DNA of 64,000 nt from a virus (lineage: Duplodnaviria; Caudoviricetes), in IMG/VR virus record IMGVR_UViG_3300022602_000027; one strand, 5' to 3'. The translations under genes and the position numbers were made by a program. Shown here in pieces: positions 1 through 64,000 of this stretch (positions are counted from its first letter, which is position 1; each line of letters starts with the position of its first letter). Below the pieces are notes generated by a model. That model saw nothing but the letters and a program-made list of their open reading frames with translations. It had not been told where the DNA came from and made no database searches.

Positions 1-57
1 GTTAACAATTTGCACTACACGGTTTGTAGCTGTTTCTATAAGTGCTCTTTTTGTCAT
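1..57 (-). CDS. 5' part of a small protein (MTKRALIETATNRVVQIVN...), runs off the window; possibly a fibre-associated/assembly protein
   Basis: ATG at 57-55, open to position 1, preceded by AGGA and TAAATA; absent from the ORF track because it is truncated. Confidence 0.6.
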   Translation of the reverse strand, partial: MTKRALIETATNRVVQIVN

Positions 58-62
58 AATAC

Positions 63-68
63 TATTTA
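63..68 (-). promoter_or_regulatory. T4-type late promoter motif (GATAAATA)
   Basis: TAAATA 5 nt upstream of the ATG at 57. Confidence 0.55.
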
Positions 69-77
69 TCCTATCTT

Positions 78-1055
78 TTATCTATATTCGTAGACTATAC
101 ATATTCCATTGCCGCCGGGGAATCCGCCTTGTCCATTGTGGCTACCAGAAACAGTACTACCACCGCCACCATATGGTATCGGAGCACCGGTATTTTTTTG
201 TGCAGAATGATAAGTAGGAGCACCATTACCAAAATATCCAGCTCCGCCAGTGGCATCATACCCTGAACTACTGTTACTCTGATCATTATTACTGTGACCA
301 CCGTTAGTTCCACCTTTGGAATTTAGGGTGCCGCCATATCCATATCCGCCGTGACCGCTAGCATGTCCGTAATTCGCATCTGCGCCATATCCGCCACTAG
401 CTGACAAATAACCGCCAAAACTTGTAGTGCCCCCTGCACCAATATTTGCATAGTACGAAGCACCACTAGTACCAGTACCTATAGTAACACTAACTGATGT
501 AATGCCTGACGCCGCTAATATTGTTTCAGAATATCCGCCAGCGCCGCCACCAATATTATAGCTAGTTCCACCGCCACCTGCACCAACACAAACAACGTGA
601 ATTTGATTAACATCAGTACCACTTTTAGTATAAGTTCCTGAACTAGTAAATGTATAGATATTTTTTAAACGACCTTTTAGTGTATTATCGTGATAAGTCT
701 TTGCGGCATTTTGTGTAACAGCATAGCTGTTTGTAGCATTATTAGTATAACCACTTTGATTCATGTTAGTATCATTAGATACTTGACTGATTGTTCCGCT
801 ACCTACACTTAAACTACTAGTACCAACAGTATTAGGTGTGCTAGTTCCGTGGTTTGTAACACTAATAGTTCCGCCAGTAATACTAACACTACTAGCATCT
901 TGATTGCCTAGACTGTTAGCAACTAATACAGGCACATTACTTGAATTGCCAATCCACATTTTTTTATCTGGGATATTAATTGCTACTTCTCCAGGTTGTA
1001 AACTTGAAGGAGTATTTCCTGGTGTTGTTGAATTTTTAAACTGAAATAAAGGCAT
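78..1055 (-). CDS. Glycine-rich fibre/adhesin-like protein, paralog 1 (325 aa)
   Basis: N-terminal P..L.PGE.AIN..DKKMWIG motif (Mtd/hyaluronidase-type anchor), TQ.A.KTY.D linker, C-terminal polyglycine domain ending GICIVYEY. Confidence 0.75.
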   Translation of the reverse strand: MPLFQFKNSTTPGNTPSSLQPGEVAINIPDKKMWIGNSSNVPVLVANSLGNQDASSVSITGGTISVTNHGTSTPNTVGTSSLSVGSGTISQVSNDTNMNQSGYTNNATNSYAVTQNAAKTYHDNTLKGRLKNIYTFTSSGTYTKSGTDVNQIHVVCVGAGGGGTSYNIGGGAGGYSETILAASGITSVSVTIGTGTSGASYYANIGAGGTTSFGGYLSASGGYGADANYGHASGHGGYGYGGTLNSKGGTNGGHSNNDQSNSSSGYDATGGAGYFGNGAPTYHSAQKNTGAPIPYGGGGSTVSGSHNGQGGFPGGNGICIVYEYR

Positions 1056-1056
1056 A

Positions 1057-1998
1057 TTATTTAAACTCGTAAACTATGCAAATTCCACCCTTACCGTTTT
1101 GACCGTAAGTAGCTTGATTGCCGGCACTACCGCCTGTGCCAAAACCGGCATTTGGAGTATAAGTCCATGTATTATGACAGCTAGGATTTCCGCCACCAAA
1201 GAATCCTGACCCGCCAACTCCGCCGCCACCGGAGCCATTGTTTTGACTGGTCAAATGTCCTGAGCCCCCGCCACCTGGCACGTTAACTTGTCCGCCGTAT
1301 CCGTACCCACCGTGTCCACCACTATGAGTATTATTATTGTTAGCTCCATATCCTCCACTAGCTGATAAGTATGAACCAAAACTAGTTGTGCCACCTTGCC
1401 CATAGTTTCCATAGTAGCCACCGCCACCGCCACCACCGCCTACAGTAATAGTAACTGGCGTTGATATATTTGATATAAGGAAAAATCCTTCTGCATAGCC
1501 TCCAGCGCCGCCACTTTCGTGATATCCAGCGGCACCGCCGCCACCTGCAACGCAAATAACTTTAACACGATTAACTGCTGAACTACTTGGATTGTAACTA
1601 CTATTTCCAGTATAAGAATAAATGTTTAATAATGTATTTGTACCATAAGTATCTACATAAGTTTTAACAGCATTTTGGGTTGGTAAAGTATTTGCATTTG
1701 TTCCTAATGTTGATGAGCTGTTATCAACACCTGTTAATGCTGTACTTGAGCCAACAGTTAAACTAGTAGTGTTTAAGTTAGTTGCAGTTAATGTAGTATT
1801 ATTAATTGCACCACCAGAAATATTAACGTTGCTACTAGTTTGATTACCTAAAGTACCAACAACAATTACAGGATTTCCACTTGCATTACCTACGTGCATG
1901 TGCGGAGTTTGTGTTGAATGGGCTATCTCACCTTGTAATAGCGTTCCAGTTGTAGGTACAGATGTTGAAGTTGAATATTTTGTTGAAATTATTGGCAT
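1057..1998 (-). CDS. Glycine-rich fibre/adhesin-like protein, paralog 2 (313 aa)
   Basis: Same three-part architecture as 78..1055; ends GICIVYEFK. Confidence 0.75.
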   Translation of the reverse strand: MPIISTKYSTSTSVPTTGTLLQGEIAHSTQTPHMHVGNASGNPVIVVGTLGNQTSSNVNISGGAINNTTLTATNLNTTSLTVGSSTALTGVDNSSSTLGTNANTLPTQNAVKTYVDTYGTNTLLNIYSYTGNSSYNPSSSAVNRVKVICVAGGGGAAGYHESGGAGGYAEGFFLISNISTPVTITVGGGGGGGGYYGNYGQGGTTSFGSYLSASGGYGANNNNTHSGGHGGYGYGGQVNVPGGGGSGHLTSQNNGSGGGGVGGSGFFGGGNPSCHNTWTYTPNAGFGTGGSAGNQATYGQNGKGGICIVYEFK

Positions 1999-1999
1999 T

Positions 2000-2944
2000 T
2001 TATTTGTACTCGTAAACTATGCATACACCACCTTGTCCAGTAACACCTGAACCGTGTGTACTGGCTCCGCCTGCACCTAATGCCGCATTGGCATAATTCC
2101 ACGGATCGCTATGTCCGTAGTGGCCGCTTTCAATACCGCCTCCAAAAAAGCTAGCTCCGCCATGTCCTGGATTGTGATTTGATGTTGAATATTCATTTCG
2201 ATGTCCGCTTCCACCACCACCGTAGCTGTTGATATTTCCGCCGTAGCCTAAACCACCTTGTCCTCCAGAATGAGTTTGATTGTTGTTAGCACCGCTTCCG
2301 CCGCTTGCTGAACAATATCCGCCAAAGCTGGTTGAGCCACCAGAGTTATAATTTCCATAGTAGCCACCGCCACCGCCACCACTGCTTGATACAGTAACAC
2401 TAACAGTACTGATGCCGCCGGCTGAAATTAGCAATTCTGCATAGCCGCCACCGCCACCACTTTCACCATAAGTAGCTGCAGCCCCACCACCTGCACCTAC
2501 GCACACAACTTTAATATAAGCAACATCGCTACCGCTCTTAGTGTAAGTTCCACTACTAGTGAATACGTACATGTTTTTAAGAGCACCTTTTTTACTGTTA
2601 ACATAAGTTGCCACTGCTAACTGTGTTGGAGTAGATGTTTGACTAGTTCCTAAAGCAGTATTAGTATCAATTGCTGTAATTGCAGGACTATTACCATTAA
2701 TTTGTAAGTTTGTTGCTGTAATTGCGGCTTGTGTAGTATTACCAACTGGAGTATTATTAATTGATCCGCCAGTAATACTAACACTAGATGCCGCTTGACC
2801 AGCCAATGGAGTAGTAAGTAATACTGCTGTAGCGCCATTACCTACCCACATTTTATTATCAGTAATATTATAACCCATTTCACCCGCGGCTAACGTTGGG
2901 GTAACGCCGGTTGATGTACTGGTTTTAATTTTGATAATTGGCAT
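2000..2944 (-). CDS. Glycine-rich fibre/adhesin-like protein, paralog 3 (314 aa)
   Basis: Same architecture; ends GVCIVYEYK. Confidence 0.75.
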   Translation of the reverse strand: MPIIKIKTSTSTGVTPTLAAGEMGYNITDNKMWVGNGATAVLLTTPLAGQAASSVSITGGSINNTPVGNTTQAAITATNLQINGNSPAITAIDTNTALGTSQTSTPTQLAVATYVNSKKGALKNMYVFTSSGTYTKSGSDVAYIKVVCVGAGGGAAATYGESGGGGGYAELLISAGGISTVSVTVSSSGGGGGGYYGNYNSGGSTSFGGYCSASGGSGANNNQTHSGGQGGLGYGGNINSYGGGGSGHRNEYSTSNHNPGHGGASFFGGGIESGHYGHSDPWNYANAALGAGGASTHGSGVTGQGGVCIVYEYK

Positions 2945-2946
2945 TT

Positions 2947-3507
2947 TTAGAACGTCCCGCCTACGATTGTACCACTACCTGTCATAGTAGTGTTTAAAGT
3001 TAATGTATTGATTGTTGCATTTGCCGCAGTAGTACCACCGATAGTCACATTATCGATAGTTCCTAATGTAGCAGGTGCAATAATGACTTGTCCTGAACCT
3101 GTTGGGCTAATAGTAACTGTAGCATTAGCTGGCGTTAGTGCAACTACACCGTTAGCTGTTAAGTTGTTAACAAACGTATTAGCACCATTTGAACTAGTTA
3201 ACTGATAGTTTGTACCATCTGAATAGATTGTAACTGTTGCACCGGCTACTAAATTGTAACTAGTTGCAGTTCCTGATTGTCCAGGACCTTGAATATAGCC
3301 ACCATTAGTAACTGAACTCATTGTAATTACACCAGATGTACTATTGTAAAAAGTTTGTGTAGAACCTTGGTATGTAACAGGGCTAGCTAACTGTACAGTA
3401 TATGGTGCAGTTCCAGTAAATTCTGTATAAAGCCCCTGTGCAGGAGTACCAATTGTTGATCCAGAAGAAATTGTTCCTGTTGTGTTGACTGTATTATAAC
3501 GTGCCAT
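2947..3507 (-). CDS. Putative virion fibre-associated protein (186 aa)
   Basis: T/G/S-rich beta-type sequence with a V.L.SDGTNY motif common in phage fibre proteins; tightly packed in the operon. Confidence 0.6.
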   Translation of the reverse strand: MARYNTVNTTGTISSGSTIGTPAQGLYTEFTGTAPYTVQLASPVTYQGSTQTFYNSTSGVITMSSVTNGGYIQGPGQSGTATSYNLVAGATVTIYSDGTNYQLTSSNGANTFVNNLTANGVVALTPANATVTISPTGSGQVIIAPATLGTIDNVTIGGTTAANATINTLTLNTTMTGSGTIVGGTF

Positions 3508-3519
3508 ATTTTACTCCGA

Positions 3520-3858
3520 TTAAGATGTTGATGTTTCAATACCGTAGATATTGACGTTAGTTGCTGAACCACCTGATGAAACTACAAAGTTAGCACCCGG
3601 CCCTGCTACAACACCTGTACGTTCAAATACACCGTATGCAACTATGCTAGTTTGATATTCATACGCTTCACTAGGTACTGGACTACCAGTTGTACTAGCA
3701 CCAATATACATTCTTATTGTAACAGTTGCGTTAGTTGTGTTTGTAAATGAAATGTTATATACACCGTAGTATCCAGTTGGAACTGAATACAGTAATGTAT
3801 AGTTTGTAAGACTACCCGCTGTTAGCTGGGTAGTACCTTTTATCCCTGATCCTGCCAT
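3520..3858 (-). CDS. Small beta-rich virion protein (112 aa), same family as 30581..30907 and the core of 24810..25610
   Basis: GGAG RBS; LYSVP...N.T....T...pattern shared with the two paralogs. Confidence 0.65.
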   Translation of the reverse strand: MAGSGIKGTTQLTAGSLTNYTLLYSVPTGYYGVYNISFTNTTNATVTIRMYIGASTTGSPVPSEAYEYQTSIVAYGVFERTGVVAGPGANFVVSSGGSATNVNIYGIETSTS

Positions 3859-3873
3859 ATTAATTCTCCAATT

Positions 3874-6800
3874 TTATCTTTGTCCGAAGAACATAAGAGC
3901 AACTGGTGCTCCGTCTATTCCGCCGGTAAACGTCATTTTACTAGTTACGTAAATTTGATTACCTGTAGTATTACTTATCGTATTGTTAGCGATATAGATT
4001 TGCCCCGAAGTTAATGTATTTACGTTTAACGAGCTTGATCCGCCACCAATTTGGGCTGTAATATACGATTTAATCGCTTTTTGTGTTGGTACAATATTGT
4101 CACTATTTGCTGTAAAGTACGGGTCTGTACTAAATTGCGTAATAGTTGCTGAGCCTGTACCAACGCTCAAGTTACCCAATGTCAAACTCTGCAATCCGCT
4201 TAGAGCAAAAGCACTAGCGTTCAATGTAGCAGTACCAGTTGACTGTTGAACTCCGAACAAGTTACCAACGTTGAAGTTACCGTCTTGGTCAGTACTTGTA
4301 AAGAACACGCGACCACCACCAGTAGCATATGACTGATTAGCTTGGATAGCATTGCCAGGAACTACGTTAGGATAGTTAGTTTGTGTTTGATTACCTGTAC
4401 CAATATACAAGAAGTCATGTCCAGTTAAACGAACTTGACTGTATTTTAGTCGGGTAGTAATTAAGTTACCGTGCGCTGGTGCTAACAATGTACTTAATGC
4501 TGGATTAATTTGGAAAGTTGCGGTATATGCGCCTGCAACACCTAAAATGTTAGTTACCTGCACTAGTTTATACCATTGTGCGCTACCAGTGATGCTTGCA
4601 AACTGTACGTTTGCACCTGCTGTTGGCAATGCATATAAATTGCTTACGTTAATGAAGCTTGAATTTTGATATATATCGCCATATCCGTCGCCTGCTGTAT
4701 TTGCAGTAGCGGTAGCATTATTCAAACCTCTGTTAGTGAAACTTGGGTTTGCTAACACTCCGTCACTCATACGTACACGAGTTGGTGCTGTAATTACTTT
4801 GTTTGGATCAAACTGTGTTACTATTGCACCTGCTGTGTAAATCATACCAGTTGGACTTGTTGTTGTTAGTGTAACAGGAGTTGTACTACCTGCTGTAGCA
4901 GTAACTTGGAACTGAGTACTTGTAACACTTGATCCGATTACATAGTAAGTTGTGTTAGTTGTTAAACTGCCACTTGCTATACTAAATTCAATTGGTTGAT
5001 TATTAGCTAAACTTGTTGATAAGTTTGTAGTATCATCAGTTGTGATTAAATTAGTACTTGTTGTTGTAGCTGTAACGTTACCTTTAGCAAATCCGCTTCC
5101 TGGTTCAACAAAACGTATTTCAGTAATAGCGTTACTTAAGACTTTCATACGTCCTAATGGAGTTGCGCCAGTACGTATACTTGCTGCCGCTGTACCGCTG
5201 GTGCTACTTACTGCAACCCAAATAGGTTGTACGCCAATTACTGTACTTGATAAATTACTTGGATTACCAAATGCGATTGCACTCCAGTTTGTTGAACTTG
5301 GCATTGTACGTAATGTCCAAACAATTCCATCAGGACTTGTTGCGGCAACGTTACCTTGAGCGATTGCAAAGAATAAACCTTGTGAATAATACACTTTAGT
5401 CCATGTGTATGCAGAACTTAAAACGCTAACGTTTGTTCCTGCACATGCTGGGTTAGCAGTCCATGTTGTACCATAGTTAACTGTATATGCTACTGCTCCA
5501 GTTGTTGCTAATGCAACAAACTTATTATTGCCGTAGGCAATGCTAGTCCAAGTTGTTGAACTTGGAAGTGTGCCACCGGCGCTCCAAGATTGGCCGTTAT
5601 TTGATATACTAGTTACGTTACCACCATTATTAATTGCAATAAATGTTCCAGAAGAGTTACCTCCTGCACCATATGCAACTGCTGAGTAATATCCTGCGCT
5701 TAATGATGTTAGAGTTCTTGAAATCCAGTTGCTTGCGGCAATTGGGTTTGAACTTGATGCCGCTGTAGCTGTTCCGCTTGCGCCACCAACTGCTACATAA
5801 ACACCATTACCGTAAGCTAAACCATACAAGTTTAGTACAGAAATATAAGCTGTGCCTCCAAGTGCAGTCCATGATGATCCTAAAGTAGACACAATGTTAT
5901 AAGCAAAATAAGTACCAGTTGATGCTGTTGTACTCATTGCTAAGAATAATGCACTTGTGTCTAAAATAGTAATGCTTGGCACACTTGTATAACCATAACC
6001 ATAGTTGGTTACGTTCAATGAAGTTACTGCACCATTACTATAGTTAGGCGTTGCACTTGCTTGAGTAGCAACATAGGTAAATGTAGCTGTACCATTTGTT
6101 ACGTTTGTATATCCTGTAGAAGTTGTGTAATCAAATGTAGGAGTAGTACTACTTGTAGTACCGCTAGCCGTACATAAATAAATTCTTCCACTGGCCGCTA
6201 CCTGATAATAAGTACCGTTAGTAACTGCACCACTTACTGGATATGCTGTAGGTGTTAAACTCTGTGGTTGGCTAAATGTTACTGTAGGAGCACTAAAGTA
6301 ATTTTTACCCCATGCATTCATAGTCGCACTAGAAAGAATACTTGTAACCGCAGTAACAGTTGGAGCACTTGTGTATCCAGAACCGTTAATTGTCATAGTT
6401 ACTGTTTGGATAGCTCCGTTTAAAACAGTACATGTTGCAGTTGCGCCCGAACCTCCGCCGCCAACAAATACGATTGTTGGAGGTGTTGTATAGTTATATC
6501 CGCCGTTAACAACGGTTACACTAACAATCTGTGTTGCACTAGTACCAGTTCCGACCACTGCTGTTAGAACTGCGCCAGCACCACCAAAACCACCAATAAC
6601 TGCTGTAGCTGTAGCGCCTTGGCCACCGCCGTATACAACGTTACTCCATGATTGACTGCTTGGTAATGCGCCACCTGAACTCCATGATGTGCCATTTGTT
6701 GAATAGCTAGTTGCTGTACCGGTGTTAGCTACTGCTACAAAACGTCCTGCACCATAAGCAAGTGATCCATATGTACCACTTGTAATTGTTCTACTAGTAG

Positions 6801-9800
6801 CTGTATAACCAGGAGCACTATAACTAATGCGTGGCTCAATAATATAAGCAGATGTTAAATCTAATGACGAAGCTATTGCTGTTCCAGGAACAACATGATC
6901 CCATCCGCCAACATAAACTGCTGTACCAATTGTACCAGTTGAGCTGGCACTACCAGTAGCTGTAATAGTAACTGTTGTACCAGCAAACGGTGTTGTACTT
7001 ACTGCAAATGAACTTGTTGTTAAGTTAGTTGCGTTTACAAAATATGTTGTACTAGTATCAACTCCATTAAATGCTGTACCAAACGAAATAGTTTGTCCAG
7101 CTGTTAATGTGTTAGTTGCTGTGATTAAATTATTAACTGTTGACGATGCTGTTACAGTTACAGTTGTAACTGTAGTTGTAGTTACAGCGGCAATGTTAGC
7201 ATTGCTAGCTGTAATAGTTGCACCTGTAGCTAATGTAAATGCACTAGCTGTTACACCTTGTACATAATATGCAGTTAACGCAGACAATCCGCCAACGGCT
7301 GTGCCTAAGAATATTGGCATACCATTGTACATGTTAGCTGTACTTGATACTGTTAATGTATTTTGTGTACCAGTAATTGTTGTACTAGATTGTACAACAG
7401 TTGTGTTTGTTTGCCAAGTTGATCCTGCACCAGAACCACTAATGTTAGCAGTAATGTAAACACCTGCGGCAATTGTACCACCTGTCAAGAACATACCTAC
7501 TGCAATAGTACCAGTTACTGTACCAACAGTTAATACACCACTGCTGTTAATAGAGCTAGTTGACATAGTAGCAGTAGCATTAGTTGTAGCTGTAACTGCA
7601 AATGGTGCAATACTATCGCGAATTACTAGGGCAACTTTAGTAGGATTTGAATATGATAAAATATTAGCATATTGACCTACACCTGTACCTGCAACAATTT
7701 GAACTCTATCTCCATTATAAGCATTAGTTAATGCTGTATCTGTGGCTGCAATAGTAATAGAATAGTTGTTGCTAGTTGATTGTCCAACGTTAGTTGCAGT
7801 AACATAGTTACTACCACCTGTTCCGTTACCATTGTTTAAGTCAATTAGACGTGTTTCAAATAATGCCGCATCACGGAATTCGTCTTGGAAGGCTGCCGCG
7901 TTATAACCTGATCCGCTAATACTTGGAACGCTACTTGTATAGTTAGTACCAGCATTTTGATATTCAAAACGCAATACTTGGTTAGTAGCATCAGTTACAA
8001 CGTTTGTAATTTGTGCTGGGTTAGCACGATTGTTTAATGTACCATATAATGGAACTTCTGTTGTATCAACACCCTCGGCAACAACACCGTATGTACCATA
8101 TGATGAGTTACCGTTAGTAGCACGGATACGTCCACCTAAATCTGCTAGGTAACCTGCATAACTGTAGTAGTTAAACACTGAAACAAGTTCTGATAATGAT
8201 CCTGCACCAGTTGTTTGCCAGCCAATACCGTCACCAATAATACATGTGTAGTCGTTACTAACCATTGAGTGATAACCGCCAGCGTGTAATGCTCCGTCAA
8301 CCTTAGCACCATAACATGCATAGCCAAACATTGTACAGTTTTGTACATAGCAACTACGTGAATAAATCCATGCGTTGCTATCGTTAGGTCCAAATCCTGG
8401 ATCAAGACTTGTATATGCGCCGCCAGTTGGACGTTTAGTTCCAAACGTTGTACTTGCTGTACCTAAGTAACCTGTTAATCCATTCATAGTCATGTTGCGA
8501 ACGCCACATGCATTACGAACTAGCCACATGTTACTTTGTGCTGAACCGTTTACACTATTCAATAAAACTTGTGCATAGCGTAAACTTCTGTAGTTACCTG
8601 TATATTGTAAATCATAAACAATAGCATTTAGATAATAACCAATATCTTGCTGAGTTGCAGCCACTGGATAATAGTAAACTGCGTTCATTGCAGGAGTTGA
8701 TACAGTTGTTAATGCAACAGTAGCACCAGTTGCTCCTGTATTAATATTAGTAAATCCTTCGCTAGTTGTTACTGTAAATGTTGTTGTGCTTGGAACTGAG
8801 GCAACATAGTATGTTGTTCCTGCTGTTAATCCACCTGATACAAATCCAGTATAACTAACAGAGCTACTTGTACTTGCAACTGTTCCTGGATTGAATACTG
8901 CACCACCTACACTAGTTGCAGATACTGTAATTGCTCCAGCACTTGCTGTTAACACATAGTAAACTGTACCAGCAACAATGTTACCAAAACTAGTACCAAA
9001 TATAACACTACCATTAGGAACAATTCCTGTAATAGAGTTAACTGTAATTGTATTACCAGTACTAGTCGATGCTGTTGCAGTTGTTGATGCTGTTGTTGCT
9101 ACAAATTGTACAGGATCATTAACAACAAATCCATGTGCTGTACCTGTTGTAATTATATTTGTACTTGTAGTAGTTGAACTAACATTATATGTATACTGTG
9201 ATGCATAATAAGCAGTAACTTCAGATTGTAAGAATGGAATATTAGCACGTAATATTTCAGCACCTGCAATAATACCTAAATTATTATTATAAGTTATAGT
9301 ACCATTCATCTGCGGTTGAATATACTGACTTGTACCAACATAACTAATAATTGTATTAATATTGTTAGTTGCTGTAGTTAATTGAGTAAGATATGTTGAA
9401 CTGCTTAATGTATTTGCCACTAGTGTTTGCAAATAATTCAATGCCGCTACAGTTACAGTTAATTCGTAACCTTGTACTTTGTAATCTTGTACACGATTAT
9501 AAGCACGACCTGCTTGTACAGTAGCATAATTACTACCTAATAATGTATCAAGGAACATGGCTAACGTTACGTTGAACACGTCACGTTGTGTGTATGATTG
9601 CAAATATGTAAATGCAGTATAGTTTGTATTGATGTAGTTAACAACACTTGTTTGATATGTTGATACACTAGAACTTACTGAACTCCAAGCCGCTAATGCT
9701 GTTGAACTAGCGTTTGTTAGTTGTGGCATACCAATAGTTTGAACAACAATTGACAAACTTGTACCGTTGGTAAATGAAGTTAATGCACTTCCGTTATAAC

Positions 9801-12800
9801 TTGCTGATAATGTAAATGTTGTTGTACTACCTACGCTTTGAACAAAGTAAGGTGTTCCAGAACCAATAATAGTTGATACTAAACCGTTAGTAGTTGTTTG
9901 TGGAATAATAATATCACCTACGCTTAACCCGTGAGCCGCACTGGTTGTAAATGTTGTACCACTAGCGATAGTTGTAATTGTAACTGTTTGCGCACCATTA
10001 GTTAAACCATTAGTGATAAAGTTAGTAACATAACCAATCAACGTATTCATACGTCCAGCATCACGTGAGCTACCTGCTACAGTGCTAGATGTTGGTAATA
10101 CTTGAGTTACGGTTGATTGTAATGAGCTACCATAACTTGTACCTGTAATAACATATGAACCTAGTAATGTTCCAACATATCCAACAGTTGCCGCAAAGGC
10201 TGCGCCAAAGCCTGATGATATTTCAGTGCCATATAGTGCTGAGTAATAACTCATTCCTGCGTTAGCACTCGCCCATGAGCCGCCGTAAGCCATATCATAG
10301 TGGATAGCATCTAAAATGTATCCCATATCGCGTTGAGCTTTTGCAAGACTATAGTTAGGATTAGTTAATAATGAACTATAGTTAGTGTTAAAGTAAGCAA
10401 CACTTTCAGCAATTAAATATGCACGGTTAGCTTCTAACATACCAATAGCAGTACCTGGATCAGATACTGTTACATATTGTACACCACCAGCACTTACTTG
10501 TGTTACGTTAAGAACAATATCATTGGTTGACGATACTCCTCCAATACTTGCTCCGCTAATACGTAGTCGACTACTTGTAGTATAACCAGTACCTGCTGTA
10601 GTTGGAACTACTGTATAAGCATAATATCCGTTACCGTTTGATAAACGTGTAATTGTAAATGCCGCTGTACCATCACCACCACCTGTTACACTTAACGCTG
10701 TCACGTTTGTATATGTAGCTTGCGGTAATGCTAATTGTGGCCATGTAATTTGTGCCGGGGCCGCTGGACCGCCTTGTAAGTATGATGTTAAATCATCAAT
10801 AGTAGTCTGAATTTGTGCAACAGCGCCACTTGCCGCAATTTGTTTCATTTTGTAATACATGAAATTAATTGCACTCAATGTTGGTGGTAGTTCACCACTG
10901 CTTGTTGAACGTAAATTTGTAGCACTTGTATTAGCACGATTAAATGCTCGAGCAATTTGAATAGCATTAAAGTTGCTACCGTACACCATGTCATATGCCA
11001 TGTAAGTTGCAATTAATGTAGCATCACGATTAATTAAACTTGGATTTGCGTATGTCACTGCTTGATAATACTTGTAAACCCATCCTTGTGCATCACTTGC
11101 AATGTTACTGATTAATGGTGTTACTGTGTTAAAGGCTGTTTGTAATGAAACTGATTGTGCTCCAATGTATGGCAATACTTGAGTATCGGGTGATGTTGGA
11201 TTATTAATATAATTAATAACGTTCTGAATACGATCGCCTGCAAAGTTAGAGGCTGCTACGCCACCATCACCGCCTACTGTGACTTGTACAACGTTATTAC
11301 CCGATGTTGCGCTAAAACCTGTTCCTCGTGCAACTGTAATGATTGCCGCTCTTAAGCGAGTTAGTGCGGCTGTATACGCGGCTGTTTGTGCCGCAGTAAT
11401 TTGTAAAATATTTAACGAATAATAAGCCGCACCTGCAATTAAACTTTGTGTGTTACCACCATAAGTTAAATCATATAGTACGCTGTCTAAAATGTAAGTA
11501 ATATCACGAACACCCAATCCGTATTGTGTTGCATTACTTGTAGTAAATCCAGATGTTCCTGGGTTGTTAGCCAAATATTGTAGAGTTTCTGTAATTAAGA
11601 AATTATAATTTTGTTGGATTTGTGTAAATGCAGTTGCATAACCAGTAGTAGTACCAGTTGGATTACTGCCAGAAGTTGTTGCATAGGCTGTGTTAGTTAT
11701 ACTACCTGCACTATAACCTGTTGGTTGTGGCAATTGAATTACAGGAGTACTGCTTAAACCTGTAGCAACTAATTCGTAAAGAATGTTAAAACTACTTTGT
11801 AAGTTAGTAATAGCAGTTGAGCTACCTGTAGTTGCCGCAGGTAAACTTGTAACTTGTGGTGTTGTATTGCCAGTAGTTGGAGTAATTGATGTATTACTCA
11901 TCAATTGTGGCACTAAAGTTTTAATTCTGTTTAGTGCAACCACTGCCTTAGGTACAACTGTAGCTAATGTTACATCAGCTGGGTATGGTTGTACAACTGT
12001 TGATCGTAATTCGTCTCCAAGCAATGCTGTATACGCAGGCACATTGATTGGAAGAATTTCATTATATGTACCAGTTTTAATACTAATTGTAGTAGCAGGA
12101 GTAACTACTGCTGGTAAAATATTATTAGTTGTACCAGCATTTAAACATGCAGTCAAATAGCCAACAAGTGTTTGTGCTTTTGATTGTGCGCCAGACTCAA
12201 CAGTGTAGTTTGTATTAATTTGTTGAATTGCTTTGGTTGTTTGTACAGTACCAGCTATAGTTTGTCCGCCAGATGTTGAACTTGCAAAACTTACACTTCC
12301 TGAACTGCTAGCAGTAACTTGCCATGTACCGTTATAACCAGTTGGTGTCATTCCAGCAATAGTTATATAACTACCAACTGTGAATGCCGCGCCTGTGTAT
12401 GTTACAGTAGCAACTGTGCCCGTGCCACTTGCACCGGTTGTTGCGATTGCTGGATTTAATGTTAATTGATAGTTAGTACTAGGAGCAGTATTACCTAATA
12501 TTGCTGGAATTAATGTTCCTGACAAATAGTTTAAACTTGAAACAAATGGAGTAATATCATAAGCATTAACACCTGAGATATAAGTTGAACCATTTGATGT
12601 AAAGAATGACTGTATATTAGTAGTAGTTTGATATGTACCGTTATGGGTAATATCGTAAATTAAACCTTGAATTACTAAACCACTATCTCTTTCTGCTTTA
12701 CTTTGAACATATGAGTATGTACCAACGTTAGCTGTACCTGTACCAACTGTAAATAATGTTGGAACTAAGGCAAGAGCGTAACTTGTTGCAATTGAGAATG

Positions 12801-15672
12801 TTGTGCCTGAAAGTATTTGAGCAACATAGTATGTTGTACCTGCAACAATATTACCTGAACTTGTTGTGAATACAATTGGCATTCCAACATACATGTTGTT
12901 AGTAGTTGTTTGCGCAACTGTGCTTGTTCCGCCAACTGTAATTACAGTAGTTGCTGTACCAGTTACGTTAAAACTGTATTGGTAATAAATGAAGTTATTT
13001 ACTTCCTTCATCATGAATTGCTTATTAGCAGTCATTAAGAATTTAGTATTAGGATTTAAATAACCGTCTTCAACTTGTTGACAAGCATAACGAATACTTG
13101 CCCATGGTTTATCAACTGTAGTACCTTGACCATTACCTGTTGCGTCTACACCGTTTGTTGCAACAAAAACTAAGTTTTGAATTTGTCCATAATATTGCCA
13201 TGAAGGGCTAGTTCCGTTTACACGTAAAACTTGTCCGTCTGTACCGATTGGTAAACGGGTTGGGCCATTGGCTCCGTAATAGAACATGTCACCTTGTGTA
13301 GTAAGAACAGCTTGTTCTGTACCAGATGCCATTAAGTTCCAATATGTACCAGTTGTGTCGTTATCTGGGCGATTACCTGTGGCACCAACGTGTGCTAATG
13401 TACAAATATAAGTACTTACACCCCATAACACAGTATCACCAAGTACATAAGATGTGCCTGATGCCCATGTTACTGAGATACCAGTCCAACTAACACCACC
13501 TGCTTGGATAACACCGCCTGTTACAGTATTAACTGTAATAATTAAATCGTTAGCTGGGCTAACACCACCTAATGCTGTGCCAAGAACTTTAATAGTATTT
13601 GATGCGGCATAACCAGTACCGCCACCTGTTACGGTAACAGTATATGTTGTATTTTTTGCTAAAACAGTAAAGGTTGCACCTGTACCTGTACCAATAATAT
13701 TAGTTGTTGCAGGACTTGTGTATGTATTATAACTAGGATTCCATTTAACACCAGAATTTAACTGTGCCCAATATGTTGAGAATGGAGGTTTAGGATTAGT
13801 TGTACCAACTGAAGATCCGCTAGCTGTTGTTAATGTAACAGGAGCTCCGCCAACTGTTGTACTTACAGTAAATGTTAATCCGCCTGTTGGGATAGTTAAC
13901 ACATAGTACTGTTGTGTTGTTGATAGTCCACCTAGTGCTGTTCCAAACGTAATTGGTAATCCAGTCACTAAGTTTAGTGTTGATGAAACAGTAATTAAAT
14001 TGTTTACACCAGTAATTGTTTGATTAACAATAGCTGTTCCGCTATAATTTGTTTGCCATGTTGTACCGCTACCACCAGTAATCCAATATGTATTAGCTGT
14101 TAAACCGCCGCCGCTTAAGAACATACCGATAGCTACTGTACCAGTTACTGTTCCGCCAATAGTTAATACACCAATGTTGCTAATAGTTGTATTAGCCATT
14201 GTTGCTGTAGAGTTAGTAGTTGCTGTTGCTGTAACAGTTTGAACAGCATTATCTGCCACTGCTAGATATGTATATCCGTCAACACTAACAACATCACCAA
14301 TTCTATAACCAGTTTGTCCTGATTGTAATCCAGTTGGACTTGCTGACCATGCACCGGCATAAGTTAATCCAGTAGTAAATGGTTGCCAGTAACTTGTTGC
14401 TGTACTAGGATTTTGTCCAGAATTGTTTTGTAGCGCAACGTATGTGTAACCACCGTAGCTTACTACGTCACCTTGTACGTAACTGGTTGCATTTGCCCAT
14501 GAGTTTTGATATTCAAAACCGCCAACAAATAAACTAAAGTTTGCTGAGGCAAATGATGCGCTTGATGTATGAGCAGTTGTACAAATCCAAAGACTTGCAC
14601 CATAAGTTACAATATCATTTACACGATATCGAACACTTGAACCACTCCATGTTCCTTGATAGTATACACCTGCATTAAATGTACTCCATGAGCTTTGATT
14701 AGCTTCTAACCCTAATGTTAGTGTGTTAGCAGATACGTGTGGAGTATTACACACATAAGTATAGCCACCATAACTAACTAAATCATTTAATTTGTAACGA
14801 GTGTTAATAGTCCAAGCGCCAATCCAGTTAATGTTGCTTGAGTATGCTACCCAGTATTCAATAGCAAATGTTAAACCTACAGCAGTACCAGCAGTTGTTG
14901 TGATAGCTGGACCGCCTTGAGTTGCGCTTAAAGTAAATCCTGTGCTTAACCCGTTAGTAGCAATAATATAATATGTACCGTTAGCTACTACTCCAGAACC
15001 TGTGTTTGTACCAGAAATTACAACTGCCATTCCAACGTTTAATGTAGTTGATGAACAGGTAAATGTTCCATTAGCACCAATTGCAGGACTGCTAATTGCA
15101 TTATTCTGACTGTTTTCTAAACCTAACTGGCTTGCACCTGCGACTGTACCGAATACAGTTGCAGTTAATGTTTGAGCTAATGCATAACTTACAGTTGTAG
15201 TTGTACATGCTGTAACTGTGAATGTTCCGTTGAATGCTGTTTGTGCTGAAAATCCAGCAACTGTAATACTTGCACCAACTAGGTAAGGTTGAACAACTTG
15301 TTGAGCAAATGTAATAGTTGCTGTTGAGCCGTTAGCAGTTGCGGCAGATGCAGTTAGAGTAGCTGTGGCGCTAGTACTAGTATGTGCTGTTTCGCACTGA
15401 TAGATAATACCACCATATAAGGCTAAATCGCCAATGTTATATGCTGTAGCATTTAACCATGTACCTCTCCATTGTGATCCGTCTGCAATTAAATTCCATA
15501 AAGTTGGATTAGCAGTTAAATCAGTTGAAAAAGAAGAAGATGCTGAATTAGAAATTACGCAAATATATGTTTTTCCGCCAACTGTTACTATATCGTCGAC
15601 TACATATGATCCGCCTGCTGTCCAAACACCTTGGTATACGGGTTTAATTCTACCTAATTTATATTGCGCCAT
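3874..15672 (-). CDS. Giant modular virion fibre protein (3932 aa)
   Basis: Single ORF with GAGG RBS. N-terminal W...T.Y..GD.V.YGG..Y.C repeats, six helical ..RD..YI.DA..YD...G.N repeats, a beta-helix-like block, W..(I/V)AYG.G.FVA propeller repeats, and a C-terminus shared with 15723..24404. Confidence 0.9.
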   Translation of the reverse strand: MAQYKLGRIKPVYQGVWTAGGSYVVDDIVTVGGKTYICVISNSASSSFSTDLTANPTLWNLIADGSQWRGTWLNATAYNIGDLALYGGIIYQCETAHTSTSATATLTASAATANGSTATITFAQQVVQPYLVGASITVAGFSAQTAFNGTFTVTACTTTTVSYALAQTLTATVFGTVAGASQLGLENSQNNAISSPAIGANGTFTCSSTTLNVGMAVVISGTNTGSGVVANGTYYIIATNGLSTGFTLSATQGGPAITTTAGTAVGLTFAIEYWVAYSSNINWIGAWTINTRYKLNDLVSYGGYTYVCNTPHVSANTLTLGLEANQSSWSTFNAGVYYQGTWSGSSVRYRVNDIVTYGASLWICTTAHTSSASFASANFSLFVGGFEYQNSWANATSYVQGDVVSYGGYTYVALQNNSGQNPSTATSYWQPFTTGLTYAGAWSASPTGLQSGQTGYRIGDVVSVDGYTYLAVADNAVQTVTATATTNSTATMANTTISNIGVLTIGGTVTGTVAIGMFLSGGGLTANTYWITGGSGTTWQTNYSGTAIVNQTITGVNNLITVSSTLNLVTGLPITFGTALGGLSTTQQYYVLTIPTGGLTFTVSTTVGGAPVTLTTASGSSVGTTNPKPPFSTYWAQLNSGVKWNPSYNTYTSPATTNIIGTGTGATFTVLAKNTTYTVTVTGGGTGYAASNTIKVLGTALGGVSPANDLIITVNTVTGGVIQAGGVSWTGISVTWASGTSYVLGDTVLWGVSTYICTLAHVGATGNRPDNDTTGTYWNLMASGTEQAVLTTQGDMFYYGANGPTRLPIGTDGQVLRVNGTSPSWQYYGQIQNLVFVATNGVDATGNGQGTTVDKPWASIRYACQQVEDGYLNPNTKFLMTANKQFMMKEVNNFIYYQYSFNVTGTATTVITVGGTSTVAQTTTNNMYVGMPIVFTTSSGNIVAGTTYYVAQILSGTTFSIATSYALALVPTLFTVGTGTANVGTYSYVQSKAERDSGLVIQGLIYDITHNGTYQTTTNIQSFFTSNGSTYISGVNAYDITPFVSSLNYLSGTLIPAILGNTAPSTNYQLTLNPAIATTGASGTGTVATVTYTGAAFTVGSYITIAGMTPTGYNGTWQVTASSSGSVSFASSTSGGQTIAGTVQTTKAIQQINTNYTVESGAQSKAQTLVGYLTACLNAGTTNNILPAVVTPATTISIKTGTYNEILPINVPAYTALLGDELRSTVVQPYPADVTLATVVPKAVVALNRIKTLVPQLMSNTSITPTTGNTTPQVTSLPAATTGSSTAITNLQSSFNILYELVATGLSSTPVIQLPQPTGYSAGSITNTAYATTSGSNPTGTTTGYATAFTQIQQNYNFLITETLQYLANNPGTSGFTTSNATQYGLGVRDITYILDSVLYDLTYGGNTQSLIAGAAYYSLNILQITAAQTAAYTAALTRLRAAIITVARGTGFSATSGNNVVQVTVGGDGGVAASNFAGDRIQNVINYINNPTSPDTQVLPYIGAQSVSLQTAFNTVTPLISNIASDAQGWVYKYYQAVTYANPSLINRDATLIATYMAYDMVYGSNFNAIQIARAFNRANTSATNLRSTSSGELPPTLSAINFMYYKMKQIAASGAVAQIQTTIDDLTSYLQGGPAAPAQITWPQLALPQATYTNVTALSVTGGGDGTAAFTITRLSNGNGYYAYTVVPTTAGTGYTTSSRLRISGASIGGVSSTNDIVLNVTQVSAGGVQYVTVSDPGTAIGMLEANRAYLIAESVAYFNTNYSSLLTNPNYSLAKAQRDMGYILDAIHYDMAYGGSWASANAGMSYYSALYGTEISSGFGAAFAATVGYVGTLLGSYVITGTSYGSSLQSTVTQVLPTSSTVAGSSRDAGRMNTLIGYVTNFITNGLTNGAQTVTITTIASGTTFTTSAAHGLSVGDIIIPQTTTNGLVSTIIGSGTPYFVQSVGSTTTFTLSASYNGSALTSFTNGTSLSIVVQTIGMPQLTNASSTALAAWSSVSSSVSTYQTSVVNYINTNYTAFTYLQSYTQRDVFNVTLAMFLDTLLGSNYATVQAGRAYNRVQDYKVQGYELTVTVAALNYLQTLVANTLSSSTYLTQLTTATNNINTIISYVGTSQYIQPQMNGTITYNNNLGIIAGAEILRANIPFLQSEVTAYYASQYTYNVSSTTTSTNIITTGTAHGFVVNDPVQFVATTASTTATASTSTGNTITVNSITGIVPNGSVIFGTSFGNIVAGTVYYVLTASAGAITVSATSVGGAVFNPGTVASTSSSVSYTGFVSGGLTAGTTYYVASVPSTTTFTVTTSEGFTNINTGATGATVALTTVSTPAMNAVYYYPVAATQQDIGYYLNAIVYDLQYTGNYRSLRYAQVLLNSVNGSAQSNMWLVRNACGVRNMTMNGLTGYLGTASTTFGTKRPTGGAYTSLDPGFGPNDSNAWIYSRSCYVQNCTMFGYACYGAKVDGALHAGGYHSMVSNDYTCIIGDGIGWQTTGAGSLSELVSVFNYYSYAGYLADLGGRIRATNGNSSYGTYGVVAEGVDTTEVPLYGTLNNRANPAQITNVVTDATNQVLRFEYQNAGTNYTSSVPSISGSGYNAAAFQDEFRDAALFETRLIDLNNGNGTGGSNYVTATNVGQSTSNNYSITIAATDTALTNAYNGDRVQIVAGTGVGQYANILSYSNPTKVALVIRDSIAPFAVTATTNATATMSTSSINSSGVLTVGTVTGTIAVGMFLTGGTIAAGVYITANISGSGAGSTWQTNTTVVQSSTTITGTQNTLTVSSTANMYNGMPIFLGTAVGGLSALTAYYVQGVTASAFTLATGATITASNANIAAVTTTTVTTVTVTASSTVNNLITATNTLTAGQTISFGTAFNGVDTSTTYFVNATNLTTSSFAVSTTPFAGTTVTITATGSASSTGTIGTAVYVGGWDHVVPGTAIASSLDLTSAYIIEPRISYSAPGYTATSRTITSGTYGSLAYGAGRFVAVANTGTATSYSTNGTSWSSGGALPSSQSWSNVVYGGGQGATATAVIGGFGGAGAVLTAVVGTGTSATQIVSVTVVNGGYNYTTPPTIVFVGGGGSGATATCTVLNGAIQTVTMTINGSGYTSAPTVTAVTSILSSATMNAWGKNYFSAPTVTFSQPQSLTPTAYPVSGAVTNGTYYQVAASGRIYLCTASGTTSSTTPTFDYTTSTGYTNVTNGTATFTYVATQASATPNYSNGAVTSLNVTNYGYGYTSVPSITILDTSALFLAMSTTASTGTYFAYNIVSTLGSSWTALGGTAYISVLNLYGLAYGNGVYVAVGGASGTATAASSSNPIAASNWISRTLTSLSAGYYSAVAYGAGGNSSGTFIAINNGGNVTSISNNGQSWSAGGTLPSSTTWTSIAYGNNKFVALATTGAVAYTVNYGTTWTANPACAGTNVSVLSSAYTWTKVYYSQGLFFAIAQGNVAATSPDGIVWTLRTMPSSTNWSAIAFGNPSNLSSTVIGVQPIWVAVSSTSGTAAASIRTGATPLGRMKVLSNAITEIRFVEPGSGFAKGNVTATTTSTNLITTDDTTNLSTSLANNQPIEFSIASGSLTTNTTYYVIGSSVTSTQFQVTATAGSTTPVTLTTTSPTGMIYTAGAIVTQFDPNKVITAPTRVRMSDGVLANPSFTNRGLNNATATANTAGDGYGDIYQNSSFINVSNLYALPTAGANVQFASITGSAQWYKLVQVTNILGVAGAYTATFQINPALSTLLAPAHGNLITTRLKYSQVRLTGHDFLYIGTGNQTQTNYPNVVPGNAIQANQSYATGGGRVFFTSTDQDGNFNVGNLFGVQQSTGTATLNASAFALSGLQSLTLGNLSVGTGSATITQFSTDPYFTANSDNIVPTQKAIKSYITAQIGGGSSSLNVNTLTSGQIYIANNTISNTTGNQIYVTSKMTFTGGIDGAPVALMFFGQR

Positions 15673-15694
15673 GTTATTTTATTCCTCTTGATAA

Positions 15695-15700
15695 TATTTA
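15695..15700 (-). promoter_or_regulatory. Late promoter motif TAAATA inside a TTGATA/TATCAA inverted repeat
   Basis: Intergenic, about 22 nt upstream of the ATG at 15672. Confidence 0.65.
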
Positions 15701-15722
15701 TCAATTTCAGTTTTTACAATTT

Positions 15723-18700
15723 TTAGTTTGCATTATTTCTATGGAAACCGCCTCTTGCGAAGAAACTCATCGCTGCCATGTTTCCATCTACCCCAATATT
15801 AACAAATCCTGCGTTTAATACTTGTCCAAAGTAAATCTTTGATGTCATTTTTACGTTAGATCCTGTAGTTCCATTTGGAATTGTTGATTTAATAAAGTTA
15901 GGAGCACCTACTACCACTGTACCAGCTGTTAATTGTCCGGTAAATGTATTAGCACCACCTTGACTTAAACGACTAGTTAGATAAGTTTTGATTGATTTTT
16001 GTGTAGGAATTACAGTATCACTATTAGCACTAAATGTACTATCTGTACTAAACTGTGTAATTACAACACTTGATCCACCAACTGAAATACCACCTAAACT
16101 CAAGCTGTTTAATCCAGTTAATCCAAATTGTGATGCACTTAAAGTAACAATACCAGTTGCTTGTTGAACACCAAATAAGTTACCAACTTTAAAGTTACCA
16201 TCTTGGTCAGTACTTGTGTAGAATACACGACCATAGTTAGCTTCAACTGTTTGATTATTAGGATATGCTAATGCATCACTGGTATATGGATATTGTGAAT
16301 TTACAAAATCTCCCGATCCAATGTACAAGAAATCATGGTTAGTTAAACGTGCTTGACTGTATTTTGTACGAATACTAATTAATGTACCATTAGCTGTTGC
16401 ATTAGCAGTTGTAATTGCAGGGCTTACTGATACGTTAGCTTCTAAATTAGGAACAGATGTTCCGTATACTGCGTATGCACTTGTAACTTTATAAATTTGA
16501 CTTACGCCAGTAATAGTCAAGTTATCACCCGGGCTTGGTAAACGTGTTAAATTATTTAAAATAACTTGCAAGCCTGTTTGATATTGATCAGCAAATCCAG
16601 CTCCAGTTACAAGAACTACAGTTGAATTGCTGTTATAACCAGAACCCTTATTATAGAATGATGGGCTACTTAATACTCCGTTTGCTAATCGAATAAGAAC
16701 TTGTACGTTAGTAGTAACGTTTGGATCAGTTACAGTAAGTTGAGGAGCAGAATTAACATAAGTTGCCGCACCTGTTACATAACCAGATCCTGGTTCCCAT
16801 TCATTAATACCGCTAATAATACCAGATGCTACACTAGCACGACCTTTAGTCTTAGTTCCTGAGCTAATTACACTTCCAGCATTTTGTCCGTTTAATGTAG
16901 AAATTACACCGTAGTAGTTTGTTGAGTTAAACCCAAATGCAGTGGCATTGCTGTAAGGCTGACTTGCAACTGTTTGATAATTCCATTGTAAACAATCTTC
17001 ACTGGTATATGCTGTAGACGATCCTGAAGCTAATGCAGTCCATACACCTTGACCATAAACAACTACGTTTGCTGGTATAGAAATATTACTACTATACCAA
17101 GTTGAACCATTTTGAGTATATGCTGGAGTATTATTTGTACTAGATACAGCAACAAAAGTACCGTTACCGTATGCAACACTCGACCAAGTAGTGCTTGCTG
17201 GTAGCGTACTTGCATACCATGTAATGCCATCCATACTATAAGCGGCCGCTGTTGATGCAGAAGTTCCTGCGATTGCAACAAACATATTATTTCCGTAAGC
17301 AATACTTGACCATGTACTAGATGTTGGTAATCCAGGACGTAAACCTGTAACAGTTCCTAGCACATTAACTGTGTATGTTCCTGTTAATGCAAATGTTACT
17401 TGTGTTGTTGAGCAACTTGCAACTGTAAATGTTCCGTTTACATTGTTTGTTGGGCTAGTAGTTTGTAGTGGACTAAATCCTGTTAAGGTAATTGTTGATC
17501 CAACTTGATAAGGAGCAATTGATTGACTAGCAAATGTTAAAGTTGCTGTTCCTGCGCTAACTGTAAAAGCTGTAGCAGTTAATGTTGAACTTGTTTGCGG
17601 AGTTGACCATGTAACTCCGTAGTTTGTACTATATGCGCCTGTACTAGTTCCTGTTGCAAACGCCACAAATGTTCCGTTACCATAAGCAATGTTTGTCCAG
17701 TTTGCAGTAGATGGTAGTGTATAACTTCTCCATCCTAATCCGTTTGCTTTACTAACTGCAACTACGTTACTTCCGCTAACTGCACCGCCGGCAATTGCAA
17801 CCCAATAATTATTACCATAAGCAATGCTTGTCCATTGTTGTGACGAAGGTAGTGTTATACTAGACCATGTTTGTCCATCATTAGATACAGCGGCAGTTTG
17901 TCCACTACTTGGTAATGCCATCCATGTGTTATTACCGTATGCCATCGAATTCCAATTAATTCCGCTGGTTAAAGTTACTGCACTTGTGTATGTAGCTTGT
18001 GCAAATACAGGAGAACTCCAAGATAATCTTGGTTCAATAAAATACAAACTAGAATTATCTAGTACTGATTGAATTGGTGTCCCTGGATTGATATGATCCC
18101 ACCCAACTGCGGCAACGTTCATAGATCCAGTTTTAGTTATTAGTGCAAAAGGCGATGCACTAGTTGAAGTTCCAGATACTGTACCAGTTGCAGTTGATAC
18201 TGCAAATGTACTTCCTGTTGGAGACGGTATTGATTGAACATAATATGTTGTACCAATAGTTACATTACCAAACAAACTAGTTGAGAATGTAGCAGTCATA
18301 CTACCTGACGCACTTAAGGTTAAAGTTTTAACAGCGTTAGTACTTGTTCCTACCATAGAACCAGTTGTACCCGATAGGGCAAATGATGTTGGGCAAGTTC
18401 TAGCAGTCATTGTTCCAGCTCCGCCAGCCATTGTTACTGCACCGCCGCCTGGAGTTTGACTAATTGTAAATGTTGTACTGTTGTTAATCGCAAGAATGTA
18501 GTAAACAGTTCCTGAAATAATGTTAGTTTCCCAACTTGTTCCAACAAAGTTAATTGGTTGATTAGCAACAAATCCTGTTGTTGAAGATACTGTTAACAAG
18601 TTAGTACCGTTGGCAGTAGCTGTCATTGGCACTGTAATTAAAGAACTTGCAATAGTAAATTGTGTACTATTAACAATACTGCTAATATAGTATTTTGTAC

Positions 18701-21700
18701 TGTCAGTAACATTATCATAAACTGTGTTAGTAAACACAATTGGATTTAATGGAACCAATGAGCCAGTTGAGCTACATGTTAAAGTATTTGTACCAGCGGT
18801 AGTTGCGGTTACGGTTACAGTTACTAGTGTTGTTGAAATAGTAAAATCGCCAGCATCAATAATATCATTAATGTAATATACTGTACTATCAGTAACACCA
18901 CCTAAAGCAGTTCCTGTAAACTGTATTGGATAATTAACAACCATATTAGTCGTTGTAGCTTGCAAATAATTGTTGTTTGCAATATAATTTAATACCATAG
19001 TTCCAGATGCTGTATTCAACGCATAAGTTGTTCCAGCATAGTTAGCACTAATCTGGAATGTTGTCGAACTTAAAATTGCACTAACATAATATACATATCC
19101 AGTAACTACATCACTAAACAATGAGCCTGCACCTGCAGAGAATGTAACACCCATATTAAGAGTTAATCCTGCTGTACTTGAGCATACAAAATAGTTGCTA
19201 GTCCCACCAACTGCTGAAGTTACAGTAGTTTGTGCAAGGTTAGTAGACGTTACAGAAGTAGTAAAATAAGTTGGAATAAATTGTACTGGTTGATTTAAGT
19301 ATAGGGTACTTGTATTTGCAGTGTTTAAAGTAAACAATCCACTACCACTATTAGTGCTAGTAATTTGTAAACTAGTAAATGATTCTTTTAGTACCCAAGC
19401 AAATTTTGGAGTAGCACCAGTAGTACGACTATCAAAATAGCTGATGTATCCGTATTGACCTGCACCTGTTCCGCTATTAATAAACACACGCAATCCTGTA
19501 TAGTTAGCGTTAGTATTTGTATCTGAGGTTGATAATTGTATATATTGATTGGTTCCGCCCTGAGCACTATTACTTGCTGTCAAGTATCCGGCGCCACCAG
19601 TTATACCATTACCGTCAGTAACAACATAAGTTTGGAATGTACTTGCACTTCTAAGTTCATCACCAATTGTAACTACGCCGGTACCTGAACCAGTAATGTT
19701 ATAATTTGCATAAGCTGTATACTTAGATGTTGAAGCAACTTCTAAATAAAAGTTTGGTTTGTAAGTACTTCTAGATAATTCAAGTTGGCTACCGTAGAAA
19801 TATGTGTACTGTCCAGCAGTGCCACTATATCCACGTGGATACAATCTAAATTGTAATTGAGTGTTTAATCCAGTTGTGTCATTAATAGTCATCCACAATC
19901 TATACCAACCAACAGTACTACCTGTAGTAGAAATTGCTTGATTAATTGCACCATATTGTGTTGGTAATAGTCCTCCGTTAGCATTGCTTGGAGTTACTGT
20001 TCCTGTAATAAAGTTATAATTAATACTGCTAGTTGCTGTACTAGATCCAGAAAATATACCGTATAAATCTATACTAGTTGCTGTACCTTGTTTTACATAA
20101 ACGCTTACTGTATAGTTTAATGCACTATTAACTGGAACAGTTCCTGTTGCTGTTACGTTTAAAATAGCACTACCTGTCAATCCAGTTACGGTAATGATAC
20201 AATCATTAACGCTGTTAACACCACCTAAACTTCCACCAGCAATAAACAACTGGTTACCAGTAACATATCCGCTTCCGCCAGCATACACAGTAACTAGATA
20301 AGCTGTACTAGTTACAGTAATGTTAAATGCCGCACCTGTTCCAGAACCACTAACGTTAACTGCACTCACGTTTGTATAAGTTGTTCCGGCTGCTGGAACT
20401 GCTACGTTTTGATAAACATAACTTCCGTCAGGACCAGAAGTTAAACCTTGTAAAGTCCATGCTTCTACGTTACCGGTTAGTGCTGTTGTATTTTTAGCAA
20501 AAGTTACGTTACCGTCAGACACCCAACTTGCACCTAAGAAGTTGTTGCTGTAATTTAACATGTTAGTTGTTGGTAAATTATATGACGAACCGCCATTTGA
20601 ATAACTTAGTCTTAGTAACTGTGCCGCACTACCGTAAGAGCTTTGCACAGTTGCTTGAACTTGTGAGCTTTGATTAAAAATATTTCCAGTAGCAGGAGTT
20701 TCCGTTACATCATAACCTTCTGCAATAACACCGTATACACCATAAGATGAATTACCATTTGTTGCTCGAATGCGTCCACCACCTTCTGCAAAATATCCAG
20801 CATAACCATAATATGAGAATACTGATACGGCTTCAGTTAAAGATCCAGGACCTGTACACCAAATACCAATACCATCATTAACAATGTGAGTAAAATCGTT
20901 ACAAACAATAGATTTATTTCCACCATTGTGTAAATTTCCATCAATTTTAAGAGCAGTACATCCGTTACCAAAAGCAGTAACGTTTTGTACATAAGGACTG
21001 CGACGGAAAATCCAAGCAGTAGTATCGTTTGGTCCTGTACCAGGATCTAAACAAGCATAGCTTCCACCTGTTGGACGTTGAATTAAGTAAGTATCAATAC
21101 CGCCTAATGTTCCTAATAACCCAACAAGCGTCATGTTACGTAAACCTGTTCCATTACGTAAACGGAACATATCTTTTAGACAATCTCCAGCATATACAGT
21201 CATACTGCCGTTTGTATAAGTGCTTAGTTGAACTAATGTTGAACCAGTATTGCCAACTGCTGTTATTGGACCTGTTGCACCACCGCCTGATATTGTTGTA
21301 ACTGTAATATTAACATCATTAACTGATAAATTAACAGTTCCTGTGCCAGTTGCGGCTACAGCTGACGCTGTAAATGATGTTCCAACAAGATTAGATGCCG
21401 CTCCACATAATGTAAAGTTAGTTGTTCCCACACTGGCAATAGTATAAACAGTTCCTTGCACCATTGCTGTTGCGGCAATTGTTGGTGCGCCAACGGCAGC
21501 ACCAGTAATTCTTAATCTGTCTCCAATAGCATATCCGGTTCCAGCATAACTAACCACTACAGAATATCCGCCTGCACTTGTAGGACTAATATTAAATGTT
21601 GCTGTTGATCCAGAACTTGCAATATTAACTGCTGATAGGTAAGTGTAAGTACCTGTAGTGCTAGTAATACCAAATTGATTTGTTGTAGTATTAATTGTTG

Positions 21701-24404
21701 AACCAACAATATAGTATTTTTGTCCTGTAGTTATTCCGCCAAATCCTGCGTAAGTTGTTCCTATTACGTTTAAAATATTTGATGCGGCAAACATAACTGG
21801 CATTTGATCAGCCATTGAAGTTACATTGCCAACTGTAAACAAGTTTGTAACTGAACTACTAGCTGTGGCAGTTGTATTGATACTAATTGCAGGTTCTACT
21901 ATTACTCCACGTAATTCATCACCAAAAATTGCAGTATTTTCTGGAACTGAAATTGGAAGAGTTTCTGGGTAAGTTCCTGTTTTAACAAAAATTGTAATAC
22001 TTATACCAGTATTAGGTGGAGGTAAATTAGCAGTGCTTTGATTAGACAATGCACTAGTAACGTATCCCATTAATGTAGCGGCAGTGCCTGCGCCGGATAT
22101 ACCAGTAACTGCGTTAATTTCAGCTGTGGCTAAACCAGTTGTTTGATATAAAACTGGTGTTATTCCGTTAGTTACTTGATAACTAGTTGCCGGTGCTGTT
22201 TGACCAATTGCATTACTTATTAATCCAGTCAAATATGTTAGCATTGGTAGATAGTAAGGAACGTCTGCCGCTACTGCTGTACTATAAAAAATAGTTTGTT
22301 GATTATAAGCAAAGAAACTTAGTGCGGCTGCTACGGTTTGACTGTTGCCTCCGCGGCCAATATCATACGCTAGTGCATCAATAATGTATCCTGCATCACG
22401 AGATGCTTTAGTACTATTAAAAGCATATGAACTTGTGTATGGAGAAATATTATTTGTAATTTGATAGTTAGCCCATTGAATCATTTCAGCTAACATCCAT
22501 GCTTTATTAGCAACTAATAATGCTACAGTATTTGGAAATTGTGTTCCGCTAGCAATTAAATTACAAGCATACGCTATTGATTTAAATGGCTGATCCCATG
22601 TTGTTCCATACGTTGGGAGATTTTGTCCGGTTGATGAGCATACATAGTATACGTTTGGTACTGAATTTATTTTAGTCCATGTTGGTACAGCACTAGTGTC
22701 TCTTAAAACCAATGCGTTAGAAGTTCCAATTGGTAACGCTGTATAACTAGATGTAGAAGAATTATAATACTCCATATCACCTAGTGTGTTCATTGCATTT
22801 TTTCTAGCATGAGGAACATAAAATACCCAATAGGTATTACTAGTATCTGTATCTGGTCTGTTATTACCTTGTGCTCCGCCTGACGCTGAATAAGAAGCAG
22901 TATGACTTTGGATACAAACATAAGTACCATTTTGCCATACAGCAATATCGCCTACAGTATAGAACGTTCCATTTGTCCAAGTTTTAGTCCAGTAGGTTCC
23001 TGGTATTAATAAATTCCAATAAGATGGGTTAACACCAACAAACGTTACTGGTTGACTTTGAGTTAACGTTGCAGTAGAATCTGGGCCAGCACTTAATGTT
23101 GCTGTATTAAGGGTACCTGTAGTAGCAGTAGTACCGGATGTTTGACTAGCACTAACAGTCCAAGAAGTGCCTCCGCCACTAACAATAAAAACACCTGCGG
23201 CAATGTTGCCGCCTGACAACTGCATACCTACTGCAATCGTACCAGTTACTCCGCTTACGGTTAATGTAGTACCAGTAGTTGCAAAAGTTCCAGTAAATGT
23301 TGCAGTAGATGTGTTTGTAGTTACTACTGTTTGTCCTTGTGTAAATCCTACACCAGTAATATACATGCCTGGAACAACACCTGTAACGGTATTAACATTA
23401 ACAAGTGTGCCTGAACTACCATAAGTGTTATAATTAGTTGCTACTGCAAAAGATGCAGGATCTTGTGCAGAATTATTTGCAGTAACCGAATACAATCTAC
23501 CATGACGATGGACTATATCACCAACAACATAAGTTGTTAAACTTGACCATTCACCTAAAAATGCAAACCCTTGTGTAAATAATGACCAACTAGCAGGAGT
23601 AGTGCTTGGAGTATTTCCAGTGTTATTAACGGTCTTACTGATGTAAGTGTAACCACCGTACTCAATAGTATCACCTAATTGATAAGTTGATCCAGCACTC
23701 CATGGATTTGAAGGAGCATATTCTAAACCTGGCAACCATAATGACCAATTTGCAGGAGTAAATGATGCATCGGTATTATAAGTAGTACATTGATATATGT
23801 TTGCACCTTCTTTTACCAAGTCATTAATTTTATATCTAGTTCCACCTACCCATGCTCCGGTATAATTGATGTTACTATAAAATGTTTTCCATGCGCTTTG
23901 GTTAGCTTCTAGCCCTAATGCGTTAGTAGCCGCACTAGTATGGTTAGAAATACATTGATATATGATACCGCCATACTTAACAACATCGCCTAATCCGTAT
24001 ACTGTATTTGGAGCCCAAGTAATATGCCAGTTAGTAAACTGAGTGTATTCAGTCCAGTAGCTTGATTGACTAGCAAAAGCAGAAGATGTATGCTGTGTAT
24101 TACAATAGTAAAGTTGTCCACCAAAGATTGCAATATTTCCTAAACTGTATGCAGTACCAGAATTCCATGCTCCAGTAAATGTTTTACCATCAATAATTAA
24201 ATTCCATAATGGGGTACTTGCACCTGATTGAGTAACATAGTATAAGTCGTTATAAAAACTAGATGAATTACTAGTGTTAGCAATTAAGCAGACATAAGTT
24301 TTACCTTGATAGCTTACAATCGCATCTTTGATGTAGGTAGTATTAGGTTGCCACGGACCTTGCCATGTAAAACGTAATCTACCAATTTTAAATTCTGCTG
24401 CCAT
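15723..24404 (-). CDS. Giant modular virion fibre protein (2893 aa), paralog of 3874..15672
   Basis: Same domain order. Shared motifs include RPTGG.Y..LDPG.GP.D, GGRIRATNGNSSYG.YG and RLT.HDFLYIG.G...TSTDQDGNF.VGNLFGVQQ. Confidence 0.9.
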   Translation of the reverse strand: MAAEFKIGRLRFTWQGPWQPNTTYIKDAIVSYQGKTYVCLIANTSNSSSFYNDLYYVTQSGASTPLWNLIIDGKTFTGAWNSGTAYSLGNIAIFGGQLYYCNTQHTSSAFASQSSYWTEYTQFTNWHITWAPNTVYGLGDVVKYGGIIYQCISNHTSAATNALGLEANQSAWKTFYSNINYTGAWVGGTRYKINDLVKEGANIYQCTTYNTDASFTPANWSLWLPGLEYAPSNPWSAGSTYQLGDTIEYGGYTYISKTVNNTGNTPSTTPASWSLFTQGFAFLGEWSSLTTYVVGDIVHRHGRLYSVTANNSAQDPASFAVATNYNTYGSSGTLVNVNTVTGVVPGMYITGVGFTQGQTVVTTNTSTATFTGTFATTGTTLTVSGVTGTIAVGMQLSGGNIAAGVFIVSGGGTSWTVSASQTSGTTATTGTLNTATLSAGPDSTATLTQSQPVTFVGVNPSYWNLLIPGTYWTKTWTNGTFYTVGDIAVWQNGTYVCIQSHTASYSASGGAQGNNRPDTDTSNTYWVFYVPHARKNAMNTLGDMEYYNSSTSSYTALPIGTSNALVLRDTSAVPTWTKINSVPNVYYVCSSTGQNLPTYGTTWDQPFKSIAYACNLIASGTQFPNTVALLVANKAWMLAEMIQWANYQITNNISPYTSSYAFNSTKASRDAGYIIDALAYDIGRGGNSQTVAAALSFFAYNQQTIFYSTAVAADVPYYLPMLTYLTGLISNAIGQTAPATSYQVTNGITPVLYQTTGLATAEINAVTGISGAGTAATLMGYVTSALSNQSTANLPPPNTGISITIFVKTGTYPETLPISVPENTAIFGDELRGVIVEPAISINTTATASSSVTNLFTVGNVTSMADQMPVMFAASNILNVIGTTYAGFGGITTGQKYYIVGSTINTTTNQFGITSTTGTYTYLSAVNIASSGSTATFNISPTSAGGYSVVVSYAGTGYAIGDRLRITGAAVGAPTIAATAMVQGTVYTIASVGTTNFTLCGAASNLVGTSFTASAVAATGTGTVNLSVNDVNITVTTISGGGATGPITAVGNTGSTLVQLSTYTNGSMTVYAGDCLKDMFRLRNGTGLRNMTLVGLLGTLGGIDTYLIQRPTGGSYACLDPGTGPNDTTAWIFRRSPYVQNVTAFGNGCTALKIDGNLHNGGNKSIVCNDFTHIVNDGIGIWCTGPGSLTEAVSVFSYYGYAGYFAEGGGRIRATNGNSSYGVYGVIAEGYDVTETPATGNIFNQSSQVQATVQSSYGSAAQLLRLSYSNGGSSYNLPTTNMLNYSNNFLGASWVSDGNVTFAKNTTALTGNVEAWTLQGLTSGPDGSYVYQNVAVPAAGTTYTNVSAVNVSGSGTGAAFNITVTSTAYLVTVYAGGSGYVTGNQLFIAGGSLGGVNSVNDCIITVTGLTGSAILNVTATGTVPVNSALNYTVSVYVKQGTATSIDLYGIFSGSSTATSSINYNFITGTVTPSNANGGLLPTQYGAINQAISTTGSTVGWYRLWMTINDTTGLNTQLQFRLYPRGYSGTAGQYTYFYGSQLELSRSTYKPNFYLEVASTSKYTAYANYNITGSGTGVVTIGDELRSASTFQTYVVTDGNGITGGAGYLTASNSAQGGTNQYIQLSTSDTNTNANYTGLRVFINSGTGAGQYGYISYFDSRTTGATPKFAWVLKESFTSLQITSTNSGSGLFTLNTANTSTLYLNQPVQFIPTYFTTSVTSTNLAQTTVTSAVGGTSNYFVCSSTAGLTLNMGVTFSAGAGSLFSDVVTGYVYYVSAILSSTTFQISANYAGTTYALNTASGTMVLNYIANNNYLQATTTNMVVNYPIQFTGTALGGVTDSTVYYINDIIDAGDFTISTTLVTVTVTATTAGTNTLTCSSTGSLVPLNPIVFTNTVYDNVTDSTKYYISSIVNSTQFTIASSLITVPMTATANGTNLLTVSSTTGFVANQPINFVGTSWETNIISGTVYYILAINNSTTFTISQTPGGGAVTMAGGAGTMTARTCPTSFALSGTTGSMVGTSTNAVKTLTLSASGSMTATFSTSLFGNVTIGTTYYVQSIPSPTGSTFAVSTATGTVSGTSTSASPFALITKTGSMNVAAVGWDHINPGTPIQSVLDNSSLYFIEPRLSWSSPVFAQATYTSAVTLTSGINWNSMAYGNNTWMALPSSGQTAAVSNDGQTWSSITLPSSQQWTSIAYGNNYWVAIAGGAVSGSNVVAVSKANGLGWRSYTLPSTANWTNIAYGNGTFVAFATGTSTGAYSTNYGVTWSTPQTSSTLTATAFTVSAGTATLTFASQSIAPYQVGSTITLTGFSPLQTTSPTNNVNGTFTVASCSTTQVTFALTGTYTVNVLGTVTGLRPGLPTSSTWSSIAYGNNMFVAIAGTSASTAAAYSMDGITWYASTLPASTTWSSVAYGNGTFVAVSSTNNTPAYTQNGSTWYSSNISIPANVVVYGQGVWTALASGSSTAYTSEDCLQWNYQTVASQPYSNATAFGFNSTNYYGVISTLNGQNAGSVISSGTKTKGRASVASGIISGINEWEPGSGYVTGAATYVNSAPQLTVTDPNVTTNVQVLIRLANGVLSSPSFYNKGSGYNSNSTVVLVTGAGFADQYQTGLQVILNNLTRLPSPGDNLTITGVSQIYKVTSAYAVYGTSVPNLEANVSVSPAITTANATANGTLISIRTKYSQARLTNHDFLYIGSGDFVNSQYPYTSDALAYPNNQTVEANYGRVFYTSTDQDGNFKVGNLFGVQQATGIVTLSASQFGLTGLNSLSLGGISVGGSSVVITQFSTDSTFSANSDTVIPTQKSIKTYLTSRLSQGGANTFTGQLTAGTVVVGAPNFIKSTIPNGTTGSNVKMTSKIYFGQVLNAGFVNIGVDGNMAAMSFFARGGFHRNNAN

Positions 24405-24419
24405 GTTATATTTTTCCTA

Positions 24420-24800
24420 TTAAGTTGCTGACACTGTCTGCAACGCACTGTATACGTACGGTTGATTTATTTGAACTACAAGATTTCCTTGACTATCAAG
24501 GAAATAATAGCAATTTTTGCTATCCCATCGATATTGATCAAAAACTAAATTTGGATAAGGGCGTGTATGAGTAGTTGCATTTCTTCCATCAAAATAATCA
24601 ACACCGTATTCAAAATTTTCAAAGTTATTTAAACTTGATCCAGGAACGTTTAAAGGAATAGATGCTGAACTTGTAATTTGATCTACTTTATAAAAATAAA
24701 GTGTGCCGTCATCTAATCTTTGTAGTCCGTAGAAATATCTAGGATTACCTTCACCTAGTAAATCATTTGAGTTATATTCATTACCAACATAGTATGTCAT
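24420..24800 (-). CDS. Hypothetical protein (126 aa), probably virion-associated
   Basis: AGGA RBS, aromatic-rich globular sequence, in the structural operon. Confidence 0.7.
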   Translation of the reverse strand: MTYYVGNEYNSNDLLGEGNPRYFYGLQRLDDGTLYFYKVDQITSSASIPLNVPGSSLNNFENFEYGVDYFDGRNATTHTRPYPNLVFDQYRWDSKNCYYFLDSQGNLVVQINQPYVYSALQTVSAT

Positions 24801-24809
24801 AATTTATCC

Positions 24810-25610
24810 TTAGCTTATTTCAACGTAACTTAAAACAGCATCCATACTACTAGTAACGTTTGACCAAATCATTACGTTAGTACTTGCTCCTAATACTAAT
24901 CTTTCTCCGCCATTAATAACTCTTGCGCTAGTGTTTGGTGGTATTACAATATTTTGTACAAAATAAGCTGTAGTGTTTGCCACTGTGTCTTGCAGTTGTA
25001 CACTTGCAACAATAATTGTTGCAGTTATGTTTGTTAAACTTAATCCAATAGCTGTTGTTGTTGCACTAGAGTTAGTTGTTAAAATACAAGGACTAAGTGT
25101 TCCAGCTACAGTCATAGATCCAGTACCAGTACTTGCAAAAGTAATAGTTGAAGTTGTTCCTGATGTAACATAATATGTACCATTATATCCTGTAGGAGTC
25201 ATGCCAACTATGTTTACAAGAATGCCTGTTGGAAACGGTGCTACTGATTGTGTAGCAAATGTTATTGTAGCAATGTTTAAAGTGTAAGTTATGCCACTCG
25301 GAGTTCCGGTTGTTGTTACTACACCTGTACCGCCTAGTGTAGTTGACAAAGTAAATGTAGTTGATCCGTTAGTAGCAATAATATAATAAGTTGTTGGATT
25401 TGTATAACCGGTAATGGTAACGCCGCCTAGTGTTCCACTAATAGTTACTGTTTGTCCAACAGCTAAGTTAGTGTTGCTACTGCAACTAAATTGTCCGCCA
25501 ATACCTGTAACAGTTACACCGCTTAAAGTACTGCTAGCTCCAGATGCCGCTGTAGGAGTTATTTGAGTTCCTACACTTGCTAGTAATTTATTTTTAAATA
25601 GAGTTGTCAT
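24810..25610 (-). CDS. Small virion protein carrying about 150 aa of inserted modules (266 aa)
   Basis: Core MTTLFKNK..SVGT / TTTAIGLSLTN...GERLVL...LSYVEIS split by two modules found in other genes. Confidence 0.75.
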   Translation of the reverse strand: MTTLFKNKLLASVGTQITPTAASGASSTLSGVTVTGIGGQFSCSSNTNLAVGQTVTISGTLGGVTITGYTNPTTYYIIATNGSTTFTLSTTLGGTGVVTTTGTPSGITYTLNIATITFATQSVAPFPTGILVNIVGMTPTGYNGTYYVTSGTTSTITFASTGTGSMTVAGTLSPCILTTNSSATTTAIGLSLTNITATIIVASVQLQDTVANTTAYFVQNIVIPPNTSARVINGGERLVLGASTNVMIWSNVTSSMDAVLSYVEIS

Positions 25611-25613
25611 TGA

Positions 25614-26669
25614 TTATCCTAATGTCAGTGCTGTTTGTACGCCAATATCTTGAGCAGTACTTGAAGTTACACCACTGCTACTACCAGCAACACTTCCCCA
25701 GGTTGAGCCATTATAAACTTCAACATACCCTTGATCAGTATTAAATCGAATCATACCGGTTGTTTCATACAACGATGATGGGCGATTTGCTGTAGTACCT
25801 ACAGGAATTACAACTCCGTAAGTTCCATTAAATTGAAAGTAGCCGCTTCCTGTGTTAACAAATTGTGTTACGGCATTGTTAGAAGTATTTGTAAGTGTAT
25901 TTGTTGTAAATCTTAAATTACCTACTACAACACCTGCTGAACCAGTTGTATTAAAAACAACATCTGTGTTGCTATTAATGGCGCTGATACTGTTTCCAGT
26001 AATAGTTAGTCCACTAGTATTTGCAGTTGTAGCGTTAACTGTTGTAACGTTTGCTGTTGTTGATGTTAATGTGTTGGTATAGACATTTGCCCAAGTTAAA
26101 CTATTTGAACCTAATGTATATGTATTTGTTACTGATGGCAAAATATTACTATTAACTTCGCCAGTAAATGTAATAGTATCGTTGCTAGCGGCACCTAATT
26201 GAATATTTCCATCAGCCGTAATATTTCCAGTAGCATGTAAATTACCAGTTACTAGTACATTTGAATTTAGATTAATTACACCTGTACCATTAGCAGTAAA
26301 ATTAATAGCACCGCTCGCATTAGTAGATGCTAGAGTATTTCCAGTTAGACTTAAATTACCAACTAACGCTGTACCTTGATAGATAGTAGCATTTGATCCT
26401 TGTGGACTAAATGTAATTGTTGAGTTGTTAGTTGAAATTGTGCTACCTGAAAAGGTTAGCAATCCTAGTGTAGCTGACCCACTAGTGTATAAATTTGTTG
26501 TTCGGGTAGTTCCATTAACTGAGAGATCGTTCGTTGGACTAGAAGTATTAATACCCACGCGGCTATTAATAACATCTAAATAGAGAAGGTTCGTCTCGAA
26601 GGCTAAATTTTGCCCGTTGCGGAGCAAATTATCCTTTAAGAGCGGACCGGAAATTCGACCAACAGCCAT
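25614..26669 (-). CDS. Fibre-like virion protein (351 aa), GRI.GPLL family
   Basis: N-terminus GRISGPLLKDNLLRNG.NLAF; C-terminal P.GTTANRP...G.IRFN...VEVYNG..W motif typical of phage fibres. Confidence 0.75.
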   Translation of the reverse strand: MAVGRISGPLLKDNLLRNGQNLAFETNLLYLDVINSRVGINTSSPTNDLSVNGTTRTTNLYTSGSATLGLLTFSGSTISTNNSTITFSPQGSNATIYQGTALVGNLSLTGNTLASTNASGAINFTANGTGVINLNSNVLVTGNLHATGNITADGNIQLGAASNDTITFTGEVNSNILPSVTNTYTLGSNSLTWANVYTNTLTSTTANVTTVNATTANTSGLTITGNSISAINSNTDVVFNTTGSAGVVVGNLRFTTNTLTNTSNNAVTQFVNTGSGYFQFNGTYGVVIPVGTTANRPSSLYETTGMIRFNTDQGYVEVYNGSTWGSVAGSSSGVTSSTAQDIGVQTALTLG

Positions 26670-26790
26670 GAGCTCTCCTTGTACCCCCGTGTTTCACGGA
26701 TAACCACCTTTTCATCCCGTATAATTAGGGCTCTTTGCGGGTTTACCACAGTCGGATATCGTAATGCTTGGTCAAGCACTACAGTATTAG
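26670..26790 (-). promoter_or_regulatory. About 120-nt structured 5' leader of the 351-aa gene
   Basis: 9-bp hairpin at 26782-26761, CCGUG-AAA-CACGG hairpin at 26699-26687, repeated GUGGU(U/A)A, lying between TAAATA and the AAGGAG RBS. Confidence 0.5.
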
Positions 26791-26796
26791 TATTTA
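26791..26796 (-). promoter_or_regulatory. Late promoter motif TAAATA
   Basis: Intergenic, upstream of the structured leader. Confidence 0.6.
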
Positions 26797-26820
26797 GCTG
26801 TTTTGATTTTTAAGGGTTGA

Positions 26821-28818
26821 TTACCCTAAGATTAAGTCCCAAGCATACATGGTATCGTTAACTTGGCTTTGAGTTAGTACCGCTGAAGTTCCTCCTACAG
26901 GATTCCAACTTGTTCCATTATAAACTTCACTGTAGCCTAGTGTTGAATTATATCGAACTTGCCCTTGAACTGGACTTGCGGGATAGTTGCTACTTGTACC
27001 TGCTGGAAATACAACACCGTTATTTCCTGTAAATTGAATATATCCATTTCCTGTGCTACTAAATGTTACTGTAGAACTAGGAAATGTTATGGTATTAGCT
27101 GTATTAAAATAATAGTTACCATTAAAATTTAAATATCCTGTACCAGAAGTACTAAAACTAATATCACTATTAGCGGTATTAGTAATAGTATTACTATTAA
27201 AATCAATATTTCCAGCAAATAAATCTGTTACAGTTACAGTAGTTGCGGCTAATGTTGTAGCAGTATCTATAACAGAATATAAATTACTCCATGATAAATT
27301 AGGGCCACCACTGACTGATAACCCATAAGTTGCGCCAACTGCATTGTAGTTATTTGTTATCTGTGTACTATTAAGTGCAACATTGTACACACGCATAGCA
27401 TAGTATGTACCAACACAGTTATCAGTAGGACCAATTCCACTGTTAGCATGTCTTGATGCAAAATATAATCCAGTAGTAGCATATCCTCCGCTAGGCCCTG
27501 TAAATGTTTTTGTACCTAATGATGTACCATTCTGATAAACTGTTACACTTGTTCCACTTATTACAAAGTCCCATACATTTATGTTTGTAATATTGGATAC
27601 AGTAAAATTAGCTGTTCCACTAGCACTACCAACGTTCAGAGATGTTGTTGAAAGAAAATATGCAAGGTACCCTTTTCCTGCGGACCAACTGTCATTGCCC
27701 CACATTGTTGACCAAAAAGTAGTTGGGTTAAGTGATGCAATCATACTAATAGTAAATGTATTGCTAGAAATATTATACACTGTAGAAATATATGTACCAG
27801 TTTCACTACCGCTAATACTAATTCCACCACCATCGTTACTTGTGTAACTCAAGTACGAATTATTACCAGCTAATGTTCCATTATTGCTGTTACCCGAAGT
27901 ATCAGTCCAAGTTGTTCCAACTGTAGCAGTACTAGGTGCCGTAGCTAAATTAATTTGTAAACCAGTTGTAATTATTGCAGGAGCACTACCTGCACTACCT
28001 AATGTGTAAGTATTAGTAACATTAGGTAAAATATTACTATTAACTTCTGCGCCAAACGTAATTGTTTCAGCGGCATTGGCGCCAAGTGTAATATTGCCGT
28101 CCCAGGTAATGTTTCCAGTAGCGTGTAAATTACCATTAGCTGTTACTTGAACACTGCCATTACCGTTGGCAAAATTAATTAATCCAGTTGTAGTTTGTGA
28201 AAAAGAGTAACTAACTCCAGATGAAAATACACCATTAGAAATAGTTATTGTAGTTGCCCCAGCATTAACATTAGTTACTATCCAAGTTGGTTGCCCAGTT
28301 ACATACCAAGTACCGTCTGCGGTGACTTGAGTTAAATTATTAGAACCAGTAAATCCAGAAGAAAACAATCCAACGTTGGTACTTGACCCTGATACATCTT
28401 GATAACTATTGGTTGTAATTGTAGAAGTATTAGGAGTAATGTTAATACTATCATTAGTTACAGTATCACTAAATGTATTACCATAAAGATATAAATTACT
28501 TGTACTTAGACCAGGTGTTACAATGCTAGGATTACTATTTTGACTAGGACTAATTGTAATAGTTGTTAGTACTTGCTGAATTGTACTACCGCTTACTACC
28601 CAATTTTGAATATCAGCAATATTATCAACTATCAAATTAGTTGAATCAATCGCACTAGGTGCGTATAAATCGCTAACTGGTGCATTATTGTTAGTACCAA
28701 TTCGTTTATTAACTACGTCAAGGTACAGAACTTTATTGTCAAATGCTAAGTTTGATCCATTACGTAGTAAATTATTTGCTAGTAATGGACCGCCTATTCT
28801 ACCTTGTTGGACGGACAT
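26821..28818 (-). CDS. Fibre-like virion protein with an inserted LamG/ConA-like lectin domain (665 aa), paralog of 25614..26669
   Basis: Same termini as the 351-aa protein; insert has W.D.SGN.N.GTL...RVYN.AL...QI..NY motifs. Confidence 0.75.
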   Translation of the reverse strand: MSVQQGRIGGPLLANNLLRNGSNLAFDNKVLYLDVVNKRIGTNNNAPVSDLYAPSAIDSTNLIVDNIADIQNWVVSGSTIQQVLTTITISPSQNSNPSIVTPGLSTSNLYLYGNTFSDTVTNDSINITPNTSTITTNSYQDVSGSSTNVGLFSSGFTGSNNLTQVTADGTWYVTGQPTWIVTNVNAGATTITISNGVFSSGVSYSFSQTTTGLINFANGNGSVQVTANGNLHATGNITWDGNITLGANAAETITFGAEVNSNILPNVTNTYTLGSAGSAPAIITTGLQINLATAPSTATVGTTWTDTSGNSNNGTLAGNNSYLSYTSNDGGGISISGSETGTYISTVYNISSNTFTISMIASLNPTTFWSTMWGNDSWSAGKGYLAYFLSTTSLNVGSASGTANFTVSNITNINVWDFVISGTSVTVYQNGTSLGTKTFTGPSGGYATTGLYFASRHANSGIGPTDNCVGTYYAMRVYNVALNSTQITNNYNAVGATYGLSVSGGPNLSWSNLYSVIDTATTLAATTVTVTDLFAGNIDFNSNTITNTANSDISFSTSGTGYLNFNGNYYFNTANTITFPSSTVTFSSTGNGYIQFTGNNGVVFPAGTSSNYPASPVQGQVRYNSTLGYSEVYNGTSWNPVGGTSAVLTQSQVNDTMYAWDLILG

Positions 28819-28832
28819 CGTAGTCTCCTAGC

Positions 28833-30581
28833 TTAGGCGTCAAAACCTAATAGTGCTGTGACTGTTTTACCGTAAGGTACTGGACTAGTAAACTGTAGAT
28901 AGTTACCAGTATATGAAATTGTAGGTTCAGTAAGAGTTAAAGAAGTTAACACTGGAATAGTACTAGTAATAACTGCTTTACTAATAGTTACATTTAACAA
29001 TGCATCAGTTGTAGGATCTGTATTATAACTTAAAACACAAGTAGGTACAGTAAATGTTAATCCGCTTGGACTACCTGCTGTTGTAGATATACCTGTTGTT
29101 GCTCCAGGATATGATCCTAATGTAAATGTAGTAGTTCCATTAGTAGCAATAATATAGTATGTGCCGTTAGATACAACTCCTGATCCACCATTAGTACCAC
29201 TAATTGTAACTGCTTGATTAACAGCCAATGTAGTTGATGTACAACTAAATGCACCAGCGTTGCTGGTAATTGAAACTGTAGATAGTGTTGTTGAATTAGG
29301 TATGCTAGCCGATCCACTTACTACTGCGCCAAGAATATTTACAGATGGATAAATTGCTGTTCCACTAGTAACTGTTCCTGCGGTAATCATAGATCCTGTA
29401 GCCACACATGTGTAACTTACACTTGAACTTGTGCTAGCGGTTACTGTATATTTTCCATTATAGCCTGTTGGAGTAAATCCTGCAACTACAATAGTATCAC
29501 CTATAGCAAATGGATTACCAGTTTGAGAAGCAAATCCAATAGTTGCTGTTACACCTGTACCAGTAATAGTTTCACTGGCTGTTAATGCTGTTGAGCTAAC
29601 TGTATAACTTGTAGCTGTTAAAGGTACAGGACTTCCACTAGTACCACTAGCAATTGATTGGCTTTGACTTAATGTATAAGTTCCCACACCGCCTGTACCT
29701 GAGCCAAGAGCTGAGATATAAGTACCTGGAGTCATATTGCTACCAGTTACTACCATACCTATAGTAATGATGCTTGATGTAACTGCTGTAACGTTTAAAG
29801 TTGTACTGCTTGCAGTAGTATAACCTGTAAATGCCGCTGAGTTTGCGGCTACAATAGTTTGTCCAGAAATACCAGTACCACTTAGTGTCATTCCAGTAGT
29901 AGGTGCTGATCCACTTGTTACTGTTAATGTAGTACCTGTAGTTGTTGATGGACCACTACCGTTAGAAATAAAACCAGTAAATGAAACTGATCCACTGCTA
30001 CTAGTACTTGTTCCAATTAAACTTGTACTAAAAAATATTTGTGTCGATGAAACTGTTGCCGCTTGACTAACAGTTCCAATATATGCTTCGCCAGCAATCG
30101 ATGGGCTAGCAGTTACTGAATAGTTTGCTCCGGATAATTGAAGAACGTTTTCAACAACTACTAAAATATTTTGTCCACCGTACTGTCCATTTGATGCACC
30201 GCCACTTTGCGGAATATCAGTTGAGTAGTAAAGTTTATTAGGAATGTATGCTGAATTTAAAGGACCAAATAAAGTAGTTTGTCCATCACCTGCACCTAAA
30301 TTTTGTTGTATAATTGCAGTAGGTTCTTTAAATCTTAAAGGTCTCCAGTTGGCTGTTGCGCTCCCTGTTGAACCTTGATATACTTCAACTTCGTTAGTTG
30401 TTGTATTGTATCGCATTGCACCTAAGTATGTTCCGTTTCGTTGAGACGTTGTTCCGTTAGGTAGTACTAGACTTCCTAAATTAACAGGACTTACGAACAC
30501 ATTGGTATTAGACACATCTGAATAAACAGTTGTATCGTTTGGTGTTCTACGATTAATGTTTTGGCGTTTTAAATATCTCAT
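28833..30581 (-). CDS. Virion protein with multiple inserted modules (582 aa; start corrected to MRYLKRQ)
   Basis: ATG at 30581 overlaps the upstream stop (TAATG); G.MRYN....EVEVY motif plus inserted modules. Confidence 0.75.
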   Translation of the reverse strand: MRYLKRQNINRRTPNDTTVYSDVSNTNVFVSPVNLGSLVLPNGTTSQRNGTYLGAMRYNTTTNEVEVYQGSTGSATANWRPLRFKEPTAIIQQNLGAGDGQTTLFGPLNSAYIPNKLYYSTDIPQSGGASNGQYGGQNILVVVENVLQLSGANYSVTASPSIAGEAYIGTVSQAATVSSTQIFFSTSLIGTSTSSSGSVSFTGFISNGSGPSTTTGTTLTVTSGSAPTTGMTLSGTGISGQTIVAANSAAFTGYTTASSTTLNVTAVTSSIITIGMVVTGSNMTPGTYISALGSGTGGVGTYTLSQSQSIASGTSGSPVPLTATSYTVSSTALTASETITGTGVTATIGFASQTGNPFAIGDTIVVAGFTPTGYNGKYTVTASTSSSVSYTCVATGSMITAGTVTSGTAIYPSVNILGAVVSGSASIPNSTTLSTVSITSNAGAFSCTSTTLAVNQAVTISGTNGGSGVVSNGTYYIIATNGTTTFTLGSYPGATTGISTTAGSPSGLTFTVPTCVLSYNTDPTTDALLNVTISKAVITSTIPVLTSLTLTEPTISYTGNYLQFTSPVPYGKTVTALLGFDA

Positions 30582-30907
30582 TATACTGGTAGTGTACTTA
30601 CAACAATTGATAGGTATGATGTTGTTCCTGATTGAACCCAAATAGCATCTCCGTTACCTAATACTAATTTTTCTTGATCTAAACTTACAGTTTCAGTTGC
30701 TGGAATTAGTAACGCATTTATAATTATGTTAGCAGTTGTGTTCGATTGCCCGCTAGGTACTGCCCATACTGTTACTGTATCTGCTGTGCTGGCATTACTA
30801 TTACAAATGATTATAGAAGTAATGGCATTGCCGATACTAGGACTAGTTACAGTTGGTAATGTTACTGCTGTTGCTGAAGTTGTTATTTGTTGTGCGTTTA
30901 ATGCCAT
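30581..30907 (-). CDS. Small beta-rich virion protein (108 aa)
   Basis: AAGGA RBS; ITSIIICN...I.A.ET.SLD.EKLVL..GD.I pattern; paralog of 3520..3858. Confidence 0.7.
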   Translation of the reverse strand: MALNAQQITTSATAVTLPTVTSPSIGNAITSIIICNSNASTADTVTVWAVPSGQSNTTANIIINALLIPATETVSLDQEKLVLGNGDAIWVQSGTTSYLSIVVSTLPV

Positions 30908-30916
30908 AATCTGTCC

Positions 30917-32320
30917 TTATAGTAAAATACTTAGCAGTACTGCTCGTTTTCTACTTATTAATTCATCTGCTGTTTGTACTGTACTATTTACAATATACAA
31001 ACCTGTGCGTCCTGGTCCAACAGTAGAACTTGAATACATTTGTGTGCTAGAACTCATTGTACCACTGTTATAACTTAATGTTGCTTGATTGTCAAATCTT
31101 GTATAAGCATTAACTTCAATAGTGCCACTATTTGCAGTCAATATTAAATTGTTACTGCTAATATCGTTAATAGTGTCACCATATATACGAACACTACCTA
31201 CTGTTAAACTTCCGCTGGCGCTAGTTGTAGTTCCGCTTGAGGCAGTTCCTGTAACTGCGGCAAAGTATCCAATTGGATTTGTTATGACAGGATTGTTTAC
31301 ATTAAACTGAATTTGTCCTGTTGCGGCAGTTGTACCTGTAATTGCAACACTTCCAAACGTACTGTTGGTAAATGTTAATCCAGTTGTTGTTCCTGCTGTA
31401 GTTGCTAATGCTACATTACCTAAAGTTTGTAGTGTAAATGTATTGTATCCGTTAGTTGCTGAAATTTTATAAGTTGATGTTACTGGATAGTTGACAATAC
31501 CACCTGATCCAGTTAGTGTTCCACTTATTGTAATTTGCATTCCAACAAACAAGGAAGCGTTACTACAGAAAAATTGTCCGGCAGTTCCGGTAATTATAAC
31601 TCCACTAAGAGTTGGAGTTAAAGGAAATTGTATAATATTAGTAAGAGCTTGTCCCCAATTAGAGCCTGTATAACTGCTGGCTACATAATTGTTCAAGTAC
31701 TGAATATTTGGAATATGATAATTTGATAATCCTAAACTAGCATAATTGTATGCGCTAGAATTTAATGTATTTGTTACACCATCATATACTGCACCAGAAT
31801 TAACAATAGACAATGCGTAAGCTCCGCCTTGCAAATCAAATGCTAAGTCGCCGCTTGTGTCTGTTGTAATTGTTCTTAATTGAAGTGCGTTTAAAACTTG
31901 TGCGCCATCTGTTGCGCCTGTTCTTAGTACAAATGTACCTGTGCCAGTTAATGGACTAACAGTTCCTGATTCGCCAGGAATTGTTGAGTCGTAATGTTTA
32001 ACTGTTTCACTATAAAAAATTTGCGCGGGCAATGCTGTGCCGCGATCAATTTGAAAACCTGCTTCATATGGTGATGTTGTAATACCATTAGTAAGCAAAC
32101 CTGTATTAATTTCAAAAAATGGATCAGAAACTGTAGTAGTAGTTGATTCAATTGTAGTTGTTACACCTTTGACATCTAAGTTACCCCAAATAGTAACTTT
32201 TCCATAATTGCTACCTGCACCTCTCCCTACTGCGGTACCGGTAGTATCAAAGATGATATTGCCGCCTGGCTTTACCTGTAGACTATAATCACCGTTGCTG
32301 ACTTTTACAATTTTTGACAT
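30917..32320 (-). CDS. Putative virion structural protein (467 aa)
   Basis: GNLDVKG.TTTIESTT..V.DP motif seen in phage fibre/neck proteins; carries one inserted module. Confidence 0.7.
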   Translation of the reverse strand: MSKIVKVSNGDYSLQVKPGGNIIFDTTGTAVGRGAGSNYGKVTIWGNLDVKGVTTTIESTTTTVSDPFFEINTGLLTNGITTSPYEAGFQIDRGTALPAQIFYSETVKHYDSTIPGESGTVSPLTGTGTFVLRTGATDGAQVLNALQLRTITTDTSGDLAFDLQGGAYALSIVNSGAVYDGVTNTLNSSAYNYASLGLSNYHIPNIQYLNNYVASSYTGSNWGQALTNIIQFPLTPTLSGVIITGTAGQFFCSNASLFVGMQITISGTLTGSGGIVNYPVTSTYKISATNGYNTFTLQTLGNVALATTAGTTTGLTFTNSTFGSVAITGTTAATGQIQFNVNNPVITNPIGYFAAVTGTASSGTTTSASGSLTVGSVRIYGDTINDISSNNLILTANSGTIEVNAYTRFDNQATLSYNSGTMSSSTQMYSSSTVGPGRTGLYIVNSTVQTADELISRKRAVLLSILL

Positions 32321-32341
32321 TAGGAATCCTGTTAGGTTATC

Positions 32342-32361
32342 AGGGGGAGTTTCCTCCCCCT
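32342..32361 (-). terminator. GC-rich hairpin AGGGGGAG-GAAA-CTCCCCCT (terminator or stabilising stem; no clear U tract)
   Basis: Perfect 8-bp stem with a GNRA loop, 10 nt after the stop of the 508-aa gene. Confidence 0.5.
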
Positions 32362-32371
32362 TGATTAACTA

Positions 32372-33898
32372 TTAAGCGTTATCTAGTGTTACTGAAACGT
32401 TAGCTGTTGGAGTTGTTAAATTCCATTGTGCCGCTTGTCCAGTAGTCCATTGTGTACCTGAAATTGGAGTTAAGTATGCCTTACGGTTTGTTAACTTAGA
32501 TACAGCATAGATACCACCAGCACTATCAGTAGCAATGATTGCCATTTGACCTGCTGTCAAACTGCTTTCGCCAACTGCTGTTAATTTGCATAGTGTACCT
32601 GGATAGCTTCCGCCTTGTTGAATAACACGGAATGTACGTGAACCTTCTTGTTTGATGATGTCACAATCGGTATACAATGTTCCGCCAATGTTAGCATTAG
32701 CAATAATCTGCTCGTAACGTCCTGTGTAACCACTTGTTACTTGAGCTGCCAATGTAGCTGTAGCTGTAGCTGAACCAGAACTTACTGTTACAACTGGTGT
32801 GTAACCAGCGATTGTAACTGCATCACTAACTGTGTAAGTGAATGTTAAGCTACCAAAACCGTTACCAGCAACAATTGCCAATGCACTTGTACCTGCAATA
32901 GCGTTTGCTTGAGTTGCATATAATGTACCGCCAGTAGTTGTTAAACTTGGACCACCAATGTAATATACTGTACCAACTGTTGGAACTGATCCACCAATTG
33001 TACCTGTACCTGCGGCTGAACCACCAACTGTAATTGCTGTACCAACTGGTAAAGCTGTAGTTGTTGCTGTATAGCTAACTGTTGTACCTGTTGCATAAGC
33101 AAATGATGCTAGTGCGGCTGAGTTAGGTTGCGCTGTTGTTGATTGTAGTGTACCAACCCCTGCACCAGTAACTGAAGCACTTAATGTAACTACTTTAGTT
33201 GCTGTGTTAACAGATTTGATATAGTAACCTGTACCACCTGTCAAACCACCAATTGACTGATTTGGTGTAAACTTCATACCAACAACCATTTCATCAATTG
33301 AACTAACTGTAATGTTACCACTACCGTCAACTGCTGTGATGCTCATTGATTTTGTATCAGCTGAATCAATATAACCATCACCGCCATTGTTAGTTAATGA
33401 ATAACTTGTAATTGTGAATGATGTTAATGTGAATGTGGCGGCTACTGTAAATGTGCTACCTACCGCTGTCAATGCTGACGCACCCGATGTTGCACCAGTC
33501 CATGTACCGCCTGAAGTTACTGAGTTAACTGTTGTAATAACACCAGAACTGTTTGTTGTAACGTTTAGTACTGCTGTACCACCACCTTGAGCACCTGAAC
33601 CTGTTACTGAAACAGTAAATGTGCTTGAGTTTGGATAACCAGAACCGCCACTTGTTACGCTAGCCGCGGCCGCTGTTAATACTGCAACTGCTGTAGCTTG
33701 TACACCGTTAGCAAGTTGTGGACCAAAGATTGATAAACTTGGAGCACCAGATGTATAACCTGTTAGTGTACCGCCTGTTGCAAGACTTGCAATATTTGAA
33801 CCACCAATGCCGGCATCAACTGCGGCAGAGCGGCTATATGTACCTGATGCTGACGCATTACGTGAGCCAAAGTACTTTTTATTAAGAGGACGTCCCAT
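32372..33898 (-). CDS. Putative head/neck decoration or fibre protein (508 aa, MGRPLNKKYFG family)
   Basis: AAGGAG RBS; short N-terminus and IIKQEGSRTFRV...KLTNRKA C-terminus around T/G/A-rich inserted modules. Confidence 0.7.
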   Translation of the reverse strand: MGRPLNKKYFGSRNASASGTYSRSAAVDAGIGGSNIASLATGGTLTGYTSGAPSLSIFGPQLANGVQATAVAVLTAAAASVTSGGSGYPNSSTFTVSVTGSGAQGGGTAVLNVTTNSSGVITTVNSVTSGGTWTGATSGASALTAVGSTFTVAATFTLTSFTITSYSLTNNGGDGYIDSADTKSMSITAVDGSGNITVSSIDEMVVGMKFTPNQSIGGLTGGTGYYIKSVNTATKVVTLSASVTGAGVGTLQSTTAQPNSAALASFAYATGTTVSYTATTTALPVGTAITVGGSAAGTGTIGGSVPTVGTVYYIGGPSLTTTGGTLYATQANAIAGTSALAIVAGNGFGSLTFTYTVSDAVTIAGYTPVVTVSSGSATATATLAAQVTSGYTGRYEQIIANANIGGTLYTDCDIIKQEGSRTFRVIQQGGSYPGTLCKLTAVGESSLTAGQMAIIATDSAGGIYAVSKLTNRKAYLTPISGTQWTTGQAAQWNLTTPTANVSVTLDNA

Positions 33899-33901
33899 TT
33901 T

Positions 33902-33979
33902 GTTTTCTCCTTATGAAAAACACGGCGTTCTAGGCCGTACGCAGTTGGATTTCTGCATAAAACTCACCCCATGTGAGTT
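33902..33979 (-). promoter_or_regulatory. About 90-nt structured 5' leader of the 508-aa gene (four adjacent hairpins, the last covering the RBS)
   Basis: Stems 33979-33961, 33959-33938, 33937-33923 and 33921-33902, read directly from the sequence. Confidence 0.55.
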
Positions 33980-33988
33980 GTTACTATG

Positions 33989-33994
33989 TATTTA
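33989..33994 (-). promoter_or_regulatory. Late promoter motif TAAATA overlapping the upstream stop codon
   Basis: GCA TAA ATA at the end of the 194-aa gene. Confidence 0.55.
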
Positions 33995-34576
33995 TGCGTA
34001 TGTGATTCTTAAGCTAGCTTGATCTAAATAAGCTGTATCACTATGAGGGTAAATTACATTACTTTTAAAACTAACAACTACTCCAAAGGTAGGATCTGCT
34101 ACATTAGCGGCTGTGAGTGTTGTGCCCCATAGATCTGCAGGACCCCCATAGATACTAAGGTCTCCTACCGGATTTAACGGTTCAAGCAACTCCCCTGTGT
34201 ACATATCACTTTGTACTGGATTAATTGTACTAGCATAATTGTTACCAATTAGTTGTCCGTTAAGAGTTAATTGTATAATTAAATCTTCAATACGTGCTTG
34301 TCGTTGAATATTTAGTTGTAACTCAATACCAACTATAGTGCCACTAGAACTAGGAATTTTATAACCAGTACACCATAACTGACTTGTATTGCTTAAAAAC
34401 TTTTCCATCCATAGTCCGCTTACAGTATACAACGGTTTTTTACTTGTGGCATAAGCACCTGGTGCAAGTGCAATTGGATTATATTTCCAGTCTATACTAG
34501 GTATTCCTGTTATCTCATTAGGAATGTTAATATTAGATATAGAAGTTGGATCGTAAAATTTTGTAGTGGTCATCAT
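33992..34576 (-). CDS. Hypothetical protein next to the capsid gene (194 aa; start corrected to MMTTTK), possible capsid decoration protein
   Basis: The ORF-track start lies inside the terminator hairpin; TAAATA immediately precedes ATGATG. Confidence 0.6.
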   Translation of the reverse strand: MMTTTKFYDPTSISNINIPNEITGIPSIDWKYNPIALAPGAYATSKKPLYTVSGLWMEKFLSNTSQLWCTGYKIPSSSGTIVGIELQLNIQRQARIEDLIIQLTLNGQLIGNNYASTINPVQSDMYTGELLEPLNPVGDLSIYGGPADLWGTTLTAANVADPTFGVVVSFKSNVIYPHSDTAYLDQASLRITYA

Positions 34577-34577
34577 A

Positions 34578-34583
34578 TATTTA
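34578..34583 (-). promoter_or_regulatory. Late promoter motif TAAATA
   Basis: Directly after the capsid terminator and before the ATG at 34576. Confidence 0.55.
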
Positions 34584-34593
34584 ACCAAAGAGA

Positions 34594-34613
34594 AAGGGCA
34601 CCGAAGTGCCCTT
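34594..34613 (-). terminator. Intrinsic terminator after the major capsid gene
   Basis: AAGGGCAC-TTCG-GTGCCCTT followed by TCTCTTT (C-UUCG-G loop). Confidence 0.85.
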
Positions 34614-34638
34614 GTCATTTACAAACTCTAGGTTTGAA

Positions 34639-35814
34639 TTAGCTGAACTTAACGTTAGCTGAAGTAATACCAACTAGACCTAGATAGTCAGCGGCGTTAC
34701 CTAGAGAAGATGCAGTATTTGACAACTCAACATAACCATAACGTGTCATGAATGATACGACTGGTTCAAATGTTGATGGGTCAAGAACAACACCACTGCT
34801 CATCAATGGAATGTATGGGCAATAGAATGCTGGAGCATCTGATTCACTAGCACCTTTGTATCCAATTAGGATAGATGCTGTATCTTGTGCATAGCTGTTA
34901 ACATACACTTTCATTGCATTGTTCAATGTACCAACAAACTTAGTGTTTGTAGGAGCTTCGAATGTGCCTTCTGTTGTACGTGCAAAAGCTGATGTTGTAG
35001 CACTTTGTAGGATGGTTAATGCAAATGGGCTAACCACTGCATAGTTACCAGCGCCACGACGTGTACGTTGTGCAATCAAGTTACTTACGCGGTTGATCAT
35101 AACAGCAAGAGCCGCATGTTCGTCACCAACGAATGTAGCAGTACCAGAAACTTGTGACTGATCATAAGTTTGTGTTGCTGTACCAGCTAAGTTTGTTAGA
35201 GATGCAATAATTTCTTGATCAATTTCAGCTGTGATTTCTTGAGCCAAAGCAGCCATAACTTCAGCTTCAACGTCAATACCTTGTTGGGCTTGTGCGTCTT
35301 GTGCTGACTCAAATGTCCAACGTGCAGACAATTTACGAGTTTTAGCTTCAACTGTTTGTTTCAAGATTTGAATGCTTAGACGGTTACCTGGTTGACCTTC
35401 TAAAGTCGCTGTTGAAGCGGCCTTAGCGGCTGCATCGTTAGCGTTACCAGAGTAACTAGCGGCAATCTTGAATGGGCTTAATGCCTCTTCACCTGCTAGA
35501 ACGTTCGCACCACTTGATGTATCGCTGTAGCGTACACGCAATGTGTGGATTTGTCCAACAGGGCCAGTCATTGGTTGTACACCAACCAACTCGTTAGCGA
35601 TAACGGTTGGCATAACACGACGGATCACTGGAAGGATCACGCGGTTTAAAGTTGCAACGTTGCCAGCAGAAGTAGCACCAGCAGTTGGGGATTCCATCAA
35701 ATACTTGCGAGTATTTTCAAGTGTTACACCCATTACTGATTTTTTTGTGCCTTGCAAGCCTTCTAATAGGGCTTCTTTGGTCTCTGCCCAACGTCCGTTT
35801 AATAGTTCTGACAT
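34639..35814 (-). CDS. gp23: Major capsid protein, T4 gp23-like (391 aa)
   Basis: GVQPMTGPVGQIHTLR, EAKTRKLSARW, QEITAEIDQEI, FYCPYIPL and FMTRYG motifs. Confidence 0.95.
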   Translation of the reverse strand: MSELLNGRWAETKEALLEGLQGTKKSVMGVTLENTRKYLMESPTAGATSAGNVATLNRVILPVIRRVMPTVIANELVGVQPMTGPVGQIHTLRVRYSDTSSGANVLAGEEALSPFKIAASYSGNANDAAAKAASTATLEGQPGNRLSIQILKQTVEAKTRKLSARWTFESAQDAQAQQGIDVEAEVMAALAQEITAEIDQEIIASLTNLAGTATQTYDQSQVSGTATFVGDEHAALAVMINRVSNLIAQRTRRGAGNYAVVSPFALTILQSATTSAFARTTEGTFEAPTNTKFVGTLNNAMKVYVNSYAQDTASILIGYKGASESDAPAFYCPYIPLMSSGVVLDPSTFEPVVSFMTRYGYVELSNTASSLGNAADYLGLVGITSANVKFS

Positions 35815-35826
35815 TTAAATTTCTCC

Positions 35827-36930
35827 TTAAAATTTTAGTCCAGCAAGACGACGTATATCTACGATATTGCTATCACTTGATACGCTCTCACTGCTATTTT
35901 GGTTGTTGGAAATCTTATTTCCTGTAACTTCTTTTGCCTCTACTAGTGCCTGTTTCTTCTGCGGAGCTTTGCCAGCAATAACGCTAGGCAAATACTTTTC
36001 AAAACTTTCGTTTAGACGTTCTGTTTTCACAGTCTCCATCAACTCGCTCATGATAGCTTTCTGCTCACTGTTAAGTGGGCTTAGTAACTCGCTCATGATT
36101 TGTTTTCTTGTTTGACTCTCTTTAAGAGCACGGATTTCAACTTCTTTACTTTCTAGGATTGCTTCAGCTTTGACAACTGCCTTTGCGGCTTCTTGCATTG
36201 CTTGATCTTTCAAGTCTATGACTTTGAGTAATTTTGCTGTTTCCGATTTTTCATTTAGGTATGATGACTGATATTCAGCGGCAAAAGCCTCGAATAACTT
36301 ACGTCCAAAGTCTTGACGACGAGCGGCTTCGATGTCTTCTTTTAATGTTGCCATTTCAGAACGTAGTCCTGATTCTACAACATTTTCAACCATCTTAGCG
36401 GCACGTTGAACAAATGCTTCTTTTACCTTCTTGATTTCTTGACGACCTTCGCGAACTAGGCGAACCTTAGTTTCTGCTAGGTCACGTTTATCTTGCGTAA
36501 ACTCTGTAATTTCTTGAGCTAGAGCCTCTACTACGAACTGTTCTAGTTTACCGAATTTGCTTGCCATTGTAACTTGATCTTCGTGCAACTCTTTTACTTC
36601 AGAAGCTAGTTGACGAACAACGAATTGCTTCATTGTTTCGGATACTTTCTTCTTTTCTTGAGCTAGCTTAACTTTCATTTCAGCTAATTGGGCACGATCA
36701 TCTGCGAACTCAACAATTTCAGCGGCTAGTTGTTCAGAGATCATACGATCTACTGCTTCAACCATCGTTGCTTTGTCATGTTCATATTTTTGCGCAAACT
36801 CTTCGCGTAGTTGTTGAGTAGCTTGTTCTTTTGCCTCGTTGATACGAGACTCGAACGCTTGCTCGATTGACTCTTTGATCTCCTCAGAAATCACATTGTT
36901 TTCAAATAAAGATTTTAGTGCATCCAACAT
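35827..36930 (-). CDS. gp22: Prohead core scaffold protein, gp22-like (367 aa)
   Basis: Coiled-coil E/K/A-rich sequence located between the protease and capsid genes. Confidence 0.85.
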   Translation of the reverse strand: MLDALKSLFENNVISEEIKESIEQAFESRINEAKEQATQQLREEFAQKYEHDKATMVEAVDRMISEQLAAEIVEFADDRAQLAEMKVKLAQEKKKVSETMKQFVVRQLASEVKELHEDQVTMASKFGKLEQFVVEALAQEITEFTQDKRDLAETKVRLVREGRQEIKKVKEAFVQRAAKMVENVVESGLRSEMATLKEDIEAARRQDFGRKLFEAFAAEYQSSYLNEKSETAKLLKVIDLKDQAMQEAAKAVVKAEAILESKEVEIRALKESQTRKQIMSELLSPLNSEQKAIMSELMETVKTERLNESFEKYLPSVIAGKAPQKKQALVEAKEVTGNKISNNQNSSESVSSDSNIVDIRRLAGLKF

Positions 36931-36943
36931 GTGATTCTCCTTA

Positions 36944-37579
36944 TTATTGGAGTTTGTTTATTATTGCTAATAAACTCTCTTTGAGATATTTTTGTGCTTT
37001 AGGATCTCCCTTAACCTCTTGCGCTATGCGTAAGGCATTTAATCCTCCCTTATTATTCATAAGGTGTTCATAAATTGGTGTGGGATATGCTCCAGGAGCA
37101 CTAGGTTGAGCTACCATATCTACTGTGATAATCTCAAAATCTGATACTTCACCGGATCCGTCATCTCTGACGTTTCCGGATCCGCGACTTGAAACACCTA
37201 ACTTAACTCCGCTTTCCAGCATTGTGCGAATTAGTTGTCCCATAGGGGTTGGTAAAATTTTCAATTTACCATAACCATTAGGACCGTCCATCCACATATT
37301 AACTATCATGTGGCTTACACGGTCCAGGTTAATTTTTAGATCATCTGGATGATCCACTTCTCCGAGAACTGAATAACCGTTTTGAATCTGATCGTTAAGG
37401 GTTTTGACAGCCTTGCCAATCTCGCTCACAGGGTACACACGCTGGTTTGCATTACGGATTCCTCCTTGGATGCAAATACCAGACATGTATAAATTTTTCC
37501 CGTCTTTGTCATCAGACTCAACGATCATTTTTGCTTCGTTGAAACTGAGATTCTCTCGGAGATATAACATATTTTTCAA
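36944..37579 (-). CDS. gp21: Prohead protease, gp21-like (211 aa)
   Basis: N.N.RVYP, GEVDHP (His), GVSSRGSG (Ser) and TVDMVAQPSAP motifs. Confidence 0.95.
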   Translation of the reverse strand: MKNMLYLRENLSFNEAKMIVESDDKDGKNLYMSGICIQGGIRNANQRVYPVSEIGKAVKTLNDQIQNGYSVLGEVDHPDDLKINLDRVSHMIVNMWMDGPNGYGKLKILPTPMGQLIRTMLESGVKLGVSSRGSGNVRDDGSGEVSDFEIITVDMVAQPSAPGAYPTPIYEHLMNNKGGLNALRIAQEVKGDPKAQKYLKESLLAIINKLQ

Positions 37580-37592
37580 TGTTGTGTCCTAA

Positions 37593-38600
37593 TTAACGTA
37601 CACGCTTACTGATTAAAGACTTCGTGTTGCTTTCGCCACGTCCGCTTGAATCTTTAGCGCCTACTTGCTTACCTGGTTGATCAAAGCCAGACTGTGCATC
37701 AATACCGCCGCCTTTTACGCGAGTCTTGAAACCTGTCTTACCTGCATCAACACCTGGTGTATTTTGTACTTTACCAATCAATGGCTTAGTAGTTGGAGCT
37801 TCCAAACCACCTTTTGTTCCGCCAGCTTTAACACCTGCGTCACCGTGTACTTCAACATGGTTCTGAGCGATGTTAGCAGTTGTACCACCCATATCGTTCT
37901 TCATGTTGTCAATTAATGATTTTGTATTGCCAGAAGCTTTGTAGCTGCCGCCAGTACTTGCACCAACGTTTTGTAATTCTGTTGTATTAGCAATGTAAGC
38001 ACCTTGACCGTATGGTACACCAATCTTGTTAACGTATTCCATTAGTCCTGCTAATTCATCTGGACCAGCGCCGTCATGCTCTCCGCCATGCATTTCTGCA
38101 TCTAAATCGTGCATTGGTTCACCGTCGCCATGAATGCCTGGCTCGTTTTCTTCTTCGTGTTCTTCGCCTTGCAATAGTTGTTCAAACTCTGCTTTTAGGT
38201 CTTCTAGTGCGTCTTCTAGGTCCATAACGCGGTCTTCCATATCACCGCCTTCTTCGCCTTCGCCGTCTTCTTCGCCGCCGAATGGATCTTCTTCGCCGTC
38301 ATCTTCTGCGTCGTCTTCAGCGCCGTCATCTTCTGCGTCGTCTTCAGCGCCATCATCTTCCTCTTCTTCCTCTTCTTCCTCACCTTCTTCAGAAGATTTA
38401 GGTTCAAAACTTTCTTCTTCCTCTTCTTCCTCTTCTTTGTAAGGATTACCCTGATCTTGTTTAAAATCAGATTCTAATAATTCTTCGTAGATTTCTCGGC
38501 TTTTGCCTACTACGATATTGTGAAAAATCTCTTTTGCTGTTTCTTGATCTTCATTGATCAAAGCTTCAAGCATTGCTTCAAATTGAGCGCGGTCAGTCAT
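37593..38600 (-). CDS. Highly acidic prohead core protein, gp67-like (335 aa)
   Basis: Long poly-E/D tracts; position between portal and protease as in T4-like head modules. Confidence 0.65.
   Translation of the reverse strand: MTDRAQFEAMLEALINEDQETAKEIFHNIVVGKSREIYEELLESDFKQDQGNPYKEEEEEEEESFEPKSSEEGEEEEEEEEDDGAEDDAEDDGAEDDAEDDGEEDPFGGEEDGEGEEGGDMEDRVMDLEDALEDLKAEFEQLLQGEEHEEENEPGIHGDGEPMHDLDAEMHGGEHDGAGPDELAGLMEYVNKIGVPYGQGAYIANTTELQNVGASTGGSYKASGNTKSLIDNMKNDMGGTTANIAQNHVEVHGDAGVKAGGTKGGLEAPTTKPLIGKVQNTPGVDAGKTGFKTRVKGGGIDAQSGFDQPGKQVGAKDSSGRGESNTKSLISKRVR
38294..38351. repeat. Perfect 27-nt tandem duplication encoding DDGAEDDAE twice
   Basis: CGCCGTCATCTTCTGCGTCGTCTTCAG at 38294 and 38321, then CGCC. 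Confidence 0.9.
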
Positions 38601-38639
38601 GTTGTGTTCTCCTGTGATTATAGATACAAGGCTGTAATA

Positions 38640-38645
38640 TATTTA
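38640..38645 (-). promoter_or_regulatory. Late promoter motif TAAATA
   Basis: Intergenic, 40 nt upstream of the ATG at 38600. Confidence 0.6.
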
Positions 38646-38674
38646 CAAATTTATTAAAAAAGTAGGCGGATATG

Positions 38675-38698
38675 TGTCAAAAACGAGTCGTTTTGACA
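38675..38698. terminator. Intergenic inverted repeat TGTCAAAA...TTTTGACA
   Basis: 8-bp or longer stem just after the stop at 38710; function uncertain. Confidence 0.35.
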
Positions 38699-38709
38699 AT
38701 TTTTGATGA

Positions 38710-38958
38710 TTAAGCAGGAGCGCCAGCTTCCGGAGCAGGTGCCGCATACATTGCGGTTATGAATTCTAATTCTCTTTCTTGCTCTAAAATATGTGCTTCT
38801 GTGCTTTTTCTTAGTTCGTTTATTTGTCTAAGAGTTAATCTTGTTTTACGAGTGTCGTCGCGATGCAACATAGCGTTATCACGACCTGCATCGTAACGCA
38901 AGTCATTAGCCACGTGTCTCGTGTCAGGATCAATATAAAATAATTCTCTTAGGATCAT
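38710..38958 (-). CDS. Small head-module protein (82 aa; start corrected to MILRELF)
   Basis: TAAATA 4 nt upstream of the ATG at 38958; RKTRLTLRQINELRK helix; lies between portal and core genes. Confidence 0.65.
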   Translation of the reverse strand: MILRELFYIDPDTRHVANDLRYDAGRDNAMLHRDDTRKTRLTLRQINELRKSTEAHILEQERELEFITAMYAAPAPEAGAPA

Positions 38959-38962
38959 ACTA

Positions 38963-38968
38963 TATTTA
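38963..38968 (-). promoter_or_regulatory. Late promoter motif TAAATA overlapping the portal stop codon
   Basis: GCA TAA ATA TAG T ATG. Confidence 0.5.
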
Positions 38969-46023: not shown

Positions 46024-47798
46024 TCGGTTATTTCTAAATCGTTAGCATAACTAGTGAATCCGTTTTCTTTAACAACCTTTAATACGTTGTTAACACGGCC
46101 AATTAGTTCATCTTTGTGCGAAATCAAGAATATATTCTTCTTGCGTTCACGTGCCATCTTCTTAAGTACAGCCAGTGCGCCTTCTACACCACTCGCATCT
46201 AAGCCGTTATCGATCAACTCGTCAACAAACAACAAGTTAATCTGCTGATACAGTGACTCCCAAACATCACGGAATGCCCACGACAAGCCCAGGATTAGTC
46301 GATTACGTTCGCCTCGACTTAGATTATCAAAGTCTAAGTCTTGCCCTAACTGTGTGATCAGCACGGATAAATCGTTCTGAAACAGCACAGTATGTGGTAA
46401 ACCCATCTTATCAAGGTAATAGGTAAGCCTATTATTCAAGTAAGCTAGGTTCTGATCTATGATCTTCTTGCGAATAAATGAATCTTTTGACGTCAATAGC
46501 TTGAGTAAGAACTCCTGATGATCCTTTAAACTGCTGAGTGCGTTGACATGATCCCAAGAAACTTCTACCATAGCCGTATGTTTTAGCTCATCTATTTGTT
46601 CTTGATAAGGATCTGACTCTCCTGCTTTAACTGTTAGCTGTGTTTCCAGACTTTTTAAGTTGTTTTGATGCTTGAGAGCCTGCTCGATAGTGTCATAATA
46701 AGTGTTGGGACGTTGTGTAAGCTCACCTAACTGCGCAATCTCACCAGTGATTTTAGCTAAATCTTGTGTGACCTTATCGTGATATTTCCGGGCCTCGTCA
46801 AGGTGGGCTTGTGCGGTAGCAGTCATTTCTTCATGTTTGTGATCATGTAGCTCTTGTTCACAGGCGTGACAGGTCTTATTAGCCAGAAGGCCAAGCTCGC
46901 GATCATACTTCGTGACGCTTCGCTCCGCTTGCGCTATCGCGCTATCTAACGTAGCCCGCTCCTTATTCAGGCTTTTCAGCTTCGCTGCCTTCTCTTCATA
47001 GGCTTTTAGCTCGCCGTGCTTCGCAATCTCAGCATCTATGTCCACGCTTTCTAACTCTACAATAGCACGAGCTATCTTTTCAATCTCTGCTTGTTGCTGA
47101 GTATTCCATGCACTTTGTTTAGTTGTTAAACTATCAATACTCTTTTGTATACCTTCGTTGCTACGTTTAGTAGCTTCAATAGCGGCACTTTCTTGTGTAA
47201 TTTCATCTTTAGTGGACTTAATTAACTCTTTAAGTGCTTCTGCTTTTTCACTTAATACAGTAATACCAAGTAATTGTTCAATAATAGCACGTTGATCGTT
47301 AGCCCGCATACTAAGGAAAGGCTCTGTATAGGTATTAAGTGCCACAATATGTTTAAACATATCATGACTCATACCTAACAAGTCATCTAAATCCTTTTGT
47401 GTTTCACGCATATCGCCCTGTGCGTCATCAGTTTCTTCTGTACTTTGTTCTACATCATTAACATAAAACTGAAGAACATTAGGTTTACGTCCACGTTCTA
47501 TACGATAATCAATACCATCTTTTTCAAATGCTAGTGTAACTAGCATACCTTTGTTGTTAATCTTATTAACAAGGTTATCTTTTTTAATATTGGTTAATGC
47601 TTGTCCGTACAAAGCAAAGGTTAATGCGTTTACAATAGTAGTTTTACCTGTACCATTGCGTGAACCGCTGTCATCTCCGCCTTGATCTAAGTTTTCACCT
47701 AGTACAAGTGTTAGGTTTTGTTGTGCAAAGTTTACAGCCTGGGTTTGATTACCCACGCTCATAAAATTTCTAACGGTTAATTCCTTAATATTAATCAT
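46020..47798 (-). CDS. gp46: Rad50/SbcC-like recombination ATPase, gp46-like (592 aa)
   Basis: Walker A NGTGKTT, CHAC zinc hook, signature LSRGE, Walker B LLFVDE, ISH. Confidence 0.95.
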   Translation of the reverse strand: MINIKELTVRNFMSVGNQTQAVNFAQQNLTLVLGENLDQGGDDSGSRNGTGKTTIVNALTFALYGQALTNIKKDNLVNKINNKGMLVTLAFEKDGIDYRIERGRKPNVLQFYVNDVEQSTEETDDAQGDMRETQKDLDDLLGMSHDMFKHIVALNTYTEPFLSMRANDQRAIIEQLLGITVLSEKAEALKELIKSTKDEITQESAAIEATKRSNEGIQKSIDSLTTKQSAWNTQQQAEIEKIARAIVELESVDIDAEIAKHGELKAYEEKAAKLKSLNKERATLDSAIAQAERSVTKYDRELGLLANKTCHACEQELHDHKHEEMTATAQAHLDEARKYHDKVTQDLAKITGEIAQLGELTQRPNTYYDTIEQALKHQNNLKSLETQLTVKAGESDPYQEQIDELKHTAMVEVSWDHVNALSSLKDHQEFLLKLLTSKDSFIRKKIIDQNLAYLNNRLTYYLDKMGLPHTVLFQNDLSVLITQLGQDLDFDNLSRGERNRLILGLSWAFRDVWESLYQQINLLFVDELIDNGLDASGVEGALAVLKKMARERKKNIFLISHKDELIGRVNNVLKVVKENGFTSYANDLEITE

Positions 47799-48808
47799 AG
47801 GCTACTATAAATCGCCAATAGTGTATTTTTGTCGTAGGTATCTGAATCAATACTTACAATTTGATTGCTTACAATTTGATCAATACTTTCAAATGCTTGT
47901 ATATCAATGTTGGTATTAATCTCAATCTCTTTCTTTTCTGCAATTAAAGTGAGCTCACGGATATCATAATCAGCAATAAACTTTTCTTTAATAAAACTAG
48001 CTTCTTCAAAACTGATATCAATGTCTAAACTAACACGTAAATGTTGTTTAGGTTTAATAATTGTATCAGCTTCATCGATAAGTTGGCTTAGTTTAACTGT
48101 ACGGAATGTAGGTTGAGCAGGCCAACTGTGAAATTCAGGTTGTCCTCCCCATTCTAATATCATCATTCCTCTGTCATCATCCCAAGCATCTGAATAGTTG
48201 TGCGGAAATGCATTACCAATGTAACACATATTTTCGTTCATCTGGCGCTTATGGAAGTGCCCACTGAACCCCATTTCAAATCCTTTAAATGCATCTACTT
48301 GCAATTCACCATGATCTGGCATTTGCACCATAGCGTTCATAAAGAATTTAGGCAATTCAAAATGCCCAAAGCAATATTTGCCACCCTTTTTGCTTATTGT
48401 TTTCCACTCTTCACCGACAAGCCAGGGACACATTGTGACATCTCCAATAGTAGTAGGCTCGTGTACGACAGTAATGCCAGGAATGTATTTTCCAAATTCC
48501 ACAGAGTGTATGTCCCGTTTATCTTTGTAATACAAATCATGATTACCAGGAAAGAAATAGAAGTTATCAAACGCTTGCCCCAACTTCTCCAAGGCCCTGA
48601 GGCTATAATCCATTGTAGTAATGTTAAGGCTATTACGATTATGATGCCAATCACCCATAAAGATACCTGTATCACAACCTTCCTCCTTTGCTTTAGCAAT
48701 ATACCAATCTACAAAGTCTTCGCAGTCCTGGTTGTGAACAGAGCTATTAGACTTCAATCCAAAATGAATGTCTGTAAATGCGGCGATTTTTTTAAACAAA
48801 TTACTCAC
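47795..48808 (-). CDS. gp47: Mre11/SbcD-like nuclease, gp47-like (337 aa from GTG at 48808)
   Basis: TDIHFG, GDWHH, PGNHD and SGHFH phosphoesterase motifs; GAGGA RBS before the GTG. Confidence 0.95.
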   Translation of the reverse strand: MSNLFKKIAAFTDIHFGLKSNSSVHNQDCEDFVDWYIAKAKEEGCDTGIFMGDWHHNRNSLNITTMDYSLRALEKLGQAFDNFYFFPGNHDLYYKDKRDIHSVEFGKYIPGITVVHEPTTIGDVTMCPWLVGEEWKTISKKGGKYCFGHFELPKFFMNAMVQMPDHGELQVDAFKGFEMGFSGHFHKRQMNENMCYIGNAFPHNYSDAWDDDRGMMILEWGGQPEFHSWPAQPTFRTVKLSQLIDEADTIIKPKQHLRVSLDIDISFEEASFIKEKFIADYDIRELTLIAEKKEIEINTNIDIQAFESIDQIVSNQIVSIDSDTYDKNTLLAIYSSL

Positions 48809-49646
48809 TAGATGTGTCCTCTGCATGTCGTTTTAACGCCGCGGCATGCTCACCGGCACCAGTACGGCTATAACTTGGATTCATTCCGTTCATTTCTAAT
48901 ATGTCGTCACGGATGTTTTGATTACGCTTTTCTATATTAATAACACGAACAAAGCTATTAGTAACAGCCGCAGTAAAATACGCAAAAGGATTGTCTGATT
49001 TTGATTCATCAAATTGTAGTCCTATCTGTGTTAATTGCAAAATGGCTTGCCCTTTCATCTCGTCATTGTAAGTATAGCCGCGAACGTTACCGCGAGTAGC
49101 ATACCTTTCACATAACTTTAACATCATTCTAGCTAAGTTGTTAGTAATTTGGCCAGCATCTTTATCAAACTTGCCTTTAGCTAGGGTACCTTTCCAATGA
49201 CTTTTACCAACACATTCTAATTCATCATTTTCATTAAACTTCCAATGTTGGAATGGCGGAAAGTTAACTTTATCTCTATGATCCGCTAGACTTTTTGGAT
49301 TCTTTTTACGAGTATTGTTTAATGGAATATGATCAAATGTCATAACTCTAAAAATTAAATCTTGTTTTGGAATCTTTTTATAATCTACTTCGCAATCGGC
49401 TTGTTTAATTTTTTCTCCAGCCTTTTTACGAGTTTGATAATCAGCATCTCCTAACCGTTTAGCTTTATTTCGTTTAGCTTCAGCTATTGTTCTAATATTA
49501 ATCTTATCTAAACTTGGTACAATTAAATCATATTGATGATATTCTGGTTTAGCAAAAACACAATAACTACTTTTTGACTTGTGTATTTCCGCTAGCATAT
49601 CCTTATTGTTTAAGTAATTTACTTTTGGGGTTGATGGTATTGTCAT
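48801..49646 (-). CDS. gp55: Late-transcription sigma factor, gp55-like (281 aa)
   Basis: YLNNKDML.EI, YTYNDEM..QAI and FDESKS.NPFAYFT motifs; adjacent to gp47/gp46 as in T4. Confidence 0.85.
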   Translation of the reverse strand: MTIPSTPKVNYLNNKDMLAEIHKSKSSYCVFAKPEYHQYDLIVPSLDKINIRTIAEAKRNKAKRLGDADYQTRKKAGEKIKQADCEVDYKKIPKQDLIFRVMTFDHIPLNNTRKKNPKSLADHRDKVNFPPFQHWKFNENDELECVGKSHWKGTLAKGKFDKDAGQITNNLARMMLKLCERYATRGNVRGYTYNDEMKGQAILQLTQIGLQFDESKSDNPFAYFTAAVTNSFVRVINIEKRNQNIRDDILEMNGMNPSYSRTGAGEHAAALKRHAEDTSSE

Positions 49647-49668
49647 TAATTCATTCTCCGGATTGTTA

Positions 49669-49697
49669 ATTATAAACTACGCACTTTATAAAGTCAA
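49669..49697 (-). promoter_or_regulatory. Near-consensus sigma70 promoter TTGACT-N17-TATAAT for the gp55-gp47-gp46 operon
   Basis: -35 at 49697-49692, -10 at 49674-49669, 17-nt spacer. Confidence 0.85.
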
Positions 49698-49698
49698 C

Positions 49699-49704
49699 TA
49701 AATA
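49699..49704 (+). promoter_or_regulatory. Late promoter motif TAAATA for the baseplate operon
   Basis: 23 nt upstream of the ATG at 49728, back-to-back with the sigma70 -35 box. Confidence 0.6.
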
Positions 49705-49727
49705 TTGTACCAAAAGAGGATTTTATT

Positions 49728-50720
49728 ATGGCAGTTAACGGATCAACAATTACACGAGTATCAGCAGGATCAGGTGTTATATCCTCAACAACTAGTTCAA
49801 TTAACGTTGCTAGAAATATAGCTGGTGCTGTAGCGGCCGTAAGTGAAGTTGGAAGCGCACTACGTTCGAGCAGTTTACCAGCCGCGGGAGAAGCAATTGG
49901 CGATTTAAGTAGCGCACTTGCCGCATTTGGTGGAGGCGATGCTCCCGATAGCGATTGGCGTGTCAGATTAAGTCTCCCATTATGGCCCAGCTTTAGAAAT
50001 AGTCCAGTGCTTACACCATTAAAAGATGCAGGCGGATTAATATTTCCGTATACTCCTACAATTACTATTGCTAGTGCCGCATCGTATAACAAAGTTGAAA
50101 CGGTACACACTAACTTTCAATTTCAAGCATTTAAAAATAGTGATCCTGGAGCAATTACAATTACAGCACCTATGAATGTGTCTGATCCTACTGAAGGATT
50201 ATATTGGATTGCTGCCGTTCATTATTTACGTAGTTTAACTAAAATGTTTACTGGTCTTGATCCAAAGGCAGGAAACCCTCCACCAGTAGTAAAACTAAAC
50301 GGATACGGACAATTTGTTTTTAAAAATGTACCAGTTGTTGTAACAGCATTTAATACAACATTGCCTAATGACTGTGACTACATTGGTGTGCCAGTTGTAG
50401 GCAGTATGGCAGGAGCAATTGAAGGAATTGCGGATTCAATTGGTGGATTATCAGACAGCTTAGGAGATACATTTCCAGGAATACCAAGCGGACTTACTGA
50501 TGGCATAAGCAGTATTGCAGGCGGAGTTGGTGCTATTGCAGGATTAGCAGGTAGTTTAGGATTAGGTGGAAAGACTAGTGGCGGTATTAGCCATGTGCCA
50601 ACTAAGAGTTCGTTTACTATAACACTACAACCAATTTACAGCAGAGCTAGTGCTCGTACATTTAGCCTTGACAGATTTGTCGGCGGCGGGTATTTAAACA
50701 GCCCATTTGGATATATTTAA
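49728..50720 (+). CDS. Tail-tube initiator/baseplate protein, gp48/gp54-like (330 aa)
   Basis: DWRVRL, GLIFPYTP.I, GNPPPVVKLNGYG..VFKNVPVVV tube-fold motifs; first gene of the baseplate operon. Confidence 0.65.
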   Translation: MAVNGSTITRVSAGSGVISSTTSSINVARNIAGAVAAVSEVGSALRSSSLPAAGEAIGDLSSALAAFGGGDAPDSDWRVRLSLPLWPSFRNSPVLTPLKDAGGLIFPYTPTITIASAASYNKVETVHTNFQFQAFKNSDPGAITITAPMNVSDPTEGLYWIAAVHYLRSLTKMFTGLDPKAGNPPPVVKLNGYGQFVFKNVPVVVTAFNTTLPNDCDYIGVPVVGSMAGAIEGIADSIGGLSDSLGDTFPGIPSGLTDGISSIAGGVGAIAGLAGSLGLGGKTSGGISHVPTKSSFTITLQPIYSRASARTFSLDRFVGGGYLNSPFGYI

Positions 50721-50721
50721 T

Positions 50722-51021
50722 ATGGCAACTTATACAAATACAAGTCCTTGGTATACTACTGAGGTAGTAAACAATCATTTAGATGTACTGTCTATTAGAT
50801 CAGTTAGTGCTGAAGCTGATGATTATCTATATACTATTGAACCTCAATACACATACCGACCAGATTTATTAGCATATGATTTATATGGTGATTCTAATTT
50901 GTGGTGGGTCTTTATACAACGAAATCTTGATGTTTTACAAGATCCTATTTTAGATTTTGTACCGGGCACACAAATTTATATTTGTAAAAACAGCAGTTTA
51001 AAAACTGCCTTAGGTTTATAA
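50722..51021 (+). CDS. gp53: Baseplate wedge LysM-like protein, gp53-like (99 aa)
   Basis: YRPDLLAYDLYGDSNLWWVF..RN motif. Confidence 0.8.
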   Translation: MATYTNTSPWYTTEVVNNHLDVLSIRSVSAEADDYLYTIEPQYTYRPDLLAYDLYGDSNLWWVFIQRNLDVLQDPILDFVPGTQIYICKNSSLKTALGL

Positions 51022-51022
51022 C

Positions 51023-53218
51023 ATGAGTGGAGTTAATGTAGGTACAGTCGTAGGCGCAACAGTTGCAATTGGTGCAGGTGCTGCCGCGGCTAAATCTTTA
51101 GCATCATCAGGACCGGCAACTGGATTGTCTGCGGCGTCTGGAGGAGGCTCGTCTGGATTTTTTAGTAACTTCTTTTCTGGGTTAACCAAACCTAAATTAC
51201 CACTACCTAATCCCTTACTTAAATATGCAAGTTATACATATCAAATAGGTTTAGGTGTACTGACTGATGCACAACTAAAGGATCCTTCAAAATATATGAA
51301 GGGGCAAGCAATACCTTTAATATTAAAAGATGCAAGTGCTAGTCCGCAAAATCGAGTTAAGACACCTTACGGATCTTTTGAATTCTATATTGACAAACTT
51401 GAATTAGCCACCTTGCCAGTATTACAAACAAATTCAATATCAAATGTTTGTAATCTTTCATTTACTGTGATAGAACCTTATAGTATGGGAATGTTTCCTA
51501 TAGCGTTACAAACTGCGGCTCAAAAAGCAGGACATGACAATTGGGTTCAAGCACCGTTTCTGCTAACATTAGATTTTAGAGGTAACACCGAAACAGGACA
51601 AATAGCAAGTATTCCAAATACAAGTCGTAAGATTCCTATTAAGATAACTGAAATTAGTATATCAGTTAACGAAAATGGCGCTACGTATAGTTGTTCAGGT
51701 ATTCCGTGGAATGCACAAGCACACTCTCTTGCTGACGCAGGATTAAAAGGCGATATATCTGTTTCAGGAAAAACTGTACAGCAAATTTTGCAAACTGGTG
51801 AAAAAAGTTTGCAAGCAGTTCTTAATGCAAAATTAAAACAATTAAAAACAGAAGGCATTGTAGAAGTGCCTGACGAAATAGTAATAGTATTTCCTACCGA
51901 GTATTGGTCTGATACAGGATCAAAAGGAGGCGACAAAGTTGAAACACCAGCGCCAGCAACGACCGCAGTTGATGCAGACTCAATTGCTAAACAATTAGGT
52001 GTAACACGAAGCAGTAAAAATAGTACATTGATACAATCTGATGCAACTTGTAATGCGTTAGGAAAATCAATATTAGGATTTACTGATACTCGTAAAGGTG
52101 ATCAACGTGTTGGAAAAGACAACAAGGTTTACGATAAAAATAAAGATACCAATGTTCGAGCAAATAATTTTATTGATCCCACTACTGGCGAAATGAAATT
52201 TACTCAGAATATGGATATTATGAACGTTATTAATCAAGTACTGTTGAATAGTGATTATGCAAAACAAGCATTGTCAACAGGACAAGTAGATGATAAAGGA
52301 CAACGCCAATGGTGGCATATTGACTGTCAAGTTTATAATATTACTAGTACTGCAAATTATCCATATACAGGAACAAAACCAAGACTATTAGTATATAGAG
52401 TTATCCCTTATCTTACTCATAGTTCAAACATTGCAAGTCCTAATACCGGACCAGTTGGCATAGACAATCTAAAGAAAGAAATAGTTAAATCTTACAACTA
52501 TATCTATACAGGAAAAAATATTGATATTATAAAATTTAATATTGAATTTGGTTTAGGTATAGTCGGTGTGATGGGCAGTTCAAAACTTAAACAAACACAA
52601 GACAATGTTAAAGCAGTAGATAGCAGTGGAGCAAAAGATAAGAAACAAGAAGACATTAATCCAAACAGTCCTGGAAATGCTCCATCAAAAAATCCAGGAA
52701 CGCTGTCAACCGCAATGCGATTTGTTAACTGGATAACAGGTACAGATAAACAAGGCGGTGGTGGTAATGAAACAGAAACCACACGAGCGGCTAGATTGTG
52801 GCATGATGCTATAACTAGTAAAGCAGAAATGATAGAATTAAATTTAGAAATTCTTGGAGATCCATATTATATTTTTCAAAGTGGCGCAGGAACATACTCT
52901 GCAAAACCAGTGTCTCAAAATTTAAATTCTGATGGATCAATGTGCCATCAAACAGGCGAAGTGCATATTAGTGTAGGATTTTCTACACCAATAGATTTAA
53001 ATCTTTCAACAGGATTGTTTGATTTTGGCAAATCAAAAACTGCACCAGTGTCACAATGGCAAGGAGTTTATAAAGTTACAGGTGTTACTAGTAAATTCCA
53101 AGGTGGTACATTTGTACAAAATATAGATGGTGTTAGAATTCCTGGGCAAGAATTACCTGAGAGCTATACATCAACACCAGATAAAACATTTAATAATTCA
53201 ACTCCGGCAAAAAAATAA
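51023..53218 (+). CDS. Baseplate hub protein, gp27-like (731 aa)
   Basis: FTV.EPYSMG, Y.YIYTGKN.DI, LEILGDPYY and G.YKV..V.S.F.GG.F.Q motifs; position just before the spike gene. Confidence 0.65.
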   Translation: MSGVNVGTVVGATVAIGAGAAAAKSLASSGPATGLSAASGGGSSGFFSNFFSGLTKPKLPLPNPLLKYASYTYQIGLGVLTDAQLKDPSKYMKGQAIPLILKDASASPQNRVKTPYGSFEFYIDKLELATLPVLQTNSISNVCNLSFTVIEPYSMGMFPIALQTAAQKAGHDNWVQAPFLLTLDFRGNTETGQIASIPNTSRKIPIKITEISISVNENGATYSCSGIPWNAQAHSLADAGLKGDISVSGKTVQQILQTGEKSLQAVLNAKLKQLKTEGIVEVPDEIVIVFPTEYWSDTGSKGGDKVETPAPATTAVDADSIAKQLGVTRSSKNSTLIQSDATCNALGKSILGFTDTRKGDQRVGKDNKVYDKNKDTNVRANNFIDPTTGEMKFTQNMDIMNVINQVLLNSDYAKQALSTGQVDDKGQRQWWHIDCQVYNITSTANYPYTGTKPRLLVYRVIPYLTHSSNIASPNTGPVGIDNLKKEIVKSYNYIYTGKNIDIIKFNIEFGLGIVGVMGSSKLKQTQDNVKAVDSSGAKDKKQEDINPNSPGNAPSKNPGTLSTAMRFVNWITGTDKQGGGGNETETTRAARLWHDAITSKAEMIELNLEILGDPYYIFQSGAGTYSAKPVSQNLNSDGSMCHQTGEVHISVGFSTPIDLNLSTGLFDFGKSKTAPVSQWQGVYKVTGVTSKFQGGTFVQNIDGVRIPGQELPESYTSTPDKTFNNSTPAKK

Positions 53219-53221
53219 ATT

Positions 53222-54907
53222 ATGGCAAGCGCACAAGACTATTATTCACCTAAAGACCTTCCAGCACAATCACCTGGACCGTTTCTCGCTACGGTAATAA
53301 GTCACCAAGACCCTACCTACATGGGTGTTATTGAAGTTGAAATTTTAAGACCATCTGGTACAACACAATCTGGATCTGAAGGACAACTACATCAAGTTAA
53401 GTATATGAGTCCTTTTTACGGTGTAACAAAAATTAGCGATACAGCAACTGATCCTAACGCAAACAATTTTACTAACAGCCAACAAAGTTACGGCATGTGG
53501 ATGGTTCCTCCAGATGTAGGAACAACTGTAGTAATATTTTTTATTGACGGTGATCCAAAACGTGGCTATTGGATGGGATGTGTATTAGATGATGCTATGA
53601 ACTTTATGTTACCAGGAGTTGCCGCAACACAAAGCACAGTAGAAACTGTACCTGGCGATAGTAACACTCCAGAAGCACATCAAGGTCGTTCTCCAACTGG
53701 AGAATATAATAAATTAATACCAGAAAATAATAATCCTAAAGATCCAGAGTTATTAAAAAAACCACAGCATCCTTTTTATAAAATTTTAGCAAGTCAAGGA
53801 TTGTCAATTGATGACATCAGAGGACTTACTACAAGTAGTGCTCGAAGAGAAACTCCTAGTATGGTTTTTGGTATCAGCACTCCAGGTCCGTTAGATAAAA
53901 CAGCTGGTGCTAGACGAGGAACTCAAGGAAAATTAGAATGGCAAATTAATAATGCTCCGCTTAGTCGTTTAGGTGGAAGCACATTTGTTATGGATGACGG
54001 TGATGATAAATTTATAAGAATGACCAAAGCTAACGCAGGTCCACCAGTCTATGAAGCCATCGAAGCATTGCCAGATAAACAAGCACCTTCTGGCGATCAA
54101 ACAATACCGCATAATGAACTTGTACGTATTAGAACACGTACCGGCCATCAAATTCTTTTACATAATTCAGAAGATTTAATTTACATTGGCAATGCTAAAG
54201 GAACAACTTGGATTGAGTTGACTAGTAGTGGTAAAATTGACATTTTTGCCGCAGACAGTATAAGTGTGCATACTAAACAAGATATGAATTTTTATGCTGA
54301 CCGTGATATAAACATGGAAGCAGGTCGTAATATAAACATTAAAGCTACAGGAAATACTTCTCCTGGTAAAGTTCATATTGAAAGTAAAAAAGACACTGAA
54401 ATTGTTACTGGAGGTAATTTACAAGTCAGCTCTACTGGAAAAATTAATTTGTCATCTAAATTAGCAACAAATCTTAATAGCGGAACAAATCTTAATTTTC
54501 TTTCACAAGCAGATACTAATCTCAAAGCACTTGGAAAATTTACACAAAACGCATCTGGATATTATCAATTACCTGGATCAGGCGGTACAGCAGTTGTTTC
54601 AGAGTATGCTTCGTTATCTACAGCAACAGTATTGAGTACATTTGATAATGTCTATAACGCTAACGGCGATAAAATTAAAAGTATTATGAAACGTATTCCA
54701 AACGTTGAACCTTGGCCTCAACATGAAAATTTAGATCCGTTGTTTATGACTAATAGTGCAACAGATAGAGAAAATTCAGAACCTATAAAATTTACAGCAA
54801 ATTCAAACAATCAGTTAGTGCCAAAATATTTTAATGTTTATACCACTGCAACTGATACGTTTACAAAATACAAAGGTACGACTAGTAGTAATCAATCTGG
54901 AGCATAA
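53222..54907 (+). CDS. gp5: Baseplate central spike, gp5/VgrG-like (561 aa)
   Basis: OB-fold SYGMW.VPPDVG..V.I.F..GD...GYW.G, then beta-helix repeats (GHQILLHNSE...). Confidence 0.85.
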   Translation: MASAQDYYSPKDLPAQSPGPFLATVISHQDPTYMGVIEVEILRPSGTTQSGSEGQLHQVKYMSPFYGVTKISDTATDPNANNFTNSQQSYGMWMVPPDVGTTVVIFFIDGDPKRGYWMGCVLDDAMNFMLPGVAATQSTVETVPGDSNTPEAHQGRSPTGEYNKLIPENNNPKDPELLKKPQHPFYKILASQGLSIDDIRGLTTSSARRETPSMVFGISTPGPLDKTAGARRGTQGKLEWQINNAPLSRLGGSTFVMDDGDDKFIRMTKANAGPPVYEAIEALPDKQAPSGDQTIPHNELVRIRTRTGHQILLHNSEDLIYIGNAKGTTWIELTSSGKIDIFAADSISVHTKQDMNFYADRDINMEAGRNINIKATGNTSPGKVHIESKKDTEIVTGGNLQVSSTGKINLSSKLATNLNSGTNLNFLSQADTNLKALGKFTQNASGYYQLPGSGGTAVVSEYASLSTATVLSTFDNVYNANGDKIKSIMKRIPNVEPWPQHENLDPLFMTNSATDRENSEPIKFTANSNNQLVPKYFNVYTTATDTFTKYKGTTSSNQSGA

Positions 54908-54909
54908 TT

Positions 54910-55356
54910 ATGGTTAATAGCATATACACTAAGAAAGTAATAACAACAAAAGCAAATACAAATTCAGTTTCTAGCCCTCGTATGTACCGAGGATTTAGTA
55001 CAGTGAATACTACTACTCAAAATTTTGCTTTGTATGATTTTGAATTAATTAAACAAGATTTAATTAATCAGTTTCATGTGCGTCAGGGTGAAAGATTAAT
55101 GAATCCTACCTATGGATGCGTTATCTGGGAATTGTTGTTTGAACCGCTAACAGAGGATGTTAGAGAATTAATTTTACAAAATGTTAATCAAATAGTTAAC
55201 AGCGATCCGCGTATACAAGCCAGTAATGTATTTGTTACAACTTATGATAACGGCATACAAATTGAAGCTACTTTAACGTATGTCTTGTATAATTTGCAAG
55301 AACAATTACAAATTCAATTTGATCAAACTAACGGTTTAACCGCACAAACGATATAA
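54910..55356 (+). CDS. gp25: Baseplate wedge/sheath initiator, gp25-like (148 aa)
   Basis: ELIKQDL.N....RQGER.MNP.YG..IW..LFEP motif. Confidence 0.9.
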   Translation: MVNSIYTKKVITTKANTNSVSSPRMYRGFSTVNTTTQNFALYDFELIKQDLINQFHVRQGERLMNPTYGCVIWELLFEPLTEDVRELILQNVNQIVNSDPRIQASNVFVTTYDNGIQIEATLTYVLYNLQEQLQIQFDQTNGLTAQTI

Positions 55357-55379
55357 TATACGCACATAATTTAAACTAA

Positions 55380-55385
55380 TAAATA
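55380..55385 (+). promoter_or_regulatory. Late promoter motif (AATAAATA)
   Basis: 18 nt upstream of the ATG at 55404. Confidence 0.6.
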
Positions 55386-55403
55386 CACTTATTAGGACAA
55401 ATC

Positions 55404-58400
55404 ATGAGTTCAACATCAAGACAAAATAACCTGCTACTTGCAGAAGATTGGCAAAAAATATATCAAAGTTTTAGAAATGCAGATTTCCAAAGCTATGATT
55501 TTGACAACCTTCGTCGTACGATGATTGATTATATCCGTACAAATTTTCCAGAAGATTTTAACGATTATGTCGAGTCTAGCGAATACCTTGCCCTAATTGA
55601 TCTTATTGCTTATGTTGGACAAAATATTGCTTTTCGTGCAGATTTAAATGCTCGTGAAAACTTTTTAGAATTAGCAGAGCGCCGTGATAGCGTATTACGT
55701 TTAGCACGTTTAATCAGCTATAACGCCAGCAGAAACGTAGCGGCTCAAGGCTTGTTAAAGTTTACAACAGTACAAACAACAGAGAATGTTCTTGACAGTA
55801 ATGGTAGAGATTTAGCTGGACAATATATCTCTTGGAACGACAGCAGTAATCCTAATTGGTACGACCAATTTATTAGAATTTTAAATGCGGCATTCCCGCA
55901 AACACAGCAATTTGGTAACCCGGCAGATTCAGCAACTATCTATGGAACTCCGACTGCTCAATACAGATTTAATGCAAATAACACAGATGTGCCAGTATAT
56001 TCGTTTACAAAAACTGTAGCTGGACGTGGAATGGATTTTGAAATAACCAGTACTACATTTACAGGTGAAACATTTATCTATGAAGAACCACCTAAGATTG
56101 CTAATCAAATTGCATGTATCTATAAAGACGATGGCTACGGTGCTGGCAGTCCAGGAACAGGATTCTTTTTTAATTTTACTCAAGGTACATTAAACACCGG
56201 CACATTTAATATTACTAATCCTAGTACTAATGAGTCAATTGATATTGATACACAAAATATTAATAACTCAGATGTATGGTTGTATCAATTAAGTCAAACA
56301 TCTGGTCTTGAATCAACTTTGTGGACAAATATTCCTGCACTAACAGGCAACAACGTTATATATAATTCTCTTAATCAGTCAACCAGCACAGTATATGCAG
56401 TTACTACACGAGTAGGTGATGCTGTTAGTTTAAATTTTGCTGACGGTGTCTTTGGTGAATTGCCAAACGGAAACTTTAGAGTTTATTATAGAATTAGTAA
56501 TGGATTAACTTATACAATTAATCCAGCAGACATTGTTAACGTATCTGTGGCTATTCCTTATACTTCTGCGCTAGGTACTCCTGAAACATTAACAGTTAGT
56601 TTAAGTTTAGCAAGCTCTGTAATTAATGCAACAGCATCGGAAACTAATGCCAGCATTAAACAAAATGCTCCTCAAACATATTATACACAAAACCGTATGA
56701 TTACCGGCGAGGACTATAATATTAGTCCGTTGGCCGCCAACTTACAAGTTGCTAAAGTTAAAACTATTAACAGAACATCAAGTGGTATTAGTCGTTATTT
56801 TGATCTAACAGATCCTACCGGCAAGTATAGTAGTACTAATTTATTTGCAGATGACGGTGTATTATATCAACAAGAATATACAACTGGTACAACTTTTTCT
56901 GCATCAGGAACTCAAGTTGATGCCGCATACGTACAAGGTATTATTGATAATACTGTATTGCCTATCCTTGAAGATCCAAATCTTAGAAACTTCTTTTATT
57001 CAAATTTTGTAACTTATACTGCGGCTAGTTTAAATGTTTCTTGGTACCAAGTTACTAAAGACAGTAATTCATCTAGCGGATATATTGGCGGAACAACAAG
57101 TGGCACACCATTTGCTGTAGGTTCATATACTTTAACAGACTTATCATTTATTACATCCGGTGCTTTAATTAAATTTACTGCGCCTTCATATACTGATAGT
57201 GTTACAGGAATTACATACTATTACGGTTATTTTAATACAAAGCAAAATAATGCATACGTGACATTTGCTAATCCATCATTAGCTAGTGCAGTTCCTTCAA
57301 ACGGAGTATTATATCTATGGGCTAGAGTAATTTCTGTAAACGGTGACGGAACAGCAAGCGGCACTGGAACATTATCAACTGGGTTTGGTCCAATTGTACT
57401 AAGCAAAGTTATACCTAAGAAAGCAGTAATTTCAGAAGTAATTCCTGAGTTTTCAACATCACTAACAGCAAGTGTTCAGACATCGATGATTGACTTAATT
57501 CTTAGTAACTCAACATTTGGTCTACGCTATGATGCTAGTTCAACTAGCTGGCAAATTGTATTTGAACAAAATCTTAATACTACAACACCTTTTAATTTGC
57601 AATATCAAGGAAATAACACAAACACACAACTAGATGCTAGTTGGATATTGTTATTCAGTACCGATACTTTAACTTATACAATTACAGAACGTACAGTTCG
57701 TTATATTTTTGAAAGTGATGCAGAAGTAACATTTTATTTTGATGACAGCGTAAAAATTTATGACATAGTTGGATCTAATACAGTAACTGACACAGTGAAA
57801 GTATTAAACATTAATCCACAACCTGATAGTGTATTTCCACTTACAGTTGATTATCCATGGCAAGTAGTTTCTGAATACATTGGACAAGATGGATATATTG
57901 ACCCTAAAAAAGTTGTAGTAACATTTGCAGATCCTACTAATAGCGGAGTAGTTGATAATCCACAACAATTTATTGATATTGTATCTCCATCAACTAATAC
58001 TGCATACAAATATATTGTAGAAAAGAAATATGAAATAACATCAGGACAAGAAGATTACAAGTATGTTGTTAACAACCCATTAACAGGACCTGTAATTATT
58101 TTTAGTACTATAAGTGCATCTTATCCTTTAAGTCAATGGACTACTGGACAGTATTTTTATTTTGAAGATACACAAATTGTTATGCAATATGTTCCAAGCA
58201 ATACTACTTCACAATTACAGCCTACATTAGATTATAAAGTTTATGTTGGCCGTGATGGATTACGTTTCCAATATGTTCATAGTGCAGATTATGATAGTCG
58301 TATCGATCCAGGCGCAAGCAATATTATGGATGTATATGTGTTGACATATAGTTACGATACTGCATTTAGACAATGGGCCGCAACTGGAGGTAGTGGTACT

Positions 58401-58943
58401 GAGCCATTACCGCCAAGTCAATATGAATTAAACACATTACTATCACCTAATTTAAATCTAATTAAATCTATTAGTGATGAAATTGTTTACCATCCTGTGA
58501 ATTATACATTGTTGTTTGGCAATTTAGCTGATCCTAATTTCCAAGCAACATTTGAAGTTATGATTAATCCTAGTTCAGCAGTAAGTTCAGCAAATGTTAC
58601 TGCTCGAGTACTAACAGCAATTAATGAATTTTTTGCACTTGAAAACTGGGACTTTGGTGATACATTTTACTTTACAGAATTATCAACTTATGTAATGAAT
58701 CAACTAGCACCAGATATTATTACGTTTGTTATTGTTCCTGCACAAACAGGACAATACTTTGGTAGTCTATTTGAAATTAAATGTCCTAACAATAGTATAT
58801 TCTTAAGTTGCGCTACAACAGCAAATATACAAGTAGTATCAGGCTTAACTTCAACAAATCTTAAAACTGTAACAGGAACTGCGTTAGCGGCAACTGTAGC
58901 TAGCCAACAAATTACTAGCGCAAATTATGGGGCAAATAGTTAA
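55404..58943 (+). CDS. gp6: Baseplate wedge protein, gp6-like (1179 aa)
   Basis: DFDNLR..MI.Y, NARENFL..A.RR.SVLRLA..I.Y, ET..SIK.NAP..Y..QNR.IT..DY and F...NWDFG motifs. Confidence 0.9.
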   Translation: MSSTSRQNNLLLAEDWQKIYQSFRNADFQSYDFDNLRRTMIDYIRTNFPEDFNDYVESSEYLALIDLIAYVGQNIAFRADLNARENFLELAERRDSVLRLARLISYNASRNVAAQGLLKFTTVQTTENVLDSNGRDLAGQYISWNDSSNPNWYDQFIRILNAAFPQTQQFGNPADSATIYGTPTAQYRFNANNTDVPVYSFTKTVAGRGMDFEITSTTFTGETFIYEEPPKIANQIACIYKDDGYGAGSPGTGFFFNFTQGTLNTGTFNITNPSTNESIDIDTQNINNSDVWLYQLSQTSGLESTLWTNIPALTGNNVIYNSLNQSTSTVYAVTTRVGDAVSLNFADGVFGELPNGNFRVYYRISNGLTYTINPADIVNVSVAIPYTSALGTPETLTVSLSLASSVINATASETNASIKQNAPQTYYTQNRMITGEDYNISPLAANLQVAKVKTINRTSSGISRYFDLTDPTGKYSSTNLFADDGVLYQQEYTTGTTFSASGTQVDAAYVQGIIDNTVLPILEDPNLRNFFYSNFVTYTAASLNVSWYQVTKDSNSSSGYIGGTTSGTPFAVGSYTLTDLSFITSGALIKFTAPSYTDSVTGITYYYGYFNTKQNNAYVTFANPSLASAVPSNGVLYLWARVISVNGDGTASGTGTLSTGFGPIVLSKVIPKKAVISEVIPEFSTSLTASVQTSMIDLILSNSTFGLRYDASSTSWQIVFEQNLNTTTPFNLQYQGNNTNTQLDASWILLFSTDTLTYTITERTVRYIFESDAEVTFYFDDSVKIYDIVGSNTVTDTVKVLNINPQPDSVFPLTVDYPWQVVSEYIGQDGYIDPKKVVVTFADPTNSGVVDNPQQFIDIVSPSTNTAYKYIVEKKYEITSGQEDYKYVVNNPLTGPVIIFSTISASYPLSQWTTGQYFYFEDTQIVMQYVPSNTTSQLQPTLDYKVYVGRDGLRFQYVHSADYDSRIDPGASNIMDVYVLTYSYDTAFRQWAATGGSGTEPLPPSQYELNTLLSPNLNLIKSISDEIVYHPVNYTLLFGNLADPNFQATFEVMINPSSAVSSANVTARVLTAINEFFALENWDFGDTFYFTELSTYVMNQLAPDIITFVIVPAQTGQYFGSLFEIKCPNNSIFLSCATTANIQVVSGLTSTNLKTVTGTALAATVASQQITSANYGANS

Positions 58944-61900
58944 TGGCAACAAACGGCAACATCCCAATGGGTAACACCGGACTAGGTGTAAACTTTCTTC
59001 CAGACTTTTATCAAACTCCTGCGAATAAAAAATTCTTACAAGCAACTATTGATCAGTTATTTCAACCAGGTACGATAACTAAAACTAGTGGATTTATTGG
59101 AAGAGAAAACGCCAAAGCAGCCACTGGTGCTGATGTGTATATTCCAGCGGCTACTACATCTAGACAAAATTATCAATTAGAGCCTGGAATGGTAATTAAA
59201 GATTCATTAGGCAATGTAACATTTTTTAAAGACTATCAAGACTATATCAATCAGTTGACTGTATTTGGAGCTAACACTAGTAACCATGCAAGATTAAACA
59301 AACAAGAAATGTATTCTTGGGATCCGCATATTAACTGGGACAAATTTGTTAATTTCCAAGATTACTATTGGATGCCTTATGGCCCAGATGTTATTAAAAT
59401 TTATGGACAGCAACAAAATGCAGTCAGTACATATACTGTAGAAATTCAATCAGAGGGTAATGTTAACGAGTATTTGTTTACTCCTAACGGGTTTGATCTT
59501 AATCCTACAATAAAATTATATCGTGGACAAACTTATAATTTTAATATTACAAGCCCAGCAAATCCATTTAGTATTAAAACATCAAGAACTGCCGGAACTG
59601 GCGATCGCTATACTGTAGGTGTTAGTGATAATGCCGTTTTAACTGGCATCTTAACTTTTACCGTACCTATTGATGCACCTGATATTTTATACTATCAAAG
59701 TGAATCAGATTCATACTTAGGCGGTGCAATTGAAATTTATGATTACAAAGATAATTCTGCTATTGATGTTGAAAATGAAGTAATTGGAAAACAGTCTTAT
59801 AAATTAAACGATGGCACACAATTAAGCAACGGAATGAAAGTTTCCTTTGGAGGAAACGTTACACCTGCTAGTTACTCTAAAGGCAATTTTTATGTTGAAG
59901 GAGTAGGTGTTGCTATAAAATTAATACCTGAAACAATTTTAGAAATTGTTAGTCCTTATACTACAAATGAATCAATAGAATTTGACGCGACGGCATTTGA
60001 TACACAGCCGTTTGATGATGCTACAGGCTTTGCTACATTGCAAGATTATGTAGTTATTAATCGTGCCAGCCGAGATCATAACCCATGGAGTCGTTACAAT
60101 CGTTGGTTCCATAAGGATGTAATATCAGCGTCAGCTTTGTATAACAATGATTCAATTTCATTAGATCAAACAGCTCGAGCAACTAGACCAATTATTGAAT
60201 TCCAAGCAGATCTTAAATTGTTCAATATGGGAACAACGGCAATCATTGATATTGATTTAGTTGATGATTTTACTACTAACGTATTTTCAACTATTGAAGG
60301 ATCACGTGGTTATAATATTGACGGTGTTCCGTTAGTACACGGACAAAAAATAATATTCTTAGCAGATACCGATCCTCTTGTACAAAATAATATTTACGAA
60401 GTAGGAGTTGTTAACATCAACGGCTACAATCAAATAACATTAACACAAATTGCTTCTCCAACATTGAATGAATCAGCGTTAGTTTTACAAGGGGCAAAAA
60501 ATCAAAGTTTAATGTACTGGTATAACGGTAGCAACTGGGTTAAAGGACAACAAAAAACATCAACTAATCAAGCACCGCTATTTGATATAGTAGATGACAA
60601 TGGTGTAAGTTATGGAGATACTTCTGTATACACCGGATCTACTTTTACAGGTACTAAATTATTTTCTTATGCAGTTGGTACCGGTGTCAATGATGTTGTA
60701 TTAGGATTTCCATTAAGCTATCAAAACGTTGCTAATATTGGAGATATAGTATTTCAGTTTGATTTAGCAACTGATACTTTTGATTACAAATTAAGTTCTC
60801 AGCTAATGACTAGTAAAGTAGCGGCTGGATACTTAGTTAGTTCTGACTACGCAGGAAATCCTGTATATGTAAACGGCTGGCAAATTTGTAATACTACAAC
60901 ATTACAAGCCGCTGTAAGAATCTATAAAAATTCTGGATTAACAAATAATTTTAATATTGACATTTATGATGATGTTAATAATCTTAGTGATTTAACTGTA
61001 AAAATTTATGTAAATGGAATTAGATTAGATTCAACTTTGTGGACATTAGTAAAAGGTACCGCCTATTATACCGTAGTCTTAAACACATCTATTAAAACAA
61101 CAGATGTTTTAACAATTCGTTCTTTTGCTAGTCAGCCAGTTAACTCTAATGGGTATTACGAAATACCTACTAATTTACAAAACAATCCTTTAAATGCAGA
61201 TATTGGTACATTTACTTTAGGTGAAGTTACTGACCATGTGTCTAGTATAATTGATAATTTGCCTTCTAACGAATTTTTAGGAGTCTTTCCAGGCGATGGA
61301 AACTTAAGAGATTTAGGTAACATTACTCAATATGGTACAAAATTTGTACAACACAGCGGCCCTCTAAGTCTTGCAATGTATCATATTGCATCAGAAACAA
61401 ATAATATTATCAAGGCTCTAGAAACTGCTAGAGATGATTATAATAGCTTCAAACGAAATTTTATTGAAATTGCTAGCTCATTAGGTGTTGACGGTGATAC
61501 TGTTCAATTAATTGAATTAATTATGCAAAAAATTAATTCAAACAGACCTAATACTGCACCTTACTATTTTAGTGATATGGTTCCATACGGAGCAAATGTT
61601 TCTACTGATTTAACTGTTGTTGATTATAGAATAAAAACATATCCATTGTCTAACGCATTTTCTTTAGATACATTATCTAATAAAGCAGTTGGCGTTTATT
61701 TAAATGGATCTCAATTGGTATATCAAAGAGATTATACATTTAATAGTCAAGGATTTATAGAAATATCTAGTAGCGTAGCAATGAATAACGGAGACACAAT
61801 TACCACAGTTGAATATGAATCAACTGACGGTTGTTTTGTTCCAGCAACTCCTACTAAATTAGGTTTATGGCCTGCATATATCCCACAGATTTATTTAGAT

Positions 61901-64000
61901 ACTACTTTACTTGATCCGATTGAAGTAATACAAGGACACGATGGCAGTATTATTGCCGCTTACGGTGACTACAGAGATGCATTAATATTAGAACTAGAAT
62001 TACGAATCTACAATAATATTAAAGTAAAATACGATTCAAATATTTTTGATGTAAACGACATCATTCCTGGATACAGCAGAACTAATGATTATTCTCTTGC
62101 AGAATTTAATCAAGTACTTGCACCTAATTTTTATCAGTGGGCTGGTTTAGTTGGAGTTGACTTTACTAAACCTTTAAGTTATGATCGTTCAAACACGTTT
62201 ACTTATAACTATTCAGGCGATTCTGCTCCAAATCAAGCCGCTACTCCCGGATTCTGGAGAGGCATATATCGTTGGATGTTAGATACAGATCGTCCACATC
62301 TATGTCCTTGGGAGATGTTAGGATTTAGTACTGAACCATCTTGGTGGACTTCTGTATACGGACCTGCTCCATATACCAGCGATAACTTAATTTTATGGAC
62401 AGATTTATCTACTGGAACTATAAGAGAACCTGGCGTTCCTGTTATTACTGTAGACAAATATGCTAGACCATTTTTGTTAAATTATTTGCCAGTTAACGAG
62501 AACGGTGATTTATTAAGTCCTATTCGTTCTGGATTAGCACAAGGTGTAATAACAGAAAGCACTGGAAACGATTTTGTATTTGGCGATGTAAGCCCGATAG
62601 AAGCCGCATGGAGACGTAGTAGTTACTATCCATTTGGTGTAATAATTTCTTCAATGTTATTGACTCCTGCAAAAACTTTTGGTTTATTGTTAGATAGATC
62701 AAGAGTCGTGCGTAACAAAGCTGGACAACTAGTTTATAAAGATACTAATCTACGTATTCAACCTTCGGATATTTTAATCCCAAGCATTTATTCTAGTACA
62801 ACTAGAGTGCAAACTGCTGGTATTGTAAATTATGTAGTTGATCTTATTTTAAATATTATTTTTAGTAACAATCAAAATTCTTACAATTCTTATCAGTCTG
62901 ATTTAAAATTAATTACTCCACAATTAAGTTACAGAGTTGGATCATTTACAAATCAAAATCAATTTAATTTGTTGCTTGAAAGTAAAACTCCGTCAGCAAC
63001 TGGTAGTGTGTTTATTCCAAAAGAAAGTTATCAAGTATTTTTAAATTCTTCAAACCCTACTAAAAAAATCACATACAGTGGTGTAGTTATTACAAAATTA
63101 TCTACAGGATTTGAAGTTAAAGGTTATAGCAAATCTCAACCTTACTTTAATTATTACAGTTATATTTCATCAGGAACTGCTATTAACATAGGCGGAATTT
63201 CTGAAAGCGTTGCAACCTGGACACAAGGACAACAATATATTGTTGGGCAAGTAGTACAATATGGAAATGCATATTATAGAACAACTGTTAAAAATGTAGC
63301 AGGCGTATCTTTTGACAAAACAATGTTTACTCAGTTGCCCAGCCTTCCAATAGTGGGCGGAGTTACTGCAATATTTAGAGACACATGGAATAAAAATACT
63401 TTAAATGTTGCTCCTTACGGAACACAATTTGCTACTGTACAAGAAGTTGTAGATTTCTTATTAGGATATGAACAATATTTAATTGACCAAGGATTCGTAT
63501 TTGATGACTTCAATGGAAATTTAAATGCAGTTACCAACTGGTCAACTAGTGCAAAAGAATTTATGTTCTGGACTACACAAAATTGGGCCGGTGGACAAAC
63601 ACTATGGACTGATTGGTTACCAAACCAACTGTATAGTTACGGAACTATAGTTCGATACAATGGCGAATACTACAGTGCTCAGTATAATATTCCTGAGTTA
63701 GATACATTTGATACTACACAATGGATAGCATTGCCTGGATTAAGCAATGTAGGCAGTAGTGTAATTAGTTTGAGTCCGTCTGCAAATAAAATTACTTTTA
63801 CAACTGACTTAACAGTAGTTGATAATATCAGTAATCCGTTTAACAAATACGAAATATTTAAAGTAGACAGCACACCTTTACAACCAAGTGAGTTAGATAG
63901 TTATAGAGAAAACAATGTTGTAAGTTATAGTCCTCGAGGAACTGCTGGAATTTACTGTGCTAGTTTTTACTTAATACAAAATGAACATGTAGTAATTATA
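58943..64000 (+). CDS. Very large baseplate wedge-like protein (gp7-like), partial, at least 1686 codons
   Basis: ATG overlaps the gp6 stop (TAATG); starts MATNGNIPMG...LPDFYQT.ANKKFL.ATIDQL; in frame at every spot check and still open at 64000 (SFYLIQNEHVVII). Confidence 0.85.
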   Translation, partial: MATNGNIPMGNTGLGVNFLPDFYQTPANKKFLQATIDQLFQPGTITKTSGFIGRENAKAATGADVYIPAATTSRQNYQLEPGMVIKDSLGNVTFFKDYQDYINQLTVFGANTSNHARLNKQEMYSWDPHINWDKFVNFQDYYWMPYGPDVIKIYGQQQNAVSTYTVEIQSEGNVNEYLFTPNGFDLNPTIKLYRGQTYNFNITSPANPFSIKTSRTAGTGDRYTVGVSDNAVLTGILTFTVPIDAPDILYYQSESDSYLGGAIEIYDYKDNSAIDVENEVIGKQSYKLNDGTQLSNGMKVSFGGNVTPASYSKGNFYVEGVGVAIKLIPETILEIVSPYTTNESIEFDATAFDTQPFDDATGFATLQDYVVINRASRDHNPWSRYNRWFHKDVISASALYNNDSISLDQTARATRPIIEFQADLKLFNMGTTAIIDIDLVDDFTTNVFSTIEGSRGYNIDGVPLVHGQKIIFLADTDPLVQNNIYEVGVVNINGYNQITLTQIASPTLNESALVLQGAKNQSLMYWYNGSNWVKGQQKTSTNQAPLFDIVDDNGVSYGDTSVYTGSTFTGTKLFSYAVGTGVNDVVLGFPLSYQNVANIGDIVFQFDLATDTFDYKLSSQLMTSKVAAGYLVSSDYAGNPVYVNGWQICNTTTLQAAVRIYKNSGLTNNFNIDIYDDVNNLSDLTVKIYVNGIRLDSTLWTLVKGTAYYTVVLNTSIKTTDVLTIRSFASQPVNSNGYYEIPTNLQNNPLNADIGTFTLGEVTDHVSSIIDNLPSNEFLGVFPGDGNLRDLGNITQYGTKFVQHSGPLSLAMYHIASETNNIIKALETARDDYNSFKRNFIEIASSLGVDGDTVQLIELIMQKINSNRPNTAPYYFSDMVPYGANVSTDLTVVDYRIKTYPLSNAFSLDTLSNKAVGVYLNGSQLVYQRDYTFNSQGFIEISSSVAMNNGDTITTVEYESTDGCFVPATPTKLGLWPAYIPQIYLDTTLLDPIEVIQGHDGSIIAAYGDYRDALILELELRIYNNIKVKYDSNIFDVNDIIPGYSRTNDYSLAEFNQVLAPNFYQWAGLVGVDFTKPLSYDRSNTFTYNYSGDSAPNQAATPGFWRGIYRWMLDTDRPHLCPWEMLGFSTEPSWWTSVYGPAPYTSDNLILWTDLSTGTIREPGVPVITVDKYARPFLLNYLPVNENGDLLSPIRSGLAQGVITESTGNDFVFGDVSPIEAAWRRSSYYPFGVIISSMLLTPAKTFGLLLDRSRVVRNKAGQLVYKDTNLRIQPSDILIPSIYSSTTRVQTAGIVNYVVDLILNIIFSNNQNSYNSYQSDLKLITPQLSYRVGSFTNQNQFNLLLESKTPSATGSVFIPKESYQVFLNSSNPTKKITYSGVVITKLSTGFEVKGYSKSQPYFNYYSYISSGTAINIGGISESVATWTQGQQYIVGQVVQYGNAYYRTTVKNVAGVSFDKTMFTQLPSLPIVGGVTAIFRDTWNKNTLNVAPYGTQFATVQEVVDFLLGYEQYLIDQGFVFDDFNGNLNAVTNWSTSAKEFMFWTTQNWAGGQTLWTDWLPNQLYSYGTIVRYNGEYYSAQYNIPELDTFDTTQWIALPGLSNVGSSVISLSPSANKITFTTDLTVVDNISNPFNKYEIFKVDSTPLQPSELDSYRENNVVSYSPRGTAGIYCASFYLIQNEHVVII

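What the first reader, a model, noticed from the sequence alone, without database searches (positions are those of the whole stretch)
7369..33300. A shared pool of 60-80 aa modules inserted into at least seven different virion genes
The same beta-rich cassettes recur inside otherwise unrelated proteins (coordinates approximate). Module A (G.F.C....L.VG..V.ISGT...G...TYYIIATNG..TFTLS...T.G...GLTF): 14865-15080, 25285-25520, 29053-29277, 31365-31600, plus a variant in the 508-aa gene. Module B (ATITFA.Q...P..VG..I.V.G.TP.GYNG...VT..T..SV.F...G...GTV): 15142-15330, 12245-12420, 17349-17553, 25097-25275, 29370-29553. Module C (T.T...LTV..VTGTIAVGM.L.GG.IAAG..I..G.G.TW......TITG): 14008-14214, 7369-7582, 23116-23306, 29600-29990. 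They interrupt host motifs cleanly. B and A split one HTS-LGLE.NQ-W repeat; C sits at the same TATT/N.L.TVSST junction twice; B splits a TWS/LP.S..W propeller blade. Two copies of A in different genes match at 41/47 nt (14954-15000 vs 29140-29186), which suggests recent exchange. This looks like a genome-wide system for decorating the virion by domain insertion.
Basis: partly seen in the sequence, partly recalled or inferred. Interest (0 to 1): 0.7.

Follow-up and report, generated by a model that had tools for sequence, protein, structure and literature searches.

The report
Plug-in barrel domains in phage fibres
A giant freshwater phage builds its tail-fibre proteins from three families of small plug-in domains inserted into loops of other domains. 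Related phages carry, lack or swap these plug-ins at the same fixed sites, a vivid and largely undescribed case of the known modular way phages vary their host-binding gear.

Summary
The core observation is real. Three 65-85 aa beta-rich modules (A, B, C) recur in five structural genes of a Rak2-like jumbo myophage. A sixth gene has only a weak hit, so the count is not seven. Cross-gene BLASTP E-values reach 1e-22 with composition correction.

AlphaFold2 models them as autonomous domains. A and B are six-stranded, E1-FCCH-like barrels, the fold of the phi92 endosialidase barrel and of the outer domains on some siphophage tail tubes. C is a small beta-rich domain of unresolved fold. None matches Pfam. 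Module A alone defines about 700 metagenomic protein clusters.

The modules are nested: B and A split one CBM5/12 repeat, and B splits a propeller blade.

Orthologs refute "always at the same sites":
- Giant 2 relatives at 76-79% identity lack C exactly.
- In the gp467 family about 100 of 119 members are bare, and one site holds A in some and C in another.
- Two ports in giant 1 are empty, or hold C, B, two C copies or a ~310 aa cassette.

Module and host histories are decoupled.

Not supported: recent exchange within this genome (copies are 47-69% identical in DNA) and any dedicated insertion machinery.

Most likely these are accessory adhesion or decoration domains shuffled by recombination. 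This is a new variant of a known kind.

The parts
3874..15672 (-). Giant 1: a 3932-aa tail-fibre-like protein and host of B, A, C and A' modules. It has six CBM5/12 repeats at the N-terminus.
   Evidence: ORF. Pfam CBM_5_12 E 4e-29 with 6 stretches. The C-terminus resembles cyanophage and pelagiphage tail-fibre-like proteins. 120 orthologs of 2894-5450 aa were listed.
15130..15372 (-). Module B (giant 1 aa 101-181), inserted between HTS and LGLE of CBM5/12 repeat 2.
   Evidence: pLDDT 94-97. VIA Z 9.4, 9.2 and 8.4 to the UBA1 FCCH domain and the phi92 endosialidase barrel. Absent at this site in giant 2, P0213, P0232, P0239 and P0240.
14860..15087 (-). Module A (giant 1 aa 196-271), inserted between LGLE.NQ.. 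and the closing W strand of the same CBM5/12 repeat.
   Evidence: HMM and BLAST hits. Present only in the P0121-P0137 clade. All 30 more distant orthologs, and giant 2, have zero residues at this site.
14005..14220 (-). Module C (giant 1 aa 485-556) at port 1, just upstream of an A' module.
   Evidence: pLDDT 91-96. In orthologs the same site is empty, or holds B, C or two C copies.
13795..14004 (-). A' module (giant 1 aa 557-626), a diverged A-type unit that begins NNLITVSST.
   Evidence: Iterated A profile E 3e-17. pLDDT 87-94. In P0191 and P0200 a C module is nested inside this unit.
12244..12429 (-). Module B, second copy in giant 1 (aa 1082-1143).
   Evidence: HMM E 1.8e-24. Conserved at about this position in many orthologs.
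7369..7584 (-). Module C (giant 1 aa 2697-2768) at port 2, between VTATT and an A' unit.
   Evidence: HMM E 1.6e-26. In orthologs the site is empty (P0133-P0135) or holds a ~310 aa alternative cassette (P0121, P0129, P0132, P0137).
6943..7362 (-). Two A' modules downstream of port 2 (giant 1 aa 2771-2840 and 2846-2910).
   Evidence: The second unit is supported by the iterated A profile. The first rests on the sequence pattern and on the alignment.
12733..12936 (-). A' module (giant 1 aa 913-980).
   Evidence: Iterated A profile E 6e-17.
15723..24404 (-). Giant 2: a 2893-aa paralog of giant 1 and host of C, four tandem A' units and B.
   Evidence: BLASTP giant 1 vs giant 2 gives E 3e-70 to 1e-4 over several blocks. 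Pfam CBM_5_12 E 1.7e-34.
23106..23318 (-). Module C in giant 2 (aa 363-433), nested in a small C-like unit. This site is polymorphic among close orthologs.
   Evidence: Present in the window and L081. Precisely absent in L001, L082 and L083, which are 76-79% identical overall.
18405..19211 (-). Four tandem A' units in giant 2 (aa 1732-2000).
   Evidence: Iterated A profile E 1e-21 to 1e-23, each covering model positions 1-70. The seed profile already hits the last unit at E 1.7e-05.
17349..17597 (-). Module B in giant 2 (aa ~2270-2352), inserted between TWS and LPTSSTW of a propeller-type repeat.
   Evidence: HMM E 1.8e-25. Sequence context. The paralogous region of giant 1 lacks it (block lengths).
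24810..25610 (-). gp266: a small jelly-roll-like virion protein with A (25281-25517) and B (25095-25280) inserted after its first strand.
   Evidence: AF2 gives A pLDDT 96-97. The 183-aa orthologs carry only B. The 201-aa relatives carry A in a different loop. The core matches pelagiphage and roseophage structural proteins.
28833..30641 (-). gp602: a fibre-like protein with a C-like unit (29658-29840), B (29370-29555) and A (29049-29276).
   Evidence: HMM E 1e-35 for A and 1e-29 for B. The C-like unit scores only 3e-05 in a 13-protein search. phrog_38233 (tail fiber) hits aa 258-335.
30917..32320 (-). gp467: a conserved jumbo-phage structural protein with A inserted at aa 241-318 (31367-31600).
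   Evidence: HMM E 7e-33. In 119 family members about 100 are bare, 7 have A at this site, P0408 has C at this site, 7 have A at another site and 2 have B.
33146..33322 (-). Possible A'-like unit in gp508 (aa 193-251). This assignment is weak.
   Evidence: Found only with the iterated A profile, at 14 bits and E 2.6e-05 against 13 proteins. Not significant in the six-frame search.
30581..30907 (-). gp108: a probable bare paralog of the gp266 core, with no insert.
   Evidence: BLASTP vs gp266 gives 31% over 55 aa, E 0.002. Alignment A1.

Best explanation
The tail-fibre and baseplate-region proteins of this freshwater jumbo myophage are mosaics. Three sequence-distinct families of small autonomous beta domains are plugged into surface loops of scaffold domains. 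Modules A (with its diverged form A') and B are six-stranded FCCH-like barrels. Module C is a smaller beta-rich domain. The scaffolds are CBM5/12 repeats, propeller blades, a jelly-roll core, and even other modules.

A domain that folds on its own can be nested in a loop without breaking the host fold (inferred). Over evolutionary time the modules are gained, lost and replaced at a limited set of permissive ports. This happens by recombination among phage genes, most of it between genomes and not recent within this one.

The most likely function (inferred, not shown) is accessory adhesion or decoration. On this reading the modules are outward-facing lectin-like or contact domains that add avidity or alter specificity for host surface polymers. 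They would be the counterpart of Ig-like domains, of CBM 'bricks' on lactococcal phages, and of the endosialidase barrel.
For: **Shown here**
1. Homology of copies across genes, with composition-corrected E-values down to 1e-22.
2. Confident independent folds. A has pLDDT 96-97 in gp266. B has 94-97 and C 91-96 in giant 1.
3. The fold of B matches the UBA1 FCCH domain (Z 9.4, rmsd 2.8, 80 aa), the phi92 endosialidase barrel (Z 8.4, rmsd 2.1, 75 aa, 20% identity) and a phage FCWL1 head-to-tail protein (Z 8.2). A hits the same set at Z 5.5-6.7.
4. Nesting is visible in alignments. Orthologs without the module read straight through the host motif, for example HTS...LGLENDQSKW in P0239 and P0213.
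5. Presence and absence differ among orthologs:
   - C in giant 2 is missing in three relatives at 76-79% identity.
   - A at site 2 of giant 1 occurs only in one clade.
   - About 100 of 119 gp467 relatives are bare.
6. Different occupants use the same port:
   - C, B, two C copies or nothing at port 1.
   - C, nothing or a ~310 aa cassette at port 2.
   - A or C at the gp467 site.
7. Module and host histories are decoupled. The gp266 and P0006 cores are 78.5% identical but their B modules only 41%. The gp266 and P0040 cores are 41% identical but their A modules 70.5%.
8. Module A occurs in 704 clusters with 1-18 copies per protein. Its partners include a pectate-lyase-type tailspike and a GDSL esterase, which are typical receptor-binding protein contexts.
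9. Contigs from an independent 2012 run span the module-bearing genes intact, so they are not assembly chimeras.

**From the literature**
- FCCH domains face outward on siphovirus tail tubes (PMC13576161).
- CBM bricks are inserted in several virion proteins and bind the host (PMC6669499).
Against: - No binding or surface exposure has been measured, so the function is inferred from fold, context and analogy.
- Fold matches for A (Z about 6) and C (Z 5-6) are in the range where unrelated barrels also score.
- The direction of each event (gain or loss) rests on parsimony, not on a rooted reconciliation.
- No recombination junction signature could be read at the one polymorphic site examined, because the flanks are about 20% diverged.
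- All copies within this genome are old, so ongoing exchange was not caught.
Confidence: 0.7

Rival explanations
1. The modules were all present in ancestral proteins and have been inherited vertically. Today's pattern then reflects only differential deletion, with no insertion or exchange.
For: - Copies in this genome are old, at 47-69% nt identity.
- B at site 1 of the giant protein is present in most of the 120 orthologs.
- No recombination signature was found at the giant 2 C site.
Against: - Only 17 of 119 gp467 relatives carry any module. They carry three different families, and A sits at two different sites.
- The same port holds unrelated occupants in different orthologs.
- The B modules of gp266 and P0006 are 41% identical inside cores that are 78.5% identical, which points to replacement.
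- A modules from unrelated proteins are 53-77% identical to each other.
Confidence: 0.1
2. The modules are structural rather than adhesive. On this reading they act as spacers, oligomerisation or inter-fibre contact domains, or folding nuclei that set the geometry of the very long fibres.
For: - Module A is unusually conserved, with 68% mean column identity across unrelated hosts and invariant G, F, C, Y and L positions. That fits a conserved protein-protein or folding role.
- A' units occur in long tandem runs.
- On siphovirus tubes no ligand is established for the FCCH domain (PMC13576161).
Against: - Many orthologs function without the modules, so they are dispensable for assembly.
- Turnover at ports resembles receptor-binding variation.
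- The closest phage structural match, the endosialidase barrel, belongs to a host-glycan-directed enzyme.
Confidence: 0.15
3. The modules are cargo of a dedicated mobile mechanism that actively inserts them. Candidates would be an intein-like or homing-endonuclease-associated element, or a shufflon or other cassette-switching system.
For: - Insertions are clean and in frame at recurring ports.
- Alternative cassettes occupy the same site.
Against: - No Pfam hit of any kind in the modules or the small host genes.
- The fold is an FCCH-like barrel, not a HINT fold.
- No flanking endonuclease or recombinase ORFs lie within the gene block.
- No long, near-identical direct or inverted DNA repeats were found.
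- Paralogous copies are old.
Confidence: 0.04
4. The similarity is only low-complexity T/G/S-rich convergence, and the modules are not real domains.
For: The proteins are very rich in T, G, S and A. tblastn with the low-complexity filter on found no A or B matches in cultured phages.
Against: - Composition-corrected E-values reach 1e-22.
- Hydrophobic and aromatic positions are conserved.
- AF2 confidence is 90-97.
- 489 clusters match the A profile at E <= 1e-10 in 1.84 billion representatives.
Confidence: 0.01

Closest known systems
E1 FCCH-like beta-barrel domains on phage virion proteins, such as the outward-facing FCCH domain of PF08813 siphovirus tail tube proteins (PMC13576161), and the inserted barrel of phage endosialidases (phi92, PDB 4hiz)
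   Same: - The same six-stranded closed barrel fold. B scores Z 9.4 to UBA1 FCCH, 8.4 to the phi92 barrel and 6.2 to the Mystique tail tube domain. A scores Z 5.5-6.7.
- Both are accessory domains added to a structural scaffold.
- By my recollection, the barrel is itself an inserted domain both in E1 enzymes and in the endosialidase. I did not check this here.
   Different: - There is no sequence membership in PF16190, or in any Pfam family, even at E <= 10.
- Here two separate sequence families with this fold, plus a third module, are nested at many sites in at least five proteins of one myophage. In the tail tube case one copy is fused at a terminus.
CBM 'bricks' decorating lactococcal 936 and other siphophages, including evolved Dit, Tal, the MTP extension and the neck passage structure (Hayes et al. 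2019, PMC6669499)
   Same: [quoted passage not shown] The inferred role is accessory host adhesion.
   Different: - Different phage type (a freshwater jumbo myovirus) and different folds and families.
- Nesting goes deeper here: modules sit inside CBM5/12, propeller blades and other modules.
- Binding is experimentally shown for the lactococcal CBMs and not for A, B or C.
Ig-like domain promiscuity on tailed-phage structural proteins (Fraser et al. 2006, cited from memory; T4 Hoc, PMC10385173)
   Same: Small beta domains are spread across unrelated structural proteins of many phages. They are dispensable in orthologs and are thought to give weak surface adhesion.
   Different: - The fold is not Ig.
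- By my recollection, Ig-like domains are mostly terminal additions, sometimes produced by frameshifting. These modules are internal loop insertions with alternative occupants at one port.
Giant tail-fibre-like proteins of Rak2-like jumbo phages and T4-like cyanophages
   Same: - The major capsid protein is 67-72% identical to those of Phosso, CBB, BF and fHe-Yen9-04.
- Giant-protein orthologs occur on contigs up to 378,379 bp, which is the length of phage CBB.
- The C-terminal domain matches cyanophage tail-fibre-like proteins.
   Different: The cultured relatives examined mostly lack the modules at the N-terminal ports. P0239 has none at sites 1-3 and one A at aa 595-666. I found no paper describing the port and cassette variation.

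Membership tests
E1_FCCH (PF16190) / FCCH-like barrel | [quoted passage not shown] | tested here: met
   B: VIA Z 9.4 (9mc4_A 214-296, rmsd 2.8, 80 aa) and 9.2 (4p22_B). A: Z 6.5 (4p22_B) and 6.0 (9mc4_A). The A values lie in a range where chance barrels also score.
E1_FCCH (PF16190) / FCCH-like barrel | Sequence match to the Pfam model | tested here: not met
   No PF16190 hit for any of the 35 A or 18 B sequences at E <= 10. The only lead was by language-model features, an Atlas viral cluster with PF16190 in 73% of members, scoring 0.92 and 0.89.
CBM_5_12 (PF02839), the host domain | Match above the Pfam gathering score, and the fold of chitin-binding domains | tested here: met
   E 4e-29 and 1.7e-34 with 6 stretches in each giant protein. 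Model residues 388-435 match chitinase ChBDs at Z 6.0-7.4 and 26-35% identity. Foldseek probability is 1.00 to the tandem CBMs of chitin deacetylases.
Inserted accessory adhesion modules of phage virion proteins (evolved-Dit / CBM-brick type) | An autonomous module nested in a loop of a structural protein and absent from some orthologs | tested here: met
   Alignments. AF2 confidence.
Inserted accessory adhesion modules of phage virion proteins (evolved-Dit / CBM-brick type) | The module binds host cell-surface saccharide | not testable with these tools
   This needs GFP-fusion binding assays or glycan arrays with an identified host.
Ig-like phage decoration domains | Immunoglobulin-type beta-sandwich fold, or a Pfam Big_2, I-set or fn3 match | tested here: not met
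   No such Pfam hits. The folds are barrels.
Inteins / HINT-type protein-splicing insertions | HINT fold with N-terminal Cys/Ser/Thr and a C-terminal His-Asn plus nucleophile | tested here: not met
   No Pfam intein or Hint hit. The fold is an FCCH-like barrel. Module borders are T/A/G-rich linkers without HN.
Rak2-like jumbo myoviruses (genomic context) | T4-type major capsid protein closest to those of this group | tested here: met
   tblastn gives 72% identity to Sinorhizobium phage Phosso and 67% to CBB, BF and fHe-Yen9-04 over the full length. phrog_138 E 2.5e-98.

The most novel reading that the evidence does not exclude
The ports are not just tolerated loops. They would be sites of frequent, possibly facilitated, in-frame cassette exchange among co-infecting freshwater phages, for example through conserved T/A-rich linker codons acting as recombination handles. 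The A, B and C pool would then work as a natural domain-insertion library that retunes host range on ecological time scales. Modules A, B and C would be new glycan-binding families.
Probability: 0.12. Interest if true: 0.85.

Novelty: new variant of a known kind. Interest (0 to 1): 0.6.

Why it matters
Host range in phages is set largely by fibre and baseplate proteins, and how these diversify is a central question for phage ecology and engineering.

This locus and its roughly 120 giant-protein and 119 gp467 orthologs give a natural, densely sampled record of which loops accept a foreign domain. Those loops lie in CBM5/12 repeats, a propeller, a jelly-roll and the barrels themselves. The record also shows which domains can be plugged in, with interchangeable occupants at the same port.

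That has two uses. It defines three uncharacterised, Pfam-less domain families for binding studies; module A alone spans about 700 clusters. It also offers design rules for domain insertion into receptor-binding proteins.

The general principle of modular, decorated virions is already known, so this is an extension rather than a new kind of biology.

Tried and rejected
1. **tblastn against cultured phages.** gp266 and gp467 gave no A or B matches. Only the gp266 core matched. The low-complexity filter probably hides the modules, so this says little.
2. **Profile-profile comparison of A, B and C.** A vs B gave E 0.002 but probability 13%. A vs C and B vs C gave nothing. The families are treated as separate by sequence even though A and B share a fold.
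3. **Profile searches of PDB sequences.** Nothing below E 0.1.
4. **Pfam at E <= 10 for every A and B member.** Only scattered sub-threshold hits.
5. **Foldseek on the whole gp266 model.** No hit at E <= 0.001. VIA-align was needed to find matches.
6. **Fold of C.** The best matches are Z 5.3-6.3 (PF0907, Pbp11, phage Bridgette, RimM) and remain unresolved.
7. **Junction microhomology at the giant 2 C indel.** The flanks are too diverged to read.
8. **Long DNA repeats or inverted repeats.** None that could drive switching.
9. **Laying contigs of four freshwater runs over 13750-33700 to catch module-skipping forms.** Only short-sided joints at 85% likeness appeared, probably from relatives or repeats. 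No clean module indel was seen. Contigs drop rare variants, so this is not evidence of absence.
10. **Thioester idea for the invariant Cys of module A.** Rejected because the neighbouring Gln is not conserved.
My iterated profile aligns each of them to the full model, so I read them as tandem. I did not test this further.

Full report
**Context**

The window comes from a jumbo myovirus. Its major capsid protein (34639-35814, minus strand) is 72% identical to that of Sinorhizobium phage Phosso. It is 67% identical to those of the Rak2-like phages CBB, BF and fHe-Yen9-04 (phrog_138 E 2.5e-98).

From 3.8 to 37 kb all genes run on the minus strand:
- two giant paralogous proteins, giant 1 (3932 aa) and giant 2 (2893 aa);
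- gp126, gp266, gp351, gp665, gp602, gp108, gp467 and gp508.

Evidence that these are virion proteins:
- Both giants carry six CBM5/12 repeats, their only Pfam hits.
- Their C-termini resemble the tail-fibre-like proteins of cyanophages and pelagiphages.
- The gp266 core matches proteins annotated as virion structural proteins in pelagiphages and roseophages.

The same DNA occurs almost unchanged in freshwater and lake metagenomes of at least 17 studies from 2012 to 2023. Contigs of an independent 2012 run span the module-bearing genes with 0-3 differences. The mosaic genes are therefore not assembly artefacts.

Yes, in its core. Every listed A and B copy, and three of the four C copies, translate in frame at the stated places. 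They match one another across different genes with composition-corrected BLASTP E-values of 1e-5 to 3e-22 at 42-58% identity.

Seed HMMs recover exactly these copies. Iterating the A profile adds a diverged subtype that I call A'. It has four tandem units in giant 2 and at least four in giant 1.

Three details need correcting:
- The fourth 'C' (gp602) is only a remote C-like unit.
- The hit in gp508 is weak.
- This leaves five firm host genes plus one doubtful one, not seven.

The 'N.L.TVSST' junction motif is simply the start of an A' module. So C twice sits directly upstream of an A' unit.

**What are the modules?**

AlphaFold2 models them as compact, confident domains. A has pLDDT 96-97 in gp266. 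In giant 1 residues 1-640, B has 94-97, C 91-96 and A' 87-94.

*Fold of B.* Structure comparison places B in the six-stranded barrel fold of the E1 FCCH domain:

| Match | Z | rmsd (Å) | Aligned (aa) | Identity |
|---|---|---|---|---|
| UBA1 FCCH | 9.4 | 2.8 | 80 | 12% |
| phi92 endosialidase barrel | 8.4 | 2.1 | 75 | 20% |
| Phage FCWL1 head-to-tail protein | 8.2 | 2.2 | 75 | 17% |

Weaker matches are the Mystique tail tube outer domain and two tailspike depolymerases.

*Fold of A.* A hits the same set at Z 5.5-6.7.

*Fold of C.* C is a small beta-rich domain without a clear relative (best Z 5.3-6.3).

*Sequence relationships:*
- The three families are not demonstrably related to each other.
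- They match no PDB sequence.
- They match no Pfam family even at E <= 10.

*Spread of module A.* A profile of module A finds 704 clusters at E <= 0.001, and 489 at E <= 1e-10, among 1.84 billion representatives. The proteins range from 135 to 6076 aa and carry 1-18 copies. Partners include a pectate-lyase-type tailspike, a GDSL esterase and a Fib_succ_major domain. Another partner has collagen-like repeats followed by five tandem A copies.

A recent paper describes FCCH domains facing outward on siphovirus tail tubes as one of several optional additions to PF08813 proteins (PMC13576161).

**Are they inserted?**

The alignments answer this directly.

*Giant 1, CBM5/12 repeat 2.*
- The repeat reads ...YQCETAHTS | B | SQLGLENSQ.. 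| A | YWVAYS...
- Orthologs without A read GLENDLSKWTLF with zero residues at that point.
- Proteins without B (giant 2, P0213, P0232, P0239, P0240) read HTS...LGLENDQSKW uninterrupted.
- The model keeps the secondary-structure elements of the intact neighbouring repeat on either side of the inserts.

*Giant 2.* B lies between TWS and LPTSSTW of a WxxIAYGNN propeller-type repeat. The paralogous stretch of giant 1 is continuous.

*gp266.* This is a ~110 aa jelly-roll-like core (Z about 7 to nucleoplasmin, TNF and CBM folds) with A and B after its first strand.
- Thirty-five or more orthologs of 183 aa have only B there.
- A 201-aa group has A in a different hairpin.
- gp108 in the same window looks like the bare core.

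*Nesting in other modules.* In P0191 and P0200 a C module sits inside an A' module.

**Do orthologs always carry them at the same sites?**

No. This is the main result.

- **Giant 2.** Orthologs L001, L082 and L083 (76-79% identical) lack C exactly. L081 and the window have it.
- **Giant 1, site 2.** A occurs only in the P0121-P0137 clade.
- **Giant 1, port 1** (before the first A'). It is empty in P0138 and P0213. It holds C in the window clade, B in P0137, P0142, P0143, P0146 and P0149, and two C copies in P0159.
- **Giant 1, port 2** (before the A' at aa 2771). It holds C in most close orthologs and nothing in P0133-P0135. In P0121, P0129, P0132 and P0137 it holds a different ~310 aa multi-unit cassette. 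The flanks are 70-88% identical, and the distribution does not follow overall similarity.
- **gp467 family** (119 proteins):

| Content | Members |
|---|---|
| Bare (300-381 aa) | about 100 |
| A at the window's site | 7 |
| C at that same site | 1 (P0408) |
| A at a second site | 7 |
| B | 2 |

- **Decoupled histories**:

| Pair | Core identity | Module identity |
|---|---|---|
| gp266 vs P0006 | 78.5% | B, 41% |
| gp266 vs P0040 | 41% | A, 70.5% |

Across unrelated hosts, A modules are 53-77% identical to the gp266 copy.

**What is not supported**

*Recent exchange inside this genome.* The 41/47 nt match is real but encodes the most conserved peptide of A. Full-length paralogous copies share 47-69% of nucleotides and 34-63% of residues. 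Orthologous copies in relatives are much closer. There are no long near-identical direct or inverted repeats.

*A dedicated insertion mechanism.* I found no sign of one:
- no intein features;
- no endonuclease or recombinase genes in the block;
- no conserved border signal that I could read.

A look for module-skipping forms in metagenome contigs was uninformative.

**Mechanism**

Shown:
- autonomous folding;
- loop nesting;
- optional presence;
- alternative occupancy of fixed ports;
- decoupled module and host histories;
- wide spread of A in receptor-binding-type proteins.

Inferred:
- The modules are exchanged by recombination among phage genes, mostly between genomes and over long times.
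- Ports are loops where an insert does not disturb the scaffold.
- The modules face outward and act as accessory adhesion or decoration domains.

Analogies supporting the functional inference:
- the endosialidase barrel;
- outward FCCH domains on tail tubes (PMC13576161);
- CBM bricks on lactococcal phages, where binding was demonstrated (PMC6669499);
- Ig-like domains such as those of Hoc (PMC10385173).

A structural role as spacer or contact domain is the main functional rival. It fits the high conservation of A.

**Verdict**

It is wrong about recent exchange and unproven about a 'system'.

The principle of modular decoration of virions is known. The new elements are three Pfam-less module families, the depth of nesting, and the well-sampled port-and-cassette variation in freshwater jumbo phages. 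I class this as a new variant of a known kind, with interest 0.6.

Noticed in passing
window 26821-28818 (gp665): inserts at 28192-28428 and 27301-27990: The L001 ortholog is only 360 aa and 76% identical. The window's gp665 has two extra internal blocks, aa 131-209 and aa 277-506. These blocks are not A, B or C and have no Pfam hit. The same insertion habit therefore extends to other, larger domains.
   Followed up: partly
P0121, P0129, P0132, P0137 at the site matching window 7369-7584: In place of the 72-aa C module, these giant 1 orthologs carry a ~310 aa cassette made of several small C-like or other units. P0121 is the closest N-terminal relative of the window yet shares this cassette with the distant P0137. 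That suggests recombination between lineages.
   Followed up: partly
window 30581-30907 (gp108) and 24810-25610 (gp266): gp108 appears to be a bare paralog of the gp266 core (31% over 55 aa, E 0.002). The core family also occurs as 'structural protein' in Pelagibacter podophages, Roseobacter phages and Yersinia phage YerA41.
   Followed up: partly
window 30581-30641 (5' end of the gp602 ORF): The ORF as listed starts at a TTG and overlaps gp108 by 60 nt. The L001 ortholog lacks the first 20 residues. The real start is therefore probably the ATG at residue 21 (MRYLKRQ...), directly at the end of gp108.
   Followed up: no
module A copies, e.g. window 25281-25517: Module A has one invariant cysteine (the G.F.C motif) in all 35 aligned copies from unrelated proteins. 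That is unusual for a presumably extracellular virion domain. The neighbouring Gln is not conserved, so a thioester is unlikely, and the role of the Cys is unexplained.
   Followed up: partly
whole window: Near-identical DNA, holding 54-100% of sampled 31-mers, is present in freshwater, lake-water and freshwater-sediment metagenomes of at least 17 studies dated 2012-2023. This points to a persistent and widespread freshwater phage lineage.
   Followed up: partly
My iterated profile aligns each of the four units to the full model, which fits simple tandem repeats. Real nesting of C inside A' does occur in the orthologs P0191 and P0200.
   Followed up: partly
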